Source: a virus
IMG/VR virus record: IMGVR_UViG_3300013132_005564
Span: 1 to 64,000 of that record
Length of the DNA stretch: 64,000 nt
Strand: one strand, 5' to 3'
The notes beneath the pieces were generated by a model. That model was not told where the DNA came from. It saw only the letters and a list, made by a program, of their open reading frames with translations, and did not search any database. Numbering within the stretch: the first letter of the stretch is position 1; every line of letters starts with the position of its first letter. The translations under genes and the position numbers were made by a program. Shown here in pieces: positions 1 to 64,000 of this stretch.

Positions 1-291
1 CGCGGCGTTGTTCAGATTTGCCGTCGCGGCCGCCGCGAGTGACCCGATCGCCCTCGAAACGTAGGCCCTTGAGCCTCCCTCCTCGAAGAAGGTCTGGAGC
101 GTTTGGTGGACGTATCCACTAGATGTGTAGCCCCCGTAGATGTCCTCGAATTGGTCGAGGCTCTGAACCAGGAACGCAGATCCCTCTGGTCCGCGGGTTG
201 TCACACCGGCGACGAAGAGCGTTGAAGTTGGCGAGATTGTCAGCGTTGACGGACCGGTGACTACCGATGTCGTTAGGATTACTCCAGGCAT
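1..291 (-). CDS. Contractile tail sheath protein, N-terminal part (runs off the left edge)
   Basis: Not in the ORF track. Manual translation from ATG at 291: MPGVILTTSVVTGPSTLTISPTSTLFVAGVTTRGPEGSAFLVQSLDQFEDIYGG...QTFFEEGGSRAYVSR. This matches the sheath N-terminal pattern (G.T.RGP....V.S..QF...YG, FF.EGG.R.YV.R). Confidence 0.85.
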   Translation of the reverse strand, partial: MPGVILTTSVVTGPSTLTISPTSTLFVAGVTTRGPEGSAFLVQSLDQFEDIYGGYTSSGYVHQTLQTFFEEGGSRAYVSRAIGSLAAAATANLNNAA

Positions 292-328
292 TTACGATCC
301 TCCGATGCGGGGGTTTTGTTCACTACGA

Positions 329-337
329 ATAATAGCA
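329..337 (-). promoter_or_regulatory. Putative extended -10 promoter (TGcTATTAT) for the tail sheath gene
   Basis: TGnTAnnnT in an AT-rich intergenic gap about 40 nt upstream of the sheath start, with GGAGG before the ATG. Confidence 0.45.
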
Positions 338-370
338 TTCGGACTGCTTTGTAAGTTACACGTTTTGAAA

Positions 371-820
371 TTAGCCATTTTTATGGTCGCTGGGCGCCGC
401 TGGCCGGACCGCGTCCGACGGGGAATCGACTCCGATTTCTGAAGAGGTTGGTTTATCCAGTGCCTCGCCTGTCGCCGCTGCCTTTCGCGGCGACTCAACT
501 GCTGGCCGCTTGTCAGAAACGACGGGGGCAACAGAGGCCTCTTCCGAGGGCTTGGATTTTGGGGCAGCCTTCTTCTTGGGCGTCTCGTTTCCGCCCTCGC
601 CCGTTTGTGCGCCGTTCAATTCTAGGAGAGAACCCCTGGAGATGGCCTTTTTGACGGAGCTGCACGATTTGACGACGTATGCCCTATCCCCGGGCAGGAG
701 CCAGTCGCCATCGTCGCTGGCGAGCACCGCCGTAGAAGTGCGGTTGATCACCAGCACATGGCCTGGTTCGGCGGGGAGGCTGTCACCGTCCGCATCGTTT
801 AGCAAGATGAATTTTTTCAT
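371..820 (-). CDS. Hypothetical protein with a low-complexity Pro/Ala/Ser/Lys C-terminal tail
   Basis: 149-aa ORF abutting the upstream gene, in operon orientation. Confidence 0.65.
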   Translation of the reverse strand: MKKFILLNDADGDSLPAEPGHVLVINRTSTAVLASDDGDWLLPGDRAYVVKSCSSVKKAISRGSLLELNGAQTGEGGNETPKKKAAPKSKPSEEASVAPVVSDKRPAVESPRKAAATGEALDKPTSSEIGVDSPSDAVRPAAPSDHKNG

Positions 821-1447
821 TTAGTCCTCCGGGTCGGGAATTCCGTCCTCCAATTTTACACTGTCAACACCCAAGTCAAACTCTTGGAAGTCTGCGAGCT
901 TCTCTCGGACTATCGGCTCCTCTATCTTGAGTTCGTAGCCGACGTAGGCGCCCGCCAGGTACCTGTCCCCCTTGAGGAGCGTGAGCTCCGAGTACTCCTC
1001 CGTTATGGTCGACTCCTCGACCCTCGCCTGTCGGTCCGGGTTGCGTCTTTTCAGGCACGGGTGATCCATCAGCGCCGACCTGACGACCACTATCAGCCTG
1101 TCCCTCATCGTGGTCACGGATTTCTCCCCCTCCGTGCGCGCCCATGCGTAGGTCCTCATGTTGTAGGAAACCTCGTACTCCGGGTCTCCGTGTCTCATGT
1201 GACCCACCCTCGTGAAACCGCGACCGGATAACGAGACGGTGATTATCGTCGGCCAGACGTCCATCGTCGCCGGTTCGTAGTCCAGGTACTCGGCCGGGTC
1301 GGGAATTTCGTCGTTCGAAGCCCCCCAGTAGTTCCTGTACTTCACGAGCCTCTTCGGAACCTCCACCTTCAGGTAGTCGTTGACGAACTGCTTTGCGAAC
1401 TGAGGCCCGTACATCGCCTCGAAATTTCCGACCGGGACGGGGCTCAC
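821..1447 (-). CDS. Putative tail terminator / neck protein
   Basis: 208 aa. Lies between a virion morphogenesis gene and the sheath, with an ATGA overlap to the upstream gene. The function call is mainly positional. Confidence 0.5.
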   Translation of the reverse strand: MSPVPVGNFEAMYGPQFAKQFVNDYLKVEVPKRLVKYRNYWGASNDEIPDPAEYLDYEPATMDVWPTIITVSLSGRGFTRVGHMRHGDPEYEVSYNMRTYAWARTEGEKSVTTMRDRLIVVVRSALMDHPCLKRRNPDRQARVEESTITEEYSELTLLKGDRYLAGAYVGYELKIEEPIVREKLADFQEFDLGVDSVKLEDGIPDPED

Positions 1448-2157
1448 CTGAGATCAAACCCAACCGCGGACCTGCCGACGGATATCTTCGCCACGACTCC
1501 CGCTGCGGCGGCGGCGAAGCCGGGTCTCTCGAACACGAGCCTGCGCATCGGCATCCTCGTCGTCCCGTACTGGTGCCACGTCGAGTACCTGACCTTGTTG
1601 CCGAACTCTACGGAGTCGTTCGTTATTTTGTCTTCCCTGAGTCCGACGGTGAGACTCTGGAACAAATTTCCGGTCCTCTGCATCGTGGGCTTGCCGGGGT
1701 ATCTCAGCGCCTTCCAGGCTCCGTACGAGGGACTCAACGGGGCCCACCCCCCCGATGGCAGGCCGTTGCTGGTGAAGTTCTCCGCGAACATCGCCGCGAC
1801 CATCGGTTTGAGAACGGCGACCGCCGGCGGAATGCACACCTTGGCGCGACCGTAAATCGTCGACAACAGGGAGTAGGTGCCCGCGAAGTGCGTGGCTCCC
1901 TCCGCTCGGTCACCCATGCCGTCGCCCATCCTGTGTATTTTGCTCTCGAGCCTTTTCACGGCGGCGACGGTCCTGAGGTAGCTCTTGTGGTTGACCTTTA
2001 CGTCTATGCCGAGACTGACCCCCTTGCCCCTGGAGCCGGAGGTCCGGACGAAGTCGCGGCCGGTCGTGTCGATCGGGGCCGCCGCCCTTACCTTATCTCC
2101 GGTGCTCTTGCGAGTCCTTTTTATCTGCCTTCTCTCGGGAAACAGTTCGTCCTGCAT
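1444..2157 (-). CDS. Phage virion morphogenesis / tail completion protein (Mu gpG, P2 gpS-like)
   Basis: C-terminal motifs ENFTSNG..WAPLSPSY, MQRTGNLFQSL, FGNKVRYSTWHQYGT..MPMR; TAATG coupling to the upstream gene. Confidence 0.75.
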   Translation of the reverse strand: MQDELFPERRQIKRTRKSTGDKVRAAAPIDTTGRDFVRTSGSRGKGVSLGIDVKVNHKSYLRTVAAVKRLESKIHRMGDGMGDRAEGATHFAGTYSLLSTIYGRAKVCIPPAVAVLKPMVAAMFAENFTSNGLPSGGWAPLSPSYGAWKALRYPGKPTMQRTGNLFQSLTVGLREDKITNDSVEFGNKVRYSTWHQYGTTRMPMRRLVFERPGFAAAAAGVVAKISVGRSAVGFDLR

Positions 2158-3020
2158 TATCTGGCGATCCTCCTGCGCTTCAGGCTCTTGAGCGCCATGA
2201 GTTCCTTCTCGAGGAATCCCGTCTCAAGGGTTGACACCCCGCGCGTGGTCAGGTCCTTCACGCCAACGGTGTCGTCGTGCATGTTCTGCATCTCCCTGGT
2301 CGCGGCCCTCAGGATCATGAGCTTCAGGACCTTGAGCTGCGACCCGTCGAGGCCGCCCGAGTACTCGACCGTGAGCACGTCGTTGGGGAAGGCTGCGTAC
2401 ACCTCCAGACCCCACGGAAGGACCTTGTAGTCGGAGCCGGTCGCCTCGGCGGAGCCGCCGCTGGCGTAGGTCTGTCCTGACACGTCGTGCTTAACGGTGA
2501 AGGTCGTTTCGGTGACGGAGAGTATCTGCTTGTTCTGCAGGTTGAAATTGCTCGGGCTCGCCCCGTGGATCCTGAGGTACTGGCCGACCACGAAGTCGTT
2601 GTTGGCGACGTAGACGACGTTCGCCCCGCTGACAGATGCACCGGTGATCGTGGCGTTCCTTCGCATCGCCTCGCCCAGGTTCCTGGGTTCCATTGACGAG
2701 TTGCGGATGCCGACGCGCGTCACAGAAACGACCGGGGTGTTCCGCAGGGCGATCATTATCGGACCCCCGACCATGTGACGGATCGGATCGTTCGTTGTGT
2801 CGAGACTCCTGTCGTACATGTACCCGGACTCGCTCGGAACGCCGAACTCGTACGACGAAGTAACGTGGTCCTCGACGAACTCGTCCACGGACACCGGGCG
2901 ACCGAGGTACACCTCTAGCTCGCCCTGCAGGCCCTCGAGGATCATCTCCGCGGCGTCGGTCTGCCTGTTCGTCAGGCTGATGTCCATGAAAGTTCTCAGC
3001 TCGGCGACCGAAACCAACAT
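2157..3020 (-). CDS. Head-tail adaptor (gp6/gp15-like) with an inserted beta-rich domain
   Basis: N-terminal MLVSVAELRTFM...ILEGLQGELEVYLGRPV, PVVSVT, C-terminal VEYSGG...LKLMILRAA...LKSLKRRRI are typical of adaptors. Confidence 0.65.
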   Translation of the reverse strand: MLVSVAELRTFMDISLTNRQTDAAEMILEGLQGELEVYLGRPVSVDEFVEDHVTSSYEFGVPSESGYMYDRSLDTTNDPIRHMVGGPIMIALRNTPVVSVTRVGIRNSSMEPRNLGEAMRRNATITGASVSGANVVYVANNDFVVGQYLRIHGASPSNFNLQNKQILSVTETTFTVKHDVSGQTYASGGSAEATGSDYKVLPWGLEVYAAFPNDVLTVEYSGGLDGSQLKVLKLMILRAATREMQNMHDDTVGVKDLTTRGVSTLETGFLEKELMALKSLKRRRIAR

Positions 3021-3029
3021 CTCAGCCTC

Positions 3030-3407
3030 TTACTCTCTGCCGCGCAGGCGCCTCAGAGCTTCCCTGGCGGCGTTGCCGGTTGTCCCGCCGCGGTTTCTCC
3101 TGCCGGCTGCGGACAGCGCATCTGCCAACCTGTTGGTGATGGACCGTATTGCCCTGCGTATCAATCCGGGCCTAGCCGTTTGCTCCGCGGGCGTGGCCGG
3201 CTCGGGGATGACCGCCTCGGCCGCCCGGGGCGCGTAAGTTGACGGGGTGTCGTCCGCCCTCACCGGTGGCATTGGGAAGGGGTCCGGCAAAGTTGACGGG
3301 AGGATGACGCCGTTCGCCCTCATTTCGGCGAGCACCCTTCGCATCATCTGCGCAAGTTGTCTCTGGGCCGTCGGACTGCCAGCCCAAAGAACGAGTTTTG
3401 GCGCCAT
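3030..3407 (-). CDS. Hypothetical basic protein
   Basis: 125-aa ORF with GGAGG RBS, in operon orientation. Confidence 0.55.
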   Translation of the reverse strand: MAPKLVLWAGSPTAQRQLAQMMRRVLAEMRANGVILPSTLPDPFPMPPVRADDTPSTYAPRAAEAVIPEPATPAEQTARPGLIRRAIRSITNRLADALSAAGRRNRGGTTGNAAREALRRLRGRE

Positions 3408-3469
3408 TGCGACCTCCGGTTATGCGACTACGAGAATTTTACAACGTACTCGCCCCCGGACAGGGAGGA

Positions 3470-4021
3470 TCATCCGTCGGCGTTCGGCGGTCTCTCGATC
3501 TTCGGCCGTTCGTCCTGCTTGGCCTCTATCGGGACCCACGCCCTCGAGTAGGTGTGGTCGGAGACCTTCCTCATCTTTATCAAGGAGCCGTCTATGAGGA
3601 CTTGGAATTCTTCCGCGGTCATTCCCAGCGTTGACATCAGCGAGTTGGCGTCGTACACCCCGGAACTGATTATCGTCCTGACGAGTCTCGACAGCCTCGC
3701 GTTCAATATCTCCCCCCTCGCCCTGTTCAGCGTCACGTGCATGACCATCGCCTCTATTTCCGAGATGTTCGGCAGGACCACGGTCGGGACGAAGCGCGCG
3801 TCCACGAGCAAATTCCTGTTGGCGGAGGCCAGGGCGACCCTCTCGTGCCCGTCGACGATTCGCAGCCCCTCGCTGCCGAAGGCGACGATCGGGTGCAGCC
3901 ATCCGTACCGACTCAATGAAGTGGCGAGAAGCCTCAGGTCCGGTTTCACTATGTACGTTGACCTCCACTCAGACGCTTGAAGCTCGTCCACGTCCACCAG
4001 TCTCGTGTTGTTACCGGTCAC
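3470..4021 (-). CDS. ParB/Srx-like nuclease-domain protein, IbrB-like
   Basis: SLSRYGWLHPIV, IVDGHER, TLNRARG, LGMTAEE motifs; directly downstream of an IbrA-like gene. Confidence 0.8.
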   Translation of the reverse strand: MTGNNTRLVDVDELQASEWRSTYIVKPDLRLLATSLSRYGWLHPIVAFGSEGLRIVDGHERVALASANRNLLVDARFVPTVVLPNISEIEAMVMHVTLNRARGEILNARLSRLVRTIISSGVYDANSLMSTLGMTAEEFQVLIDGSLIKMRKVSDHTYSRAWVPIEAKQDERPKIERPPNADG

Positions 4022-5144
4022 TTTCGCCCTCCTCGTTTTCCCTCATGGATATCCCGTACGCCTTTGTGCCCGGGCCCATCGGAGTGGGCGAGACGGCGGC
4101 GAATTCGTTCAGCAGCAAAATCCTGATCAACCAATGAATTGGGTAGCTTTTGGGGTCGTTGTTCATCTTCATCCTGAACTTGGCGCAGTACGCCATGGCG
4201 TACTGTCTGTGTGATTCGTCGATCATGTTGTCGTCTATGCACGCCCTGACGCCGTCCCATCCGTACCTGGAGTAATCCATGATCAATTTCTCCACGTCGT
4301 AGTCGACCCAGAGCCTCCTCTGGGCGTCGATCATCGGCCAGACCCTTTGGAGTTGGTCGAAGAAGAAAGGCTCGGTGGCCAGGAGATCCTTCATCCTCCT
4401 GGCGGCGGTGGAGTAGAGCGGCGACCCGACGCGTGTGTTGGACCCGGTCATCGCGGCGACGTCGTAGTACTCGCAGTATCTCGCGCCGTGCTCATCCACG
4501 ATGAACTTGAGGACGTCGTCGGTCGTCCAGTCGTAAATGACCTTCGCCAACCTCAGCGGGAGGTTCCTCGGGGCCCTGTACGGCACCACGATGTAATTCT
4601 CGTGCAACTTCTGCACGAGGGATCTGTACCTGACCATCGATTCGTTGGCCCGCACCCCCGTTATGAACGCCGTGCGACCCTTTTTTCCCTGCATTGTCCA
4701 GTGGTCCATGTCGCCCATGTCCTCTTCTCTGCTAAGACCGAAGGACTCGGCGTTTATGGCGAAGGGCGGCATCGGGCGAACGAGCCTGCCCTCGTCCTCT
4801 CGTTGCTTTGACCAGGCCATCTCGGTCGTTCGCTTGCCCATCGACCAAACTTCCATCCCGACCGACAGGCAGTACCACTCCATGTCTACCCAGTCGTAAT
4901 CCCGAACCTCCTCCACGAAATCAATGACCATCGGGCTCACTACCTCGTCGTCCCTGAAGATCGTCTTGACCGGCCCCAACCCCCTCTCCTCGTGAACTTC
5001 TTTCGCCAAATAAAGCACCGCCGTCGAGTCCTTGCCGCCGGAAAATTGGACGCACACCGTGTCGAAGGTGTCGTAGACGTGCCTTATCCTTTTTCTGGCC
5101 GCGTCCACGCAGCTCATGTCGAGATAAAGGCGTTTTCGCGGCAT
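4011..5144 (-). CDS. PAPS reductase-family PP-loop protein, IbrA-like
   Basis: PP-loop FSGGKDS, ITGVRANES..RY, IYDWTTDDV. Start placed at ATG 5144 (MPRKRLYLDMSCVDAARKRI), coupled to the upstream stop. Confidence 0.85.
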   Translation of the reverse strand: MPRKRLYLDMSCVDAARKRIRHVYDTFDTVCVQFSGGKDSTAVLYLAKEVHEERGLGPVKTIFRDDEVVSPMVIDFVEEVRDYDWVDMEWYCLSVGMEVWSMGKRTTEMAWSKQREDEGRLVRPMPPFAINAESFGLSREEDMGDMDHWTMQGKKGRTAFITGVRANESMVRYRSLVQKLHENYIVVPYRAPRNLPLRLAKVIYDWTTDDVLKFIVDEHGARYCEYYDVAAMTGSNTRVGSPLYSTAARRMKDLLATEPFFFDQLQRVWPMIDAQRRLWVDYDVEKLIMDYSRYGWDGVRACIDDNMIDESHRQYAMAYCAKFRMKMNNDPKSYPIHWLIRILLLNEFAAVSPTPMGPGTKAYGISMRENEEGESDR

Positions 5145-5941
5145 CAGAACTCGGCGTTGGTGTCTATGAAGTCGATCAACTTTGACGCCGTCGTCTCCCC
5201 GACGTACGCGGGATCGTTCCTGAGGTACCTGATGAAGTCGTACCATCTCTTCTGCTGAACGGCGTTGTCGAACACGAGCGTGTACTGCACTATCGCCCTC
5301 TCCCCGCCCCTGACGCCGACCGCCGTGCTCCCCCTCGTGATCGCCTCCTCCTTGTCGACCGAGTCCGTCGCGACGTAGTCAATTTCGTCATTTTCGTTTT
5401 TCGTCTCGACGATCCGTTCGTCGTCTGCGACCTGGAACGGGTTGACTATCACCGCGGGCGTGTAGCCTCCCCTGTTGTCGTTTCTGTCGTTGACGATGAT
5501 GTCCGTTGTCAGCGAGGCGATCTCGAACTCGTCCCAACCGAGGCCGAGCAGCAGGTCCTGATACTCGGAGGAGATCTCCGACATGAGGTCGAGCACGACC
5601 TGCTGGTCTGTGTTGCCGAGCTCGGTCGTCCTGTTGTCGGCGAGCGCGAAGGCGTGGCCACGGTTCTCGTCCACGTCGTAGACGATCGCCGCTATTTTTG
5701 TCCATCCGAGTTTCTTCGCCGCTATCAGCTGGTGGTTGCCGGCTATGACGGAGAACTTGCCGTCGCTTGACGGCATCACGACTATTGGTTTTATCTGCCC
5801 GAACTCCCTGTAAGATGCGACGATTGACTCGACGTTGCCGATGCGCGGGTTTTTCTCCAGCGGCTTGAGGAGGTCAATGTCCATCGCCAGCCCGGCTATC
5901 GAGGAATGTATTTCCCCTGCGCCGCTCGACCCGTCGCTCAC
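5144..5941 (-). CDS. ParB N-terminal (Srx-like) domain protein
   Basis: LKPLEKNPR, SYREFGQIKPIVV, VIAGNHQLIAAKKLGW, ALADNRTTELG. Confidence 0.85.
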   Translation of the reverse strand: MSDGSSGAGEIHSSIAGLAMDIDLLKPLEKNPRIGNVESIVASYREFGQIKPIVVMPSSDGKFSVIAGNHQLIAAKKLGWTKIAAIVYDVDENRGHAFALADNRTTELGNTDQQVVLDLMSEISSEYQDLLLGLGWDEFEIASLTTDIIVNDRNDNRGGYTPAVIVNPFQVADDERIVETKNENDEIDYVATDSVDKEEAITRGSTAVGVRGGERAIVQYTLVFDNAVQQKRWYDFIRYLRNDPAYVGETTASKLIDFIDTNAEF

Positions 5942-6276
5942 ACCTGGGCCCTCACGTTTGCGTTCAGTGTCCTCAGCGCGTCAATGGACGTCCTCAAAGA
6001 CAAAAGCTTCTCTCTCTTCGCTTTGACCAGCGCCTCGGAGATCTTGTAGTCGTAGTTCTCGTCGTTCATTTGGTAGTCGGCCCAGGCCTCGCGCTCCTTG
6101 ATTGAGCCCTTGGCTGCGAGATAGGACTTGGCCCAGTCGGCCTTGTACTTCGCCTCCTTCTTGGCGGCGTCGGTGGATAGGGTCTCGAACGCCTCGGTCT
6201 CGCTCTCGAGCAAATCCATGAGGCGCAACAGCTCCTCCTCAACCTCAACCTGACTAATCGGGGTACTGCGAGTCAC
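5938..6276 (-). CDS. Small helical/coiled-coil hypothetical protein (possibly a UvsY-like recombination mediator)
   Basis: Acidic all-helical ORF; GTG start at 6276 after GGAAGG; sits next to recombination genes. Confidence 0.55.
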   Translation of the reverse strand: MTRSTPISQVEVEEELLRLMDLLESETEAFETLSTDAAKKEAKYKADWAKSYLAAKGSIKEREAWADYQMNDENYDYKISEALVKAKREKLLSLRTSIDALRTLNANVRAQV

Positions 6277-6814
6277 TGCACCTTCCTTCGTAGTTGTCAA
6301 CGGGCGACCAGTCGACTCCGTCGGCGACGGCTCGGCTTGCCTCGGGCCAATCGTATCTTGCTTCGCCCTGCCTAATCAATGCCATTTCCTCCAGTATCCA
6401 TGCGTCGCACATGTCGTCGGCGCCGGGACCGACCCACGCAATCCCCGTCCTGGCCGAGACGGCGGAAACGACCTCGCTCTTTGAGGAGTTGCCCTTTCCC
6501 GTGGCAAATTTGGCCCTCGTCGTCGGCGCCACCTCGACGAAAGGTATGTTGGCGGAGCAGAGGACGTACCTCACGACCCCGCCGAGCTCGCCGATTGAGA
6601 ACGCCTGGCCCGAACGAGCGGCGAACGCGTAGCCCTCCAGGACGACCGCGGTCACGCGGTGAAAACGGACGAGCTCCATCACGGCGGTTGATATGTCGAT
6701 GAGCCTCTGCGTGCCCCTGCTCTTCGGGATTATTGCGCCCCGGGAATCTCGCACCGACCACCCCGTGGACGAGAGGGACAAATCCAGCCCCATGAAGATT
6801 ATTTCTTTTGTCAC
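6254..6814 (-). CDS. ruvC: RuvC-like Holliday junction resolvase
   Basis: MGLDLSLSSTG, VVLEGY, IGELGGVVR, P...KFATGKGNSSK, DDMCDA catalytic motifs. Confidence 0.85.
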   Translation of the reverse strand: MTKEIIFMGLDLSLSSTGWSVRDSRGAIIPKSRGTQRLIDISTAVMELVRFHRVTAVVLEGYAFAARSGQAFSIGELGGVVRYVLCSANIPFVEVAPTTRAKFATGKGNSSKSEVVSAVSARTGIAWVGPGADDMCDAWILEEMALIRQGEARYDWPEASRAVADGVDWSPVDNYEGRCSDSQYPD

Positions 6815-6833
6815 GAACGAAAACTACCGCGCT

Positions 6834-6935
6834 TGGCGGGCTGTCCCCGGGGCCTGCACTCCCCGGGGACGCGGCGCCCGATGGGGGCCTAACCCGTCGC
6901 GGATTCAACCGCCAGAACGGATCACCCCCTCCCTT
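6834..6935. ncRNA. Candidate structured RNA element in the HNH-ruvC intergenic gap
   Basis: Nested inverted repeats: TGGCGG 6834-39 / CCGCCA 6909-14; GTCCCCGGGG 6843-52 / CCCCGGGGAC 6861-70; GCGGCG 6871-76 / CGTCGC 6895-6900. Confidence 0.35.
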
Positions 6936-6998
6936 GTCGAGTTACCTGCCACGATTGTATCTTCATAGCTAATACTGAAAAGGGTAATAGTTATGCGA

Positions 6999-7403
6999 TT
7001 ACGTTTTTTTCCAGCTCTCAACCGAAAGACCCAATTCAAAGGCTTTTTGCGGATATTTTCCGATTCTTTCGTGACACGGCCTGCACACGGCCATGAGATT
7101 TTTCTCTTCGAGTATCGAGCCTCCCTGCGATCTGCGCACGAGCTCGTGGACGTCCTGCGCTGGTTTGCGGATGTACGTGATCCTGCCGTCATCCCTGGCG
7201 AACACGGGGCACGCCTCGCACCATTTTCTCTCCGTCAGAATCCTTCGGACGACGGCCCGTCGCTCGACGTAGATCGACTCAGTTTTTTTGGAGCGACTCC
7301 TGAGTTTTGTTCTCTTCTTCGGGGGCGCCGAGTCTTTCGAACGCCCAGACTCCGTTGAGCGCTTTGTAGAGCGCTTCATCGGCCGGCGTCGTCTCAATGT
7401 CAT
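6999..7403 (-). CDS. HNH endonuclease-like protein (start uncertain)
   Basis: CEAC...DVHELVRRSQGG....NLMAVCRPCH zinc-binding HNH pattern with a basic N-terminus. Confidence 0.75.
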   Translation of the reverse strand: MTLRRRRPMKRSTKRSTESGRSKDSAPPKKRTKLRSRSKKTESIYVERRAVVRRILTERKWCEACPVFARDDGRITYIRKPAQDVHELVRRSQGGSILEEKNLMAVCRPCHERIGKYPQKAFELGLSVESWKKT

Positions 7404-7827
7404 ACCTCAAAAGATACGTCCTGTGGGCCTCTATGGCGTCACGGCACATCTCGTAGAGATTCTCCCGGTCGGCGCCGGTCGCCCTTTGCAGCGAGATCAT
7501 GCCGGCGACGTCGGAGACGCGCTTGACGACGTAGAACTTGAAGCGATCGGCCTTGGCGATTTTGCTCTCGTAGTACATCTTCGCCTCCACCCCCAGCCTC
7601 ACGCCGTCCTCGCCGAGGCTCAGGTACCTCTTGTCGTCGGCGATCATGTCCTGCGTCAGGCCCTCGATCTGCCGGTTCAAATTATCCAGCAGGGCGTTGA
7701 GCGCCCTCATCCACCTGTCCAGGTTCTGCGACTGGCAGAGGAACTGCTTGTGCTCGTCCGACGCCTTGTTCTTGACTTCCTGCGCCACCATGTGCGCGAA
7801 GGCGTCGTCGCTTATGTAATGGTTCAT
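7279..7827 (-). CDS. Hypothetical helical protein
   Basis: Start placed at ATG 7827 (MNHYISDDAF), which forms an ATGA overlap with the exonuclease stop. Confidence 0.65.
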   Translation of the reverse strand: MNHYISDDAFAHMVAQEVKNKASDEHKQFLCQSQNLDRWMRALNALLDNLNRQIEGLTQDMIADDKRYLSLGEDGVRLGVEAKMYYESKIAKADRFKFYVVKRVSDVAGMISLQRATGADRENLYEMCRDAIEAHRTYLLRYDIETTPADEALYKALNGVWAFERLGAPEEENKTQESLQKN

Positions 7828-8612
7828 TTTTTTTCCTTCTTCCAATACTCGCATATCGTATCCTTGAAGAAGCACCAGTTGCAAAGCTTCGTCGGTTTCG
7901 CCGGCCAGTTGTTGTCGTTGAACGACGCGACGATGGCGTCGTAGGTCTCGGTTATGAGCCTGTGCACTTCGTCCAGTTTCGATTGGTTCACGAGCCTGAT
8001 GAACCGCTTGCCGTCCTTGAGGTACAGGAGCTCTACCGAGCCGATCGGGTGCTCGGACGCCTCCGAGAGTAGCGTCGCGTAGATCATCAGCTGTATGAAC
8101 TTGTCGTCGACGTACGGCTCGCGCGGCGTCTTGCCGGTCTTGTAGTCGGATATGCGAACCATCCCGTCGTCGACGAACCACCTGTCGATGAAGCCCTTCA
8201 CCCTGACGCCACCCACCTTGCCGTCAAGCTCCGTTTCCACGCCGCCGACCGTTATGTCCGATGGCTGCTCGACCCTGAATATGTTCTCCAGGCACCACCA
8301 CGCCGACCACCTGAATTTTTGGGCTTCCCTCTCGGGCACGACGCCCTTTATCCGGTCCGCCCACTTTCCCTCGGACCACACGGACGTGCTGAGCGACCTG
8401 AGCGATGTCGCGGTCCTCTGATCGGGGTCCAGCGACCCGTAGAACGACTCAAGGACGTCGTGGACGAAGTTCCCCAGCAGGGTCGCCTGCGTCGGGGGCT
8501 CCTGCATCTGGTTGACGCGGGAGTACTTGTACTTCAGCGGACACTGCGAATACGTCGCCAGCGACGATGGCGAGACGTACTCGGGTAGCACGTATGGGAG
8601 AGGGTCCGACAC
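7824..8612 (-). CDS. PD-(D/E)XK exonuclease, RecB/Cas4-like with a 4-Cys cluster
   Basis: SPSSLATYSQCP, GNFVHDVLE, GFIDR, ISDYKTGK, QLMIYA, C-terminal CNWC.....C. Confidence 0.9.
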   Translation of the reverse strand: MSDPLPYVLPEYVSPSSLATYSQCPLKYKYSRVNQMQEPPTQATLLGNFVHDVLESFYGSLDPDQRTATSLRSLSTSVWSEGKWADRIKGVVPEREAQKFRWSAWWCLENIFRVEQPSDITVGGVETELDGKVGGVRVKGFIDRWFVDDGMVRISDYKTGKTPREPYVDDKFIQLMIYATLLSEASEHPIGSVELLYLKDGKRFIRLVNQSKLDEVHRLITETYDAIVASFNDNNWPAKPTKLCNWCFFKDTICEYWKKEKK

Positions 8613-8618
8613 GGGGCC

Positions 8619-9260
8619 CTACTCGGACTTGATGCGATTCACCTCGGCGACGATGAACTCGAGGTCATCCACCGACACCGAGTCGATCGACTTCGGCACG
8701 GGCTCCCCCTTCGTCCGCTCGTTCCAACGCTCGCGCATCTTGTTCTTTTGGTCGGCGTCGAGGTTTTTCGCAAGGGAAACGAAGGAGTTCCACAGGGAAA
8801 CTTTGTTGTCCTGGACGGATTCCGCCTCAATGTATTGCTCGGCCTCGATGGCGTCGTCGCTGCGGGCCAGATACAAACCGACGCCGAGGGTTTGAGCGGC
8901 TTTTTTCAGGGCGTCGGAGATGGCGCCCTTGAATTCGTCGCCCAGGTCCAAAATCTGCCCCTGCTTGGTTCGCTTGATCTTTTGCCCGCCGAACCCGTCG
9001 CGCGAGATCGTCTGGAACTCCGTCATGAAATACTCGATGCGAACGTGAGCGACGACGAAGTCGGGATCGGCGGCGTCTCGCTCGCAACGAACGATCGTAA
9101 AAGACCATTTATCGACGCCGAGAACCTTGTTGAGCCTGTTGATCACCTCGCTCACGGGGATGTAGGTGAGCGCCGTGCCACCCTTGGTGACGGTCCTCTC
9201 CATCTCCTGCGGGAAGTTCTCCGCGAGGGCGTTGTACAGATTGCTGCTTTGCCCGTTCAT
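8619..9260 (-). CDS. Rad52/Rad22-family single-strand annealing protein (Sak-like)
   Basis: LTYIPVSEVINRLNKVLG...WSF, EFKGAISDALKKAAQTLGVGLYL. Start ATG 9260 overlaps the upstream stop. Confidence 0.85.
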   Translation of the reverse strand: MNGQSSNLYNALAENFPQEMERTVTKGGTALTYIPVSEVINRLNKVLGVDKWSFTIVRCERDAADPDFVVAHVRIEYFMTEFQTISRDGFGGQKIKRTKQGQILDLGDEFKGAISDALKKAAQTLGVGLYLARSDDAIEAEQYIEAESVQDNKVSLWNSFVSLAKNLDADQKNKMRERWNERTKGEPVPKSIDSVSVDDLEFIVAEVNRIKSE

Positions 9261-9772
9261 TCCTTTGGCCTCCTGACGATGACGCTGGTTTTGCTTTCCT
9301 CGGACACCTCGCAGTACTCGTCTGCGGTCACGCCGATCCCCGAGAGCGCCTTCACCCTCCAGTACGACGGCTGCAGGTACTTCAGCATTTCCCTGCCGAC
9401 CGTTTCGGGCGTCGCCGCGACCTCGCCCGTGTCGAGGTCCGTGGAGAGTTGGACGATTCGCCTCGACACCACGTCGGCGAGCTCGTCGTGCTTCCACGAC
9501 TTCCTGTCGTAGGAGGTCTTCTTCTCGAGCTTCGTTCCGTCGGCGAGGACGATCTCGGGGAGGTCGGCCATCTTTTCGGCGACTATCGCCACCGAGGAGT
9601 CGTACAGCACCGACACCTCGAGCTTGAGGCGGTTGAGCTCGGACAGGTCCGAGCACGCCGATTCAACGGTCACGGAATCGTTGGCCAGGCTCTTCGTCTC
9701 CGCGTCTATCGCCATCAGCCTGCCGATGACCTCGTTCACGAGCGACGCAATCTTGCTGGTCTCGTTGGGCAT
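9257..9772 (-). CDS. Hypothetical protein
   Basis: 171 aa with GAGGAG RBS; coupled to the annealing protein gene. Confidence 0.7.
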   Translation of the reverse strand: MPNETSKIASLVNEVIGRLMAIDAETKSLANDSVTVESACSDLSELNRLKLEVSVLYDSSVAIVAEKMADLPEIVLADGTKLEKKTSYDRKSWKHDELADVVSRRIVQLSTDLDTGEVAATPETVGREMLKYLQPSYWRVKALSGIGVTADEYCEVSEESKTSVIVRRPKE

Positions 9773-9798
9773 GTGTTACTTACTCCTCGCTAGGTAGT

Positions 9799-11112
9799 TC
9801 ACACGAGGATAGTGGCGGCCCTCCTAAATGGCAAGCCCAAACCTGCCAGGAACATGTATGCGCCGACGGCGGAGTCAACCTGGTCGTCGTGAACCTTGGC
9901 CTCGGGAAAGGACGAGAACTCGTCAAGCCAGTCGGTCATCCAGGGCGCCCTGATGACCCTGACGTTCCCGTTGGCGGCGGCGGCGGAGAACGGTCTCGCC
10001 CTCGTCACCTTGTCCCCGGTGGACCTTATTCCCATGAAGTCGTACCCTGGAACGACGTACCTCGAGTACTGGTCGACGAGCGCCTTGCCGGAGGAACCCG
10101 GCTCCTGCTCCATTCGAACGGACACGGCGGGCCCGTCCTCGGAGGCGGTTTGCGCAACCAGCTGCTCAACCTTGTCGCCCTTCACCCTCGCCCTCTTCAC
10201 GTCGAGCACGTAGGCGACCCCGTCCTCGAATAGCATGAGGGTTCCGACAGTCCAGTCCGGGTCGGGGTTCGATCCGCTCGGCTCGGTCGCGGCCAAGTCC
10301 CAAAATCTCACGGCCCTCGCCGTCGGGCCCATCTTGGGGACCTCGCTGGAGTCAATCACCACGAACGACGTCCTGTCGAACATCGTTCCGAGCGTCGTCG
10401 CCCACCAGTCGCCTTCCTCCAGCCTTCTCCTCTCGAGCGGGTCCAGCGCGGCGAGGGCTATGCGATAGGAGTCGGCGTCAATCCCCGGGTTGTCGGTCAG
10501 CTTCGAGGGCACGAACACCCTCCCCGCATCCGTCCCCTCGACGATGAACCTCTGTCTCACCCAGTTGGGGGCGGGGTTGGAGGCCGCCCTCATCCTCAAC
10601 GGCACCAGGGAGAGGGGGCCCGTTGACGGTCTCCTGAGACGGGAGAACAGGTAGCGGTAGTCGTTCTCCCTTATCTCGGTGACCTCGTCCATGCCTATGA
10701 ACTGGAACTCCGAGCCTTTGTATCGCAGGTAATCGTTCTGGTTGTTGAGGTATCCGAACGATATTCTCGCCCCCGACGGGAAGGTGGCCACGTAGGTGTT
10801 GTTGTTCCAGTGCACGTTGTCGTGCGCGGCTATCCAGCCACGGAACCTGTCCATGAGCGCCCCCGGAAGCGACAGGTCGGCGAAGGTCCGCCTGAACAGG
10901 ATCGCCGAGTAGCCGGGCACGTCGAGGTATTGCATGGCCGACATCAGCAGCGCGGATGATTTGCCGCCTCCCGCCGCGCCCCCGAAGAGCCCCTCGAGGC
11001 AGTTGGTCCTGAGGAAAACCTTCTGCGTCAGCGAAGGCTCCTCAGGGCAGAACATGGGTTTTATCGGCTGGAGCCACTCCAGCACCTTCTCCCAATTGAC
11101 TTCTTCCATCAT
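9799..11112 (-). CDS. terL: Terminase large subunit
   Basis: Walker A GGAAGGGKS, Walker B FIGMDE, coupling motif ASNP, nuclease WDLAATE and HDDQVD. Confidence 0.95.
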   Translation of the reverse strand: MMEEVNWEKVLEWLQPIKPMFCPEEPSLTQKVFLRTNCLEGLFGGAAGGGKSSALLMSAMQYLDVPGYSAILFRRTFADLSLPGALMDRFRGWIAAHDNVHWNNNTYVATFPSGARISFGYLNNQNDYLRYKGSEFQFIGMDEVTEIRENDYRYLFSRLRRPSTGPLSLVPLRMRAASNPAPNWVRQRFIVEGTDAGRVFVPSKLTDNPGIDADSYRIALAALDPLERRRLEEGDWWATTLGTMFDRTSFVVIDSSEVPKMGPTARAVRFWDLAATEPSGSNPDPDWTVGTLMLFEDGVAYVLDVKRARVKGDKVEQLVAQTASEDGPAVSVRMEQEPGSSGKALVDQYSRYVVPGYDFMGIRSTGDKVTRARPFSAAAANGNVRVIRAPWMTDWLDEFSSFPEAKVHDDQVDSAVGAYMFLAGLGLPFRRAATILV

Positions 11113-11137
11113 CGCTCCGAGCTCGTCCGGGTACTAC

Positions 11138-11143
11138 ATTATA
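11138..11143 (-). promoter_or_regulatory. Putative -10 box (TATAAT) for terL in the divergent gap
   Basis: Perfect TATAAT on the minus strand about 25 nt upstream of terL; no consensus -35. Confidence 0.45.
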
Positions 11144-11177
11144 GGTGTCGGCACAAATTCCAGGACGTAAATCCGCC

Positions 11178-11357
11178 ATGAACAAATTCCAAGTAGCTCT
11201 TCAGAAGATGGCCACGAGACAATCAGTCGCTAACTTGCTGATGTCTTCATTTATACTGTTTACGGCAATAGGAACCTTCTTGATCAACCCACCGCTCGGC
11301 CTCATCGTATTCGGGGTCACTGCGGGGGCGGTCGGCTATCTGCTCGGCAAGGAGTAA
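11178..11357 (+). CDS. Small two-helix membrane protein upstream of the portal
   Basis: Two hydrophobic stretches (LLMSSFILFTAIGTFLI, LGLIVFGVTAGAVGYLL) in 59 aa. Confidence 0.65.
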   Translation: MNKFQVALQKMATRQSVANLLMSSFILFTAIGTFLINPPLGLIVFGVTAGAVGYLLGKE

Positions 11358-11366
11358 TCGTAGAAA

Positions 11367-13586
11367 ATGGCGTGGAACTCCCGAACCAACAAGAACCTCG
11401 GAACCGACGGGACAAAGGCGCTGAATCCTGGCGCCCCGGTGGCCTACAACCCATCGCAGGTCGGCAGGCCGTACAGGGACTCGTGGGACATCGAGCGCGC
11501 ATACCGCGAGGGATTTCAGAAGGTCACCTGGGTGAATCGTTGCATCGACGCGATTTCCGGGAACCAATCTCGCCTGCCCATGATCCTGCGGGAGGACAAC
11601 AACCCATCGGGGAGGGTGGTCAGGAAGACGGACAGGAAGATACTGGACATCTTCAACACCAAGGCGAACATGGGGGAGAACTCGTTCGTGTTCCGCTACA
11701 GGTTGTCGTCGCAACTGCTCATGTCGTCGCGCGGGGCCTTCATCGAGAAGATCAGGGGGCGCAACGGCGAGTTGATCGCCCTCCAGTTGCTGCCACCCCA
11801 GCACACCGCCCCGATACCCGACCCGAAGAAGTTCGTGTCCGGCTTCGAGGTGGACATGCGCAACGGAACCAAGGTGACGCTGAAACCGGACGACGTGGTT
11901 TGGATCAGGAAGCCGCACCCTCTCGACCCGTACCTGTCGCTGACGCCCATGGAGTCCGCCGGCATAGCCATAGAGATAGAGAATCTCTCCAAGCTCTACA
12001 ACAGGAACTTCCTGCTCAACGACGGTAGGCCGGGCGGCCTGCTGGTCGTCAGGGGCGAGATAGACGACGACGACAAGGACGAGTTGCGCAACCGGTTCAG
12101 GGGCAACGTCGCGAGGGCTGGGGCCGTGACCGTGTTGTCCTCGGACGAGGGCGTCGACTTCGTGGACACCGGACAGAGCCCGAGGGACGCGAACTACGTG
12201 CAGATGCGCCAGATACAGAAGGAGGAGATTCTCGCCGCCTTCGGAGTCCCCGAGTCCGTGATCGGCAACGCCGCCGGCCGGACGTTCGCCAACGCCGCCG
12301 AGGAGCACAAGGTCTTCTGGAACGAGACGATGCTCCCGCACCTCGAGACGATCGCTCGCGCCCTCGACGAGCTCGACGACGAGTACTACATCGACTTCGA
12401 CGTTACCGACGTCCCCGTCCTGGTGCTCTACAAACAGGAGCGAGACAGGTACCTGATGAGCGAGTACCAGACCGGCCTGATCAGCGGCAACGAGTACAGG
12501 GAGGGCGCGGGGCGCAAGGTGATCGACTCCGAGCTGATGAACGCCATGCTCGCCAACCCGAACCTGACGCCGATCGGGTACACGAACAAGAAGTTCGTCC
12601 AGCAGCAGATGGGCATTCCGGGGATGGGCGGCGCGCCTGCGCCCGCAGGGGCACCAGGCGGACCGATGATTCCCGGCATGGGGCAAATTCCGCCGGTTCC
12701 CGGCGCCCCGGCAGTCGAGGGCGTCGCACCCGCCCCGCAGGAGGGCATGACGGCGGCGCTGCAGGCGGAGGATGTCGCGGCCGCGCAAGCCGGGCAGATG
12801 GGACAGGCGTCGGCGTTCGGGAACCAGGTGACCACCAAATCGCTCTGGGACGAGTGGGACGAGAAGGCGGAGAACTCGCTTGACAGGTGGACCGAGATAC
12901 TGGACTCCTCGCTCGAGCGTTTCGTGGAGCGTCAGCAGAGGGTGATACTCGAGAAGGCCGCCGGCTCAAAATCCAGGAAGGCGCTGGAGGCGGGGAGCCT
13001 CGACTACGAGAGCATCTTCGACCAGAGGATATGGGACAAGCAGCTGGCCGAGGACATGCGCCCGATCCTCAGCGGGATAATGAACGACGCCGCCACGCTC
13101 GTCTCCCAGGAGGTCGGAATGCAGGGCGAAATAGACGAGAAAGAGGCGGCGGAGCACCTGAGGGACCAAGTCGAGAGATTCCAGCAGATTAACGCCACCA
13201 CCGCCAAGGAGATAGAAGGCGCCGTGCTGATATCCATGTCGCTCGGCGAGGAGGAGGACAAAATGGGGATGCTCAAGGCCGCCCTGCTCGCGATATTCGT
13301 CAATTTGCTGAGCAAGCGAAAGAGAAAGATTGCCGAGCACGAGTCGCACGCCGCGTACAACGCAGGATCGTTCTACGCCGGTCGTTCGGTCGGCGCCGCG
13401 ACCAAGACGTGGGTCTCCGAGAAGGATGCGAAGGTGAGACCGGAGCACGCGGGTCTCCACGGCGAAACCGTGGCCATCTACGAGCCGTTCGTTGTCGCAG
13501 GGCAGCAGATCATGTACCCAGGTGATCCGACCGCCCCGATAAATCTGACCATGAATTGCAGGTGCAAGGTGAGGTTCGGATTCTGA
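11367..13586 (+). CDS. HK97-family portal protein fused to a C-terminal MuF (minor head, gp7-like) domain
   Basis: Portal: WVNRCIDAI, LQLLPP, YNRNFLLNDGRPGGLL, ILAAFGVP..VIG, TFANA. A Pro/Gly/Ala linker follows. MuF: KTWVSEKDAKVRPEH..LHG...F.V....MYPGDP......NCRC. Confidence 0.92.
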   Translation: MAWNSRTNKNLGTDGTKALNPGAPVAYNPSQVGRPYRDSWDIERAYREGFQKVTWVNRCIDAISGNQSRLPMILREDNNPSGRVVRKTDRKILDIFNTKANMGENSFVFRYRLSSQLLMSSRGAFIEKIRGRNGELIALQLLPPQHTAPIPDPKKFVSGFEVDMRNGTKVTLKPDDVVWIRKPHPLDPYLSLTPMESAGIAIEIENLSKLYNRNFLLNDGRPGGLLVVRGEIDDDDKDELRNRFRGNVARAGAVTVLSSDEGVDFVDTGQSPRDANYVQMRQIQKEEILAAFGVPESVIGNAAGRTFANAAEEHKVFWNETMLPHLETIARALDELDDEYYIDFDVTDVPVLVLYKQERDRYLMSEYQTGLISGNEYREGAGRKVIDSELMNAMLANPNLTPIGYTNKKFVQQQMGIPGMGGAPAPAGAPGGPMIPGMGQIPPVPGAPAVEGVAPAPQEGMTAALQAEDVAAAQAGQMGQASAFGNQVTTKSLWDEWDEKAENSLDRWTEILDSSLERFVERQQRVILEKAAGSKSRKALEAGSLDYESIFDQRIWDKQLAEDMRPILSGIMNDAATLVSQEVGMQGEIDEKEAAEHLRDQVERFQQINATTAKEIEGAVLISMSLGEEEDKMGMLKAALLAIFVNLLSKRKRKIAEHESHAAYNAGSFYAGRSVGAATKTWVSEKDAKVRPEHAGLHGETVAIYEPFVVAGQQIMYPGDPTAPINLTMNCRCKVRFGF

Positions 13587-13597
13587 TTTAGTAAACC

Positions 13598-13633
13598 TTG
13601 ACGGGTTTATATAAACGGAATACTTAAACCTTG
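13598..13633 (+). promoter_or_regulatory. Putative promoter/operator upstream of the protease giant gene
   Basis: TTGACG-17 nt-TACTTA; palindrome GTTTATATAAAC at 13605-16; TAAACCTTG repeated at 13592 and 13625. Confidence 0.4.
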
Positions 13634-13643
13634 CGCCACCGAG

Positions 13644-16600
13644 ATGAATCGTCGTTTATTATTGACCGAGGACATGATGAACCAACAAGTTTTTGAGGAC
13701 GAGGACTACCTCTACAAGTCCCTCAACGGCCAGATCAACGTCGATGAGGCGCAGGGTATCGTTGAGGCCTTCGTCGCCGGCGTCGGCAACAAGGACTCCG
13801 TGGGTGACATCTGTCTGCCGGGGTGCTTCACGTCCTCCCTCAAGCGCAGGAAGCCGCGCGTCGTCTGGGGCCATGACTGGAACTCCCCGATCGGCAAGGT
13901 CCTCGAGATCTACGAGGTCGGGCCGAACGATCCGCGCCTACCGGCAAAGATGCGCAAGGCGGGCATAGGTGGCCTCTACGCGAGGGTGCAGTTCAATCTG
14001 AAGGCGGAGAAGGGCAGGGAGGCTTTCGCCAACGTTTCGTTCTTCGGCATGGAGCAGGAGTGGTCCATCGGTTACAAGACCCTGGACGCGGTGTTCGACC
14101 CGGTTCAGACCGCCAATCTCCTGAAGGAAGTGGAGCTCTACGAGGTGTCGCCGGTTCTGCACGGAGCGAACCAGCTGACGGGGACGATATCGATCAAGGC
14201 CGACGAGGCCGAGACGCAGATCAAGGAAGGGAAGGGTCCTTGCTGGCCTGGATACAAACAAGTCGGCATGAAGAAGGGCAAGCGCGGGGGGATGGTCCCC
14301 AACTGCGTGCCCGTCGATGGCAAATCGCTCGAGGACGAGTGTTGCCCTGAAGAAAAAGCGGCCGACAAACCGGCCCTGCGTGATCCCAAGGGCGGACTCA
14401 CGGCGGCCGGTCGGGCCCACTTCAAGCGCACCGAGGGTGCGAATCTGAAACCGGGCGTCAGGGGCGCGGCCGACACGCCGGAGAAAATGCGCAGGAAGGG
14501 TTCGTTCCTCACCCGCTTCTTCACCAACCCGAGTGGTCCGATGAAGAAGCCGAACGGAAAACCCACGAGACTCGCCCTTTCGGCGGCGGCGTGGGGGGAG
14601 CCGGTGCCGCAGAACGCGTCGGACGCATCCGCGTTGGCGGCGAAGGGTCGTCGTCTGCTGGAGAGATACGAGAACTCAAAGAAGAAGAAGAAGGACGACG
14701 AGGATTCGATCGAGAACAAGAACCACGTCGCGGCGATCTACGCGGCCGCGAGCGCCCCGCAAAACGAGACGTTCGGGAGGGCATCGCAGCTGACCAGGGC
14801 GTTGGCCGCGAGGTTCGGCGGCCCGGTGAGGTTGGTGACGGCGGACAACGACATAGCGATCTTCGAGATGGGCGCGGGTCAGTCGACGGAGACGATGAGG
14901 GTCGCCTACCACTACGACGGGGATGAGTTCATGATCGGCACGGCTCAGCAGGTGAAGCCAGAGACCGTCTACATCCCGATAAACCAGACGACTTCCGGGC
15001 AGACCGTAGGCGGAGTCACCGCCGGCATATCCGCGCAGCACGGGCACCACGCCGGACACCAGGGTCATTGCTGCCCTGGGTGCGGACACGGTGGGAGTTG
15101 CGACGCTTCCGTCGCCCTCTCGCCGGGCGATGACCCGAGGATTGCGTTCGTAAAACTCAAGTCCCTGGGCGACCAGCTGAATTTCAAGGTGGTCCCGACC
15201 GACGGGGGATTCATACTGGAGGGGTTCGGCCTCCTCAACGAGGAATCCCAGGATTTCGTGGCGAAGAAGGTCGCCGAGGACATGGAGAAAAAGTTCCTGA
15301 ATCCGATCGGGAACGTTTCCCGAAGGAGCCTTGGCGTCCCCGACATCAGAGGATTCGTCCGTGGTTTCAACGTGGACATGAACCCGCTCACCGCGAGGGA
15401 CGCCGACCTCGACAGGCTGGTCCTGGAGGGCAACCCGCTCATCAACATGGGCCGCGGCATCCCCGACCCCACGCCTTTCGGTTCGGCCAACAGACCGTCT
15501 TTTGATCTGCCCGCCGCACGCGGGGACTTGGATCTCGGCGCCCCGAGGATGATGCCCGCCGTGCCCGACGTGCCGCGAAGGGAACCCGAGGAGGTCCCCG
15601 AGCCCGTCAAGCCAAAGGCGCCGCCGGTCAGGCCTCCGCGCAGGGAGCCGTCAAGGCCCGAGAGGGAACCGACAAAGCCGCCAGTCCCCGTCCCGACGAG
15701 ACCCGAGAGGGAACCGGCAAGGCCGAACACCCCGGTTCCGGTTCCGGTTCCGGTGCCAACGAGACCCAGGGAACCGGTCCCGATCGGCGAGGCGAGCAAC
15801 GACAATTTCGCCATAGCGGCCATGGGCGGCGGAAAGCGCACGCCCAAGCAGATAGCCGAGGCGCTGGCGAGCGTCGATTCCGAAAAACGCGAGAGCAGGC
15901 AATCAAGGATGATCCGTCTGCGCGACAGCGGGTTCGACGAGATGCGACGCCTCATGCTCCTCGACGGACCGGATGCCGGAATGGCCGATCCGAACAGGAA
16001 CGGACGCCGTGGACGCGCCGTGCGAATCGATTCTGACGAAACGCTCGAGGAAGTTCTCAGGAGAAGAAGAAGCGGACAAGACATCTCGGACATGACGGAG
16101 GACATTGACCTGCCGAATCCTGGAGACCGTTCCCTCACGGACCCAACCCCTGGGGATGCAGGAATGGCGGGTCGCCCTAGAACGAGGGAGGAAAGCGCTG
16201 ATCTTGGGAGAAAGATCTGGTTGGCAAGGACTCACGACAGGCTTTCGTTGGAGGAGGCTGGCCGTCGCCACGGAGTCTCAAGAGAGGAGGCCCGTCAACT
16301 TGAGCTGAGGCACCAGAAGTACCTGCGAGATCTCGGTGTCGACCATCCGAACAGGGTTGGCAGAGCGACGATCGACGACGCAAACAGTGGTCTGACCGAC
16401 GCCGAGGCCGACCTTCTCCGCAGGCGCCTTGACGGCGAGATGCTCGAGGAGGCCGCCGAGCGACTTGGCACAGACAGGTTTGCCGTGAGAAGGATGGAAC
16501 AGCTTGCTCTCGCAAAACTCAGGAACAGAATAGTGCAAGGTGACGCCGACGCTGGCATGGCCAGGGGCGATGGAGGCAGGGCGGTAGAAGCCGACCGCCC

Positions 16601-19600
16601 AAAAGCGTCACGGGTCGCAAGACCCGAAAGCCCGGGAAAGCGAAGAATAAATAAGGTTGACCCGACCTTCAGCCAGATCTACGAGTCGCTGAGGGATTCC
16701 GGCCCGGACGGGCTCACCGCACCCCAGAGATTGCGCGTGGCGGCGATGATCCGTCTGCGTGACTCCATCAACAACAAGATAACGGCGATGCGGGTCGCCG
16801 GATCCAGGAGGCGCACGTCCCATCTTGGACCGGAAATACAGGAGCTAAACGACGGGATCAAGGGGGCGCGGGAGACGGCCGCCGAGGTCGCCAGAGTCGT
16901 CGTCGGATCAAAAGACGACTTCCTCAATTCCGCCATAAAAACCGCCAACTCAAAACAGGACGACGACCTCGACGCGTCGCTCAATTTCAGGTCGTTCGAC
17001 GCCCTGTCGGACGCCGGCGGAGACGTCGCCAAGGCGTCGCGAATCCTCGGCATGGACGGGGATGTTGTGCTTCTTCGGGCGGCGGCGCACTCAATGAGGC
17101 TGGCCGCCTCCGCTGGACCGGCAAGGCGGCGCATCGCGAGACTCTCCGAGAAACTCAGGCACAAGCTCACCTCTGCAGAGTCCGTCACGCTGAGGATGTG
17201 GATCAACGGAGCCTCGGACTCAGACATAATCGACAGGTTCCCGGCGTTTGCCGACGAGAGGGCCGTCGTCGCCCAGAGGATAAACGCGTTGAGGAAAATA
17301 GGAATAGATCCGACCTCGCCCGAGATGCTGTCCGAGGTCAAGTCCGGAAGGATCTTCTACGACGAGTTCGGTCTCTTCGCCGAGTTGGTGGACGACGCAG
17401 GGCAAACGACGCTGAACCGCCTGGGGGACGGACCGATGGGCGGAATGAACAAGGGCGTCCGTCGCGTGGTGTCCGCCGATTTCGGCGACGGGAGGCGCGA
17501 CTACGCCGTCACGAGGACGATTTCGCGCGACAGGGCCAGCTACGGAGACGAGCTCGTGATGCTGGTTCCGATCAACGGCGACGACGAAGCGACCGTGTCC
17601 ACGCTCATTGGCAGGGCGCTACTCGGGGGTGACTTGCGGGCCTCCAGCGTGGAGTTCCCCGCCGTGATCCGAAGCTCACGCGGGAGGGTTGTCGGGGTGA
17701 CCGACGCATCGGGGAGGAACGTCCCCCTGTTCGGAGAGAGGTCCATAAACGCCTCCCAAGCCCTGGTGGCGACCGAGTCGGCCGCGGCGGAGGAGAGGGC
17801 GTCCGAGCTGATCAAATCAATACGCGACAACGACTCCGCGTCGAGGATAAAGATGGACCAGGACGTGGAGGTCGCCGGAAGGCGCTCGACCAGCCTGAGG
17901 CTGGCCCTCGATCACCTCCTGCAGACCGGGGATTGGATCGGTGGCGACCTCGGCGTGACCGGCCGCGTGCCGGACAGGGACGTGATGTTCTCGTTCGGAC
18001 TGGACGCCGACGACGACGGGAGCCCGATCGTCCCCAACAACTCAACCCAGGACGAGTTCAACGCGAGGGCGGTCTCCGATTTCCTCAGCGACAAACCGGG
18101 CGCGACCGAAGGGGAGATCGACGACTACCTGTCTCGCGTCAACGCGTCGAGGATCGCGCAGGTCAAGAGAAAGGCCGAACTCGCGGCGAAGGAATCGGAT
18201 CGTCTCCGTCACATCAGGGACTCCGCGGAGGAACGCCGTTTGCAAAGAGTGATCGACCTGGAGACGCTCGACCAGAGAATCGCAGAATCGCTCGCGGAGG
18301 AGACGCGGTTCATCTCGTCGCTGAGCGGGGAACAACTCTCCCAGCTGTCGAGGGGCCAGGGCGGGTTTGCGTATGTCGTCCACAAGGGACCGGACAGGCT
18401 CAAGGACGGAGTCCTCGACCCGAGCAAGTCGGCTGGCGTGGACAGGTCGGTCGCCGAGGTCGCTGGCCAGGGCGACACCCGCGGAGCGAACAGGCAGTAC
18501 ATCCAGCGCTTCGTGCAGTCCTACGACAACAAGAGACAAATGGTCTCCTCCGCCGACGACATGATGGCGAGGATTTCGCGCGGAGAACGACAGCTGACCG
18601 TGGACCAGTCGATAAGAAGGTCGCTGAAGGCCGCGTCCCCGCTGATCGCGAGAATCGCCTCCGACTCGGGTTTCCTCAACCTCGACGAGCTCCCAGAGCA
18701 GAAAATTTCCGAGGTCATCAGGGATTTGACGAGGTTCTCCGAATCCCAGCGGGACGACCTCGCGCGCTACGAGGGGATCATGGGGGCCATACGGCGGTAC
18801 GGCGGCACGAACGCCGACCAGCTCCTGTCGGCGGAGGCCGACCCGATCTCGGCCCTGAGCTCACTGAACTTCTATGGCAGGTACGCCGACGCCGACCTGC
18901 CGCGTGACGTCGTGCAGTTTGAGGATGGTTTCGTTGACAACCTGACGAGGAGGTGGAATCCGACCGACGAGGAAATGCTGGAACGCTGGAACGGGTTGGG
19001 CGGAATCCGCGGCGGTGCGTTCGTGGTCCACGGCAAGAGGGATTCCCAGATAGTCAGCGGAGGCCTGCTCGGTCCAACGTCGGAGGCCCAGATAATTTCG
19101 CCACTGAAGCCGTTGGTCGGGTTCTCCACCCCCGTGAGATTGTACGGACAACGGCAGGACGACGACCCGGAGTCCCTAATCCCGATGCTCGGCCCGGCGC
19201 TCGCCGCGAGGGCGATAAAGATGCACAAGAGGGACGGCGAGATAGACATCGAGAGACTGCTCATCGACCCGGACCTAGCTCCAGACGGCTTCGTCGGTTA
19301 CCCCGACGGCGCCTCCGCCGGAATGGCTTCCGCGGACACGACGGACGACGAGTCCCGGACGTACTCGGACTATCGGAATTCGTTGACGCCCCGAGGAAAA
19401 TTGTTCGACGCGCGACTGAGCGGCCTACTACGGGAAGACGTCAATTTCGATCAAATGATCTTCAACGAGGACGACGCGAATTTCTTCAGAAAAACTTACT
19501 CGGAATTAGTTGAGGACAGAAAGAATCCCAGCGAAGCGGACATCTTGAGGCTCGAGGCGCTGATCGACCGCGCCGAGGCCTTCTATCTCCCGTTCCGTCG

Positions 19601-22600
19601 CTCGACGATGCCACACGAGCTCGAGGCCTCCGGGGCGACGGTGCTGGACATCATGGACGCCCCCGACGACGGTTCGCTCAACGAAAAAATAACGGGTTCG
19701 ACGAAGTTCGTGGCCCCGAGGGAGATTGAGTCGTTGCGAGGGAACAGGAGGTTGCGCGAGCAACTCGTCGGAGTGCCGTTCTTGAATCGGACGCCCGTGT
19801 CCTTTCATTCCTCCCCCACGGGCACCGTCCCCTACATTGCGGTCAGGATAGGCAGAAAGACTTCGGACCTTGACGGCGACACTGAGTTCCACCCAGCATC
19901 CGTGATGAGGTACGTTGCGCTCACGGGGGACGGTCCGGTCAACTGGAATCACCCAAGCATGGCGCAGCCCAACAGGGCCAACGACTGGACGCCCGAGATG
20001 CTCGGGAAGCCTTTCCGCCTGCCCGACGCCGAGGCGGACTTTCATTTGTCCAGGAGGCGGACGATGGACAGGAACCTCTCGCACGTCGGCGACTCGCCCC
20101 AGAAGGTGGTGCTCGGGCTGCGCAGGAGGTACGGACTCCTGAACCCCGACATAGAACAAAACAGACTCTGGTACGACACCGGCGGGTGGCTGGTGAGTCT
20201 CGGGGCGTCTGGGAGTGAACGATTTGCCAAGCAGGGTGCGGCGCTGCCGGGTCGCGAATTCCTCACCGTGACGGAGATGACCCAGCCGAGGCAGCTGGAA
20301 GAGCTGGTGAAAAAGGCAAACGAGGCGGGGAAACCCCTCCTCCTCGAGGTGATGCAGGACATTCGCCCGATTGGAAACAACCTGCGTTCCGAGAAAATTA
20401 TGGACGACATCAGGATGGCGCGCCCCCATCCGAAGACCCTTGACCACGAATACCATCCGCTGATGATTTCGAAACCGAGAATCATCAGGGGTTACGGAAA
20501 CGGCTGGCCGTCCAGTGACGACTTCCAGCCCGACGAAGAAGGTCCAGCCTTCGTCGCCGGCCGGGATGCGCTGACAGGCAGGGAGATTCGCGTCCCACTG
20601 AGACAGGTTCTGATGAGCCACTCACCACCGTCCCGCGAGAGGGGGGAGTTCGATGCGATCGCCTTCGGTCGTTTCGGTTTCTCGACAGAATCGGGACCGA
20701 TGGTGACAGACCGGGCAACCGAGGCCGACTCCGTCAGCGCCGGGATGTCGGGGGACGACCGGTGGAAACCGACGCCAAGCTACGGTGAAGGCAGGCGGCC
20801 AAAGTTCATATACACCGTCGTCGACGCCGTGCTCGGGGACGACAACAGACTTGATCAGTACGGGGTCGTCCGGATCGACGCGGCCTATGTTGCCGCCGGT
20901 CGTATTCCTACGAGGTACATGCTGGACACTATCTACGCGTTGCAGAGCCTGGACGCATCGATCGGTGCGCCGTACGACCACGGGTACCACTTCCTCAGGT
21001 TCGTGTACCCGAGCTCCGGGCCGACAGAAGGACTCAAGAGCGACGCGGTCAGGATGATACTCGATCCCACCATCGTCTTCGGACGGTGGAACCCTGACGA
21101 GAAGCGACTCTACATCCTTGCGCGAGAACCAGACATGTCGGGGGATTGGAACGTCGCGCTGTATCCCCTCGACGATTTTCCCACGGGACCCAACAAATAC
21201 GACTGGACTCGCCGAGAACTGATAGAGCACCCAGACGTGACAAGCGGAACTCTGTCAACGTACGTTCTCGGCAGGGAAATGGGCCCTGACGGCAAGTGGC
21301 GCCAGAGGGTTTTCAACACGAGCCGGATGAAAGCGGACACTGGCCCGATGGACGAGGTTTTCCCGATCGGACCGTTGAGCGTCCCGGACCGCGTCGCTAC
21401 CTGGAGCGACGGGCCGACGCCCGAGACGGAGCCGTCCGACGCTCCGAGAATCAAACCAACGGACCCCGCACCGTCAACCGAACCGCGGACGCCGAGGAAG
21501 CGACCCGCCGCGCCCTCTTTCTCCGGGGCAAAGGACGTCCCGACCGAAACCGACGACACGGTCATCGAGGACATGGAGGCTCCGCGACCGGAGGCTTTCG
21601 TTGGCGACGAGCCGACCACAATGCCCGTTGATCCCAAGAAGGTCAAGGAGGCGGAGATCGTCGACAAAACAAAAACCCCGCTGCCCACGGCCCGCGACGT
21701 GGCGATAGGCCTTGCGGCCAACGATCCCGTCGTGATCGAGGCGCGAAGGAACGACGAGGCCAAGTGGTGGCAGAAGCTCAAGCAGAAATTGCTGAGGACA
21801 AAAATACTCAAGACCTGGAACCCCGAGACCAACGAAATCAAGGACGAGAACGACAACGCTGTGCTCAACCCAGTCACGGGCAGGAAGCAGTACCGATTGC
21901 CGTTCAGGGCGGCGTGGAAGCCGTGGGGCAACCCGATCGCCGCAGACGGAACCGAGAGCGACGAGCTCGGGTTCAAGGGCTCGATGGACCTCGCCGGAGG
22001 GTGGCGGGACATTTTCAAAATCATGTCGCGCAAGCGTCTTGCGTTCGTCGACATAGAGACGACCGGAATAGTGGACGACAGGACCGGTGGTCCAGTGCAG
22101 ATCGCCGTCCACGTCGTGGAGCCGGGCGGGGACTGGAACAACCCGAAAATAATCAACGTCTACATTCGACCAGAAGAGGAACTCTCGGACTGGGCCAGGG
22201 ACAACCTGAAAGTCAAGATCGGCGACAAGACAATCCCGATACAGGAGGCGCTGGCTTCGCACCCCGAGATCTTCGTGTCAAAGGAGGAGGCGCGCAAAAT
22301 TTTGGCGGAAGCGGTCGGCAACGACTCCGTGATCATATCGCACAACTGGCGCTCGTTCGACTCGCGGGTATGGAACGACGTGATGGGCGACCATCCCACC
22401 GAGGGATGGGTGGACACCCTTGCGCTGGCCAATTGGTTGTTCGCCGTGGACAAGGAGAGGTTCGGCGTCATGGCCAAACAGCTGAAGGAAGCCCTCGGTG
22501 CTGCCGGCGACTCCAAGGTTGCCCGCAACGCGGCCTACGACCGCCTGTCGACACCTTTCGTCGCATGGCTCAAGAAGGCCGTGAAGATTGACAAGCCGGG

Positions 22601-25600
22601 TGGCAAGTCGTGGGGCAAGAGGTTCCAGGAGAGGATACACGCGATCGACAGGCTTTACCGTTTCGCCACCGGACCGCTGTGGTACAAGGAGAGGTTGTCC
22701 GTAAACGGCAACTGGTGGCCGGATCCGTATGCCTCGACCAAGAACGAGGCGCTCGCCCTGTACTTCGGTCACCCCATCCTCAAGGCTCACGACGCAAACG
22801 CCGACATAGAGGCGACGCGCAGGAACCTGCTCGCCATGATAGAGCTCGGCGACAAGTGGGGCGCGGCGAGGTTCATGTTCGACAGGGACTCAAATGACCT
22901 GCTCGTCAGCAAGGAGGACGAAACGTGGGCGCTGAACTACAGTGCCTGGAAGCAAGCCCATCAGGGGATCGGTGCCCCCACCGAGAACTTGTTCGCTCCG
23001 AGGGACACCAGTGCGCCGGGCGACGCGCCGTCACCATCGGACGGAACCCGTCGTCCGGACGCCCCGGGTGGATCACCGGACGAACCGACAACCCCGAGCG
23101 AACCCTCAGCCCCCGGCGGGGGAGACAGGCCACCGGGCGGTCCTAGACCGCCCAGACCACCGGGGGCGACTCCGCGCGGCCCGACACCGGACCCGGACAG
23201 GGTGCCGAGCGGCTCCTATGGGAACGGCGTCCGGATCTACAAGGGGATCGGCGGAAAGTACGTGGAGATGAACTCGATTGCCCCGGCCACCGACGCGGAA
23301 ACGGCAGCTTTTTTTGTGGCGAACTTGTTCGTTGCCCGCCAGGACGGCATAGGTTTCCAGTTCACATACGGAGTCGCTCCAGACGGAACCCCGAGGACGT
23401 ACAGGCTCCTGTCGATCGAGGTTGTCCCCAAGCCCGGTTTGACACCGGAGGAGGCGAGGAGGGCAGGCATCGGTGGGTTCGTGATCCTCGGGTTGGACGC
23501 CGCCGACGGAAGACAAAAGACGTTCGACTTTGATTTGGTCAACCTCAGGGACAGGGCCTTCACGTCGGAACCCGGATTCACGAAAGTGCCTTTGCCGACC
23601 GACGTGTACGGGGGGAAGGATGAGATGAGCCTCACCAAGGACCAGTACGTCGATCTCTCCAGAAGACGCAGGTTCAACAACGACAACCGGACGACGGACG
23701 GACCCATGGCCGGTATGTCTGGTCTGACGAACAGGGACGGGTACTCCGATTCTCCGTCCTACTGGAGAGTGACCGAGCAGGACGTGGAGGCGGACCGCCT
23801 GAGCGACGCAGGTCTCGCGGAAAGACTCAGGTCCGACAAGGTGAGACTGGAGAATCTCATAAACCTCGGCCCGTCGGGCAACTCAGACGCGTCCAGCGTC
23901 CTCGACTCGATAGCGGCGACGCAGAGGGTGATGAGGATCAGATCCAACCAGGGCCCCGACCACAACGGAATATCCGTGACCAAGGCCGACTCCGACTACT
24001 CGCTCTCGGGCGACTTCGTCGGGGCCCCGGGCACCCTCGGTTCCACATATTCACTGCCGGCGAACCCGACCGAGCTGAGGCGCGAGCTCAGAAGGAACGC
24101 CGATCTATCCGTGAACCTAAACATGGCGCTGCTGTCGGACGGGCCGGGCAGGGCGCTGGACAGGCTCGCACGCATCTCGAGAATTCCGAGGGGGGAGATC
24201 GTCGCCCGACTGACCTCGCACGACTACGGAACGTACGCAGATGCGGCTTCCGAAAGGATATTCATGTCCGTGGCGGACGGTGTTCGTCGGGGCGAGAACA
24301 CCCCGTCATCTCTCGGGTTGCTGGTCGATCCAGCACTCGATCTCCAGCCCGCCTCCGCAGCCGTCGTCGCCTCGTCGCGGGCGATGGGCCTCAACGTTCA
24401 CGGAACTCCAGAGATGATGGTCGGAGATAGGGACAGATACGGAGCGGTGGAGCTGATTGATCTGCTGGCCGATTTCAACGAGACCGTCGGGGACCTCTTC
24501 TCGCTGGCGTCCACAAGCAACGAGACGGACCCACGGTTCAGGGTCAGGTCCAGGGTGATGAGAGGGAAACTTGCAGAGATCGCAAGGGAGGTCGGCAACC
24601 GTCACCATCGCTCGCTGGGCGCAGGCACCGATTCGTTGCAGGCGGGCGCGCAGGCCGGCATGGGCAACCCGGACCCCGACCTGCGCCGCTTGATGAGCGA
24701 GTTCGTGCGAATGGCCCCCTCCATGAATTTCGAGTCCGTCACGGACGCAGGGTTCGACGAGGATTGGAAGCGTCTCTCCGACCAGGTAATCGACGACTTC
24801 GTACGGCGGCCGGGCCGGGGAACGGAGCAGGCGTTCTCCTCGTTCGGCGATGCGCTGAAAGGCAGGGCGAGCGTTGTCGGTCGGACGATCGACCGAATAA
24901 TCGACCCGAGCAAAGCCCCCATCCCGGCGAATTCCCCATTGGGACGCGAGGTGGTCAAGTCCACCGCGAAGATCCTCGCACTCATCTACGACCTGAGGTT
25001 CGGATCGACGGACATGCTCGGACTTCTGGCTTCCACGCCAGGGGCGGGCCCGGGCTCCGGAACCAGCGGGCTGGACGTTACCTACAAGATGATTGATTCC
25101 GGCGCCGCCGCGCTGTTCGCCAGGGGCGGCCGAAAGGCGCTGGTCGCGTATCTGGTGGAGGCCGTGAGCCTTGGTCTGGTGCCTGCCGGCAGGGCCATGG
25201 GGATTCTTGACAGGCTGTCCCCCTCCCCCGGGACCGCGGCGATATCCTCGGGAGCCGAGGCAGCCATGGGTCGGTCGGGCGGTTCCTCGCCGTTCGGCGA
25301 CGCCGACGGAATACCGATACTGAGCGGATCAAAGTGGCTCGACGCGAGGCTGCACGCCATATACGGCTCGGTGGAATACGAGAAAGTTGCCAGAGGCATA
25401 GGCGAGCGTTTCGCCGACCTTGCCTCGCGAGACTGGGACAACCCGACCGACGACGATCTCGTTGACATCCATCATTACTCGCAGATGGTTCAACACGACG
25501 ATTTGATAGAGCGCTTCACCATGACGGGTGGCGGCGCCGCCCCGAGAGGGGGAACGACCGACACTTTTTACGCTGGGCGGAGCGGCTTGGACGTCACCAT

Positions 25601-26756
25601 CGACAAGGTGTCCGCTCTTGCCGAGGTTTCCCCGGAGAGGGTCGACGAGTTGATGTGGCGCGGCGCGCAGGTTTCACAAATAAGGAGGCTCGCCGCAATG
25701 GATCCCTTCTCGAGGGCGGAGGAGCTGAACTCCGTGCGCAGGAAGCGCGCTCTCGCCAGGCAGCTTGCCGGCACAAGCGGCGGACCGATCGGCACAGACG
25801 GGTTCTCGTCCCTCAATTTCTCCGGGAGGACGCAGCAAGAGGACTCCTTCCTTGATGAGGCACTGGCGCAGGCGCTCGACCAGGAAACGCTCTTCCTCGG
25901 CTTGATAAACGACATGAAGAGAGACGGCGGATCCGACGCTGGGATGGCCAAGCGGAATTTCGTTCCGCAGAGGTACGACATCAAACCGGTCAAGGACGGA
26001 TTCGTTATCATCGACATGAGCAACAGGAACGCGGTATCGAGCCGCGTGTTCAAGAGCAGGAGGCGCGCCCTCGACGGGGCCCGCAGAATGGACGTCGGCG
26101 ACAGCCGCTTTGACCCGTTCGGTCCCGAGACGCCCGACGGCGCGCCTGCGACAATCGCCGAATCGTTCGCAAATGATCCGAGGACGGCCAGGATCTTCCA
26201 GTCTCAATCGGGGGCCTCGCGGGCCCGCCTCGAAACGGACAGCAAGATCTCGTCCGACGAGAGCGGGTTACCGAGCAGACTGACCCTGTCTGGGCCGCGC
26301 GGACCGGCGGAGATCACCAAGGAGTTCGCAGCCGGGACTTTGAGGATGTTCGACAACGGGGCTTCCTCAATCCCCAATCCTTCACCGGAGGAGGCCTCGA
26401 CGACGAGATTGATCTCCGGCTACGTCTCCACAAACGCAATGATCGAGACCGTGCTCGGGAGGCTCGACACGATCGCGCGAATGAGTCGCTCGAGGATTGA
26501 CGAGTCGGCCGAGGAAATTGAAATGATGGTCGTTTTCCTCGGGAGGATGCAGAAGCGCAGGAATTACTTCTACAACCAGTTGATTGACAGACTCGGCGAC
26601 GACAATCCGACCACCGCAACAATAAACAAGTGGCACGACGAAAGGGCCGGCATCGGGCGCGAGTCGTCGCAAATTGGGGACGGCGGGCTTCCGCGCTACG
26701 TCCTGCCAGAGGGATTGACCGACGGAATGAGTTTCAAATCACTGTCAATTGTTTAG
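13644..26756 (+). CDS. Giant (4370 aa) protein: N-terminal HK97-type prohead protease plus many cargo modules (sigma70 region-4-like HTHs, ART-like, DEDDh exonuclease, WYL-like). Start may be 13674/13677.
   Basis: Protease motifs KDSVGD, WGHDW..PIG, WSIGY, LYEVSPV..GAN at about 13716-14200; DIETTG/HN..FD/DTL/HDA.AD exonuclease motifs; 11 AGM-type linkers. Confidence 0.9.
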   Translation: MNRRLLLTEDMMNQQVFEDEDYLYKSLNGQINVDEAQGIVEAFVAGVGNKDSVGDICLPGCFTSSLKRRKPRVVWGHDWNSPIGKVLEIYEVGPNDPRLPAKMRKAGIGGLYARVQFNLKAEKGREAFANVSFFGMEQEWSIGYKTLDAVFDPVQTANLLKEVELYEVSPVLHGANQLTGTISIKADEAETQIKEGKGPCWPGYKQVGMKKGKRGGMVPNCVPVDGKSLEDECCPEEKAADKPALRDPKGGLTAAGRAHFKRTEGANLKPGVRGAADTPEKMRRKGSFLTRFFTNPSGPMKKPNGKPTRLALSAAAWGEPVPQNASDASALAAKGRRLLERYENSKKKKKDDEDSIENKNHVAAIYAAASAPQNETFGRASQLTRALAARFGGPVRLVTADNDIAIFEMGAGQSTETMRVAYHYDGDEFMIGTAQQVKPETVYIPINQTTSGQTVGGVTAGISAQHGHHAGHQGHCCPGCGHGGSCDASVALSPGDDPRIAFVKLKSLGDQLNFKVVPTDGGFILEGFGLLNEESQDFVAKKVAEDMEKKFLNPIGNVSRRSLGVPDIRGFVRGFNVDMNPLTARDADLDRLVLEGNPLINMGRGIPDPTPFGSANRPSFDLPAARGDLDLGAPRMMPAVPDVPRREPEEVPEPVKPKAPPVRPPRREPSRPEREPTKPPVPVPTRPEREPARPNTPVPVPVPVPTRPREPVPIGEASNDNFAIAAMGGGKRTPKQIAEALASVDSEKRESRQSRMIRLRDSGFDEMRRLMLLDGPDAGMADPNRNGRRGRAVRIDSDETLEEVLRRRRSGQDISDMTEDIDLPNPGDRSLTDPTPGDAGMAGRPRTREESADLGRKIWLARTHDRLSLEEAGRRHGVSREEARQLELRHQKYLRDLGVDHPNRVGRATIDDANSGLTDAEADLLRRRLDGEMLEEAAERLGTDRFAVRRMEQLALAKLRNRIVQGDADAGMARGDGGRAVEADRPKASRVARPESPGKRRINKVDPTFSQIYESLRDSGPDGLTAPQRLRVAAMIRLRDSINNKITAMRVAGSRRRTSHLGPEIQELNDGIKGARETAAEVARVVVGSKDDFLNSAIKTANSKQDDDLDASLNFRSFDALSDAGGDVAKASRILGMDGDVVLLRAAAHSMRLAASAGPARRRIARLSEKLRHKLTSAESVTLRMWINGASDSDIIDRFPAFADERAVVAQRINALRKIGIDPTSPEMLSEVKSGRIFYDEFGLFAELVDDAGQTTLNRLGDGPMGGMNKGVRRVVSADFGDGRRDYAVTRTISRDRASYGDELVMLVPINGDDEATVSTLIGRALLGGDLRASSVEFPAVIRSSRGRVVGVTDASGRNVPLFGERSINASQALVATESAAAEERASELIKSIRDNDSASRIKMDQDVEVAGRRSTSLRLALDHLLQTGDWIGGDLGVTGRVPDRDVMFSFGLDADDDGSPIVPNNSTQDEFNARAVSDFLSDKPGATEGEIDDYLSRVNASRIAQVKRKAELAAKESDRLRHIRDSAEERRLQRVIDLETLDQRIAESLAEETRFISSLSGEQLSQLSRGQGGFAYVVHKGPDRLKDGVLDPSKSAGVDRSVAEVAGQGDTRGANRQYIQRFVQSYDNKRQMVSSADDMMARISRGERQLTVDQSIRRSLKAASPLIARIASDSGFLNLDELPEQKISEVIRDLTRFSESQRDDLARYEGIMGAIRRYGGTNADQLLSAEADPISALSSLNFYGRYADADLPRDVVQFEDGFVDNLTRRWNPTDEEMLERWNGLGGIRGGAFVVHGKRDSQIVSGGLLGPTSEAQIISPLKPLVGFSTPVRLYGQRQDDDPESLIPMLGPALAARAIKMHKRDGEIDIERLLIDPDLAPDGFVGYPDGASAGMASADTTDDESRTYSDYRNSLTPRGKLFDARLSGLLREDVNFDQMIFNEDDANFFRKTYSELVEDRKNPSEADILRLEALIDRAEAFYLPFRRSTMPHELEASGATVLDIMDAPDDGSLNEKITGSTKFVAPREIESLRGNRRLREQLVGVPFLNRTPVSFHSSPTGTVPYIAVRIGRKTSDLDGDTEFHPASVMRYVALTGDGPVNWNHPSMAQPNRANDWTPEMLGKPFRLPDAEADFHLSRRRTMDRNLSHVGDSPQKVVLGLRRRYGLLNPDIEQNRLWYDTGGWLVSLGASGSERFAKQGAALPGREFLTVTEMTQPRQLEELVKKANEAGKPLLLEVMQDIRPIGNNLRSEKIMDDIRMARPHPKTLDHEYHPLMISKPRIIRGYGNGWPSSDDFQPDEEGPAFVAGRDALTGREIRVPLRQVLMSHSPPSRERGEFDAIAFGRFGFSTESGPMVTDRATEADSVSAGMSGDDRWKPTPSYGEGRRPKFIYTVVDAVLGDDNRLDQYGVVRIDAAYVAAGRIPTRYMLDTIYALQSLDASIGAPYDHGYHFLRFVYPSSGPTEGLKSDAVRMILDPTIVFGRWNPDEKRLYILAREPDMSGDWNVALYPLDDFPTGPNKYDWTRRELIEHPDVTSGTLSTYVLGREMGPDGKWRQRVFNTSRMKADTGPMDEVFPIGPLSVPDRVATWSDGPTPETEPSDAPRIKPTDPAPSTEPRTPRKRPAAPSFSGAKDVPTETDDTVIEDMEAPRPEAFVGDEPTTMPVDPKKVKEAEIVDKTKTPLPTARDVAIGLAANDPVVIEARRNDEAKWWQKLKQKLLRTKILKTWNPETNEIKDENDNAVLNPVTGRKQYRLPFRAAWKPWGNPIAADGTESDELGFKGSMDLAGGWRDIFKIMSRKRLAFVDIETTGIVDDRTGGPVQIAVHVVEPGGDWNNPKIINVYIRPEEELSDWARDNLKVKIGDKTIPIQEALASHPEIFVSKEEARKILAEAVGNDSVIISHNWRSFDSRVWNDVMGDHPTEGWVDTLALANWLFAVDKERFGVMAKQLKEALGAAGDSKVARNAAYDRLSTPFVAWLKKAVKIDKPGGKSWGKRFQERIHAIDRLYRFATGPLWYKERLSVNGNWWPDPYASTKNEALALYFGHPILKAHDANADIEATRRNLLAMIELGDKWGAARFMFDRDSNDLLVSKEDETWALNYSAWKQAHQGIGAPTENLFAPRDTSAPGDAPSPSDGTRRPDAPGGSPDEPTTPSEPSAPGGGDRPPGGPRPPRPPGATPRGPTPDPDRVPSGSYGNGVRIYKGIGGKYVEMNSIAPATDAETAAFFVANLFVARQDGIGFQFTYGVAPDGTPRTYRLLSIEVVPKPGLTPEEARRAGIGGFVILGLDAADGRQKTFDFDLVNLRDRAFTSEPGFTKVPLPTDVYGGKDEMSLTKDQYVDLSRRRRFNNDNRTTDGPMAGMSGLTNRDGYSDSPSYWRVTEQDVEADRLSDAGLAERLRSDKVRLENLINLGPSGNSDASSVLDSIAATQRVMRIRSNQGPDHNGISVTKADSDYSLSGDFVGAPGTLGSTYSLPANPTELRRELRRNADLSVNLNMALLSDGPGRALDRLARISRIPRGEIVARLTSHDYGTYADAASERIFMSVADGVRRGENTPSSLGLLVDPALDLQPASAAVVASSRAMGLNVHGTPEMMVGDRDRYGAVELIDLLADFNETVGDLFSLASTSNETDPRFRVRSRVMRGKLAEIAREVGNRHHRSLGAGTDSLQAGAQAGMGNPDPDLRRLMSEFVRMAPSMNFESVTDAGFDEDWKRLSDQVIDDFVRRPGRGTEQAFSSFGDALKGRASVVGRTIDRIIDPSKAPIPANSPLGREVVKSTAKILALIYDLRFGSTDMLGLLASTPGAGPGSGTSGLDVTYKMIDSGAAALFARGGRKALVAYLVEAVSLGLVPAGRAMGILDRLSPSPGTAAISSGAEAAMGRSGGSSPFGDADGIPILSGSKWLDARLHAIYGSVEYEKVARGIGERFADLASRDWDNPTDDDLVDIHHYSQMVQHDDLIERFTMTGGGAAPRGGTTDTFYAGRSGLDVTIDKVSALAEVSPERVDELMWRGAQVSQIRRLAAMDPFSRAEELNSVRRKRALARQLAGTSGGPIGTDGFSSLNFSGRTQQEDSFLDEALAQALDQETLFLGLINDMKRDGGSDAGMAKRNFVPQRYDIKPVKDGFVIIDMSNRNAVSSRVFKSRRRALDGARRMDVGDSRFDPFGPETPDGAPATIAESFANDPRTARIFQSQSGASRARLETDSKISSDESGLPSRLTLSGPRGPAEITKEFAAGTLRMFDNGASSIPNPSPEEASTTRLISGYVSTNAMIETVLGRLDTIARMSRSRIDESAEEIEMMVVFLGRMQKRRNYFYNQLIDRLGDDNPTTATINKWHDERAGIGRESSQIGDGGLPRYVLPEGLTDGMSFKSLSIV
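15545..15790 (+). repeat. Pro-rich REP/VPVPTRP repeat linker inside the giant ORF
   Basis: RREP, RPEREP x2, VPVPTRP x2; (CCGGTT)n at about 15732-15752. Confidence 0.7.
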
Positions 26757-26809
26757 CTAATGTCAACTTGCACTTCCTTCATTGGTAGTGCTCTACAATG
26801 GGAGGCGCC

Positions 26810-28603
26810 ATGAAAATTTTGCGGAATCAGGACACCAAGTCGGCGACGTCAGAATACGTCCTATCGCTCGCAGAGCTCCAGGAACTGGAGGAAAACGAGC
26901 CGGATGACGACCTCCTGCTCCCGGTCCCGAAGGGGGACCGGTTCTACGCCAAGCAAGCCATTGACGACGTCCTCTCCGGTTACATGATGAGTTCCAGCGC
27001 CGTCTACGACGGCATAATCATCCACGACGCAAAGACGATCGGCCCAGAACTGGCAAAGGACTTGCGGGATGCGCTGGTCTTCGTCTGGGAGCAAAAGGCC
27101 CTCGGGGCCACCATCGGCGGCGGCAAGCCGTCGGGTGGCGGCTCCGCCGAAGACATGATCGACAGGGACGGGGACGGATACATTTACGACGGAACCCCGC
27201 AGGAGCAAAGAGTTCCGTACAAGCGCCGCGACGGCAAACCGGTCGGCGGGGGTGCTCCTGAGGGGATGGAGGCGCGACGCAGGCAGTTCGTGCGTGGCGA
27301 GGCCGCCAGGCAGGGCGTGCAACTAAACCGGGGCCCGAAACGATCGGAGCAGGAGAGAAGATTCAGGACCGAGGCGAGAGCGCGATTCGACAGGATAGCG
27401 CTCGAGGGTGAGGGATTCATTCCCGCCGACAGAATAGAAGCGGGAGATAAGCGCAATTTCGAGAACCGCATGGGTGACGTCAACGCGGGAAGAGTCGACG
27501 ATCAGGGCAGAAGCGGTTTCGGTTACGGTGGGGAGCCAGCTCCGTTCAATCCGGGACAGCGAGGCAAAAGACCCGACACCTCCTTCCAGGACAACGAGGA
27601 CGCCCGCAACCAAGGCAAGCGCCCCGCCGGCAGGCCCGTGGACAGGCTGCCCGGTGCAGGCGGACCAAGCGGGAGTCTCAACCCCGGACAACGAGGGGCC
27701 AGACCCGACACGTCCAATCAACGAGCGGAAGACGCTCGCAATCAAGGCAAGCGCCCCGCCGGGAGACCGGTCGACAGACTGCCAGGAGCGGGCGGTCCCG
27801 GCTACGACGAATCTTTCGGTAGAAACGAAAGTCGTCGTCAGCAGGGAATGCGTCCCGCGGACACCTCGAATCAGAGAGCGGAAACGGCTCGTCAAGCTGG
27901 GTCTCGTCCGCAAAGACCGGTCGACAGGCTTGGTGCGGCAGGTGGCCCCGGTTACGACGAATCTTCCAATAGAGCTGAGTCCGCCAGGATGCAGGGAATG
28001 CGTCCTGCCGATACCTCTTCGCAGAGGGCGGAAAGCGCAAGACAAGGCGCCGCTCGTCCGCAAAGACCGGTGGATCGTCTGACTGGTCCCGGTTACGACG
28101 AATCTTCCAATAGAGCCGAGTCGGCGAGAATGGGTAGGTCTCGTCCGGCCGACACTTCTTCTCAGCGGGCGGAAAGCACTAGGCAAAATCGCTCACGCCC
28201 ACAGGGTCCTGCCGACAGAATTTCTGGCCCCGGTTACGACGAATCTTCCAATAGAGCCGAAGACTCGAGAATGCAGGGTCGTCGCCCGACGGACACCTCC
28301 AACCAAAGGGCCGAGTCATCCAGACAAGGAGCGTCGCGCCCGAATCGCCCAGTAGACAGACTTGGCGGATCCGGAAATCGCAGGGCCGACGGATCTAGCA
28401 ACGCGGCCGAACGAAACAGAATGAATAGATCTCGTCCGGCGGACCGTTCTTCGCAACGAAACGAAGACGCTAGACAGGGACGCGCCGCTTCGGGAACGAG
28501 GAACGCCCAGCAGAGACCGCCCGACAGGATCGACACCTCGGGCAACAGATCTCGTAGATTCGGCAGAGGGCAAAGCGACTACCTATACGGTGGCGACGCG
28601 TAA
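26810..28603 (+). CDS. Disordered Arg/Gly/Ser/Gln-rich repeat protein with a DRDGDGYIYDGT motif
   Basis: GGAGG then ATG at 26810; KALGATIG followed by a DxDGDG motif; the C-terminal 350 aa are tandem repeats. Confidence 0.8.
   Translation: MKILRNQDTKSATSEYVLSLAELQELEENEPDDDLLLPVPKGDRFYAKQAIDDVLSGYMMSSSAVYDGIIIHDAKTIGPELAKDLRDALVFVWEQKALGATIGGGKPSGGGSAEDMIDRDGDGYIYDGTPQEQRVPYKRRDGKPVGGGAPEGMEARRRQFVRGEAARQGVQLNRGPKRSEQERRFRTEARARFDRIALEGEGFIPADRIEAGDKRNFENRMGDVNAGRVDDQGRSGFGYGGEPAPFNPGQRGKRPDTSFQDNEDARNQGKRPAGRPVDRLPGAGGPSGSLNPGQRGARPDTSNQRAEDARNQGKRPAGRPVDRLPGAGGPGYDESFGRNESRRQQGMRPADTSNQRAETARQAGSRPQRPVDRLGAAGGPGYDESSNRAESARMQGMRPADTSSQRAESARQGAARPQRPVDRLTGPGYDESSNRAESARMGRSRPADTSSQRAESTRQNRSRPQGPADRISGPGYDESSNRAEDSRMQGRRPTDTSNQRAESSRQGASRPNRPVDRLGGSGNRRADGSSNAAERNRMNRSRPADRSSQRNEDARQGRAASGTRNAQQRPPDRIDTSGNRSRRFGRGQSDYLYGGDA
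27545..28560 (+). repeat. In-frame tandem repeats of about 141-150 nt (47-50 aa)
   Basis: GG(T/C)TACGACGAATCTT at 27800, 27950, 28091, 28232; unit GYDESSNRAES.R..RPADTS.QRAE..RQ...RPQRPVDRL. Confidence 0.9.
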
Positions 28604-28615
28604 ACGAGCGAGTCA

Positions 28616-28819
28616 ATGAACGGCAGACCAAGCGGCGGGTACACCCGCGGGAACCGTGTTATGGGTTATGATAAACCTACACAAAATAACGCAGTCAAAT
28701 TGAAATATCACTGCATTGCGACGGGCGAGAAACGCCAGTTTCCGTGCGGCAGTTGCGTCAACCACAAGGGTTGCCTGGCGACGACGATGCAATACAAGGA
28801 GCGAAAACATGGAACCTGA
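28616..28819 (+). CDS. Small Cys-rich (zinc-finger-like) protein
   Basis: HC.........PCGSC....GC pattern; bridges two genes with short gap/overlap. Confidence 0.55.
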   Translation: MNGRPSGGYTRGNRVMGYDKPTQNNAVKLKYHCIATGEKRQFPCGSCVNHKGCLATTMQYKERKHGT

Positions 28820-30821
28820 GACCGGAGCACCAACCGTAAAGATCGGCGACGACGGTCAGGTCTTGCAGTGCGCCAAGGGTGCCGAGACGGCTGCCTGCGG
28901 CTACAAGGCCGGTGACGCCGTTTGCGCGGCGTGCGGCGCCACGGCGGTCGAGGTGAAGATGTACGGCGAAGACGGTGCCGACGGAATGATGTGCAAGGCG
29001 ACCGGCGAGACGGTGATGGAACCCTGCGCCGAGTGCAAGGGCGACTGCTCCGCGATGGCCTTCAAGGGCGAAATGCCCGCCCAGTTGCTCGAAAGATTCA
29101 AGAAGAAGAAGAAGACGGGTGGCAAGAATCCGTTCGCCGAGGAAGACGAGGAAGACGAGGAAGACGAGGAGATGTCGGAGAAGGGCGAAATGCCCGCCCA
29201 GTTGCTCGAAAGATTCAAGAAGAAGAAGAAGACGGGTGGCAAGAATCCGTTCGCCGAGGAAGACGAGGAAGACGAGGAGATGTCGGAAAAGGTCGCCATG
29301 TACGGCGCCCCGCCGGCGAGAGCCTATGGCGACTTCTCTGACGACGAGGAGCTGGGAATCGTGCAGGAAGCCGACACGGAGGACGACGAGGAGCTCGACA
29401 TTGAGGAGCCGGAAATGGAAGATCCCGACGAGGAGGTCTCCGGGTCGTACAGCAAAGGTGTTGGCGGACGACGGAGGGTGCCGGTAAGACCACGACGGAC
29501 GAAGGGTGCCTACACCGGCGACCCCATGGACGACGAGGATTACGACGACGAGGAAGAGGAGGGGATGGAGGAGCTGTCCCTTGACGAAGAAATGGACGAA
29601 CCAGGCGAAGTCGAAATGCAGGAAGACATGGAGAGATCGGGTTACATGTACCGAAAGTCGGACTATGCGAACCTGAGGCTCGCAACGATGGGCTTCAAGC
29701 AGGGCGAGATGGGGACCAACCCGTTCGTGTGCGCAATCGAGAGGAAGCTGTACCCCGCCAACTCTCCCGTGTGCGAGAACTGCCCCGGTGGTTGCGTGAA
29801 GGAGGGCGACATGCCCGCGCTCCTGGAGATGGAGGGCGTCGCCGAGGACATGTTCAGCGGCAAGGTCCTTGACTCGGGTTACTCGGACAAAGCCGACATC
29901 TTCGTCGTCGACGTGGAACGCAAGGACGGAAAGCCGGTGGAGGTGTTCTTCGACGGCACGACCGGAGAGTGCTACGGATGGCACATGCTCAACGACGAAG
30001 TCCTGAACGTGAAGTCTGGATTCCGCCCGAGCGAGATGATCGGGTTCTCGGAGGCTGCGCAGATAGCCACCAAGAGCATCAACGGCGACGTCGTGTCCGT
30101 CGAGGCAGATCTCTTCGAGGGTTTCGACAGCTACGCAGTCGAGATAGAGGGCGTGGACGGCAAGTCGTACGACGTGTTCGTGTCCCTTGACGGCGACATT
30201 CTCGGATACGACACCTACACGCAGCAGGAGGCCTTCGCCATTGAGTCCGAGGCCGCCGAGATAGCCCTCAAGCGCGCCTACGGCGACGACGTCAGGAAGC
30301 AGATGGCCGAGCGCGGCGACGCCATGGAGGACGGGGAGATGCCCATCGCAAACGACTCGGACCTGAGGAACGCCGTGATGTCGTGGCCGAGGTCCAAGAA
30401 GCGCACCGAGGCGAAGGAGCACATCATGGCGAGGGCCAGGGTCCTCGGTCTCGAAAAGTCGCTCCCAGACGAGTGGTTGCAGGAGAAGAAGCAGAACGAG
30501 GAGGCGAAGGGGGACGCCAACTTCCTCTCGAGTCTTGCCGAGTTCGAGCTGATCACCGAGGAGATCAAGTCGTCCAACTCCGAAGAGGATGAGGCCGAGC
30601 TGTACTTCAAGCGGATGTTCAGCGACGAGCAGCGCGAGGACGAGGCCAAGAAGGGCAACGCCCTACCCGACGGCTCGTACCCGATAGTCAACGAGACTGA
30701 CCTCAAGAACGCGATCCAGGCGTACGGCAGGGCCAAGGACAAGGACAAGGCCAGGGCCCACATCGTCAAGCGCGCCAAGTCCCTCGGCAAAGAGGATTTG
30801 ATTCCGGAAAACTGGAACTAA
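28809..30821 (+). CDS. Acidic scaffold-like head protein with Cys clusters, two PepSY-like domains and two C-terminal (L/M)xDGxxPI repeats
   Basis: GGAG RBS then ATG 28809; long E/D tracts; IGFSEAAQIATKSINGDVVSVEAD....YAVEI....GKSYDVFVSLDGDIL is PepSY-like; paired GDAMEDGEMPIAN../GNALPDGSYPIVN.. repeats. Confidence 0.7.
   Translation: MEPETGAPTVKIGDDGQVLQCAKGAETAACGYKAGDAVCAACGATAVEVKMYGEDGADGMMCKATGETVMEPCAECKGDCSAMAFKGEMPAQLLERFKKKKKTGGKNPFAEEDEEDEEDEEMSEKGEMPAQLLERFKKKKKTGGKNPFAEEDEEDEEMSEKVAMYGAPPARAYGDFSDDEELGIVQEADTEDDEELDIEEPEMEDPDEEVSGSYSKGVGGRRRVPVRPRRTKGAYTGDPMDDEDYDDEEEEGMEELSLDEEMDEPGEVEMQEDMERSGYMYRKSDYANLRLATMGFKQGEMGTNPFVCAIERKLYPANSPVCENCPGGCVKEGDMPALLEMEGVAEDMFSGKVLDSGYSDKADIFVVDVERKDGKPVEVFFDGTTGECYGWHMLNDEVLNVKSGFRPSEMIGFSEAAQIATKSINGDVVSVEADLFEGFDSYAVEIEGVDGKSYDVFVSLDGDILGYDTYTQQEAFAIESEAAEIALKRAYGDDVRKQMAERGDAMEDGEMPIANDSDLRNAVMSWPRSKKRTEAKEHIMARARVLGLEKSLPDEWLQEKKQNEEAKGDANFLSSLAEFELITEEIKSSNSEEDEAELYFKRMFSDEQREDEAKKGNALPDGSYPIVNETDLKNAIQAYGRAKDKDKARAHIVKRAKSLGKEDLIPENWN
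29064..29288 (+). repeat. Near-perfect 117-nt tandem duplication
   Basis: KGEMPAQLLERFKKKKKTGGKNPFAEEDEEDEE(DEE)MSE encoded at 29064 and again at 29181. Confidence 0.95.
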
Positions 30822-30832
30822 GGGGGATCGAG

Positions 30833-33800
30833 GTGACTCGCCTCGAACGACACCTGACCAAAAGCCCGGGTGAGAAGTCGCTCGGACCGACCATCGGTGG
30901 TGCACCGAGGAACCTGAATCCGTTCACTGCAAGGGACGCCGACCTGGACCTGGTGGTCCTTGAGGACATCGAGACGATCAACTTCGGTCGAGGCGTCCCG
31001 GACCCGACACCCGGCGGAGCCGCGGAGACGCCGTCTGCGCCAAGATTGAGATCGTCCCTCTACGCGAACGACGAAAATTTCGCCGTCGCGGCGATGTCCG
31101 GCCCGGATCGTCGCCGGAGTTTCAGTGAGGAGAAAGACCCAAGCGACATGAGCAATCCGGACGGTCACTTCCCGCGAGAATCCGGACCGATGTGGAAAGA
31201 CACGAATTTCACGGCCCTGAACCTCGCGCCGAGGACGCGGAGAGGCGCCAGCCCGGCTTCGGTGAACACGTATCTCCACGCCGAATGGACCGAGCCGTAC
31301 TGGGACGCCGTCAGGGACGACACGGGGATATGGAACTCCCCGCCACCGCCCGAGATGGAGGTCGAGCGCGCCATCTACGACGCCATGAAGAGAGAGACGA
31401 TAGATGTCGGCGGGTACAACGTTCCGTTCCCCAGGCATCCGAAGGAATCCGACTACCACCAGGAGACCGACTCGACGGGTGCCACCTTCACGCACCTCCG
31501 TGCCACGCGAAGTTTCCCCTTCCGCGACAGGGAGAACTCAAGGTGGACGGACGGACACCCGTTGTACCACGCGACACCGACCGGCTCGTTGCCGAAGATA
31601 CTCGCGGAGGGGCTGGTCGCAAGCGCCGAGCGTCAGTTGTGGTTCGGGGCGTCACCGACGGTGTGGAACGAGCAGTTCCCGCACAACGCCCCCCTTCGGC
31701 TGAAGTCACCGGTCAAGGGAATGTCGTTCCTGCGGATCAGCCCGACCGACGCAATGAACGAAAGGCTCTCCCTCCTCGCAAGGGTGAGCGATGTCGATCG
31801 AGCCACGCTTCCCGGCCATCTGGCGATCGATTCGGCTGGAAATCCAATCGGGCCCAGGGATTCCAGGACGCAACGGGCGGTTGGCCTCTACGGCGACGCC
31901 CTATTTTTTGACGACGTCAAGATACCGGGAGAGAACATCGAGGTCCTGAACCAGAACGGAGAATGGATCCCGTTGTACAAAACGGACCTTTCGGACGTGG
32001 TTTTTGACCCCTCGGACGGCGCCGACGCGGGCATGGGCAACGAAGGCGGCCCGAAAGGGAAAAGGATTTTCAGCAGGTTGTTTCGCGCGAGGGACCGCGG
32101 TGATTCGCAACCACCGCAGGAAGTCGTCCCGACGCCAAAAAGTTGGAAGAGCAACTACTCGAATTCTTACGGGGGAGACGAGTTTGTCAAGGGGGAACAG
32201 AGGCTGGAGAGAATAAAGCAGCAGGGTTTGGCCGCATCGGGCGAGTGGAGAAAGATCCACAACGACCACTACGACTGGTGGGCCTTCCCGATAGACCGAG
32301 GAAGCGCGTCGTTCGGCGAGACCTTCAACGTGGCGGGCGATCCGCTCGAGAGACTGAAGAAGGACCCGGAATTCCTCAGCAGCCTGGCCAAAATCATGGA
32401 GGTGCAGGCGGCCGCCCTCGGCTGGTCCCTCTACGAGGGCAAGTATTTCGACCGGCTGGATTGGGACAAGGGTCAGGATTGGAACATGGCCTACCCGACC
32501 AGACTTTGGAAAATGACCAGATCCGCCCAGATCTTCGGCCTTGAGCGGGAGTTCGAGTCTCTGCTGGACCTCCAGGAGTCCCTCGAGGCGGGGGGGATCG
32601 TGTTCGGCAACCATCGCTCCTACTGGGACAACCCGGGGACGGTGGACGACGTACCCTCGCTCGGAAAATCGTGGACGGAGAGGGAGGATGAACGAAAGAA
32701 AACACAAACGGCGAGTGGCGCCGCCAGCTGGACCAGCCCGTACCGTTCGCAGCCCGAGTATCCCAAGCAGGGTTCCGACGATTCGCAAATGACGCTCCTG
32801 GAGGAGGATCGGGCGTGGGACGCCTATGACAACTACGAACCTCCGGTCTTCCCGGTCGTGTCCGACGCCGAGGAGCTGGCCGACATCCTGTCGGAACCTG
32901 ACGAGGTGATCGAGTTCGGTTACCCGTACGAGCGAATAGACAAAGAAACGAGACAGCTGATCGCCGACGACATCTTCTTCGCCGTCTCCCTGTTGATGGA
33001 CGGAGAGTTCCCCGACGAGGAGTTCACGGACAGGCTGGAGTCCGCCGAACAGATGAGGCGATACGCGGACGAGCAGGAGGGTCTGTACCCGGACGACGGG
33101 GACATCCTGTACGCCCTGGCCGACGCGCTGGAGAACCCCGTCTCGTTGTACGAGGACGCCGTCTACGAATCAACCGACGGCGAGGCCGGGATGGGGCGCA
33201 AGCCGTCGCCCGAGGTGCGGGCACTCGTCGAACGGGTGGCGGAGATGCACAACGGGGGGAAAAGCGCCACGCAAATCGCCGAGGAGTTGGGGATCACGCG
33301 CTACAGGGTGCACAATTACCGAACGATTGCGAGACGACGGGGATTGCTGACTTCACCCCGTCAACGCACCGCGGCAGAAATGAATGAGTTGATTGGCGAG
33401 GCTACGAGGTTGTACAACGAGGGGAAAACCCGGCCGGAAATGGCGAGGGAAATGAATCTTCCCGTGAGCACGATCAACAACCTTCTGCAACGAGCAAACG
33501 AGCGCAAGCTACTTCGCAACTACAACCCTCGAGGGTCCGGAAACTTCAAGAGAACCCTCAGAACCCCCGGAAACATCGCCGCCGCCGCCGACAAGTACAG
33601 GCAGGGAAAGACGACAGCTCAGATCGCCGAAGAACTTGCGTTGACGGAAAGCTCCGTTATCAAACTAATTGGGGAGGCGAGACGCCTGGGGCTGGACGCG
33701 GGACCCCGTCGCTATCGAACTTCGCCCGAGCTTGAGGAACTGATGCTGGAGGTGGCGATCAAGTACGAGGAAGGAAAGCTAATGCGCGAAATTGCGCAGG

Positions 33801-36124
33801 AACTGGACGCCGATGAAACTACTGTCCAAAATCTGGCAAACAGGGCCGCGCAACTGGGTTTGATTCGGAGGGACAGAGTAGAGAGAGCGGGCGACGCCTC
33901 CGATGAATTGACGAAACAGATCATGGCCAAGCTCAGGGAGGGCAAGAGCCAGCGACAAATCGCGCGGGAACTGAACGTTCCCTACCATCGGGTCAACAAC
34001 TTGATCAAGAGGGCCAGACGGGTTCTTGCTCCAGACCCAAGAAAGGCCAGGTTGAGGAACTCATCCGAGTCCCTCGGGGACTCGGGAGCCCCCGACGGCG
34101 AGGCGGGGATGTCCTCCCGAAAAATCCCCAAATTCAACGGAGGCCACAGCAGCAGGGGGAGGGGGACCCCGTCGGGTGACGGCAAGGACCAGGCGATGAG
34201 GGATGTGGCAGACAGCGCCATAGTTGAGTTGGCGAACGACGAGAGGAGCAGTTCGCGTACGACGCTGGAGACGCTCGGGTCGTACCGGGCCGGGAGCATG
34301 GTCGTGATGCTGGCGAGAAACGGGGAGCTCCGAGGCCTTCCACTGAGGGACGAAACCATCCAGGCAATAACGAACGCCCACGAAGACGGTGCAACGTTCG
34401 TCGTTGGGGACATGCCGGGCGTGGATTCGCAGTTCGTGGACTATTTGGAGAAAATCGGGGCCGACTACACGATCTACCATGCGGGGAGTTCGCCGAGGTT
34501 CAGTCCGCAACCGCCCGACGCGCTCGGGGACGCGCCACCCGAACTCCTGGCGCGCGCGACCGACGACGAGGCGCAGCTAAACGTCCTGTACTCGGTACCC
34601 GGGGTCGCGGCAAGCGTCAGGATGAGGAGCACCGACGGTGCGCCCGTCGCCCCGGGCAAGAACGCAATCATGAAGCCGTACCTTCTGGCTCCGCACATAG
34701 ACGTGAACGATTTGGACGCGTCGGACCCGGCAATCCAGTCCCTTTCGCCGGCACTGAAGGCCGCCGGGTTGGGATCCTACGAAGTCACCGGGCACTCGTC
34801 CCCGAAGGTCCAGGGACCGGTGGTGAAGGAGTTCGCGGACAGGCTGATAGGTCCCAGTGCCGTCGCCAACGCCGTGCTCGGAACGTTCCCGACCGCGGAC
34901 GAGATGCTGACGATATACGCAGTAAACGCACTCATCAGGGCGAGGGCGGAGTACCTTTCCGACTCCGTCCTCGACGCGGACCAGGTAAACGAGGCAATCC
35001 TGTTCGGAAGAGTCCTTCAATTACCCCGGAACCTGTGGGAGAAATCGCGGCTCGACCGCTCCGTATACCTCGACCCGTTCTCCTACTTCGGCGGCAAGTC
35101 CAACTTCCTCAAGGCCGTGATCGACGCGTTGCCGGAACGGGTCAGATCCGGGCTGGCCTTCTCCCCCGCCGCGGAGAGGATACCCGGCGTCACCTATCAG
35201 GACCGGTCCTGGGGGGACACCTCGCACTTCGAGAGCATCATAATCAGGGAAGACGACGACCTCTCCAGGAGGTTCGCCCCCATGGTCAGGAATCAGGCGA
35301 AAATAGTGGTGGACCACGCCAGGCGACACGACGAGCTGACGAAGAAGTGGGCGCAAACCGCCTACGACCTGATGAAGGAGGCTGGCCTGACGGACGCAGA
35401 GGTGGCTTTCGTTATCAACGAACACTGGACGAAGGCATCGAGGTTCAAACTCGCCACGGTGCAACCGGGGAGCGTGCTGGGTCACGCGGCGAGGTTGGGC
35501 GTGAAGGCGTTCTCCTCGAGGTACTCGCCGATAAACAGGGCCGTCACCAAGCGCATAGAAAGCGTCCAATCCGGGGGCCTCCGCGAGGAAGAGGATTTCG
35601 GCCTGCACGAGTTCTTCCACCACTACCTGGGCCAGGGTTTCACCAGGCACGGGGAGTACGTAGCGTTCAGGGGTCCGGCCGATCTGATCGATTCCTACCA
35701 CGGGCACATGCAGTGGGCCTGGAACGACACCGGTCAGCTTGGGATGTTCGTCTCCAGGGTCATGACGCAGGAGTTCGGCCGCGACGAACAGCCCGGCGAG
35801 TCGGTCGCCGTTTCGTCGCGCGTACTCTTTGACACCATCGGCAGGGCCATCTACGACAGACTTAAGGAGATGCTCTCTTCGGCCGAGGACAGGCGAAAAA
35901 TAATGGATCAGGTCTTCCCAGAATTCCACGGGTTGCCCAGCGAGGACGAGGCGAAGATCAAGGAGCTGATCCGAAGGCAGTTCGCGGTCAGGGACTTGAG
36001 CACCCGCCAGTTTGCGGATAACATGCCCATACTCAGACTGCTCACGGCGCAGGACTTGCTGGTGCCGAAGGCGTACTGGCCCTACGGGGGCGAAACCAGG
36101 ATAATCGGAGGGAGCAAACAATGA
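30833..36124 (+). CDS. 1763-aa multi-module protein: ART-like, OGFr-like, HTH array, SLOG-like, HExxH domain
   Basis: LYHATP..SL.KILAEGL; HNDHYDWWAFP...RLWKMTRS; five HTH repeats (GK...QIA.EL); VVGDMPGVD; HEFFH; DPTP anchor and 4 linkers. Confidence 0.85.
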   Translation: MTRLERHLTKSPGEKSLGPTIGGAPRNLNPFTARDADLDLVVLEDIETINFGRGVPDPTPGGAAETPSAPRLRSSLYANDENFAVAAMSGPDRRRSFSEEKDPSDMSNPDGHFPRESGPMWKDTNFTALNLAPRTRRGASPASVNTYLHAEWTEPYWDAVRDDTGIWNSPPPPEMEVERAIYDAMKRETIDVGGYNVPFPRHPKESDYHQETDSTGATFTHLRATRSFPFRDRENSRWTDGHPLYHATPTGSLPKILAEGLVASAERQLWFGASPTVWNEQFPHNAPLRLKSPVKGMSFLRISPTDAMNERLSLLARVSDVDRATLPGHLAIDSAGNPIGPRDSRTQRAVGLYGDALFFDDVKIPGENIEVLNQNGEWIPLYKTDLSDVVFDPSDGADAGMGNEGGPKGKRIFSRLFRARDRGDSQPPQEVVPTPKSWKSNYSNSYGGDEFVKGEQRLERIKQQGLAASGEWRKIHNDHYDWWAFPIDRGSASFGETFNVAGDPLERLKKDPEFLSSLAKIMEVQAAALGWSLYEGKYFDRLDWDKGQDWNMAYPTRLWKMTRSAQIFGLEREFESLLDLQESLEAGGIVFGNHRSYWDNPGTVDDVPSLGKSWTEREDERKKTQTASGAASWTSPYRSQPEYPKQGSDDSQMTLLEEDRAWDAYDNYEPPVFPVVSDAEELADILSEPDEVIEFGYPYERIDKETRQLIADDIFFAVSLLMDGEFPDEEFTDRLESAEQMRRYADEQEGLYPDDGDILYALADALENPVSLYEDAVYESTDGEAGMGRKPSPEVRALVERVAEMHNGGKSATQIAEELGITRYRVHNYRTIARRRGLLTSPRQRTAAEMNELIGEATRLYNEGKTRPEMAREMNLPVSTINNLLQRANERKLLRNYNPRGSGNFKRTLRTPGNIAAAADKYRQGKTTAQIAEELALTESSVIKLIGEARRLGLDAGPRRYRTSPELEELMLEVAIKYEEGKLMREIAQELDADETTVQNLANRAAQLGLIRRDRVERAGDASDELTKQIMAKLREGKSQRQIARELNVPYHRVNNLIKRARRVLAPDPRKARLRNSSESLGDSGAPDGEAGMSSRKIPKFNGGHSSRGRGTPSGDGKDQAMRDVADSAIVELANDERSSSRTTLETLGSYRAGSMVVMLARNGELRGLPLRDETIQAITNAHEDGATFVVGDMPGVDSQFVDYLEKIGADYTIYHAGSSPRFSPQPPDALGDAPPELLARATDDEAQLNVLYSVPGVAASVRMRSTDGAPVAPGKNAIMKPYLLAPHIDVNDLDASDPAIQSLSPALKAAGLGSYEVTGHSSPKVQGPVVKEFADRLIGPSAVANAVLGTFPTADEMLTIYAVNALIRARAEYLSDSVLDADQVNEAILFGRVLQLPRNLWEKSRLDRSVYLDPFSYFGGKSNFLKAVIDALPERVRSGLAFSPAAERIPGVTYQDRSWGDTSHFESIIIREDDDLSRRFAPMVRNQAKIVVDHARRHDELTKKWAQTAYDLMKEAGLTDAEVAFVINEHWTKASRFKLATVQPGSVLGHAARLGVKAFSSRYSPINRAVTKRIESVQSGGLREEEDFGLHEFFHHYLGQGFTRHGEYVAFRGPADLIDSYHGHMQWAWNDTGQLGMFVSRVMTQEFGRDEQPGESVAVSSRVLFDTIGRAIYDRLKEMLSSAEDRRKIMDQVFPEFHGLPSEDEAKIKELIRRQFAVRDLSTRQFADNMPILRLLTAQDLLVPKAYWPYGGETRIIGGSKQ

Positions 36125-36312
36125 ACCAGAACAACAAACGAGACGACATGCCGATCCTGAGGGTCGTCGACTCCGACTCCAAGCTGGAATCCATCGGGGT
36201 GGCCCTGGCGGCGGCGGCGACCGAGGAAGCGGAGTCGCTGGCCGAAGCGCAGGAGGAATGGGACGAGATGGTCAGGACAAGGAGCGGAACCGCCGTGCGT
36301 GCCAGTAGCTAA
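36121..36312 (+). CDS. Small acidic protein translationally coupled to the 1763-aa gene
   Basis: ATGA overlap; GGAGGGAG RBS. Confidence 0.6.
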   Translation: MNQNNKRDDMPILRVVDSDSKLESIGVALAAAATEEAESLAEAQEEWDEMVRTRSGTAVRASS

Positions 36313-36324
36313 GAAATATACGTC

Positions 36325-36330
36325 TATAAT
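36325..36330 (+). promoter_or_regulatory. Putative -10 box TATAAT
   Basis: Perfect TATAAT in an AT-rich gap 50 nt before ATG 36381. Confidence 0.45.
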
Positions 36331-36380
36331 TGTTTGATGATTGTCACGTTCCGCCCCCCGGAACAGAGGGTTTAGGACAG

Positions 36381-39300
36381 ATGTCGCCGATTTCGTCAAG
36401 TTTTCCGCTCAACGCAAGGCTCGTCGCCAAGCACGACAGACGCTCACTGTACGCGCTCAAGGACGGACGCCTGGCCTTCGTGGACCACGCCACGAACAGG
36501 GTGTTCTTCGACGGCGGCAGGGACGCGGGCGGCAGGACGTACGGCAGCGGGCACAACGCGGCGTGGGCCGACTCGAGGATCGACTCGATCACCCGAGCGG
36601 GCGGATCCAGCGCGTTCTTCTCGTTCAAGGCCGCAAAGTTCGGGCAGACGGCGATGCCGGTGGGCGAACCGGTGGACGAGGAACCGATGGAGGACACTCC
36701 GTTCAACAGGGCGCGCAGGTTCATACCGAAGGAATTTCTAGAGTGGTCCGCCAACTACAAACCGGGGGACGCGCTCCCGGTGATGCCCCCCGGCTACGAC
36801 AAGGCGGATCACCTGGACAAGCACCCGGCGAACACCGACAACTACGCGCAGGCGGGGTTCTCCGTCGACGACGTCGTCGTTGCCTCCCTCAGGGCGATGG
36901 GCATGCCGGAAGTCAACCCAGAACTGGCCTTCATGCCCGAGCCAGGCGAGACAGAGACGAAGGGCTTGCCTCCGCTCGAGGTCAAGGGGATCCTGGGCAG
37001 GGAGATCAGGGACATGGCGCGCAACATCGCCGACTCAATACTCACCGCGAGGGGGTTGTGGAAGGACTCGCTCAACAAGATACGCTGCGGCTCGGGACCG
37101 AACGCCAACAGGTTCACCGACATATTCGGCACGGGCTGCGACGTCCCCGGGTCGGGGGTGGCGGGCAACGTCGTCGGGGCGGTCCGGGGAGCGGTTGATT
37201 TGCCGGGTCCGGCCGACGAGATCTTCGGTAGGGTCGAGGGGACGAGGGAGAAACTCGCCGATGTCGTGGAAGGTTCCGATCTTGCGGCGACCCGCGGCAG
37301 CCTGAGATCGCTCCTTGACAGGGCGTCTACTCGGGCACGCGGCGGCGACACGCCACACATAATCGGCGACAACCCGATGGACGATCACGACCCGATGGCG
37401 GGGATGGATCGGACCGGGGCAAGGTACTCGGACAGGACGAAGGGCGGCGGGATCCGGGCGTTGGTGAGTCGCAACATCCGAAAGATGCGAACGAAACGCG
37501 AGGAGAAGAGGTACGACGACGCCGCGCAGAACTACGCGAAGTGGCAGAGCTCAGACGACTACAGGTCGTGGGTCGCGGGCCTCGGGAGGGAACCGACGGC
37601 GCCGGAGAAGCTGGACAGGTTCGCCCAGTGGTCCGGCCTGAACCCGTCGCGCGTCGCGCGGAACCCGGACGGAAGCCCGGTGATGATCGACACCGGGAGG
37701 GTCGACGCCGCAGGCAACCCGATCATGGCCCTCAAGATGGAGGGCGACTCGTCCCCGCACAGCTTCATGGGCATCAACGACATCGCCGCGGGCACCGGCG
37801 GGAAGACGATGTTCGAGGCCCTCGTCGAACAGGCGCTTGACCCGGTCCACGGGGGTGGTCGCCTCGGCATGAGCGACAGGGAAAAGGCGAAAATGAAGAA
37901 GCAGGTTGAGGAGCGTCTCGAGGAGGTCGTGGCCCAGATGATCCACGCCGCCACCAGCAAGGGCGGTCCGCTGATGATCGAGCAGGTGCAACCGGACGGA
38001 ACCGTCAGGCGCGTGCCCAACCCCGACCCCGAGGTGAGGGCGAGGGCCGTGACGGCGATGCCTGGTTACCTGAGGCTCAAGGGCGTGGAATTTGCCGGCG
38101 GCGATCTGGCCAACGCGGTGATGGTAACGAGCGTCAACGGTTTCGTGCAGGATCCAAGAGATTTCGCCGGGGGGGAGCGGGTGCCGTTGCTGGACGAATT
38201 TGGCATACCGAGGGTCGACTCGGCTGGCATGCCCATGTACAGACCGCTGAACCTGTCGGGTGATCTCTCGGCACAGCAACGAGGGTTTGCGATGCAAACA
38301 GGTGTCTATCCCGAGTGGCTCATATCCGGGGATTCAACACCGTTCCACTTCCAGATATCGATAGACCCGCATTTTCTGACCAGCGAGAGGTACAGGGGGG
38401 AGGTTGCAAGGGAGTTCGGCGCCCACCACCTCGGGATGGAGCCCTCCTCGAAGGCCTTCCTCGCGCACACCCTCGACCACGAGTTTAACCACGTGGACGA
38501 TTTCGCGCACCGCTTGTCGCAGAGGCTCGGCTACACCAGCGAGTCGGAGTTCCGCATGAGGTTGCTGGACCAGTGGGACCCCATAAGCCAGGCCTACATG
38601 AGCGTCAGGGCGGGCAACGAGTTCGTTGAAGTACCCGGCGGCATCAGGCCGACCAGCGTCAGGGCCGGAACCATCGACCTGCGCGCCGACGCCAAACCGG
38701 GAACCTTCCTGCGATCCCAGATAGACGAACTGGACCGCATACTCAACCACCCCGACACGACGACCGTGACGACCGCAGTCAAGCAGCAAGCGCTGTGGAT
38801 GTTCTACATGAACAATCTGAGGTTCGACGAGGGCATCGCGTCGGCGTACGCCAGGTTCTCGATGGACCAGGGGATGAACAAGAAGACCGTGGCGGAGAGA
38901 CTCGAGACGATACGTGAGAACCTGGCAGCGCGCGGATACTCGGAGGAGACGGGAGTCCCACGTATGAAGTTTTGGGACGACATGCTGGACACGCCGACCG
39001 GGGTGTGGAACCCGTCCACGGGCAGATTTGATTTCTCGGCAGGACCGTTCCCCGCGAACCTTTCCGGCATGAGCCCGCGCGGCCAGGCCCGCCTCGACAA
39101 CGCCGCCTCGAACCTGATCTACGGGTACATCGGCGGCACGTACGCCGGTACCCACGACTTCGAGTTCGTGGCGGAGCTGAGGACGCAACTCAACAGGCCC
39201 GGGGCGCTCAAGGACATCAGGGAAATGCTCGCCGACACCGAGAGGAACCCGTACGGGGTCACCGAGGAGGAGTTCTTCACCACCCTCGCGAAGTTCGTCG

Positions 39301-42300
39301 GTCAGGAGGAGGTCTACAGGTTGCACGGCAGGTCGGACCTCGCAAGGAGGTTCGAGGACGTCTACCCGACACCGCCACCCGGCGGCGGGGCGGGCGGGGG
39401 CGGAAGCCCGCCCACGCCACCCAGACCGCCCGGGGGAGGACTCGGCCCAGGTGTGCCGTCGTCGCCGAGACCACCGAGGGCGGACGATCCCGACGTGCCC
39501 TCGGACGCTCCACCCGCCCCGGACGGGGGATGGCTGAGGGGCTCCGCAACGAGGACTACGGCTCCCGACGGCGGAAGGTTGAGGGGTTCGGCGACCAGGC
39601 CGCCGGCTTCGAGTCCGGACGAACCCGGAGACCCCGGTGAACCTCCGGCGTCCCCGCGGTTGCGCGGGACCGCAACCAGGCCGACGATTCCGATGCGTCC
39701 GTCGGACGAAGATTCCGAAGCTCCCGGCGACGCCCCGGAGCCCGGGGCTCCGTCGAGGGTCCGTGGCACGGGAGTCAGGAGACCGACCAGGCCGAAGACC
39801 GACGACGATCGCGTGGAGACGACCGACGACGATCTCATAGAGCCGACGATCAGACCCGAAACCGACGCGGACCGAGTGTCGCCCGAAAGACGGAGGGCCG
39901 ACACGGCACGGGAACGAAGGCGCCGCGAGGTCATGGGCGACGATGACGGCGACGACACGCCGACATCGGTGAGCGACCTGCTCGACGAAGGCAGGATGTG
40001 GGTCGGCGACACGCGGGATGAAAAACTCGGGAGAAGAAACACCTTCGTGGTGGAACCAGCGCGCAAATGGTATGGCGACGACGAAGAAACGTTCAGGGCG
40101 ATCGTTGGTCCGGACGATCTGGGCGAGAGACAAACCAAGCTGGATCTCGAGAGGAGAAGGGACGTCTTGCGTGAGTTGCTCGCCGACGTCCCCGCGGGAA
40201 CGCGAGACGAGGAATGGAATCAAAAAGAAAGAATGTTGGACCTTGCGCTCGGTGAAATCTACGCGCAGGAAAATACTCTTGGGTTGCCAGGACCAGAACG
40301 AATCAGCTACGAGGATGCGGTCAGGAAGAGGAACGCCCCGGCCAACGAGATGGCCGAGCGACGCGAATTGTTCACCGCCGAAGAATTCGACCAACTGGCG
40401 GAGACTGCGGTGCAACGAATCGAAAAAGGAAGACGAGGAAGCGATCTCGACCTTACTTCGCGTGAAACCATTAGGGAAATTCGCTCGGGCGCCAAGAAAC
40501 GTCAGTGGGCCATGAGAAGGCACGCCCAGTCGAAAGACCCACAGGAGCGAAGGGGCATGGACATCTTGAGGGCCGCCCAGGAACTAACACTGATGAACGA
40601 TTTGGGCGACGTGGATGATCGCCTCATGGACGAAGGACTGAAAGACTTGTCGGAACTCGCCGAACTCAACGGAACTCCCCTGTATAACGTTGGTGGCAGA
40701 AGCTTCACCCTGGAATCCTTGCTCCCCGACTGGAAACGGGACGGGACCGGATCCGCCGATCTCACCGACGCCGCGAGTCGCCTGGCGGCCCTGAACGAAA
40801 AGGGCCTGGTGTTCGGGGTTTTCACGGAGGAGGACGCGGACGATCTACTCACTCTCAGGGGGGCCAAACCCGACGCACCATCGTTCTCGGTGAGGGACGA
40901 GGCCGAATTGCCCAGGCAGAGGATCGGCGGCGACGGTGCCGATGCCGGCATGGCTGGCGGCGACAGATCCAGCAGGTGGAGCGTCGGCGTAGGAAAGAGC
41001 AGGGACGACGCCCAACGAAGAACCGACGATTTGGTCGACTACCTAGCCGAGGGGGACGGGGCGTATCAGACGCCCGAATGGTCGCGGAGTCAGGCTCAGG
41101 CGGCGAGGAACCAGGCCTACAAACAAAGACAGCGACGAGACAATCTGATCAGGAACCTGGAAGGCATTCGTAACGGAACAATCAATCTACCGGCGAACCG
41201 GCGCGAGCGATCGATCGAGGATCTACAGATCCAACTAGCCGACGCCGAGGCGAAGATACTCCAGCACGAAACGGCGGCGAGGCTGCTCGACCAGCACGCG
41301 GCGAACATAGACGACAGAGTTCGAGTGGACTCCCTCAGAACGCAAGTCGATTCGGATTTGGGACTTGACAACTTGAACCCGGTGAGCTCGCGCACATTCG
41401 GGGACGTCGACGGAATTCTCGGAATAGACGACGGAATGTTGATGGATGGCACGTTTGACGCCAGTGCCGGCATGGCGAGCGGCAACAGATCCAGCTCCCT
41501 CGGGAGGATCGCGAGGGGGAGCTTGAGGGACCGGGCGATGGCCAAGCTGCTCGACAAGGTCCTGGACAGGACCGGCGCGGACGAGGACACCAGGGATAAG
41601 GTGAAGATCGGCGTCGGGCTGGCGACGGCGTTCAGCGCGGGTGGGCCGGCCGGCGCGGCCACCTACGTGGCCGTCGAGGCCGCGAGGAGGGGTGGCAGGG
41701 ACCTCGCCGAGTTCACCATAGGCGAGTTGCTGAAGCGCGGCAAGATCGACGACGAGCAGGCCCGCAAGGCCATGGCCGCCGTGGACCGGATAGCCCCCGA
41801 TGGTCTGCCGGACGACGCGAAGAGGCGGCTCGGCAGGGCCTTCTCGGAGGCGGCCGACCTCTTCAACGAGAGAATAAACACCCCCGAAAACAGGAGAAGG
41901 CTCGCCGAGATGGGCGAGAACGTCGTTGATTCGGCGAGGCAGCGAGCCCGGGACCTGGGTGGGAGAGTCAGAAGACGGCGCGATTCCGACTCGCCGTTTG
42001 ACGCCGATCCTGACGGATTGATTTACGAAGGGCCGAGGTTTGACGACGGACCGAACGCCGGGATGGCGCTTTACAGGCAGCAGAACGTCGTCACAACGAC
42101 GAACGACCCGCCGACCTCAATGAACCCGGGAACGATAACGAGGGACGGAGGATTCCAGGCTAACACGTTTGATTTCGCAACTTACGAATTCGACGGGCCC
42201 GACGGCACGGAACGAATAATCTTCGAGGACCCGAATCTCGTCAACATGGACGATCCTTCAATTCGGGTCATCCCGAGAAATCCGTACGTGATCACCGGGG

Positions 42301-45300
42301 CCGACGAGTTGAGCGAAGAGGGTCGGAGCTTGGCGCGCAGGTACCATCTCGCAAAGGCCGGTTTGAGGGAGAGGAACCGTCTCGATGGCGTGAAGGACCA
42401 TTACGATGTTGACGGCTACGTCGATTCCCTGCTCTACAGGGCCTCAATGGGTGACCCGGAAGCCGAAGCGCTGATTGCTGAGTTGTCGGATCTTGGCGAG
42501 CAAATTCGGGAAGAGGCCAGGGCGCGGAGAATAGCGAAAGACCTAGGGGAGGCATTCGGAGAACAAGCCCAGTCGGAGATAGACAGGTCCAGGGGTGCCG
42601 CGACGCTGAAGGCTCTGACACCCGATAAATTGGCCCTGGTCCACGAGACGAAATACGAACCAAGAGTTCTCCCCGACGGCACCCTGGAGATCCGGCCGTT
42701 GGCCGATTTTCCGACGAACCCGCCTTCCGAAGATCTCGACAACATGGACGGGAAACCGACCTACCCGAACGTAAACTACCCGCGTCACACCGTGCACTTT
42801 GGGGTTGGCGGGTTGGCCAGTGGCCACGTTCAAAGACAGAGCCCCAAGGACATTGACCCGAACCAACGGGTGTGGGTGGTGGTGACCAATTTCAGTGAGG
42901 CCATGGATGCGAATCCCGGTTCCGTCGAAACGATGCTTCTGGAAGACACGAGTCTCACCCCGAGAGCCGGGGAGGGACTGAGATTTCCCCCGGGGACCTT
43001 CAGGATCGTGGAACTCACGGGGGACAAGAAGGCGGATGCCGCCACGATAGACGGGGCGATTCTGGAGGTCGGCGGAACCCCACTCCCGGAAACCATGGAC
43101 TATTCAACGTACGGCGGCCCGGCCAGGTCCCGGAGGATATCTCAAATGGCCGCCGAGTTGGGTTTCCCCGCCGAGCTGGATTCCACGCATCCGAGCTCCC
43201 TAGGCCATCGGGGCTCAATGGTTATGGGCAATTTCACCTCTCGGGCCAATGCTTACGCAACGGAATTGCCGATCGACGAAGAATCGCTCTCGATGCTCAG
43301 CGACAACAGTCTCGAGCGAATGAGCACCTCCACGCACACGTACGGCGGCGGGGTCGTTCGCTACGTGAATGATGGGGACAGGTCCATCGAACTTTTCCCG
43401 CCGGACCTACAGGAGCGAATCGACCAGGGGCTCATCAGCCCGCGCGACGCACAAAGAGAACTAATTGGCAGAGTCGAAGCCCGCAAGGCGGCACGCGCTC
43501 AATCCGCCGACGGGGCGAGCGCCGGCATGGCGAGGGGGGCGAGCGAGGAGATCTTCCTGCGACCCGACGGAACCTTCGACGTCGGCCCGGACACGGGTGG
43601 TCGCTCCGCCCTGCGACCGAGTCTCATCGACGACGAAGTCGCGGAACAGGCCATGGTCCAGGCGAGGCGGGAGGTGGTCAGCGAGGTTCTCGACAACCCG
43701 TTCGCTACCGACGGAGACTTCGGGCGCGCCTCACAGGCGATCGATCTGATGGAGGATGCGATCGGCGCGGACGCGGCCGAGCGGCTCAGGAACAGACTCG
43801 CGAGGGCTCAGGCGAGGCGAGACAGAAACATTCCCCAAATGTTGCCGGAAAAGAAACCGTACATGATCAGGCCCCCGCAACTTGGCGACGACTCGTTCGG
43901 GAATCGCGGCCGCAACGACGAAGTGGCGCGCGCCATGTCGCGCCCCGACGACCCGAGGAATCCGCCTCGCGCAGCCACGGCGAGATTGGCGCGCATGGAC
44001 ACCACCAACTCGTCAGTCGCGAGGGACATAACTTACGATCCGCAAAACGGAGACCTCACGGTCACCTACAACGACGACAGGGTCGTCACGTTCGCGGACG
44101 TGCCGTACGAGCGCGTGCGCAGGGCGGGTTTCGACGACCTGCCGGACGACCTGATCAGCGAACTGGAGAACGAACAGAACCAGATGCGCACCAGGCCAAT
44201 CGGCAGGATGTCCGACGGCAACCGGGCCCGCAGGAACGTCTCGGGCCCGAGACGATTGCTCTCCGAGGGGAACTTCCGATCCAACGAACGACGGCAACCG
44301 CCCGGCGCTGAGCAGTTTGACGACGGACCGTCGGCCGGCATGGGCCGAACGTACGAAACCCTGGTCGGCACGCACGCGAACGTCGTCTCCAGAAAACGAG
44401 ACGAGATAGCGAGGGCTCAACAAACGCTCGTCGGGATACGCACCCGCAGGAACGGGGGTTTGGTGACCAGGGAGGAGGCCGTGGCGGTCGCCGCCGCGTT
44501 CGAGGACCTGTTCTCCGGGGACATGAGGGTGCAGAACAATTTTGAGGGGAGGCTGAGAACGGAGTTGCTCAGCAACGGTCGCACCATGGTCAGGTTGGAT
44601 GCGCAAGTGAACTGGGACGAGATGGTCCAGGTCCAGGACCTGACGAGCATCCCCATAACCATGCAGATAAAGTCCGCCGACGGCAAAACGATTTACGGGT
44701 ACGCCTCGAGGAGGCTGGAGATAGGCGAGGACGGAATCGAGGTCCATCACGGTTCCCTCACCATCACGCCGGAGTTCCGCGGCATGGGGATAGCCAGCGA
44801 GTTCAACGCAAGGAACGAGAACATCTACAAAGCCCTCGGGGTCAGGAGCATAACGACCAGCGGATCCTCCTCCTCGGTTACGAGCACAAACAACCCGTTC
44901 GAGCACCAGGTGATCGGAACCGGCGCAACCCACTGGGCCCGCAACGGGTTCACCTGGAGGTATGATTACGCGAAACAAAAATTCATCGGAATCATAGACT
45001 CGGCATTGTCGGAGAAGCCGGGAATCTTCTCGGACGAGGAGAGGCAGAGGATATCCTCCCTGTACAAGAGGGGCCGATCCGGGGAGTTTCAGACGTCGGC
45101 GACCGCGGAAGAGCTGGTTGATTTTGAGGCCGCCGACAGATTGTTCGCCGAGGAAGGCGTGATCATCGAGTACAGGAGGGACCTGGCGCCCGCCGAGATT
45201 GCTGCTCCGAAACCTTCGAGACTCACCAGGATCGCCGACAGGCTCGGCCGGCGCTCCCGAAACCGGCGCGACGAAACGGACGGTTCGTCGTTCGGGCCGG

Positions 45301-47675
45301 CTCCCTGGGACCCGGATGCCGAGCTGGAGGAGGCGCTTGATGACAGGCGGGCCCGCCAAATCGCGGAGTCGCTGGCGGCGCTCGAGCGCCCGGATTGGAT
45401 CAGGGATTGGGACCCGGAAGCCGAAGCGGCGGAGACGAGGAGGGCTAGGTCGGCGGCGGAGGGACCGAACGCCGCCATGAGGGGGAGACGAGGCGGCGAC
45501 GCTGAAGCAGGGATGAGTGGTCTTGGCTTGCCCGAGGGCGAGGCGTTGGGGGCTGCGATGGACGAATTGAAGGATCTTAAGGTCACCCCGGAAATGATCG
45601 AGGAATCACGCAAACGGAGGAGAAAACGCAGCAGAGAAGCGCTCCTCGCCGATCCAGAACGCAGAGAAACACTGAAGCGCGTTCTTGGTGGTCGCGATCC
45701 TCTCAATCTCGACACCGATCAGATCGATGCTCCTAGACCGATTCTCAGAAGAACGAGGCGTGGAACGGAGGGAAGACTGAGGGGGGATCTAGGATACGAA
45801 GAATTGCCAGACTACGACCCCTTCAAGGAGCCGAATGGACGGTGGACCTTTGAATCGGACGGTAAGACGTGGCAGTGGAACGGCTCCGAATGGATAGATA
45901 TGACAAACCCACAAACGGAGACTTCTTCAAGGCTTCGCGGCACGGGAACCAGAAGATCGGGCGGCGACGCTGAAGCAGGGATGGGTGGTGGGGGCACCGA
46001 CAAACCGGTGGTCCGCACCGACGGGGAGGGAAGACCGCTCACTAGCGCTGCTTCCCCGCAACGGAGCGGAACGGCGACGGAAAACTACGAGGCGAACGTT
46101 CGGGGGATAGAGGACGACTCCCGATTAGTCCAATCGGAAATTGACGCCTTGGAGGCTGCGATAGCCCAGGCCGAGGCCACGGGGGAATGGAGGGGAGCCG
46201 ACTTCGGCGTCACTTTCCGGGACGTGGAACCGGAGGCGATGCCCACCCAGGCATACCTGACCAGGACTGCGGGCGGAACGAAGAATCCAAGAAACCTGAG
46301 CGCCGAAGAAACGAAACAAAACGACGCAATATCCAGGGCAAAAACGCGACTGGCGACGGCCAAAAAAGAGCAAGAGAGACTCGCTCGCGTGGCGACGGAC
46401 AAACGAACGCGCAGGGAACAGAACGTTCTCGACCTAGAGGACATCCCGGCGGAAGAGCTAGAACAACTCGTGGCCGAGGCGGAGGACATCAAGCGAGCCG
46501 TCGCGCAAAGAAACGAAGCTAGGGACAAACTCAGAAGCGACCCGAGATTCGCCGATTTGGACTGGGACCAACGAAACGTCGCCATAGACGCCGAATTGGA
46601 CCGAATGGGAATGCCCGACCCGCTATCCCCCGGGGCAGGAGAACGAGCGGCCATGCACGTGGGCACCGACACGCTCGAGAACGGCGTCTTGGACCCGGGT
46701 TTTACGGCCGGCGACGAAACGATGGCCGACGGGGGCGGCAACACCGGCTTGCTGAATCAAAACCAGATTCGCAACGTCCAACGACAAAGAGAAGAAACGG
46801 CGGGAAAACTCAAAGCGGCGGAACGCATAGTTGAGGAACTCAAATCCGGCACCACGACGATAACCCCACGAGACAAGACCGAAGCCGATTTGCTCAACGG
46901 ACTGACCAGTTCAACTAAATTTTCCGCCGGTCAATCTATGGATCTCGCCACGGCCAACCCGCGCGTCGATGCGGCGACCTTGTCGGGCAGAATCGCCGAG
47001 TTGCTGCGGGCCTCAATCGAAAGAGATGGCGCGTCATTGGCTAGACAGGATGCGATTCTGAAAAGGATCAGCGAAAGTCCCAAGTTCGGATACGTCAGCG
47101 CCTATCCGCTAAGACCGGAAGGAACGGTGACGGAAGGATACTTCGGTAGAAACTCGGGCAAGAAGGTTCCGGGGAACATCGGAACCTTCCTCACGGAAGT
47201 CGAGCGAAACGATCGCTTCCAGAGGACGCCCGACGGTTTCGTCAACGTGAAGGATAGACCCATGCTGTATCGCTGGCAGAACACGATAAGGGGAACCCAG
47301 TGGCTGGTGGTCGGAGGCGACGACACCGTCGTACGCGGATTCGGCAATAGCCCGGGTGACGAAGCCCAGATCCTCGGAATCAACAAACCCGTTTTCGGTT
47401 TCTCCTTTGGCAAGGCGTCGGCCGCCAACTACAGAACCGTGCTCAGCGACATAGGCATGGCCCTAGCCGCAAGAGCGGTATCGCTAAGGAGAAGCGGCGA
47501 AGAGGTCACCCCTGAATCCGTGATGCAGGCGCGCAGGAAAGTGGAGTCGTCAAGGATAATCATGCTGGCGAGAGGCGGAGCAACGATCGATGAGATAGCC
47601 CAAAAAACCGGACGAAGCTATCAATTCGTGAGCGAGTTGCTCAGGCTCGCCGGAGTCGAGGGCGGGCCCGCATGA
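36381..47675 (+). CDS. Giant (about 3760 aa) multi-module protein: zincin metallopeptidase, KTSC, GNAT, ART-like, C-terminal HTH
   Basis: HEFNH...YAGT...EFVAE; SS..RDITYDPQNGDLTVTYND...FADVP; LTITPEFRGMGIA...GATHWARNGF; 9 linkers. ATG 36381 is preferred over TTG 36330, which overlaps the -10 box. Confidence 0.85.
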   Translation: MSPISSSFPLNARLVAKHDRRSLYALKDGRLAFVDHATNRVFFDGGRDAGGRTYGSGHNAAWADSRIDSITRAGGSSAFFSFKAAKFGQTAMPVGEPVDEEPMEDTPFNRARRFIPKEFLEWSANYKPGDALPVMPPGYDKADHLDKHPANTDNYAQAGFSVDDVVVASLRAMGMPEVNPELAFMPEPGETETKGLPPLEVKGILGREIRDMARNIADSILTARGLWKDSLNKIRCGSGPNANRFTDIFGTGCDVPGSGVAGNVVGAVRGAVDLPGPADEIFGRVEGTREKLADVVEGSDLAATRGSLRSLLDRASTRARGGDTPHIIGDNPMDDHDPMAGMDRTGARYSDRTKGGGIRALVSRNIRKMRTKREEKRYDDAAQNYAKWQSSDDYRSWVAGLGREPTAPEKLDRFAQWSGLNPSRVARNPDGSPVMIDTGRVDAAGNPIMALKMEGDSSPHSFMGINDIAAGTGGKTMFEALVEQALDPVHGGGRLGMSDREKAKMKKQVEERLEEVVAQMIHAATSKGGPLMIEQVQPDGTVRRVPNPDPEVRARAVTAMPGYLRLKGVEFAGGDLANAVMVTSVNGFVQDPRDFAGGERVPLLDEFGIPRVDSAGMPMYRPLNLSGDLSAQQRGFAMQTGVYPEWLISGDSTPFHFQISIDPHFLTSERYRGEVAREFGAHHLGMEPSSKAFLAHTLDHEFNHVDDFAHRLSQRLGYTSESEFRMRLLDQWDPISQAYMSVRAGNEFVEVPGGIRPTSVRAGTIDLRADAKPGTFLRSQIDELDRILNHPDTTTVTTAVKQQALWMFYMNNLRFDEGIASAYARFSMDQGMNKKTVAERLETIRENLAARGYSEETGVPRMKFWDDMLDTPTGVWNPSTGRFDFSAGPFPANLSGMSPRGQARLDNAASNLIYGYIGGTYAGTHDFEFVAELRTQLNRPGALKDIREMLADTERNPYGVTEEEFFTTLAKFVGQEEVYRLHGRSDLARRFEDVYPTPPPGGGAGGGGSPPTPPRPPGGGLGPGVPSSPRPPRADDPDVPSDAPPAPDGGWLRGSATRTTAPDGGRLRGSATRPPASSPDEPGDPGEPPASPRLRGTATRPTIPMRPSDEDSEAPGDAPEPGAPSRVRGTGVRRPTRPKTDDDRVETTDDDLIEPTIRPETDADRVSPERRRADTARERRRREVMGDDDGDDTPTSVSDLLDEGRMWVGDTRDEKLGRRNTFVVEPARKWYGDDEETFRAIVGPDDLGERQTKLDLERRRDVLRELLADVPAGTRDEEWNQKERMLDLALGEIYAQENTLGLPGPERISYEDAVRKRNAPANEMAERRELFTAEEFDQLAETAVQRIEKGRRGSDLDLTSRETIREIRSGAKKRQWAMRRHAQSKDPQERRGMDILRAAQELTLMNDLGDVDDRLMDEGLKDLSELAELNGTPLYNVGGRSFTLESLLPDWKRDGTGSADLTDAASRLAALNEKGLVFGVFTEEDADDLLTLRGAKPDAPSFSVRDEAELPRQRIGGDGADAGMAGGDRSSRWSVGVGKSRDDAQRRTDDLVDYLAEGDGAYQTPEWSRSQAQAARNQAYKQRQRRDNLIRNLEGIRNGTINLPANRRERSIEDLQIQLADAEAKILQHETAARLLDQHAANIDDRVRVDSLRTQVDSDLGLDNLNPVSSRTFGDVDGILGIDDGMLMDGTFDASAGMASGNRSSSLGRIARGSLRDRAMAKLLDKVLDRTGADEDTRDKVKIGVGLATAFSAGGPAGAATYVAVEAARRGGRDLAEFTIGELLKRGKIDDEQARKAMAAVDRIAPDGLPDDAKRRLGRAFSEAADLFNERINTPENRRRLAEMGENVVDSARQRARDLGGRVRRRRDSDSPFDADPDGLIYEGPRFDDGPNAGMALYRQQNVVTTTNDPPTSMNPGTITRDGGFQANTFDFATYEFDGPDGTERIIFEDPNLVNMDDPSIRVIPRNPYVITGADELSEEGRSLARRYHLAKAGLRERNRLDGVKDHYDVDGYVDSLLYRASMGDPEAEALIAELSDLGEQIREEARARRIAKDLGEAFGEQAQSEIDRSRGAATLKALTPDKLALVHETKYEPRVLPDGTLEIRPLADFPTNPPSEDLDNMDGKPTYPNVNYPRHTVHFGVGGLASGHVQRQSPKDIDPNQRVWVVVTNFSEAMDANPGSVETMLLEDTSLTPRAGEGLRFPPGTFRIVELTGDKKADAATIDGAILEVGGTPLPETMDYSTYGGPARSRRISQMAAELGFPAELDSTHPSSLGHRGSMVMGNFTSRANAYATELPIDEESLSMLSDNSLERMSTSTHTYGGGVVRYVNDGDRSIELFPPDLQERIDQGLISPRDAQRELIGRVEARKAARAQSADGASAGMARGASEEIFLRPDGTFDVGPDTGGRSALRPSLIDDEVAEQAMVQARREVVSEVLDNPFATDGDFGRASQAIDLMEDAIGADAAERLRNRLARAQARRDRNIPQMLPEKKPYMIRPPQLGDDSFGNRGRNDEVARAMSRPDDPRNPPRAATARLARMDTTNSSVARDITYDPQNGDLTVTYNDDRVVTFADVPYERVRRAGFDDLPDDLISELENEQNQMRTRPIGRMSDGNRARRNVSGPRRLLSEGNFRSNERRQPPGAEQFDDGPSAGMGRTYETLVGTHANVVSRKRDEIARAQQTLVGIRTRRNGGLVTREEAVAVAAAFEDLFSGDMRVQNNFEGRLRTELLSNGRTMVRLDAQVNWDEMVQVQDLTSIPITMQIKSADGKTIYGYASRRLEIGEDGIEVHHGSLTITPEFRGMGIASEFNARNENIYKALGVRSITTSGSSSSVTSTNNPFEHQVIGTGATHWARNGFTWRYDYAKQKFIGIIDSALSEKPGIFSDEERQRISSLYKRGRSGEFQTSATAEELVDFEAADRLFAEEGVIIEYRRDLAPAEIAAPKPSRLTRIADRLGRRSRNRRDETDGSSFGPAPWDPDAELEEALDDRRARQIAESLAALERPDWIRDWDPEAEAAETRRARSAAEGPNAAMRGRRGGDAEAGMSGLGLPEGEALGAAMDELKDLKVTPEMIEESRKRRRKRSREALLADPERRETLKRVLGGRDPLNLDTDQIDAPRPILRRTRRGTEGRLRGDLGYEELPDYDPFKEPNGRWTFESDGKTWQWNGSEWIDMTNPQTETSSRLRGTGTRRSGGDAEAGMGGGGTDKPVVRTDGEGRPLTSAASPQRSGTATENYEANVRGIEDDSRLVQSEIDALEAAIAQAEATGEWRGADFGVTFRDVEPEAMPTQAYLTRTAGGTKNPRNLSAEETKQNDAISRAKTRLATAKKEQERLARVATDKRTRREQNVLDLEDIPAEELEQLVAEAEDIKRAVAQRNEARDKLRSDPRFADLDWDQRNVAIDAELDRMGMPDPLSPGAGERAAMHVGTDTLENGVLDPGFTAGDETMADGGGNTGLLNQNQIRNVQRQREETAGKLKAAERIVEELKSGTTTITPRDKTEADLLNGLTSSTKFSAGQSMDLATANPRVDAATLSGRIAELLRASIERDGASLARQDAILKRISESPKFGYVSAYPLRPEGTVTEGYFGRNSGKKVPGNIGTFLTEVERNDRFQRTPDGFVNVKDRPMLYRWQNTIRGTQWLVVGGDDTVVRGFGNSPGDEAQILGINKPVFGFSFGKASAANYRTVLSDIGMALAARAVSLRRSGEEVTPESVMQARRKVESSRIIMLARGGATIDEIAQKTGRSYQFVSELLRLAGVEGGPA

Positions 47676-50425
47676 CTCGCAGAAGGATAGGTTCCAAGCG
47701 CACGAGCCGAGACTCATTCGTCGACGACAAGACCGACGCTGCCCTTTTTTCGGTATCGGAGCTCGCCGAAACCGTGAGGACGAAGGTCATGCGACCGATC
47801 GGCGCCGGTCCGCTTCCGCCACCCCATCTGGTGAGAAACGCGGACTCCGACCCGTTCATATACGAGGGAATACCGTGGATCAATAGAGGACGAGGCATCA
47901 TCGATCCGACCCCGGGCAACTTGCAACCACTCAACAGAAGGCTGAGGAGGGAGGCGCGCGCAAGCATGGGCTCGCCGAGCAGGAGCAGCACCTTCCGCAC
48001 CAACGCCAGAATCACCTACGGCGATTCGGACTCTCCGCTCGCCGCGATGTCGTGGGGCGAGATATCCACCCGTCAGGGGAACATAATAAACGCCGAGGAC
48101 TCGCGTCAAGCCGTCAAGAAGGCCGAGACCAGGGTGGACGCGGTTCTGGGCAACAGGCCGGCGACCATGGCCGAAGCCGTGAGGAATCTCAAGCGTCTCG
48201 AGACGATAACGAACGGTGGGGCGCCGAACGGTCGAAACTTCCTGCTGGATCTCCCCTACTTCGAGGCTCAGATGCAACCGGAACTGACGACGCTCAGCCC
48301 GCGTTTCGCGGGTGACGCCACGCAGATGTCGCCGTACGACTACGGCATCTACTACGCCCTCGCGGGGAACATGATCGATTTTCCGGAGGCCTTCGAGAAC
48401 GTCCATCTGGTGATGGCGACGGACAACAACCCCGACATCAAGGGCGATGACGACGGGGTCGGAGGAAGCGCCATGGTTTTCCCGATCTACACGGCGCTAA
48501 AGCCCCAGGCGCTTGAAGACAGGAGAGTCGGGGACATGGATGCCAGGTCCTCCCTAGGCGTAAAGGACATGTCCAAAATCGGCGTCGCTTTCTTCGGCAA
48601 CGACGCAACCGCCTCGGGCGGGAGAATACCCGCGGTCATCCTGATGCCGATAAACAGGTCGCCAGAGCAGCAGAAGGCGACGTTCACTCCGACTGGTTTG
48701 ATCGCGGCGTTCGGCACCTTCTTGTCGCAGGCGCTCGGTGTGCAGGCGCAAGCCCCCGAGATTCCTCTACCCACTCCGGAGGACACGGTGGACAGGTACC
48801 TGGACATGCTCAGGGACTGGACGAGGATATTCAAGAAAACCGGGTCGGTGCCGAGGTTCCTGATGGACGGAGTCGCCTCGAACGTGATCATGGGATACCT
48901 GCTGGAGGCCGAACAGCTGGAGGAGAGGATCTCCCAACTGAAGCAGGTGACGGGAGAAGGGGACTCGCAGGTGCGCCTGCAAATGGTCAGGGACCTGGAG
49001 GACCGGCTCGACAAGATAAACGACGAGGCGAGGCAGGCCTACGCCTACGCCGTTGCGCTCCACGAGGTTGGCCACGTCCTCGACTACGTCGGTTCCTACA
49101 AATCCTCGTCCGCGTACGCAAACGCGACGAGGGCGGCGTCGTTCGGATTGAACTCAAGCATAGAATCCACGAGGGACATCGTCGCCCTGCGAGCCTTCAG
49201 CGCGGGGGTGGTCCACCCGGCGACGCGGGACATGACGCAGGCGATGTCCAGAAAGTTCATGAAGGACACGCTCACCGGGGTCCTGAGGAACGAGGACGTG
49301 CGCAACCGCATTCCGGAGATGATTGACGACATCCAGAAAATCGTGGACTCCCTGAACGCCAACCACCAATCGATCACCCAGCTCGTACCAGGCGGCGCGA
49401 CGCAAGACGTGAATGCGTGGGCGGAGGACCTGCTCAACCGTGACACGGCGACGATAGGCACCTCCACCGCCCAGGAGATAGTCCGGCCCATCATCAGCGG
49501 CGGATGGGTTCCCAATGCCCTCATTGCCAACCCGAGCCGCCTCGAGTCGCTGGCGGACTCGTCCATGGACGAAATCAAGGCGCTGGGTGCCGAGAGCGAG
49601 CTCCTGAAAGTGAAACCCCTCGGAATCACCGCGTACGACCTATACAAGTCAAACGTGGAACGAATAATCAAGCCGCTGGAGGAAAAAATAGCCAGACTAC
49701 CGAGCCCTGTCGGCAGGAGCTTGGCCAAGGCCGTGGTCTCGGCGGTCGTCCACGAGGCGTACGTCAAGATGCTGCAGGGTGCGATGGAGAGCCTCGCCGA
49801 GACGCATCGGGATGCGGAGGCGAACGCCCAGTCGTACTCGTACCTGCGCTCCTGGATCAACCAGCAGACGATTGACATGGCGAATTTCCCCTTCGGCGGG
49901 CAGCGCAAGCTGATAACCGACATGTCAGCGTCCAACCCCGCCGCGGTCAGCGAGTTCATGACGCTGTACGGCACGACCCAGGGCAAGCCGTGGTTCGACG
50001 ACCAGGGCAATTTCAGCGACACCAAGTACCTTCAGTACATATTCTCCAACCTGACCCAACCGAAGGGCGTTGACATAATGACCGCCATGAAAATGGTGAA
50101 TTCGTGGTTCACCGAGAGCGAGACGAACGGTTGGAAAGGCCTGCCCGACGATCTGATTCAGCTGGTGCGAGAGGCGGTTCCGCACATCACCGAATACGCG
50201 GGACCAGCCGACTACAACCATGTTGTCCCCCTGCCCGTCGGGGAGTTCGCCAGCAACAAGGAGACCTACGCCGAGCTACACCCGATAATGCTCATGAAAC
50301 TCGAGAATCTGATGCGCCTGCTCTCGGAGCAGGAGCGCGAGGCGGTCGAGAAGCTCCACCAAGCGATGATAGACGCCGCCAGAGGACTGATAAAATCTCA
50401 GTACAGACCTGGAGGCAGGCCGTGA
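47672..50425 (+). CDS. 917-aa protein with the DPTP anchor and a zincin-like HExxH domain
   Basis: ATGA coupling; anchor at 47813-47914; AAM at 48041; ALHEVGHVLD at about 49055 and distal EYAG...ETYAE. Confidence 0.8.
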   Translation: MTRRRIGSKRTSRDSFVDDKTDAALFSVSELAETVRTKVMRPIGAGPLPPPHLVRNADSDPFIYEGIPWINRGRGIIDPTPGNLQPLNRRLRREARASMGSPSRSSTFRTNARITYGDSDSPLAAMSWGEISTRQGNIINAEDSRQAVKKAETRVDAVLGNRPATMAEAVRNLKRLETITNGGAPNGRNFLLDLPYFEAQMQPELTTLSPRFAGDATQMSPYDYGIYYALAGNMIDFPEAFENVHLVMATDNNPDIKGDDDGVGGSAMVFPIYTALKPQALEDRRVGDMDARSSLGVKDMSKIGVAFFGNDATASGGRIPAVILMPINRSPEQQKATFTPTGLIAAFGTFLSQALGVQAQAPEIPLPTPEDTVDRYLDMLRDWTRIFKKTGSVPRFLMDGVASNVIMGYLLEAEQLEERISQLKQVTGEGDSQVRLQMVRDLEDRLDKINDEARQAYAYAVALHEVGHVLDYVGSYKSSSAYANATRAASFGLNSSIESTRDIVALRAFSAGVVHPATRDMTQAMSRKFMKDTLTGVLRNEDVRNRIPEMIDDIQKIVDSLNANHQSITQLVPGGATQDVNAWAEDLLNRDTATIGTSTAQEIVRPIISGGWVPNALIANPSRLESLADSSMDEIKALGAESELLKVKPLGITAYDLYKSNVERIIKPLEEKIARLPSPVGRSLAKAVVSAVVHEAYVKMLQGAMESLAETHRDAEANAQSYSYLRSWINQQTIDMANFPFGGQRKLITDMSASNPAAVSEFMTLYGTTQGKPWFDDQGNFSDTKYLQYIFSNLTQPKGVDIMTAMKMVNSWFTESETNGWKGLPDDLIQLVREAVPHITEYAGPADYNHVVPLPVGEFASNKETYAELHPIMLMKLENLMRLLSEQEREAVEKLHQAMIDAARGLIKSQYRPGGRP

Positions 50426-50808
50426 ATGACGAAAATTTGTTAGCAATAACCACCGAGGTCGGCCACATGACGGCAGACCAGAAACGACAGATGCTGGGCC
50501 TGGACGGCGCTACGGCGGAGCAGATCGTCAAGCCGGCGGGCGAGGAGGACGTTTTCTACGTGACCGAGTCCAACCCCGGGGCGAAAAACATGGTCAGGTC
50601 AATGCGGGAGGGCATGGTCAGGGCTGGTCGCACCCCGGAGCAGAGAATGGCCATCATGTCCGCCGTCATTCCGTCAATAGCGAAGGCCCACGCCTCGCCG
50701 AGCAAGCCGATCGACACATACTCAACCGACGAGTTGGCAGAGGAGTCGGGAATGAAGATAAGGCAAATCCAGCAAAAACTCGCGGAGATGATCAAACGTG
50801 CAAAGTAA
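50422..50808 (+). CDS. Small hypothetical protein coupled to the 917-aa gene
   Basis: GTGA overlap with GGAGG upstream; MNDENLLAITTEVGH... Confidence 0.65.
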   Translation: MNDENLLAITTEVGHMTADQKRQMLGLDGATAEQIVKPAGEEDVFYVTESNPGAKNMVRSMREGMVRAGRTPEQRMAIMSAVIPSIAKAHASPSKPIDTYSTDELAEESGMKIRQIQQKLAEMIKRAK

Positions 50809-51373
50809 CCAAACTCACAACAAGGCCGACCCGCTCGGCGGGATAGTTCCACAGGAGCTCGTCACCGGGGACATCATGCGCGGGTACGGTCCGCGGCGAG
50901 GAAACCTGGAGCGCTTGCTTCGCTACTGGCGTCCGATAATGAAAAAGCCGGGCGGGTTCCGCAGGTGCAGGGTCATCCTCGCGGATCATCCGGAGCTTTA
51001 CCCCCTGAACAACATATGCGCATGGCTGCACCACGAGACGACCGGACTGTGGCCCAACGAGGGCTGCCACCACCCCGGCATGAAAAACTGCAGGAGGAAG
51101 ATGCGCGGCGTCGTGAACGGCTCGCTTTGGAGCGATGCCGATTTTGACGACCGCATCAGGAAGCTGACCAGCAGGGCGGCGAAGAAGAAGGACCTCAGGT
51201 CAAGCGGAGGCATAGACGCAGCGCCCCCGTACGAACCGTTCGTGCCCGTCATCACCGACGACGACTGGGACCACGCCTGGAAGGTAATGGACGACTTCGT
51301 GAAGATGGAGACCAAGTTCGTCGCATTCGTTTGCGACGACAACAACTGGGAGATGTTTGATTCGGATGTCTGA
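50798..51373 (+). CDS. Conserved phage head-region protein with a Cys/His motif
   Basis: LERLLRYW...PGGFRRC...L......ICAWLHHETTGLWP, resembling a small domain I recall from actinophage head genes. Confidence 0.65.
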   Translation: MQSNQTHNKADPLGGIVPQELVTGDIMRGYGPRRGNLERLLRYWRPIMKKPGGFRRCRVILADHPELYPLNNICAWLHHETTGLWPNEGCHHPGMKNCRRKMRGVVNGSLWSDADFDDRIRKLTSRAAKKKDLRSSGGIDAAPPYEPFVPVITDDDWDHAWKVMDDFVKMETKFVAFVCDDNNWEMFDSDV

Positions 51374-53456
51374 GGCGACGGAAACGATCGAGTGCTGCCC
51401 GAAATCCGGCGTGGTGGTGAGGACGGTGCTCCCGTCCACGGCCATTTCCAGGAACAACGTCTCGGCGCTCCCCCTGTCCGTGACCACGAGCAAGCAGAAC
51501 GCCGTCGAATTCAAATGCATACAGATGGCGAAATTCGGGCCAGAGGCGATAAGGGAGGGGTCCGAAGTTCGTTTCAAGGTTGGCCTGGTCGGGAGTCAAA
51601 CCGTTGTGGGCCGGGCGACGCAGGCGTTGGCCTCGGCGCTCACGCCGGGAAACATGTCCGTCGTCAGGAATCCCGGTAGGTCCGCCCTATGGTCAGCCGC
51701 CACGCCTGGCGGCGGGTCGGCACTGAGCGGCGTGGCGAATCCGCTGGCCAGGGCAGCCGCGGCGTCGGTGCCCAAGCCGGAGAGGGGTTTCAGGTGCCCG
51801 GAGGGGTTTCAGTTCGGTGGGCAGTTCACCGACAAGTATTTCTCCACGTGCGGGAAGAAGCTCTTCGCCCTCGCCTTGTCCCTACTGACTCGGGGCAGGA
51901 ACATCGAGGATCTCGTCGGAACCCGTTTGCCGCGACCGATAAGGGTATCCGGAACATCGGTGGTTCCGAGGGGGGAAATCGGCCAGTTGACTTTCGTCAG
52001 GGACCCGAACATAGAAATACCAAAGGTCGGGAGTCGCAACTTCGGTGCGTACAGGGAGGCGATCAGGAACGTCTCCTCGGAAATGGGCAAGTTTGACGAA
52101 ACGGTTTCTCGGTTGGTCAGGAGGGACGGGGTCGTGTTGACCCCGCTCGTTTCCCCGTCCGTGTTGCGAACCGTGCCAGACAATAGGAACATGGAGGGGG
52201 CGGCTTACGTCTCCTACGTGAAGAAGCCGCAGCAGATAGGGGGCAAAGAGCTCGGCATGTTTTCCAACAGCGGAATTGATGCGTTGGTGTACGTGCTCCC
52301 GAACGGCGGAACTCTGACGCTGAGAAAGACGAGGAACCTGAGCAACGGCGAGAGACGCAAACTCGGAAAACTCGTCGCACACGCCGAGGGAATGACCAAC
52401 TCCAACGACCCGGCGGCCCGCATAGAGCACATAGCGTCGGAGATGGACGGACCCGTCTCCTACGAGCAGGCTTTCGGGGACCTCAAATCCCCGAACGACA
52501 TGGTCACCGTGTCCGACCCGAAAACCAAGAAGCAGCGACAGGTCAGACGCTGGTACAGGGACTCATTCATGCTTGACGCACGCTCGAGTCAGGTCGGCTC
52601 CCGCGAGACGCAGATCGAGGACGAGGCCGGGATGATCGACGACCTGCGGTCGGCGATATCTCTCGTCAACGGCGGCGGGCAGATCGGCAACGTCTCCCCC
52701 GAACTCAGAATTCCAGCTCTAGAGATGAGCAGGTTCGCCGAGACCCGGAGGGTCAACAACAGGACGACGACCTACAAGCTCGGCAGGGATTCCATCAGCG
52801 CCATTTCGCCGTCACTGACGCACGAACACCTCGGCGTGATGACCGCAGCGGAGGTCCAGTCCCAGCTCGGCGCCCTAGCTCCGAGCGTTTGGTTTGCGGG
52901 GTCCGGCATCAGGCGACCGTACTTGATCTCGTACCCGACGGACTCGGACTCCATGGGTCGTCTCGCGAGGAACACGGGGCTGGACCTGGCGGATCCCGAG
53001 GACATGACGCGGCTGATGATCGCCGACCTACTGACCGACGTGATTGACCGGAATCCGTCAAACCTCTACACGGTCGGCGAGTACAGCAACAGGCGGACCT
53101 TCGGCGGTCCTGTCGCTTCGTCCGGCGGGGCGGGCCTGCTGCGCTCTGAGCTGCAGGGGAGGGTGGACCTGTCAAGGATCGCGCTCATGGCCGAGCTAGA
53201 GACTTCAATGTACAGGGAGTTCTTCATGAAGCTGAGGAAGGAGCAGAAGCGTCGCGCGTTGGCGTTGCTCGAGGAGATGCTCCAACGGGCCAGGATGTTC
53301 AGTTTCACGGAGTTCAAGAGAAGAATGTCCATCGACGGGAAGATGAGCGTTGCCGAACGCATCCACATGGACATAGTCGGCGCGATCTTTGATAACAGGT
53401 TGAGCACGCTTGAGGGTTCTTTGAAATTCCTAAGGAACGTGATCAATGGAATCTGA
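51366..53456 (+). CDS. About 700-aa protein with an RCxxG..GGQFTD..C motif and a C-terminal HipA/PI3K-like (possibly degenerate) kinase fold
   Basis: RCPEGFQFGGQFTDKYFSTC; EDEAGM linker; AAEVQSQLGALAPSV and IADLLTDVIDRNPSNL resemble the DRHxxN loop. Confidence 0.6.
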   Translation: MSEATETIECCPKSGVVVRTVLPSTAISRNNVSALPLSVTTSKQNAVEFKCIQMAKFGPEAIREGSEVRFKVGLVGSQTVVGRATQALASALTPGNMSVVRNPGRSALWSAATPGGGSALSGVANPLARAAAASVPKPERGFRCPEGFQFGGQFTDKYFSTCGKKLFALALSLLTRGRNIEDLVGTRLPRPIRVSGTSVVPRGEIGQLTFVRDPNIEIPKVGSRNFGAYREAIRNVSSEMGKFDETVSRLVRRDGVVLTPLVSPSVLRTVPDNRNMEGAAYVSYVKKPQQIGGKELGMFSNSGIDALVYVLPNGGTLTLRKTRNLSNGERRKLGKLVAHAEGMTNSNDPAARIEHIASEMDGPVSYEQAFGDLKSPNDMVTVSDPKTKKQRQVRRWYRDSFMLDARSSQVGSRETQIEDEAGMIDDLRSAISLVNGGGQIGNVSPELRIPALEMSRFAETRRVNNRTTTYKLGRDSISAISPSLTHEHLGVMTAAEVQSQLGALAPSVWFAGSGIRRPYLISYPTDSDSMGRLARNTGLDLADPEDMTRLMIADLLTDVIDRNPSNLYTVGEYSNRRTFGGPVASSGGAGLLRSELQGRVDLSRIALMAELETSMYREFFMKLRKEQKRRALALLEEMLQRARMFSFTEFKRRMSIDGKMSVAERIHMDIVGAIFDNRLSTLEGSLKFLRNVINGI

Positions 53457-56400
53457 CTCAACCTTCTCCAAGGTCGTTGACTCGGAAACCGGGACGACCT
53501 TCGCCGTGCTCGTGGCGTCGTCTGACGGGATTACGGCTCACGGTTCCATGAAACAGGGGGTGGAGTGGGCGACGTGGGTGAACAGGGGCGAGAAGTCAAT
53601 GGCCCGGATCGTTCGCTCGCTGGACCCCTCGCTGGAGATCACCAAGTTCGTCCCACTCAACGAGGAGAACATTCTCCTGAAGTCGTCGTCCTTCGGCACC
53701 ACGACCGCAAAGGAGCTGAGGGTGCATCTCGAGAGAAAATCGCTGGGCGAGGACCTGACGAAGGCCGCGGATCCCACCAACCCGCCCCAAAAAACGAACC
53801 CCGAGGGGGTGGATGAGCACCAGCCGGAACCGGAGTACGAGTCGCTCAGTTCCTGGATGATGTCGGACGTGGCGGTCAGCGAGTTTGACGTGCAGATAAA
53901 GCAGACGGCCGTGCACTTCAAGGCAATGCAGTTCATGCGAAACAGGAGGTTCTCGTCTTTCCTGTTGTCGGTTAAACAGACGAACGCGTCGCTCGTGAAC
54001 GGTAGTTGGGCGACGCGCCCGTCCCTCGCCCCCGCCATGGGCGACGTGCTCAATTCGTACGACCGAAAGACGAAGTTGCACGCCTCGGAGTCGCTCGGGT
54101 TGTCTGGGTACTTCAACAAGGCCTTGCCGATCGGCATGCGACAGCTGCCGCCGCCGCACCTCGTCAGAAACGCAGACAACGACGCCTACATCTACGAGGG
54201 AATCCCGTGGATCAACAGGGGCCGCGGGATACTCGATCCCACACCTGGCAACGCCGCCAGCGCCATCAGGAGTGGGGTCAGGGCCTTCGGCGGGAGAATG
54301 ACCGACATAGTCGACAGGACGAACAGGATTTCAAGACTGACCCGGAACGACGCCGAGAGGATGCGTCGTCTCGATCTGGTGCCGGCATCCAACGACATCG
54401 CCTCGTTGCTGCCGCAGGGCGAGGAAACTAGAGCCGCCATGGGCAGGATGCGCAGGAGACTGGCCAGTCTCGCTGACTCCGTCGCGCCGTCCGAAAGGAC
54501 GAGGGGGGACGGCGAAGAGGTCCTGACGAGAAGGCAGGCGAGGCGCAACGAAGAGGCCCTCGCGAGGGCCGGAATCAACCCCAGCGCAACAAGCTCACCC
54601 GACGAAGAGACCGCATCCGCCGGCATGAGGAAGGTGACCGGCGACGATCCGCAGGTGCCCGAAGTCGTCAATCTTTCCGAGAGAAGAAACGCGCAACCCG
54701 ACACGGAACTGACCGGGCTCGAAGAGACGGAATCCGGCAGGGTCGAGAGAGGCGCAAAACCCAGGTCCGACGGCAACGGGATGCTGAAGAACCTCCTGTC
54801 GAGACTCTCGAGGGGGTCAAAGCGAATCAATTCAGCAGATTCGCCCAACCCGCCAGAACTGGATGAGAGCGACGATTTGCCCGACTACGACGGTCCGCAG
54901 GTCGTGAAAGTATCCGATGATCCATGGCAAATGGATCCGGCGACGAGGGACATGCTTTTGGCGGCACTGAAGGACGCCGTTCCGGCGGGGACGTACGCCA
55001 CCTTCAGCTCGAGATTCGGGGAGGACGACCTGGACTGGCCCAATTTTTCGCCATCCGAGCAGTCGTCGCTGTTGCGCGAGCTGGGGTACCGCCGCGACGA
55101 ATTGCTCGACATCGTAACGGAGCTGATGACTCCCGAGTTTTCGGCAGACAAGGACTACAGAAGCGACGGGGTCGTCACCCCGGAATCGGTCATTGAGGCG
55201 ATCCGGAATGACTTCGTGTCGTTGAGGTCGGGCGGAGTGAACCTGTACGCCGACGTGATGGCGCTCGTGGCGATCAACGACATCCTCTCCTCGAAGGACC
55301 ACGAAACAGAGGCAAGGGCGTCCGCATGGAGGATGATTGACAACAGGAACAGGAGCGTCGTGTCCAGGAGGGCGGACATTCAGCGCAGGGACGTGAGGGA
55401 GGCGAGCTCCAGCAGAATTTCTGGGCCGGTCGGAGAAAGGACCGTGATCTCACAAACGGGGGGTCGGGGGTCCGACTCTTCGGTCCGCCGGGTCGCCCTC
55501 AGCAAGCTGAACCCGAGGGTTCTGGTCCTTGCCACGGTTCCCGTCGCCCCCGGCAGGTTGCTGAGCGACTACTCGGACGAAGAAAGGGCCGCGCTGCTCT
55601 CCAGCGCGACGCAGATGAGGGCTTCGATAGCCGAGCACCTCGCGAGGAAGATGGGTCTGCCGAGCGACACAGAACTATCCGAGGACGTCATAGCGAACTG
55701 GATGGCCAACAACTCGGACACGGACGGGTCAAAAATAGGCGTGTTCGCCCACAACCTCATCGTCCTCGACGATCTCGCAATCGCAGTCAATTCTGGCAAG
55801 CCGGGGAACGACGAATGGAACGCCCTGACCATGCCCGCGAGAGACAAGATAATCAGCAACGCAAACGTCGGATCGCGACCCGAGGTCGCAAAGACCAACC
55901 AAAGCCAGCGACGCCGCGGGCGGCCGACGAAATCGCCGGCTCCGCCACTTCCGCCGACCCCGCCAAACCAGACACCGCCGCAAACACCGGCAGGTCGCAC
56001 GCGCCCGCAGATCGGAATGACTCCGCCGAAGAACCGGATCGCCGACTGGCAAGACCCAACGCAGCCGGTCCCGGAAACGGTGGACGCCTCAACGCAGATG
56101 GTCACGATCGCCGGCGAGGACGGAGCGGAGAAGCAGGTCTTGCTCAGCTCCCTCGGCAGGCCGAACCAGTATGACTTCTCCAACACCGTTTCGGTCAAGG
56201 GGATTTCGTACGTAATGGAGAACCAGACCGGCCTGTACAGGGACCCGGTGACCGGGTTGTTCCTCGACGACTACAGCGGCATCCCGATAACCCTCGGCAA
56301 AACGGTCCCCCGGCCCAGGGAACTGGAACAGGTGAACCAGAAGAGGGGCGCACCGACGGTCAGCTACCCATCCATCCAATTGTCCGAAAAAAACAGCCAA

Positions 56401-58929
56401 AGCAGGGCGGGCCTAAATGGCGAAATGACCATGTTGGAGGCGTTCGCGCAGGTTTTTGGTTTGGACAAGGGGGACGCCGAGTCGCTGAAGCGCACCAAGC
56501 TATTCCTCGCCCCAGGCGTGTCGCCAGGGACGTCCATGGAAACGTTCCGTCAGGCGGCGCTCCTGTTCCTGATGACGAAACTCACCGGCGACGACATACC
56601 GAAAGGCGAGAGGCCCAACATCATGTTCCTCGACGTCGTAGACATCCCGGAAGGCTCGGACCTCATCGAGTCCTACCTGAGGCACGTAGGACGGGAGGAA
56701 GTCGCCGCGGCGTACGTCGCCGGGGGCAGGGATCCAAATTTCCTTGAAATAGACAGCACAAATGGGGACAATGCAAGGCAGGCGGCGAACCTAACGGCTC
56801 AACAGATCGCCCCGCCGCACTTGGCGGCTGCGACGAAAAAGCGCGACCGGTGGTCCAGGCACAGAACCCTCAACCACATCTTCGGCAGGGGCGAGAACGA
56901 TGATGACGCGCTGGTACCGGGCCTCTCCGAGACCGACAAGCCTCGGGTCGGAAAATTCATCTACGTGTTCCAGAACCCCAGTCGTTTCTCCACCGACGGC
57001 TACTCATACGCCAGGAACAACGATCAAAGCTCGACCGTCAACAGGATCGCAACAAAGGTGAACAAGGCAATACTGACCGACGATCCAAACGACTGGTTCG
57101 AGGCATTCGATGAGGTGGTCAGCGCCTACACGGCGACCCTCAGAAAGAGAGACGCCGCGCTGAGTGCGTGGAGGGGGGCCGCCGGGAGCGACACGAGGAG
57201 CAACAGGCCACGCAGAGAATTCGTGCTCATGGGCGAGATGGCGGAATCGCTCGAGACCATCCTCGCCGAGGTCTTCAGTCCGAACATGCACAAGGTGGAG
57301 AATGCTCTCCGCCTGAAGAAGTCGACAAGCGCCAAATACCAAAACTACATGGGCAACCTCAGGCGCACGAGCAGGACGGACAATCTGCGAAACGTGACAA
57401 TGCTCGATGACAGCGAGCTCGCGCCGCCAACCAACGCCGACGGGTCGCCCGCGGCCAGCAGGGGCCCGGGTGACATCATCGGAATGGTTGAAGCGCACCA
57501 GGCACTCGGTTTCGTCCCGCACGTGCCGATGGACGTCACGCCGACCAGCGACTACGCGCTGGTGGAGCTGAGCGACCGATCAATAGAGACATTGGCGGTC
57601 GCCCACGTCGCAATGGATACGTTGCTCGACCCCGAAACGGGCCAGCCGGTTTTCGAAGTCTACACCGACGTAGGTGGTCGCGTAAGCCGCGAGGATAGCG
57701 GTAGGAGGCGTTTCGCCCTGCACAACGCCCTGTACCATCTCGCCGGCTGGAAGGGTCGTCCGTTGTTGGTCACGGAGGACGAGTTTCAGAAGATTGTCGG
57801 ATCCAGTCAGGTGCCGAACCAGACGGAAAACGTGGATCGCCAGAGGCACGTCCCGGTCGGCTACCTCATAAGGAGGGGCATCTCGCAAGCGAAGTCCGGG
57901 AAGAGCACCCACCAGATGGCGCGCGAGCTCATATCTGGCACGCTCTACATTCCCCTTGAGGGTGGTGACGCGGGCGGGAAGGGCCTCAATTTTGCCAGAC
58001 CCAACCAGGGGATGACCAGTTTCGGGGGCACCGACCCGATGGGGGACATAATCCTTGCGGCCATACCCTCCACCGCCAGGGTCGCGTCAAGAACGCAAAT
58101 GGGGAGACTCCAAGATCAGTTGATGGACATGTACATGCATTTCTTCGACAACATCTCGCACTACTCGGGCATCGAAAAGACCATGCCGATAGACCTCGAC
58201 GCGGACAACGACCCCGACTGGAGCCACGACAACCGGGTCAACCCGTACTGGAGAAGCAACAGGGAAAACGCCGCCGCCGCCTACTACGTTCCGTGGGGAG
58301 GTATCGCGTCGCCGGGCAGATCGGGTGTAGCCCCCGTGAACAATGTAGGAGCAGTCGACGCATCGGATCCCGAGGCGCTCAGGGATCTCGCAAGAATGGT
58401 CATGGCCGCCGCCGCGCAGGGAACCTACGGAGAAGCCGAACGGGTGGAGGGGGATCCGCTGGGTGGGGGCGAGTGGTGGAACATGACAAGGGCCCAGGTG
58501 TTCGGATGGATGGTCCAAATGGAGATCCTCAAGTCAATGGAGATCGCGGCACTCAAGGCGGCCGGAAAGGTCCCGTGGAACGAGAAGATAGCCAACCTCG
58601 TGAGAGCCCAGGAAATCCTGTCGTTCCGGGGGGACGAGCTCATCCAAGGCATAATTTTCGGAATCGACGCCTACGGAGCAGACATAGACACGCCGACGAC
58701 CAACAACGCAGTTCTCCTGCGGGGCGGCAACCTCGGCAACCACTTGATGATCCTGAACCGAACCGCGATCGTCTTCATGGAACAACCCGTCACGCAAACG
58801 GGCGAACAGGAAGTGGTAGACGGCATCCGAAATCCTCTCGCGCGCGATCCAAAAGACCCGAGCAGGGTCTGGAACCCCTGGACAAATCAGTTCATAAAAG
58901 ACCCCGATTACAATGGGGGTGATAAATGA
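53446..58929 (+). CDS. 1827-aa protein with the DPTP anchor and a C-terminal ART-like domain
   Basis: Anchor at 54145-54246; AAM 54433 and AGM 54619; C-terminal GWKGRPLLVTEDEF, LIRRGI, GGKGLNFA, GIDAY, LMILNRTA. Confidence 0.8.
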   Translation: MESDSTFSKVVDSETGTTFAVLVASSDGITAHGSMKQGVEWATWVNRGEKSMARIVRSLDPSLEITKFVPLNEENILLKSSSFGTTTAKELRVHLERKSLGEDLTKAADPTNPPQKTNPEGVDEHQPEPEYESLSSWMMSDVAVSEFDVQIKQTAVHFKAMQFMRNRRFSSFLLSVKQTNASLVNGSWATRPSLAPAMGDVLNSYDRKTKLHASESLGLSGYFNKALPIGMRQLPPPHLVRNADNDAYIYEGIPWINRGRGILDPTPGNAASAIRSGVRAFGGRMTDIVDRTNRISRLTRNDAERMRRLDLVPASNDIASLLPQGEETRAAMGRMRRRLASLADSVAPSERTRGDGEEVLTRRQARRNEEALARAGINPSATSSPDEETASAGMRKVTGDDPQVPEVVNLSERRNAQPDTELTGLEETESGRVERGAKPRSDGNGMLKNLLSRLSRGSKRINSADSPNPPELDESDDLPDYDGPQVVKVSDDPWQMDPATRDMLLAALKDAVPAGTYATFSSRFGEDDLDWPNFSPSEQSSLLRELGYRRDELLDIVTELMTPEFSADKDYRSDGVVTPESVIEAIRNDFVSLRSGGVNLYADVMALVAINDILSSKDHETEARASAWRMIDNRNRSVVSRRADIQRRDVREASSSRISGPVGERTVISQTGGRGSDSSVRRVALSKLNPRVLVLATVPVAPGRLLSDYSDEERAALLSSATQMRASIAEHLARKMGLPSDTELSEDVIANWMANNSDTDGSKIGVFAHNLIVLDDLAIAVNSGKPGNDEWNALTMPARDKIISNANVGSRPEVAKTNQSQRRRGRPTKSPAPPLPPTPPNQTPPQTPAGRTRPQIGMTPPKNRIADWQDPTQPVPETVDASTQMVTIAGEDGAEKQVLLSSLGRPNQYDFSNTVSVKGISYVMENQTGLYRDPVTGLFLDDYSGIPITLGKTVPRPRELEQVNQKRGAPTVSYPSIQLSEKNSQSRAGLNGEMTMLEAFAQVFGLDKGDAESLKRTKLFLAPGVSPGTSMETFRQAALLFLMTKLTGDDIPKGERPNIMFLDVVDIPEGSDLIESYLRHVGREEVAAAYVAGGRDPNFLEIDSTNGDNARQAANLTAQQIAPPHLAAATKKRDRWSRHRTLNHIFGRGENDDDALVPGLSETDKPRVGKFIYVFQNPSRFSTDGYSYARNNDQSSTVNRIATKVNKAILTDDPNDWFEAFDEVVSAYTATLRKRDAALSAWRGAAGSDTRSNRPRREFVLMGEMAESLETILAEVFSPNMHKVENALRLKKSTSAKYQNYMGNLRRTSRTDNLRNVTMLDDSELAPPTNADGSPAASRGPGDIIGMVEAHQALGFVPHVPMDVTPTSDYALVELSDRSIETLAVAHVAMDTLLDPETGQPVFEVYTDVGGRVSREDSGRRRFALHNALYHLAGWKGRPLLVTEDEFQKIVGSSQVPNQTENVDRQRHVPVGYLIRRGISQAKSGKSTHQMARELISGTLYIPLEGGDAGGKGLNFARPNQGMTSFGGTDPMGDIILAAIPSTARVASRTQMGRLQDQLMDMYMHFFDNISHYSGIEKTMPIDLDADNDPDWSHDNRVNPYWRSNRENAAAAYYVPWGGIASPGRSGVAPVNNVGAVDASDPEALRDLARMVMAAAAQGTYGEAERVEGDPLGGGEWWNMTRAQVFGWMVQMEILKSMEIAALKAAGKVPWNEKIANLVRAQEILSFRGDELIQGIIFGIDAYGADIDTPTTNNAVLLRGGNLGNHLMILNRTAIVFMEQPVTQTGEQEVVDGIRNPLARDPKDPSRVWNPWTNQFIKDPDYNGGDK

Positions 58930-59345
58930 TGTCGGACTCGGTCAATCAACTCACCCCGCTTGAGGTATCCGAGTACGTGGACGAGTACTCGGCGGTTGCC
59001 GAGATAGCAAAGTACCCGCCGTTCAGTCTGCCTCGGTCACCGAGGGAGTCCGAATTCCTGCTCGACTTATCCCGCGAGTTCGACGCGTTCGTCAACGGCG
59101 ACAAACCGTACGACTCCTACCAGTCCGTCCTTGACGAGTACGAGCCGGAGTTGGTGAGGGCGAGGGCGTGGAAGTCTTTGGGTTACGATCCGGTGCGCGC
59201 AACACGGGAGGCGATCAAGAAGGAGCTGGAGGAAACCGGGCTGGACCCGAAACACATGCCATACCGGACAGACAACGTGTTCGACTCCCAAGCAAAGGTT
59301 TTCGTAATTTTCGCAGAAAAAATCGTTCCCTGGGAGTTCCTGTGA
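58926..59345 (+). CDS. Small acidic protein coupled to the 1827-aa gene
   Basis: ATGA overlap; 139 aa, rich in E/D/Y/F. Confidence 0.7.
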   Translation: MMSDSVNQLTPLEVSEYVDEYSAVAEIAKYPPFSLPRSPRESEFLLDLSREFDAFVNGDKPYDSYQSVLDEYEPELVRARAWKSLGYDPVRATREAIKKELEETGLDPKHMPYRTDNVFDSQAKVFVIFAEKIVPWEFL

Positions 59346-60265
59346 AGGAGGAGGCCGGCAAGCAGGACGCGCTCAAGATAGCCAGGTACATGGGTTGCCG
59401 TGGCGCGCATCAGAACGACAAGGGCGAGTGGTTGCCGTGCGCTGACCCGGAGACGCTTGCGCGCCTTTCTTCGGCGGCGGAGGAGGACGAATGGCTGAAT
59501 CGTTACGAGAAGGACGTGTACACGGGCAACTCGTCCGCTGGCGGGCCGGCGACGAACGTCGACATGAACGGCAGGAAGAAGAGGGGGGTCAGACCGTTTG
59601 ACGTAGAGCCACCGGCGTTCGGCGAGAACAAGTCGGCGAACAACTACACCAAGCCAAAACTGAGAGAGGGCATAAAGAAGCGGATCATGGCCGGCTCGCA
59701 AGGCGGCAAGCCCGGGCAGTGGTCGGCGAGGAAAGCGCAGCTCGTGGCGCAGGAGTACAAGAAACGCGGCGGCGGCTACAGGGGGAAGAAGAGCAAGAAG
59801 CAACGCTCGCTCTCCAAGTGGACCAAGGAAAAGTGGACGACATCGGACGGTAAGCCGGCGATCCGCCAGGGTGGCACGAGGCGCTACCTTCCCGCCAAGG
59901 CCTGGTCCAAGCTGACCCCGTCCCAACGAGCAGCCACGAACAAAAAGAAGCGCGAGGGAAGCAAGAGGGGCAGGCAGTTCGTCGACAACACGCAGGCGGC
60001 GGCGAGGGCGAGAAAGACCTCCACAAAAGGACACACGCCGGTCATCGTTTACAAGTCGCTCGTCATGCAACGATTCGTCGAATCGGAGGGCAGGGGCCCA
60101 GGTCCGAGGAGGAAGAAGAGGGGCAAGCGTTGGGAAAAGCTCGCCGAACGAGGCCCGAGACAGATCGTTTCCACTCCCAATCTCGGTTTGACCTCAAAGA
60201 ACCTAAACGATGTTTCTCTTGAAATAAAACAACTGTTGACGGTTTCCAGGTTTTTGAAGCAGTAA
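59342..60265 (+). CDS. Basic protein with a GC.G.H..W.PC motif and a DUF5872-like domain
   Basis: GTGA overlap start; NYTKPKLRE.IK..IMAG..GGKPGQWSARKAQL...Y...GGGY, LSKWTKEKW.T, RYLP.KAW. Confidence 0.75.
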   Translation: MKEEAGKQDALKIARYMGCRGAHQNDKGEWLPCADPETLARLSSAAEEDEWLNRYEKDVYTGNSSAGGPATNVDMNGRKKRGVRPFDVEPPAFGENKSANNYTKPKLREGIKKRIMAGSQGGKPGQWSARKAQLVAQEYKKRGGGYRGKKSKKQRSLSKWTKEKWTTSDGKPAIRQGGTRRYLPAKAWSKLTPSQRAATNKKKREGSKRGRQFVDNTQAAARARKTSTKGHTPVIVYKSLVMQRFVESEGRGPGPRRKKRGKRWEKLAERGPRQIVSTPNLGLTSKNLNDVSLEIKQLLTVSRFLKQ

Positions 60266-60340
60266 CATCAGCCCATCCGGGTTTGAAGTATTCTTGTCGG
60301 TACTATAAGCGCGTTTCGGCGACGACCAGAACGGAAGACG

Positions 60341-63300
60341 ATGGACGAATCAATTCAGCCTGGGGATTGCTGTCCGTTGTCTGACGATGACATAGAAACA
60401 AAGGACGTCTCGTTCGGTCCGCGAATGGTGAGGCCGGACAGTTTTGATGCATACGTTGACAAGGAATCAGCCAGGGCCAGGGCGAGGATGCTCGGTTGCA
60501 TCGGCATCAGGCAATACGGTTCAACCAATGGCGGGACGGTGTGGATGCCGTGCAGCAACGAGTCCGACTACAGACGGGTGACGGGCACCAACTTCTCGGG
60601 TCGCAGGCAGAGGCGAAGAATGCTGAAGGCCGAGCTGGGAGAAGGCATCTCGAAGAAGGCGCTCGGTGCGACCATAGGCATGGTTGGCGGAAGAGTCAAC
60701 ACGAACCCGGCAACGGCCATAGACGCCGACCTTGACGGATTGGTTCTGGAGGGTCTGCCATTCATCAATCTCGGTAGGGGCGTGCCGGACCCGACGCCTG
60801 GCGGCACAAACGAGCTGTTGCCGAACGCAGACAACAGGAATTTCGCCATGGCGGCAATGTCGAATCGCAGGGGGCCGAGGATCTCGCCCCCCGGCGAAAT
60901 TGAGCTTTCCAGGGATGGCGACGACTCCGCTTCGCCCGCGACGAGGATGCCCAGCCAGAGGGCAACGCGCTCCAGAAAGAGGGAGACGACTTTCGCCGAT
61001 GTGGACACAGACAGGTTTGACGAACTGATAGCGAGGATTGCGGACGACGTTGCGAGTTCAGAGGTGGCCGCGGATGTCTCCTCGGACGAAGCTGTCGGCA
61101 AGTTGCTTGACGACGTCAGGGGCATCGCATCTTCGGTGGCGGAGGTTGTTGACGGGCACATTGACTCCCGTCCCCGAAGGAGCACGTCGACAAGGGACGC
61201 GGCCGAGGAGACCTCAACGCGAATCACGGCGAAGGCCATTGGGACCGTGATGGAGATCTCCAACAACCCGACGCAGTCGCTATCGGAAAACGAGAATCTC
61301 ACGAGGCTCGTGACCTCATCCATAATCGAGCGTGGCGCCGCGGAAGTGGCGTCGTTGACCGGGAAACCTGGGATATGGGCATTCCTGGTGCAGGCGATGA
61401 TCGGCGGCGCCTACGCCACCCAGAGGGCCTGGGAGTTGCTTGCCAGAATTTTCGGCGTGGAGAACAACACCGGTTGGGTTCCAGAACCGACAGGCAGGTT
61501 CGCCGAGGCGCTCGCCCCCAGCCTCGCAAACGAGCGGAAGAAAGCCGCCAGAAGTCGAGCCCTTGACTCCTCCGGGAGGGCCATTGACGCACTGCGCCAG
61601 GCTGGATTCGCGATATCGGACGCATCCGAGGTTCCGGCGATAGCGGACGACATGGCCTCGGCGCTGGATTCCCCGGAGCTGATTGAGTTGCCGGGCGACA
61701 AGAAACCCGGGCCGGCGCCGACGCTTGACGCTCTCGACGAAATAATCCAGAGGATCAACGCGACGACCGGCAAGACCAGGCCGCGGGGCGCGCGCAAGCC
61801 CTCGTACTCCAAGTACAGGGGGACGAGCGAGGAAATACTTCGAAACAGGATGGACATAGCGGGCGTGCCGAGCGGCATAGACGATGTGTACCGCACCAAC
61901 TCGGTTGACGTCCCGACGGACAACGAGCGACTGGCAGCCAAGCTGATCTCTACGCCGGGACGAAATGGCCAAGGCGCGCTCAACGCGGAACTTCTCTACA
62001 GGGCGCTCTCGGACAGATCGGCCCTCAGGTCGTACGTGTCGCCCGTTGATTCACCCTTCGTGGCGCAACTCGCGACGCTGATAGAGGAGGGGAGGCTGCC
62101 ACGTCTCGCCGACGCCCTGCTGGAAATGTCGCCGCAGACGGTGGAAAATTTCCTGGCCGTTCCGCCGCGACCAATCATCTCTGCGGCGAGGGCCGCGCGC
62201 AAGACTCTTCGCCCGTCCGGGTCGTGGATGGCGAGAATATCCAACGACCCCTTTGAGACCGCCTTCCACATGTTGAGGGCCAAGGACTACCACCTTTCTT
62301 CCATATTCTCCGGCGCCGACAGCGGAAAGCTCACGGATGCCGTAGACGAGCTGGTCGGCAACAACGTATCCGAGACGGCAGCGATATTCGGGTCCTTGGT
62401 CGCCTTGAACAAGGAAAGGCTCGCGGAGGCGTACGACGGATCGCAGAGCGTCGCCCAAGGCGGCAACCGCCTGCTCAGGACCGCGAGGAACCTGATCGCG
62501 TCGGCCACCGAGAACGACAGCGTGTGGGCGGCGACCCGGGACTCAATCTCCGACGTCACTGCGGCGATGCTCGGCGGGGACTCCGCCGATGCGGCGATGT
62601 CCCGGCAGGTGGTCAGGTTCGGGAGCAACTACCCGAGGCACAGGAGGAAGACGGGGGACTGGTCGCCGATCGCCAACAAGATAAGAGACGGGGTCAAGGC
62701 CTACAGGGCAAGGTACGGTCCGATTGCGTCAAACTCCGCGGATCTCAGTCGCTTCGTGAATTTTTCCTACCCCGAGCTCTTGAGCGAGGCCTCCGAACTG
62801 ATCGATTTGATGAAGGAGAAGGTCGAGTTCGGGTCCCTAAAGTTCGAGGACTACGCGCGCAACGGGTGGATAAACCGGGACACGGCGGAGCTCGACGTTG
62901 ACGAGTTTGACCCGACGAACCTGGAGACGATCTTCGACAAGGGTTCGCAGATGGGTCTCTTCAAGTCGATCGGCGTGGTCCTCGTGGCTGCGTCAAGGGT
63001 GGCCCCGTCGCGCGACGAGAGGGAGGCCGTCCTCGACCTGATGGATGAGGTCAACGAATGGACGTTCACCGCCCTGCCCCTCTACTCGGAGCCGCGGTCG
63101 GTGACCGACAGGCGCCGCGGGATATTCCCGTCGTCCGCATCGGCCGACGCAGGAATGACCGTCAACAGGCCCGTGCCCGACGACGTCCGGCAAACACTGA
63201 TGTCCCTCACTCGCCCGTACGACTCAGGACAGACGCAGGGTCTGCCGACGATCAGGATGCAGAGGAAGCTCGTCGAGAAGGCCAATGAGCTCATGAGGAA

Positions 63301-64000
63301 CGACCTACCGGACGACCTTGCGCAGAGAATGGCCGCGAGCCCGAACGGGCCGACGATAGACATCTCCGAGCTGTTCCTCGGCACGGCGGAACAATTCCGC
63401 TGGGACCAGGCGACGATCGCCTCGTTCTACGAGGAAGTGGCCGAGATGATGAACAGGATGGTCCAGGAGGTGCCCGATGCGAAGAGGCGCCAGAAACTTG
63501 CGGACATGTTCACTGGGGCGCTCGAGGACATAGCCGACAACATGGACAACGAGAACACCGAGTTCTTCGACAGGGTCGGGGACATCCCTTCACGAACGGT
63601 CGGACGACTCTCGCGGAGGGCGTCCAGGTCTCAGGTCGCCGAGGATACGGCAGACGCCGGAATGACGGTGAACAGGGGCGTGCCGGAGGACGTGCGCGAG
63701 ACGCTGATGAGTCGCCAGAGCCCGCTCGGGTCGGGAGAAAAACTCGGGCTGCCAGAGCGCAGAATTTCTCGGAAGCTTACCGAGGTTGCCAACGACATTT
63801 TTGCGGCGGATCGCATTGCGAACGACTCGCCGCTGCCATCCCCCGGCATCGCCGAAGTGTTCTTCAACACGGCAGGTCAACTGAGGTGGGACCGACCGAC
63901 GACCGAGTCCTTCTTTGAGGACGTTCGGCGCATGATGAACCAAATGGTCTCGGAGATCCCGGATTCGACGCGCAGGAACAGGCTGGCGGACGTCTTCTCC
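60341..64000 (+). CDS. Large multi-module protein (>1220 aa, runs off the right edge; absent from the ORF track)
   Basis: Manual translation MDESIQPGDCCP...LGCIGIRQ..WMPC...KKALGATIG...DADLDGLVLEGLPFINLGRGVPDPTP...NFAMAAM. The same frame gives ADAGM at 63143 and 63650. Its absence from the track fits having no stop codon in the window. Confidence 0.85.
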   Translation, partial: MDESIQPGDCCPLSDDDIETKDVSFGPRMVRPDSFDAYVDKESARARARMLGCIGIRQYGSTNGGTVWMPCSNESDYRRVTGTNFSGRRQRRRMLKAELGEGISKKALGATIGMVGGRVNTNPATAIDADLDGLVLEGLPFINLGRGVPDPTPGGTNELLPNADNRNFAMAAMSNRRGPRISPPGEIELSRDGDDSASPATRMPSQRATRSRKRETTFADVDTDRFDELIARIADDVASSEVAADVSSDEAVGKLLDDVRGIASSVAEVVDGHIDSRPRRSTSTRDAAEETSTRITAKAIGTVMEISNNPTQSLSENENLTRLVTSSIIERGAAEVASLTGKPGIWAFLVQAMIGGAYATQRAWELLARIFGVENNTGWVPEPTGRFAEALAPSLANERKKAARSRALDSSGRAIDALRQAGFAISDASEVPAIADDMASALDSPELIELPGDKKPGPAPTLDALDEIIQRINATTGKTRPRGARKPSYSKYRGTSEEILRNRMDIAGVPSGIDDVYRTNSVDVPTDNERLAAKLISTPGRNGQGALNAELLYRALSDRSALRSYVSPVDSPFVAQLATLIEEGRLPRLADALLEMSPQTVENFLAVPPRPIISAARAARKTLRPSGSWMARISNDPFETAFHMLRAKDYHLSSIFSGADSGKLTDAVDELVGNNVSETAAIFGSLVALNKERLAEAYDGSQSVAQGGNRLLRTARNLIASATENDSVWAATRDSISDVTAAMLGGDSADAAMSRQVVRFGSNYPRHRRKTGDWSPIANKIRDGVKAYRARYGPIASNSADLSRFVNFSYPELLSEASELIDLMKEKVEFGSLKFEDYARNGWINRDTAELDVDEFDPTNLETIFDKGSQMGLFKSIGVVLVAASRVAPSRDEREAVLDLMDEVNEWTFTALPLYSEPRSVTDRRRGIFPSSASADAGMTVNRPVPDDVRQTLMSLTRPYDSGQTQGLPTIRMQRKLVEKANELMRNDLPDDLAQRMAASPNGPTIDISELFLGTAEQFRWDQATIASFYEEVAEMMNRMVQEVPDAKRRQKLADMFTGALEDIADNMDNENTEFFDRVGDIPSRTVGRLSRRASRSQVAEDTADAGMTVNRGVPEDVRETLMSRQSPLGSGEKLGLPERRISRKLTEVANDIFAADRIANDSPLPSPGIAEVFFNTAGQLRWDRPTTESFFEDVRRMMNQMVSEIPDSTRRNRLADVFS
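63155..64000 (+). repeat. Diverged tandem duplication of a 169-aa module, each copy starting at an AGM linker
   Basis: AGMTVNRPVPDDVRQTLMS (ATG 63155) and AGMTVNRGVPEDVRETLMS (ATG 63662). The later parts also align (FRWDQATIASFYEEV..MMNRMV.EVPD..RR.KLADMF / LRWDRPTTESFFEDV..MMNQMV.EIPD..RR.RLADVF). Confidence 0.85.

What the first reader, a model, noticed from the sequence alone, without database searches (positions are those of the whole stretch)
13644..64000. Family of giant phage head polyproteins punctuated by a conserved D-G-x-x-A-(G/A)-M linker: candidate proteolytically processed effector payload
Seen: about 30 copies of an acidic linker ending AGM (also AAM, once GGM) in 7 genes. Met codon positions: 15822, 15981, 16164, 16557, 17445, 19323, 20745, 23715, 24660, 25266, 25944; 31094, 32033, 33191, 34109; 37404, 40950, 41472, 42063, 43527, 44340, 45477, 45513, 45981; 48047; 52632; 54439, 54625; 60857, 63155, 63662. 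Examples: DGPDAGMA, DGASAGMA, DGADAGMG, DGEAGMS, DGPNAGMA, GDAEAGMS. Ala and Gly codons vary synonymously (GCC/GCA/GCT/GCG; GGA/GGC/GGG/GGT), so the constraint is on the peptide. The motifs fall between recognisable domains, and I did not see this linker in the minus-strand genes. Known: large polyvalent phage proteins carry similar domains. Poxvirus I7 (AG/X) and ASFV pS273R (GG/X) cut virion polyproteins at small-residue motifs. Inference: these are capsid-packaged polyproteins cut near A-G/M into dozens of separate effectors delivered with the DNA. I do not know of this being described for a tailed phage.
Basis: partly seen in the sequence, partly recalled or inferred. Interest (0 to 1): 0.95.

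Follow-up and report, generated by a model that had tools for sequence, protein, structure and literature searches.

The report
Phage head-cargo polyproteins with cut-site linkers
An uncultured lake phage fills about 63 kb between its portal/head-protease genes and its capsid gene with giant proteins made of some 44 modules joined by one short peptide ending in Met plus a small residue; this peptide is most likely a protease cutting signal, so the phage probably loads its head with polyproteins that are cut into many separate proteins, but no cut has been measured.

Summary
All 31 listed Met codons are in frame. AGM occurs 32 times in the giant ORFs against 5 expected, and the full motif occurs 25 times there and never elsewhere on the contig. 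I accept 29 of the 31 sites, doubt 52632 and 54439, and add 62597.

- **Context:** every giant ORF lies between the portal-MuF gene with an S78 prohead protease (fused to the first giant ORF) and an HK97-type capsid gene just outside the window.
- **Lineage variants:** in five related genomes the most over-represented peptide word is a lineage-specific variant ending in Met (EAGM, DSGAM, PSGSM, ISGRM). Matching module borders carry each genome's own variant. Synonymous codons vary, so the constraint is on the peptide.
- **Module borders:** homology breakpoints cluster at the sites. All 8 sites covered by AlphaFold models lie in low-confidence coil between folded domains.
- **Address segment:** five proteins per genome carry one conserved segment upstream of the first site.

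Best reading (0.55): capsid-targeted cargo polyproteins cut at [A/G]-x-Met|small by a phage protease, probably the S78 protease; conserved zincin-like modules are the main rival. Cleavage, packaging and injection are unmeasured. Earlier agents of this scan reported the same layout in related and unrelated phage genomes. It is a new variant of known prohead-protease processing and polyvalent proteins.

The parts
11367..13586 (+). Portal protein fused to a MuF-like head-morphogenesis domain (739 aa)
   Evidence: phrog_2662 portal 1e-99; phrog_2468 head morphogenesis at aa 495-737. No motif copies.
13644..26756 (+). Giant ORF 1 (4370 aa): S78 prohead protease, DUF6321, address segment, then 11 linker sites giving 12 fragments
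   Evidence: Sigma70_r4 (aa 916-961) and the exonuclease-like hit (aa 2793-2948) each lie inside one motif-bounded module.
13746..14201 (+). Peptidase_S78 (HK97-type prohead serine protease) domain, aa 35-186
   Evidence: PF04586 7e-11; phrog_80 head maturation protease 1.3e-26. His77 and Ser141 are invariant in 62 relatives.
15363..15506 (+). Address segment NP.TARDAD.D..VLEG.P.IN.GRG[VI]PDPTPG in ORF 1
   Evidence: hmmsearch 1.1e-24; paralogous BLAST hits.
15804..15827 (+). Linker site, Met 15822 (NFAIAAM|G)
   Evidence: G002 has FAIAAM|G. In the pLDDT<50 segment 153-174 of the model.
15963..15986 (+). Linker site, Met 15981 (DGPDAGM|A)
   Evidence: Orthologues DGPEAGM|T and DDAEAGM|S. L004 has three extra modules inserted exactly here. 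Low-pLDDT coil.
16146..16169 (+). Linker site, Met 16164 (TPGDAGM|A)
   Evidence: Lies 3 residues before the folded sigma-like domain.
16539..16562 (+). Linker site, Met 16557 (GDADAGM|A)
   Evidence: Orthologues SGAM|A, SAGM|A and DSGAM|R. Lies 7 residues after the end of the domain.
17427..17450 (+). Linker site, Met 17445 (DGPMGGM|N)
   Evidence: Orthologues SGGM|S, SAGM|A; L010 VGSM|S. Low-pLDDT coil after the last strand.
19305..19328 (+). Linker site, Met 19323 (DGASAGM|A)
   Evidence: Orthologues DAEAGM|A and EAEAGM|A. Homology breakpoint 1 aa away.
20727..20750 (+). Linker site, Met 20745 (DSVSAGM|S)
23697..23720 (+). Linker site, Met 23715 (DGPMAGM|S)
   Evidence: Orthologues DGPSAGM|S, DGPTGSM|S (L010) and TDSGAM|S (L011), all before the same SGLTNR module start.
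24642..24665 (+). Linker site, Met 24660 (AGAQAGM|G)
   Evidence: Orthologues EAEAGM and NDSGAM|S. Breakpoint 3 aa away.
25248..25271 (+). Linker site, Met 25266 (SGAEAAM|G)
   Evidence: Orthologue EAEAGM. Breakpoints 9-11 aa away.
25926..25949 (+). Linker site, Met 25944 (GGSDAGM|A)
   Evidence: Orthologues DTEAGM|A, GDSGAM|R and GPSGSM|A.
28716..30821 (+). Scaffold-like protein (701 aa): Cys knuckles, long acidic tract, conserved R-L-x-[ST]-M-G-[YF]-K, C-terminal DGS[FY]PI..DL.NAI.A.GRAKDK unit (two copies here)
   Evidence: Alignment with 11 relatives. The same C-terminal unit ends the protease fusion protein gp27 of Gordonia phage DalanDe. No Pfam or PHROG hit.
30833..36124 (+). Giant ORF 2 (1763 aa): address segment, 4 sites, HTH array confined to module 788-1093, HExxH near the C-terminus
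30899..31039 (+). Address segment in ORF 2
   Evidence: hmmsearch 3.3e-24.
31076..31099 (+). Linker site, Met 31094 (NFAVAAM|S), first site after the address segment
   Evidence: Conserved as FAVAAM|S in G001 and G002.
32015..32038 (+). Linker site, Met 32033 (DGADAGM|G)
   Evidence: Orthologues GPEAGM|T and EVEAGM|S. Breakpoint 5 aa away.
33173..33196 (+). Linker site, Met 33191 (TDGEAGM|G), start of the HTH-array module
   Evidence: Orthologues DGEAGM|A and DTEAGM|A. First HTH hit starts at aa 787-799.
34091..34114 (+). Linker site, Met 34109 (PDGEAGM|S), end of the HTH-array module
   Evidence: Five homology endpoints fall exactly on it.
35606..35620 (+). HExxH (GLHEFFHHYLGQG), zincin-like candidate a
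   Evidence: Conserved in G000-G003. No family hit.
36330..47675 (+). Giant ORF 3 (3781 aa): 9 sites, HExxH at aa 717, no address segment detected near the N-terminus
   Evidence: Module order differs from G001, with breaks at the sites.
37386..37409 (+). Linker site, Met 37404 (HDPMAGM|D)
   Evidence: G002 has DPAAGM|G.
38478..38492 (+). HExxH (HTLDHEFNHVDDF), zincin-like candidate b
   Evidence: Conserved in all six genomes compared.
40932..40955 (+). Linker site, Met 40950 (DGADAGM|A)
   Evidence: Breakpoint 6 aa away.
41454..41477 (+). Linker site, Met 41472 (FDASAGM|A)
   Evidence: G001 has DAEAGM|A. Start of a 94%-identical module that sits elsewhere in G001.
42045..42068 (+). Linker site, Met 42063 (DDGPNAGM|A)
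   Evidence: Consensus only; no orthologue aligned.
43509..43532 (+). Linker site, Met 43527 (ADGASAGM|A)
   Evidence: Consensus only; no orthologue aligned.
44322..44345 (+). Linker site, Met 44340 (DDGPSAGM|G)
   Evidence: Start of a 92%-identical module shared with G001.
45459..45482 (+). Linker site, Met 45477 (AEGPNAAM|R)
   Evidence: Orthologues EGPNAAM|R and EGPEAGM|S. End of the shared module.
45492..45515 (+). Linker site, Met 45513 (GGDAEAGM|S); left copy of a perfect 24-nt direct repeat
45960..45983 (+). Linker site, Met 45981 (GGDAEAGM|G); right copy of the 24-nt repeat
   Evidence: the repeats enclose 444 nt of 55.4% GC; the flanks are 62-66% GC. GGDAEAGM is the G001-type consensus.
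47672..50425 (+). ORF 4 (917 aa): address segment, one site, HExxH
47801..47944 (+). Address segment in ORF 4
   Evidence: hmmsearch 4.4e-26.
48029..48052 (+). Linker site, Met 48047 (DSPLAAM|S)
   Evidence: Orthologues DGPMAAM|T, DGPMAAM|A and GVSGRM|A.
49061..49075 (+). HExxH (ALHEVGHVLDYVG), zincin-like candidate c
   Evidence: Conserved in G000-G004.
51357..53456 (+). ORF 5 (699 aa), conserved (69% identity to G001/G002). Its single EAGM-I (Met 52632) is probably not a linker
   Evidence: IEDEAGM[IV] is also kept in G003, whose linker motif is DSGAM; G004 has EAGF.
53446..58929 (+). ORF 6 (1827 aa): address segment at aa ~230, one accepted site
54133..54273 (+). Address segment in ORF 6
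   Evidence: hmmsearch 1.3e-27.
54607..54630 (+). Linker site, Met 54625 (ETASAGM|R)
   Evidence: Orthologues DAEAAM|R and EPSAGM|R.
60341..64000 (+). Giant ORF 7 (5330 aa; ends at genome 76330, outside the window): address segment and 12 sites. NUDIX and Zeta-toxin kinase each lie in their own terminal module
60686..60832 (+). Address segment in ORF 7
   Evidence: hmmsearch 8.7e-25.
60839..60862 (+). Linker site, Met 60857 (NFAMAAM|S), 9 residues after the address segment
   Evidence: Orthologues FAIAAM|S and FALAAM|T.
62579..62602 (+).
   Evidence: Orthologues DVSAGM|T, EPMAAM|A and DSGAM|A.
63137..63160 (+). Linker site, Met 63155 (SADAGM|TVNRPVP)
   Evidence: Orthologues DAEAGM|TV and GDSGEM|TV. 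Start of the first of two paralogous units.
63644..63667 (+). Linker site, Met 63662 (TADAGM|TVNRGVP)
   Evidence: Start of the second paralogous unit, 507 nt after the first.

Best explanation
The giant ORFs are head-cargo polyproteins of a tailed phage.

- Loading (inferred): each chain is brought into the assembling prohead by a conserved ~45-aa address segment. In ORF 1 it is brought in by direct fusion to the S78 prohead protease.
- Cutting (inferred): a phage-encoded protease then cuts the chain at disordered linkers carrying [polar]-[A/G]-x-Met followed by a small residue. In this genome the linker reads D-G-x-x-A-G-M-[A/S/G].
- Enzyme and bond (inferred): the S78 protease is the most likely enzyme. 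By analogy with the P3-x-P1 rule of T4, phiKZ and SPN3US proteases, the cut would fall after Met.
- Outcome (inferred): about 44 domain-sized products, likely injected with the DNA. They include sigma-like, HTH, nuclease-like, NUDIX, Zeta-kinase and zincin-like modules and many of unknown fold.
- Second role of the linkers (inferred): they also act as joints where modules are gained, lost and reordered.
- Shown here: the motif, its enrichment, its restriction to these ORFs, its lineage-specific variants, its position in disordered linkers at module borders, the address segment and the genomic context.
For: 1. Context. TerL lies at 9799-11112(-). Portal-MuF follows, then an S78 protease fused to ORF 1. 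An HK97-type capsid gene lies at genome 76665-78008 (PF05065 1.5e-43; PDB 1ohg 2e-50). All giant ORFs therefore lie inside the head module. The same gene order holds in 6 genomes, including a complete 137.8-kb one.

2. Enrichment and restriction. In the complete relative G005, SGRM occurs 14 times in the block and 0 times in the other 31.7 kaa.

3. Lineage variants. The top-enriched 4-mer in each genome is a variant ending in Met: EAGM 28 vs 0.39 expected, SGAM 23 vs 0.31, SGSM 20 vs 0.16, SGRM 14 vs 0.15. Orthologous borders switch variant, for example DGADAGM|A / AEAGM|S / SDSGAM|A / SPSGSM|A.

4. Peptide-level constraint. Synonymous codons vary, including AGY/TCN Ser and AGR/CGN Arg. SD-like sequences are not enriched.

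5. Module borders. 20 of 100 homology breakpoints lie within 12 aa of a site against 5.3 +/- 2.2 by chance. Modules are reordered or inserted exactly at sites. A 24-nt perfect repeat of the linker brackets a low-GC module. None of the Pfam or PHROG domain hits in the site-bearing ORFs spans an accepted site.

6. Structure. 8 of 8 modelled sites fall in pLDDT<50 coil at domain edges. Two non-consensus AAM copies lie inside or at the end of helices.

7. Address segment. It occurs once per protein in up to five proteins per genome in all six genomes, with the first site downstream, in several proteins only 4-20 residues away. This resembles the T4 capsid targeting sequence followed by a gp21 site (PMC9026906).

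8. Protease. His77 and Ser141 are invariant. In lineages with a free-standing protease protein, that protein carries a conserved NP.[ST]G[RK]M-G segment, which the G005 cargo linker ISGRM-G resembles.

9. Canonical substrates. The capsid protein has an invariant G-A-N-M. It also has [ST]-[SAG]-[ML] at the position that maps onto the HK97 K103|S104 maturation cut.

10. Precedent. SPN3US gp245 cuts after A-x-E with Ser at P1' and cuts itself (PMC10052503). phiKZ cuts after S/A-x-E (PMC9026906).
Against: - No proteomic or biochemical data exist for this phage or its relatives, so cleavage is not shown.
- The S78 domain of the window and of relative L004 is identical at every position that varies in the family, yet their P4 preferences differ (mixed D/S/N/E against E). 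The upstream part of the motif is therefore not simply tuned to that domain.
- The candidate capsid and scaffold sites do not co-vary with the lineage's cargo motif. Most relatives have Leu-Pro at the capsid site.
- Two or three conserved HExxH modules offer another enzyme.
- ORF 3 (3781 aa) has no detectable address segment near its N-terminus.
- Most modules have no known function, so 'effector' is an extrapolation.
- Both AlphaFold models rest on shallow alignments (8-9 sequences). Half of the second model has low confidence.
Confidence: 0.55

Rival explanations
1. The linkers are cut, but by the zincin-like (HExxH) modules embedded in the cargo proteins, in cis or in trans, either inside the head or after injection. 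This is what Iyer et al. proposed for metallopeptidase domains of polyvalent proteins. The S78 protease would process only capsid and scaffold.
For: - Three HExxH segments are conserved across relatives. The one in ORF 3 is present in all six genomes.
- The proteins carrying them diverge fast: ORF 4 is 43% identical to its G001 counterpart while the portal is 96% identical. Such divergence could track the linker variants.
- The S78 domain is identical in two genomes with different P4 preference.
- The literature offers a precedent as a prediction (PMC5512222).
Against: - None of the HExxH regions matches a peptidase family in Pfam, PHROGs or NCBIfam, so their peptidase nature is unproven.
- The first polyprotein is physically fused to the S78 protease.
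- The P3-x-P1 form with small P3 and small P1' parallels known prohead proteases.
- The free-standing protease proteins of relatives carry a G-R/K-M-G segment like the cargo linker.
Confidence: 0.2
2. The motif is a flexible inter-module joint that is not cut. It would be kept because it serves as a recombination joint for module exchange, or binds a common partner such as scaffold, DNA or a chaperone. The giant proteins would then act as intact multi-domain polyvalent proteins.
For: - Modules are gained, lost and reordered exactly at the motif. One module is bracketed by a perfect 24-nt repeat.
- N4 virion RNA polymerase and some polyvalent proteins are packaged unprocessed (PMC5512222).
- No cleavage data exist.
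Against: - Recombination needs DNA identity, but most linkers differ at synonymous sites.
- Passive linkers do not normally keep an invariant Met with a small residue after it across lineages while the upstream residues change in concert.
- Intact chains of 4000-5300 aa would have to pass through the tail channel.
Confidence: 0.15
3. The polyproteins are injected intact and cut by a host protease. The lineage variants would reflect different hosts.
For: The variants differ between lineages that may infect different hosts. Met followed by a small residue resembles a natural protein N-terminus.
Against: - Very close relatives (portal 91-96% identical) already differ in motif detail.
- No known bacterial endoprotease has this specificity (own knowledge).
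- The phage itself encodes at least one suitable protease fused to the substrate.
Confidence: 0.05
4. The conserved Met codons are internal translation starts, so that modules are also made as separate proteins.
For: Every site has an in-frame ATG followed by a small residue, as many natural N-termini do.
Against: - SD-like sequences upstream are not enriched in 5 of 6 genomes. The single exception follows trivially from Glu-Ala codons.
- The conserved part lies upstream of the Met at peptide level, with synonymous variation.
Confidence: 0.03

Closest known systems
Prohead-protease processing of internal head and ejection proteins: T4 gp21 with IPI-III and their capsid targeting sequences; phiKZ gp175; SPN3US gp245
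   Same: - A head-maturation serine protease is present.
- The recognition word is short and of P3-x-P1 form with a small P3: L/I-x-E, S/A-x-E, A-x-E with Ser at P1'.
- N-terminal targeting propeptides are removed by the cut.
- Many non-structural head proteins are processed and later ejected.
- The protease cuts itself (PMC9026906, PMC10052503).
   Different: - P1 here would be Met, not Glu.
- The protease is of the HK97 type (S78), not the T4 type.
- Known substrates lose one N-terminal propeptide. Here up to 12 sites per chain would release strings of unrelated modules from 1800-5300-aa proteins.
- The code drifts between close relatives.
- Nothing has been measured here.
Polyvalent proteins of phages and conjugative elements (Iyer, Burroughs, Anand, de Souza, Aravind 2017, PMC5512222)
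   Same: - Very large multi-domain proteins lie next to virion genes.
- They hold mosaic, rapidly shuffled domains, including zincin-like, Zeta/NUDIX-type and DNA-binding modules.
- They are predicted to be packaged and possibly processed.
   Different: - That work proposed metallopeptidase autoprocessing in general terms and described no repeated linker code.
- Here an explicit, countable site marks nearly every module border.
- The first chain starts with the prohead protease, and a shared address segment is present.
- The size (up to 5330 aa, about 63 kb in all) exceeds the 2-15 domain range described.
Herpesvirus assemblin (S21), structurally related to HK97-type prohead proteases
   Same: A serine protease inside the procapsid cuts scaffold-linked substrates at (V/L/I)-x-A|S, a P3-x-P1 word followed by a small P1' (own knowledge).
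   Different: It has only two sites, on its own precursor and on the scaffold. There is no cargo polyprotein.
Gordonia phage DalanDe (Bendigovirus) gp27, a 1633-aa 'capsid maturation protease'
   Same: - It is the closest cultured relative of the protease (about 42% identity).
- The protease is embedded in a long fusion protein next to the capsid gene.
- That protein has several G-x-M sites and ends in the same DGSFPI..DL.NAI.AFGRAKDK unit as the scaffold-like protein here.
   Different: - It has one fusion protein of moderate size and no strongly enriched word.
- It has no array of giant ORFs.
- The protease is internal rather than N-terminal.
   Same: Virion proteins of a large DNA virus are cut at small-residue motifs during maturation.
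   Different: Those enzymes are cysteine proteases of eukaryotic viruses. No such domain was found here, and the invariant residue here is Met.

Membership tests
Prohead-protease-processed head cargo (T4 IP / phiKZ-SPN3US ejection-protein type) | A functional prohead maturation protease is encoded in the head module | tested here: met
   PF04586 7e-11 and phrog_80 1.3e-26. His77 and Ser141 are invariant in 62 relatives. The gene lies between portal and capsid genes.
Prohead-protease-processed head cargo (T4 IP / phiKZ-SPN3US ejection-protein type) | Substrates carry the protease's short recognition motif at accessible positions | tested here: inconclusive
   A sharply enriched motif lies in disordered linkers. 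The specificity of this protease is unknown. Candidate sites in capsid, scaffold and protease proteins share only Met/Leu plus small neighbours.
Prohead-protease-processed head cargo (T4 IP / phiKZ-SPN3US ejection-protein type) | An N-terminal targeting sequence is removed by the cut | tested here: inconclusive
   A conserved address segment lies upstream of the first site in 5 proteins per genome. Its targeting function is not tested. ORF 3 lacks it.
Prohead-protease-processed head cargo (T4 IP / phiKZ-SPN3US ejection-protein type) | Processed fragments are physically present in the virion | not testable with these tools
   This needs virion proteomics. The phage is known only from metagenomes.
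Polyvalent proteins (Iyer et al. 2017) | A single polypeptide of a phage or plasmid combines many unrelated domains, with mosaic variation between relatives | tested here: met
   S78, sigma-like, exonuclease-like, HTH array, NUDIX, Zeta and HExxH modules are present. Modules are reordered and inserted between relatives.
Polyvalent proteins (Iyer et al. 2017) | Located with virion or late genes, consistent with packaging | tested here: met
   The ORFs lie between portal-MuF/protease and the major capsid gene.
Polyvalent proteins (Iyer et al. 2017) | A zincin-like metallopeptidase (MPTase) domain is present | tested here: inconclusive
   HExxH segments are conserved, but there is no family-level hit.
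Poxvirus I7 / ASFV pS273R-type polyprotein processing | A cysteine protease of the I7/pS273R (Ulp1-like) kind is encoded | tested here: not met
   No such family appeared among Pfam or PHROG hits of any large ORF.
MuF polymorphic toxins | A MuF domain is fused N-terminally to a variable C-terminal toxin | tested here: not met
   The MuF-like region is fused to the portal (aa 495-737) and has no toxin tail. The toxin-like Zeta module sits in ORF 7.

The most novel reading that the evidence does not exclude
A whole clade of lake phages, probably of Actinobacteria, devotes a quarter to two fifths of its genome to a virion-delivered proteome. This proteome is written as a few giant polyproteins with an explicit proteolytic punctuation code of address tag, then module, cut site, module.

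- The code has an invariant Met and a lineage-specific prefix that changes in concert at about 40 sites even between close relatives. This might insulate each phage's cargo from the proteases of co-infecting relatives.
- The same linkers serve as joints for module exchange.
- This would be polyprotein expression on an RNA-virus scale in a tailed dsDNA phage, run by an HK97-type prohead protease with Met specificity.
Probability: 0.35. Interest if true: 0.9.

Novelty: new variant of a known kind. Interest (0 to 1): 0.8.

Why it matters
If the linkers are cut, these phages would show how a tailed phage can carry dozens of different proteins into a cell using only a few genes, one address tag and one protease.

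- **Annotation:** it would give a simple rule for splitting thousands of residues of uncharacterised phage sequence into discrete, testable modules, 44 in this genome.
- **Enzymology:** it would define a new specificity (Met at P1) for the widespread S78 protease family.
- **Engineering:** it would offer a natural design for loading foreign proteins into capsids, as the T4 targeting sequence has been used.
- **Evolution:** the concerted drift of the code between close relatives would be a tractable case of enzyme-substrate or joint-sequence co-evolution.

Related actinophages such as the Gordonia Bendigovirus phages can be cultured, so the question is directly testable by virion N-terminomics.

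Tried and rejected
- **Internal translation starts:** rejected. SD-like words are not enriched upstream of motif Mets.
- **DNA-level repeat or recent duplication as the source of the motif:** rejected as a general cause, because synonymous sites vary. It does hold for one pair of linkers (24-nt repeat).
- **Asp-Gly chemistry or self-cleaving peptide:** rejected. Lineages with PSGSM or ISGRM lack D-G.
- **Covariation of S78 residues with the motif type:** no clean pattern. The residues next to the catalytic His (78, 81) split D/S against N/E, but not in step with the motif. The window and L004 have identical protease domains.
- **Capsid maturation site as a decisive test:** ambiguous. There are two candidates, the invariant GANM and TSM|A at the HK97-equivalent position. 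The second is S-A-L-P in most relatives.
- **The G-R-M-G site in protease proteins:** it is conserved regardless of the lineage's cargo motif and is lost in the window's clade, so it is only a hint.
- **Searches that gave nothing:**
  - PDB sequence search with the protease region found no hit.
  - Foldseek of the ORF 1 model gave only weak sigma-factor matches.
  - NCBIfam on five modules found no hit.
  - Single-protein locus searches for two segments found only close relatives.
- **The ~517-aa protein after the protease in relatives:** first taken for the capsid protein. It is instead a scaffold-like acidic protein. The true capsid gene lies after the last giant ORF.
- **Complex prediction:** not used, because an enzyme with a short substrate is outside what that tool tests well.

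Full report
**What the window is.** The window is the first 64 kb of an 84.5-kb IMG/VR viral contig (about 57% complete, GC about 61%).
- The large terminase lies on the minus strand at 9799-11112.
- On the plus strand come a portal fused to a MuF-like domain (11367-13586) and then a run of very long ORFs: 4370, 601, 701, 1763, 3781, 917, 699, 1827, 365 and 5330 aa.
- The last ORF starts at 60341 and ends at 76330, outside the window.
- The 4370-aa ORF begins with a Peptidase_S78 prohead protease (PF04586 7e-11; phrog_80 1.3e-26). His77 and Ser141 are invariant in 62 relatives.
- Directly after the last giant ORF lies an HK97-type major capsid gene at 76665-78008 (PF05065 1.5e-43; PDB 1ohg 2e-50).
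- About 63 kb of giant ORFs therefore sit inside the head-morphogenesis module, where scaffold and internal head proteins are normally encoded.

**The observation.**
- AGM occurs 32 times in the block against 5.0 expected. The acidic-x-A[GA]M pattern occurs 38 times against 4.8 +/- 2.6 in shuffles.
- In an unbiased count AGM is the most over-represented tripeptide.
- [DESN]AGM[AGST] occurs 25 times in the block and never in the remaining 6.9 kaa of the contig.
- Codons for the conserved Ala and Gly vary. Shine-Dalgarno-like words are not enriched upstream.
- The consensus is D-G-[A/P]-[D/S/N/E]-A-G-M-[A/S/G], often followed by basic residues.
- By comparison with relatives I accept 29 of the 31 sites. 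I doubt 52632 and 54439, and I add 62597.
- Over the whole genome this gives 38 sites and 44 fragments with a median of 314 aa.

**Relatives.** The portal has 181 relatives and the capsid protein 285 relatives in IMG/VR, on contigs up to 160 kb. One is a complete 137.8-kb genome with terminal repeats.
- I fetched the portal-to-capsid block of five of them. Gene order is conserved, and the block is 35-66 kb long.
- In each genome the most enriched 4-mer of the giant ORFs is a different word ending in Met:

| Genome | Word | Observed | Expected |
|---|---|---|---|
| G001 | EAGM | 28 | 0.39 |
| G002 | EAGM | 18 | 0.32 |
| G003 | SGAM (DSGAM) | 23 | 0.31 |
| G004 | SGSM (PSGSM) | 20 | 0.16 |
| G005 | SGRM (ISGRM-G) | 14 | 0.15 |

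- Other lineages show GP.G[AS]M, GPVGxM, [LV]SGSM and [VI]SGKM.
- In the complete genome SGRM occurs 14 times in the block and 0 times in the other 31.7 kaa.
- At orthologous module borders each genome uses its own variant. For example, the window has DGADAGM|A where relatives have AEAGM|S, SDSGAM|A and SPSGSM|A. Before the same SGLTNR module start, DGPMAGM|S corresponds to DGPTGSM|S and TDSGAM|S.
- Both Ser codon families and both Arg families are used at motif positions.
- What is constant is Met, a small residue after it, and Ala or Gly two positions before it. The prefix changes in concert within a genome.

**The sites are module borders.**
- Of 100 internal homology breakpoints between the window's giant ORFs and those of the five relatives, 20 lie within 12 residues of a site. 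Random site placement gives 5.3 +/- 2.2, with a maximum of 15 in 2000 trials.
- Relative L004 has three extra modules inserted exactly after DGPEAGM, and each ends in its own copy of the motif.
- In ORF 3 the modules 1710-1877, 2669-3059 and 3211-3781 are 88-94% identical to G001 but stand in a different order, with breaks at the sites.
- One 156-aa module is bracketed by a perfect 24-nt repeat of the linker (45492-45515 and 45960-45983). It has 55% GC against 62-66% in the flanks, and its linker is of the G001 type.
- None of the Pfam or PHROG domain hits in the site-bearing ORFs spans an accepted site.

**Structure.** Two AlphaFold2 models were made from shallow alignments of relatives.
- ORF 7 aa 4540-5329 (mean pLDDT 74.5) folds as a helical domain, a NUDIX domain and a Zeta-kinase domain. 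Its three sites (model residues 11, 165, 472) fall in the pLDDT<50 coil segments 1-16, 150-166 and 452-478. A non-consensus AAM-E lies at the end of a helix inside the NUDIX module.
- ORF 1 aa 560-1300 (mean pLDDT 57.5) has five sites (168, 221, 282, 413, 709), all in low-confidence coil. The two well-folded domains (about 285-406 and about 446-702) start or end within 3-8 residues of a site. The first is sigma-like, judged by the Pfam hit and weak Foldseek matches. AAM-I at residue 476 is inside a helix.
- Flanks of the sites are more hydrophilic than flanks of other Met residues.

**A shared address segment.**
- BLAST and an HMM show one copy of a ~45-aa segment, NP.TARDAD.D..VLEG.P.IN.GRG[VI]PDPTPG, in five proteins of the window's genome and in two to five proteins of each relative.
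- It lies near the N-terminus (aa 30-300). In ORF 1 it lies after the protease part (aa ~590).
- The first linker site lies downstream of it, in several proteins only 4-20 residues away; for example, ...DPTPTGSM in G004 and NFAMAAM|S nine residues after it in ORF 7.
- This arrangement is what T4 internal proteins have: a capsid targeting sequence followed by a gp21 site (PMC9026906).
- ORF 3 lacks a detectable copy near its N-terminus.

**Which enzyme, and where it cuts.** Nothing here measures cleavage.
- The S78 protease is favoured for four reasons:
  - It is fused to the first polyprotein and lies in the same module.
  - The constant part of the motif has the P3-x-P1 form with small P3 and small P1'. 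This form is documented for phiKZ (S/A-x-E) and SPN3US (A-x-E, Ser at P1', with self-cleavage) (PMC9026906, PMC10052503). It suggests a cut after Met.
  - Free-standing protease proteins of relatives carry a conserved NP.[ST]G[RK]M-G segment, which the ISGRM-G cargo linker resembles.
  - The capsid protein has an invariant G-A-N-M. It also has [ST]-[SAG]-[ML] at the position that maps onto the HK97 maturation cut.
- Three points weigh against it:
  - The window and L004 have identical protease domains but different P4 preferences.
  - The capsid and scaffold candidates do not follow the lineage variants.
  - Three conserved HExxH segments, one of them in all six genomes, could be zincin-type peptidases of the kind Iyer et al. 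proposed for autoprocessing of polyvalent proteins (PMC5512222). They match no peptidase family in Pfam, PHROGs or NCBIfam.

**Comparison with what is known.** In working principle the closest systems are prohead-protease processing of internal head and ejection proteins in T4, phiKZ and SPN3US. In protein type the closest are polyvalent proteins.
- Several features differ from all of these: the scale (up to 12 sites per chain, about 44 products, 25-42% of the genome), the Met-based code, its concerted drift between close relatives, and the fusion of the protease to its presumed substrate.
- I found no paper describing this layout in five full-text searches.
- Cultured relatives of the protease are actinophages of Brevibacterium, Gordonia and Arthrobacter. 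Gordonia phage DalanDe has a 1633-aa protease fusion protein with several G-x-M sites and the same C-terminal unit as the scaffold-like protein here.
- This suggests an actinobacterial host and offers an experimental entry point.

**Earlier notes of this scan.** Other first-stage notes on this genome described the address segment, the 24-nt repeat, the module duplication at 63155/63662 and the domain blocks of ORF 2. I checked the first two fully and the others in part.
- Follow-up agents have reported the same A-G-M-type linker in related genomes. They have also reported analogous linker codes (DGFASR, L-x-K, [L/F]SSG, ESLxE and others) in unrelated phages.
- Those are unchecked AI notes. I did not use them as evidence.

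**Verdict.** The interpretation as head-cargo polyproteins with protease cut-site linkers is the best-supported reading (0.55). A zincin-mediated variant (0.2) and an uncut-joint reading (0.15) remain open. It is a new variant of known kinds and can be tested directly by virion N-terminomics or a simple recombinant cleavage assay.

Noticed in passing
window 26798-28603 (+): The 601-aa ORF between polyprotein 1 and the scaffold-like gene is basic and Arg/Pro/Ser-rich. It holds at least six tandem ~40-aa repeats (RPADTSNQRAE.ARQ...RPVDRL.G.GGPGYDES). Homologues were seen only in the closest relatives (G001, G002), and there is no family hit. It could be an internal DNA-binding head protein.
   Followed up: no
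window 28716-30821 (+): The scaffold-like 701-aa protein has two CxxC knuckle pairs and a very long acidic tract. It carries a conserved R-L-x-[ST]-M-G-[YF]-K segment right after the acidic tract. Its C-terminal unit DGS[FY]PI..DL.NAI.A.GRAKDK is preceded by G-x-A-[LM] and is duplicated in this genome. The same unit ends the protease fusion protein of Gordonia phage DalanDe.
   Followed up: partly
window 45492-45515 and 45960-45983: A perfect 24-nt direct repeat encodes GGDAEAGM, the linker consensus of relative G001. It brackets a 444-nt module of 55% GC in a 62-66% GC neighbourhood, which looks like a recently acquired cassette.
   Followed up: yes
window 35606-35620, 38478-38492, 49061-49075: Three HExxH segments are conserved across relatives and match no peptidase family. 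They are possible zincin-like peptidases carried as cargo modules.
   Followed up: partly
L083:10000-12327 (genome 74000-76327, beyond the window): The last two modules of the 5330-aa ORF are a NUDIX hydrolase (PF00293 4e-8) and a Zeta-toxin-like kinase (PF06414 2.8e-19). The Zeta region also matches phrog_16619, 'minor head protein'. Each sits alone between two linker sites.
   Followed up: partly
window 14250-14320 (ORF 1 aa ~200-225): A Cys-rich insert, GPCWPGYKQVGMKKGK.G.MVPNCVP, follows directly after the protease domain. It is present in some lineages and absent in others, and it contains a conserved G-x-M-V.
   Followed up: no
G005 contig 7419-12512 (-), loci L194: In the complete relative, the only G[RK]M[GAS] copies outside the head block are two near the N-terminus (aa 47 and 54) of a 1698-aa minus-strand protein. 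This may be another processed virion protein.
   Followed up: no
window 4011-5246 (-) and 5144-5941 (-): A PAPS-reductase-like gene (phrog_2302 1e-72) and a ParB-like nuclease/partition gene (phrog_723 4e-36) lie upstream of the terminase.
   Followed up: no
L193 (Gordonia phage DalanDe ON755184.1, 22424-27325): The cultured actinophage gene annotated 'capsid maturation protease' is 1633 aa. The S78 domain sits at aa ~1131-1296, behind a 1100-aa N-terminal extension and before an acidic scaffold-like tail. Several Met residues are preceded by G-x.
   Followed up: partly
window 59168-60265 (+): A 365-aa ORF between two giant ORFs carries DUF3721 and DUF5872. DUF3721 also occurs at the N-terminus of the 5330-aa ORF.
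   Followed up: no

What the first reader, a model, noticed from the sequence alone, without database searches (positions are those of the whole stretch)
15381..60799. Shared ~32-aa anchor motif (DADxD..EG.P.IN.GRG..DPTP) near the front of five giant proteins: candidate capsid-targeting signal
Seen at 15381-15476 (ARDADLDRLVLEGNPLINMGRGIPDPTP), 30917-31012 (ARDADLDLVVLEDIETINFGRGVPDPTP), 47813-47914 (VRNADSDPFIYEGIPWINRGRGIIDPTP), 54145-54246 (VRNADNDAYIYEGIPWINRGRGILDPTP) and 60704-60799 (AIDADLDGLVLEGLPFINLGRGVPDPTP). A shorter version (DRDGDGYIYDGTP) is at 27155-27199. Each is preceded by K-x-(L/M)-..-IG (KSLGPTIG, KALGATIG x2, KALPIG, KVMRPIG, KFLNPIG). In all five full copies the next linker is the AAM variant (NFAIAAM, NFAVAAM, NFAMAAM, PLAAM, TRAAM). 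The proteins are otherwise largely unrelated. Inference: a portable tag that docks cargo in the prohead; the DxDxD loop may bind Ca2+.
Basis: partly seen in the sequence, partly recalled or inferred. Interest (0 to 1): 0.85.

Follow-up and report, generated by a model that had tools for sequence, protein, structure and literature searches.

The report
Shared leader tag on phage head polyproteins
Five otherwise unrelated giant proteins, encoded between the head protease and the capsid gene of an uncultured lake phage, share one short and strongly conserved sequence near their front ends; it is most likely a "load me into the capsid" label, but nobody has tested this.

Summary
The core GRG..DPTP occurs exactly five times in the 84.5-kb contig. 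All five are in frame, near the front of ORFs A, D, F, H and J (917-5330 aa). BLASTP finds nothing else shared among those five proteins.

- **Selection acts on the protein.** Identical residues use different codons at 39-61% of sites, and the tag is the best-conserved 37-aa window in the F, H and D orthologue alignments.
- **The tag is new and narrow.** It has no Pfam, NCBIfam or PDB match. A profile search of 1.84 billion representative proteins gave 37 strong hits, all from metagenomes. Each hit has one copy near the N-terminus, at an offset fixed for its class.
- **It sits in the head module.** In five related phage records, all 20 full copies lie between the HK97-type (S78) prohead protease gene and the HK97-like capsid gene. 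In four of the five records, one copy is in the protein that carries the protease.
- **Copies within a genome look alike.** In several genomes they resemble each other more than they resemble their orthologues elsewhere.

This fits a common docking partner inside the procapsid, but no packaging, cleavage or Ca2+ binding has been shown. Two exceptions exist: giant protein E lacks the tag, and one complete relative has a protease protein without the full tag. AlphaFold2 gave no fold.

Earlier notes of this scan (e1-5782814, e1-5968243) saw the same phage family, and the "DPTP tag", on other DNA.

The parts
11367..13586 (+). Portal protein fused to a MuF-like domain. It opens the head module and is a candidate docking partner.
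   Evidence: Pfam Phage_portal 1.4e-50 and Phage_Mu_F 9e-10.
13746..14201 (+). S78 (HK97-type) prohead serine protease domain at the N-terminus of giant ORF A (13644-26756).
   Evidence: Pfam Peptidase_S78 2.4e-11, aa 35-186, and PHROG head maturation protease 1.9e-27. The fusion is conserved in 12 relatives.
15291..15476 (+). Tag copy in A (aa 550-611): KFLNPIG ... ARDADLDRLVLEGNPLINMGRGIPDPTP. It lies about 365 aa after the protease domain.
   Evidence: Conserved at the same place in A-type orthologues.
15816..15824 (+). First linker after the tag in A (NFAIAAM), following a proline-rich spacer.
27095..27199 (+). Short variant in B: KALGATIG ... MIDRDGDGYIYDGTP. It has only the first half of the tag and is followed by about 450 aa of arginine-rich repeats.
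30875..31012 (+). Tag copy in D (aa 15-60): KSLGPTIG ... ARDADLDLVVLEDIETINFGRGVPDPTP.
31088..31096 (+). First linker after the tag in D (NFAVAAM).
47783..47914 (+). Tag copy in F (aa 38-81): KVMRPIG ... LPPPHLVRNADSDPFIYEGIPWINRGRGIIDPTP. This is the second flavour.
   Evidence: It is the most conserved 37-aa window of the F orthologue alignment.
48041..48049 (+). First linker after the tag in F (SPLAAM).
54118..54246 (+). Tag copy in H (aa 225-267): KALPIG ... LPPPHLVRNADNDAYIYEGIPWINRGRGILDPTP. This is the second flavour.
54433..54441 (+). First linker after the tag in H (ETRAAM).
60656..60799 (+). Tag copy in J (aa 106-153): KALGATIG ... AIDADLDGLVLEGLPFINLGRGVPDPTP. J runs past the window end and is 5330 aa on the contig.
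60851..60859 (+). First linker after the tag in J (NFAMAAM).

Best explanation
The element is a two-part leader module. The first part is K-[AS]-L-G-x-x-I-G. After 10-30 residues comes N-[MT]-[ND]-P-x-T-A-[RI]-[DN]-A-D-x-D-x-x-[VI]-[LY]-E-G-[IL]-P-x-I-N-x-G-R-G-[VI]-x-D-P-T-P. It is shared by the head-module precursor proteins of an uncultured lake-water phage lineage with an HK97-type capsid. Most likely it is an address label. It would bind one common site inside the assembling procapsid: the scaffold (delta) domain or inner face of the capsid protein, the portal-MuF ring, or a conserved core protein. That would co-assemble the protease-bearing polyprotein A and cargo proteins D, F, H and J into the head. 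After assembly the leader would be cut away from the cargo at flanking sites. Candidates are K|[SA]-L-[GN] upstream, a pattern also present at the predicted scaffold/mature junction of the capsid protein and near the N-termini of the protease protein and portal, and the special x-A-A-M linker downstream. Shown here: the motif, its protein-level conservation, its fixed N-proximal positions, its restriction to this lineage and to the protease-to-capsid gene interval, and its genome-specific flavours. Inferred: that the proteins are packaged, the binding partner, the cuts, and any metal binding by the DxDxD-E half.
For: (1) Context. The gene order is TerL, portal-MuF, S78 protease fused to A, then B to J, then an HK97-like MCP with a coiled-coil N-terminal domain. 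The synteny is conserved in 44 related loci. (2) The one protein with a strong prior for being inside the prohead, the protease carrier, bears the tag in 13 of 13 A-type sequences. (3) All 20 full copies in five records lie between the protease and MCP genes. (4) The profile search of 1.84e9 representatives gave only 37 strong hits. Each has one copy at a class-specific N-proximal offset in proteins of 850-6391 aa, and there were no hits in unrelated proteins. (5) Constraint. The tag is 63-71% conserved against 29-36% for whole F, H and D alignments, and no other non-overlapping 37-aa window equals it. Synonymous sites are scrambled. (6) Genome-specific flavours. Within-genome paralogue identity is 0.76-0.88 in five genomes. 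Between distant genomes, same-class identity (about 0.63) is no higher than different-class identity. This is as expected if all copies track one partner. (7) The leader/cargo boundary is special: 5 of 5 first linkers are AAM. K[SA][LMI][GNTQ] occurs 19 times against 4.7 expected, at portal aa 17, A aa 25, MCP aa 109 and in the leaders of B, D and J (and L), and is conserved in orthologues. [quoted passage not shown] The C-terminal targeting signal of the HK97 protease (Duda et al. 2013) I cite from memory; that paper was not held.
Against: There is no direct evidence: the lineage has no cultured member and no match in GenBank phages, so no virion proteome exists. Giant protein E carries 12 of the same linkers but no tag, and its tag-less N-terminus is conserved family-wide. 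In the complete relative G004, the 789-aa protease protein lacks the full tag and only two proteins carry it. The tag therefore cannot be the only route into the head. The tag lies 10 to 600 residues from the N-terminus, unlike known short terminal CTS peptides. AlphaFold2 gave no confident structure, either for the tag alone (pLDDT 52) or within A aa 11-640 (pLDDT 36). The window's own clade has two flavours (A/D/J against F/H), which needs two sites or a tolerant one.
Confidence: 0.5

Rival explanations
1. The tag mediates co-assembly of the tagged proteins with each other or with a dedicated conserved core protein (C, G, x2 or I). It would nucleate an inner body or ejection complex rather than dock on the capsid shell or portal. 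The proteins are still head-internal, but the partner and the logic differ.
For: Untagged but highly conserved proteins are interleaved with the tagged ones: x2 is 72-92% identical across relatives, G 50-70%, I 46-73% (55-73% in all but the most distant lineages), and the C-terminal half of C 64-76%. Genome-specific flavours fit any common partner. B and the post-capsid ORF L carry KALGATIG plus the DxDxDG half on long basic tails.
Against: Nothing singles out one of these proteins, and none has a recognisable family. The protease carrier needs access to the shell's scaffold domains in any case.
Confidence: 0.17
2. The tag is a substrate-recognition or processing-control element. It would be an exosite through which the head protease (or the HExxH protein F) recognises polyproteins, or a propeptide that sets the order of cuts. 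It would not be a localisation signal.
For: The tag is flanked by candidate cut sites (K|[SA]LG upstream, the AAM variant downstream). It sits in the same chain as the protease in A.
Against: E has 12 linkers and no tag, while F and H have one or two linkers and do have the tag. Tag and linker number are therefore uncoupled. The linker peptide is rewritten between lineages (AGM, PSGSM, GPVGAM, SDSGAM, DTGRM, ISGRMG) while the tag stays constant.
Confidence: 0.12
3. The tag is a metal-dependent switch that acts in the finished virion or at infection. Ca2+ bound by the D-x-D-x-D...E loop outside the cell would lock or release the proteins, or trigger self-cleavage at the invariant Asp-Pro bond, as in Ca2+-dependent Asp-Pro self-processing modules of RTX proteins (recalled from memory).
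For: D31, D33, E38 and D51-P52 are invariant in 40 sequences. The profile weakly retrieves Excalibur, FG-GAP and cadherin Ca2+-repeat proteins through its DxDxD part. The short variants in B and L read DRDGDG, a textbook DxDxDG.
Against: There is no match to the Excalibur or EF-hand models or to any solved structure, self-processing modules included. The sixth-position glycine is not conserved in full copies. If the leader is removed at maturation, it is not present at infection.
Confidence: 0.1
4. The tagged proteins are not virion components at all. They would be late cytoplasmic or secreted effectors, and the tag would be a shared host-target-binding or export element.
For: Packaging is unproven. 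Most of the sequence has no known domain.
Against: One tagged protein begins with the prohead protease. All copies sit inside the head-gene block in every record examined. No signal-peptide-like or known export motif was seen. The tag is absent from all non-phage proteins searched.
Confidence: 0.05

Closest known systems
Phage T4 capsid targeting sequence (CTS) of IPI, IPII, IPIII and Alt, removed by prohead protease gp21 (Mullaney & Black 1996, as summarised in PMC7411985)
   Same: A sequence shared by several otherwise unrelated head-internal proteins. It lies in a leader that precedes a protease-type site, and is proposed to bring cargo into the prohead and then be cut off.
   Different: The T4 CTS is about 10-20 residues at the extreme N-terminus and works with a T4-type protease and a separate scaffold core. 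Here the module is 45-60 residues, lies 10-600 residues from the N-terminus, has no sequence similarity, and works with an S78 protease and an HK97-like capsid protein that carries its own scaffold domain. Function is untested.
Long N-terminal propeptides (111-130 aa) of SPN3US/phiKZ-like ejection proteins, and the C-terminal propeptide of the SPN3US protease gp245 (PMC7411985)
   Same: Long removable leaders on abundant head-internal proteins. The protease itself is thought to carry a targeting propeptide.
   Different: No shared conserved motif is described among those propeptides. Their cleavage rule is A-x-E, and they belong to a different phage lineage and protease family.
HK97 maturation protease gp4 C-terminal capsid-targeting signal (Duda, Oh & Hendrix 2013; cited in PMC7411985 and PMC9024508; content recalled from memory, paper not held)
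   Same: The same protease family (S78) and a closely related capsid protein (E about 1e-50 to HK97 gp5). The targeting element lies on the C-terminal side of the protease domain.
   Different: In HK97 it is the protease's own C-terminal tail and only the protease is loaded. Here the element is internal, is followed by thousands of residues of cargo, and is copied onto four further proteins.
P1 DarB N-terminal packaging signal (PMC9024508)
   Same: An N-terminal signal that brings a 250-kDa anti-restriction protein into the capsid and is portable to a reporter.
   Different: It sits in the first 30 residues of one protein, and no conserved shared motif is reported. Function is shown experimentally there and not here.
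Polyvalent proteins of phages and conjugative elements (Iyer et al. 2017, PMC5512222)
   Same: Giant multi-domain proteins encoded in portal/MuF-type head modules, predicted to be packaged and delivered with the DNA.
   Different: That work describes domain content. I saw no shared N-proximal tag in the passages read, and the word 'linker' does not occur in the text. Most modules here have no known domain.
DxDxDG-type calcium-binding loops (Excalibur PF05901, EF-hand, FG-GAP)
   Same: The D-x-D-x-D then hydrophobic then acidic spacing of the first half. The short variants in B and L read DRDGDG.
   Different: No model match. The glycine is not conserved in full copies. The invariant second half, I-N-x-G-R-G-x-x-D-P-T-P, has no counterpart.

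Membership tests
T4-type capsid targeting sequence | Short (about 10-20 aa) peptide at the extreme N-terminus | tested here: not met
   The conserved module is 45-60 aa. The K-x-L element begins at aa 15 (D), 38 (F), 106 (J), 225 (H) and 550 (A). Class-specific offsets are kept in relatives.
T4-type capsid targeting sequence | Removed by the prohead protease at its consensus site | not testable with these tools
   Only candidate sites are seen: the AAM first linker in 5 of 5, and K|[SA]L[GN] at 19 observed against 4.7 expected. No proteomics exists for this uncultured lineage.
T4-type capsid targeting sequence | Sufficient to carry a foreign protein into the capsid | not testable with these tools
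   Needs a bench experiment.
T4-type capsid targeting sequence | Works with a T4-type (gp21) protease and a separate scaffold core | tested here: not met
   The protease is Peptidase_S78. The capsid protein is an HK97 gp5 relative with its own N-terminal coiled-coil domain.
HK97-type protease targeting tail | Element lies C-terminal to an S78 protease domain and is needed for its encapsidation | tested here: inconclusive
   In A the tag lies about 365 aa after the protease domain, not at a C-terminus. In relative G004 the protease protein lacks the full tag. The requirement cannot be tested.
Excalibur / DxDxDG calcium-binding loop | Match to the family model (PF05901 or EF-hand models) | tested here: not met
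   No Pfam hit at E up to 10 on six leader segments. No NCBIfam hit.
Excalibur / DxDxDG calcium-binding loop | D-x-D-x-D-G pattern with a downstream acidic ligand | tested here: inconclusive
   D3, D5 and the +10 Glu are invariant, and position 1 is D or N. Position 6 is R, G, L, K, P or A in full copies and G only in the short variants. The profile gives weak multi-repeat hits to Excalibur and FG-GAP proteins.
Encapsulin cargo-loading peptide | Short terminal peptide that binds the inner face of an HK97-fold shell | tested here: inconclusive
   The shell is HK97-fold. K-A-L-G-x-x-I-G recalls the L-G-I-G-S-L type peptide, but that is from memory only. The element is internal, and binding is not testable.
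Polyvalent proteins (Iyer et al. 2017) | Multi-domain giant proteins in a portal/MuF/terminase head context | tested here: met
   Portal-MuF, TerL and MCP flank the block. D has an HTH array and A has protease, DUF6321 and a sigma-70 region 4 domain. This applies to the carrier proteins, not to the tag itself.
Ca2+-dependent Asp-Pro self-processing module (RTX proteins) | Sequence or structure similarity to the solved module | tested here: not met
   The profile of the tag against all PDB sequences gave no hit at E up to 10. AlphaFold2 gave no model to compare.

The most novel reading that the evidence does not exclude
The tag is a general, portable, two-part encapsidation label for HK97-type capsids. 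It would let one phage load more than a megadalton of modular cargo, 14,207 residues per set of five precursors. Its D-x-D-x-D...E loop and invariant Asp-Pro bond would make docking or release depend on Ca2+. The label would then read the difference between the low-Ca2+ cytoplasm, where heads assemble, and lake water, where virions wait. That would be a new kind of metal-gated cargo anchor.
Probability: 0.1. Interest if true: 0.85.

Novelty: new variant of a known kind. Interest (0 to 1): 0.6.

Why it matters
Phages that carry proteins in the head need a way to sort them into the procapsid. Only a few such signals are known (T4, P1, the HK97 protease), and all are short terminal peptides found by experiment. 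Here a much longer motif marks the protease carrier and four cargo proteins in a phage lineage that devotes about 60 kb to giant, linker-punctuated head-module proteins. The motif is almost invariant and unrelated in sequence to the known signals. If it is the address label, it gives three things:

- a sequence handle for finding packaged cargo in metagenomes;
- a defined peptide to test with HK97-like shells, a favoured nanocontainer chassis;
- a starting point for asking how megadalton-scale cargo is loaded and later cut up.

If it is something else, it is still one of the most constrained elements in these proteins, and it has no known family.

Tried and rejected
- **Family and structure libraries.** Pfam (E up to 10), NCBIfam, PHROGs and all PDB sequences gave no match to the tag. 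The ESM Atlas gave no usable look-alike.
- **GenBank phages.** tblastn with F and with the J leader found no match.
- **AlphaFold2.** A aa 11-640 with a 13-sequence alignment gave pLDDT 36; even the protease domain was not folded, so it says nothing about contacts between tag and protease. The tag alone with 40 sequences gave pLDDT 52 and no secondary structure. This fits an extended peptide that folds on binding, but it is not evidence. No fold search was run on these models.
- **DNA repeat or gene conversion.** Rejected as the cause of similarity within the window: synonymous sites are scrambled.
- **D-E fusion by frameshift**, which would have explained E's missing tag. Rejected: a separate small ORF and an AT-rich gap lie between them.
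- **Aligning the capsid protein's N-terminal domain to HK97** to fix the maturation cut. No alignment was obtained. The K103|S104 site of HK97 is from memory; PMC10275583 confirms only the 103-residue scaffold domain.
- **Duda et al. 2013.** Not held.
- **Literature searches** found no description of this lineage.
- **Sequencing runs.** No RNA holder was listed. The strong holders are lake-water metagenomes, two of which may be the source.
- I repeated the computation from the stored files without typing sequence.
- **Protein-protein docking** (multimer prediction) is not available here.

Full report
**What the window is.** The window is the first 64 kb of an 84,498-bp phage contig with 61% G+C. 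CheckV rates the contig about 57% complete. It comes from lake-water metagenomes.

The genes run as follows.
- The minus strand from about 821 to 11112 holds a neck/tail-completion protein, two ParB-like proteins, a PAPS-reductase-like protein, RuvC, an exonuclease and the large terminase.
- The plus strand then carries a portal fused to a MuF-like domain (11367-13586).
- Giant ORF A (13644-26756, 4370 aa) begins with an S78, HK97-type prohead protease, followed by DUF6321.
- After A come B, C, D (1763 aa), E (3781 aa), F (917 aa), two small ORFs, G, H (1827 aa), I and J (5330 aa, running past the window end).
- The major capsid protein lies at contig 76665-78011 (PHROG major head protein 2.9e-59). 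It is a close relative of HK97 gp5 (E about 1e-50) and has a coiled-coil N-terminal domain.

About 62 kb of giant ORFs therefore sit where HK97-like phages keep only a protease and a capsid gene.

**The observation.** GRG..DPTP occurs five times, always on the + strand and in the frame of A, D, F, H or J, and nowhere else on the contig.
- Five of five first linkers are AAM, against 11 of 43 elsewhere.
- A further short version (KALGATIG..MIDRDGDGTIFDGTP) sits in the 745-aa ORF just after the capsid gene, outside the window.
- BLASTP all-against-all shows the tag region as the only similarity among the five proteins.
- The similarity is at protein level. F and H share 32 of 37 residues, yet 18 of 31 degenerate codons for identical residues differ. 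Overall nucleotide identity among copies is 50-76%.

**Distribution.** Degenerate-pattern scanning of IMG/VR gave 44 loci on about 30 uncultivated viral contigs, with several copies per contig. A 40-sequence alignment (A2) has invariant D31, D33, E38, N44, G46, R47, G48, D51, P52, T53 and P54.

A profile of this alignment was searched against 1.84 billion representative proteins. It gave 47 hits at E up to 1e-3, of which 37 were strong.
- Each strong hit has exactly one copy.
- The offsets sort into the five classes seen here: about aa 10-63 (D-like), 33-84 (F-like), 100-160 (J-like, 5200-6400 aa), 213-273 (H-like) and 520-575 (protease-fused A-like).
- The ten weak hits match only the DxDxD part, several times each. 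Where they are identifiable, they are Excalibur, FG-GAP or cadherin-type repeat proteins.
- All cluster members examined are metagenomic; the only names are automatic IMG labels on a few members, and none links to a cultured phage.
- GenBank phages have no match.

Pfam, NCBIfam, PDB sequences and the ESM Atlas hold nothing like the tag.

**Context in relatives.** The order TerL / portal-MuF / protease-A / B / C / D / E / F / x1 / x2 / G / H / I / J is conserved.
- Complete relatives are 137.8 kb and 174 kb and have terminal repeats.
- In five records, all 20 full tag copies lie between the S78 protease gene and the capsid gene. The two weak short-variant hits lie just after the capsid gene.
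- Thirteen of 13 A-type sequences keep the tag about 365-420 residues after the protease domain.

**Constraint.** In alignments of F, H and D with their orthologues, the tag is 69%, 63% and 71% conserved. The whole proteins are 29%, 36% and 30% conserved. No other non-overlapping 37-aa window reaches the tag's value.

Copies within one genome are 0.76-0.88 identical in five genomes. Between distant genomes, same-class copies (about 0.63) are no more alike than different-class copies. Synonymous sites are scrambled in the window, so this points to co-evolution of all copies with one genome-specific partner rather than recent gene conversion.

The window's clade is the exception, with two flavours.
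- A, D and J read DADLDxLVLEG...GRGVPDPTPGG, followed by NFAxAAM. They are the many-linker polyproteins.
- F and H read LPPPHLVRNADxDxxIYEGIPWINRGRGI[IL]DPTPGN. They have one or two linkers.

**Flanking cut-site candidates.** The giant proteins are punctuated by D-G-x-x-A-G-M: 12 A[AG]M sites in A, 12 in E and 16 in J. Distant relatives use PSGSM, GPVGAM, SDSGAM, DTGRM, GISGNM or ISGRMG instead, and the methionine is kept in all of them. The tag stays constant while the linker is rewritten.

K[SA][LMI][GNTQ] is about four times over-represented, with 19 observed against 4.7 expected. It falls at these places:
- portal aa 17;
- the protease protein aa 25 (Y-K-S-L invariant in 13 sequences);
- the capsid protein aa 109 (SPEFK-[SA]-L conserved in six), where a scaffold/mature junction is expected;
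- the leaders of B, D, J and L.

From memory, HK97 gp5 is cut after K103, before S-L-G. PMC10275583 confirms only the 103-residue scaffold domain. If both candidate sites are used, the tag ends up on a 65-175-residue peptide excised from both sides.

**Mechanism.** The best reading is a removable address label that docks precursors, including the protease carrier, at a common site in the procapsid. In function it resembles the T4 CTS, the SPN3US propeptides (PMC7411985) and the P1 DarB signal (PMC9024508), but it is unrelated in sequence, longer and internal. I give this 0.5.

The main rivals are:
- a partner among the conserved untagged core proteins (0.17);
- a processing-control element (0.12), weakened because E has linkers without a tag while F and H have the tag with few linkers;
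- a Ca2+-dependent switch or Asp-Pro self-cleavage (0.10), which rests on resemblance only;
- not virion-associated at all (0.05).

**Limits.**
- Nothing was measured: no packaging, no cut and no metal binding.
- E, and the protease protein of relative G004, show that the full tag is not obligatory.
- Both AlphaFold2 runs failed to give confident models.

**Novelty.** The tag is a new sequence family confined to one uncultured lake-phage lineage. The idea of a capsid-targeting leader is known. This scan had already met the same family on other DNA (e1-5782814, e1-5968243). I therefore class it as a new variant of a known kind, with interest 0.6.

Noticed in passing
window 13644-64000 and contig to 76333; relatives P0006, P0009, P0018, P0025, P0035, L052: The inter-module linker is lineage-specific but always keeps a methionine. 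It is D-G-x-x-A-G-M here, and PSGSM, GPVGAM, SDSGAM, DTGRM, GISGNM or ISGRMG in relatives. The tag stays constant across these lineages.
   Followed up: partly
window 11415-11426, 13716-13727, 15159-15170, 27095-27106, 30875-30886, 53737-53748, 60656-60667; contig 76989-77000: K-[SA]-[LMI]-[GNTQ] is over-represented, 19 observed against 4.7 expected. It falls near the N-termini of the portal and the protease protein, at the expected scaffold/mature junction of the capsid protein, and in the leaders. This makes it a candidate S78 cleavage site.
   Followed up: partly
window 36120-36345: A 63-codon ORF follows the end of D. After it comes an AT-rich, promoter-like gap (TATAAT-like) before E. E is therefore a separate gene, not a frameshift extension of D.
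   Followed up: partly
window 36330-47675 (E): Giant protein E has 12 A[AG]M linkers but no tag. Its first roughly 1000 residues are conserved across the whole family at 31-46% identity, unlike the variable rest.
   Followed up: partly
window 47672-50425 (F); L052 6460-11601: F contains an HExxH motif (HEVGH), and the E-like protein of relative G004 contains HEAGH. These are possible zinc metallopeptidases that could be a second processing enzyme. No Pfam or PDB match was found.
   Followed up: partly
window 17892-19262 (A aa 1417-1873) and 46146-47525 (E aa 3273-3732): A and E share one module of about 460 residues (24% identity, E 3e-14). This is an example of module sharing between polyproteins.
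   Followed up: no
window 26798-28603 (B) and contig 78157-80394 (L046 2157-4394): B and the ORF after the capsid gene both have KALGATIG plus a DRDGDG loop, followed by hundreds of residues of Arg/Pro/Gln-rich repeats. They may be basic, DNA-associated internal proteins.
   Followed up: no
window 60458-60562 (J aa 40-74) and 59168-60265 (I): The J leader holds a DUF3721 domain (1.7e-6) before the tag. By eye, protein I has a similar Cys-containing segment, and it also matches two PHROGs of unknown function.
   Followed up: no
L052 2256-4625 (relative G004): In this complete 137.8-kb relative, the protease protein is only 789 aa. It has a KFDGDSDGF remnant and duplicated proline-rich repeats where the full tag would be. 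Only two proteins carry the full tag.
   Followed up: partly
window 3470-5941: A PAPS-reductase-like gene is flanked by two ParB-like genes on the minus strand. A C5 DNA methyltransferase lies at contig 81616-82974. Together they may form a DNA-modification module.
   Followed up: no
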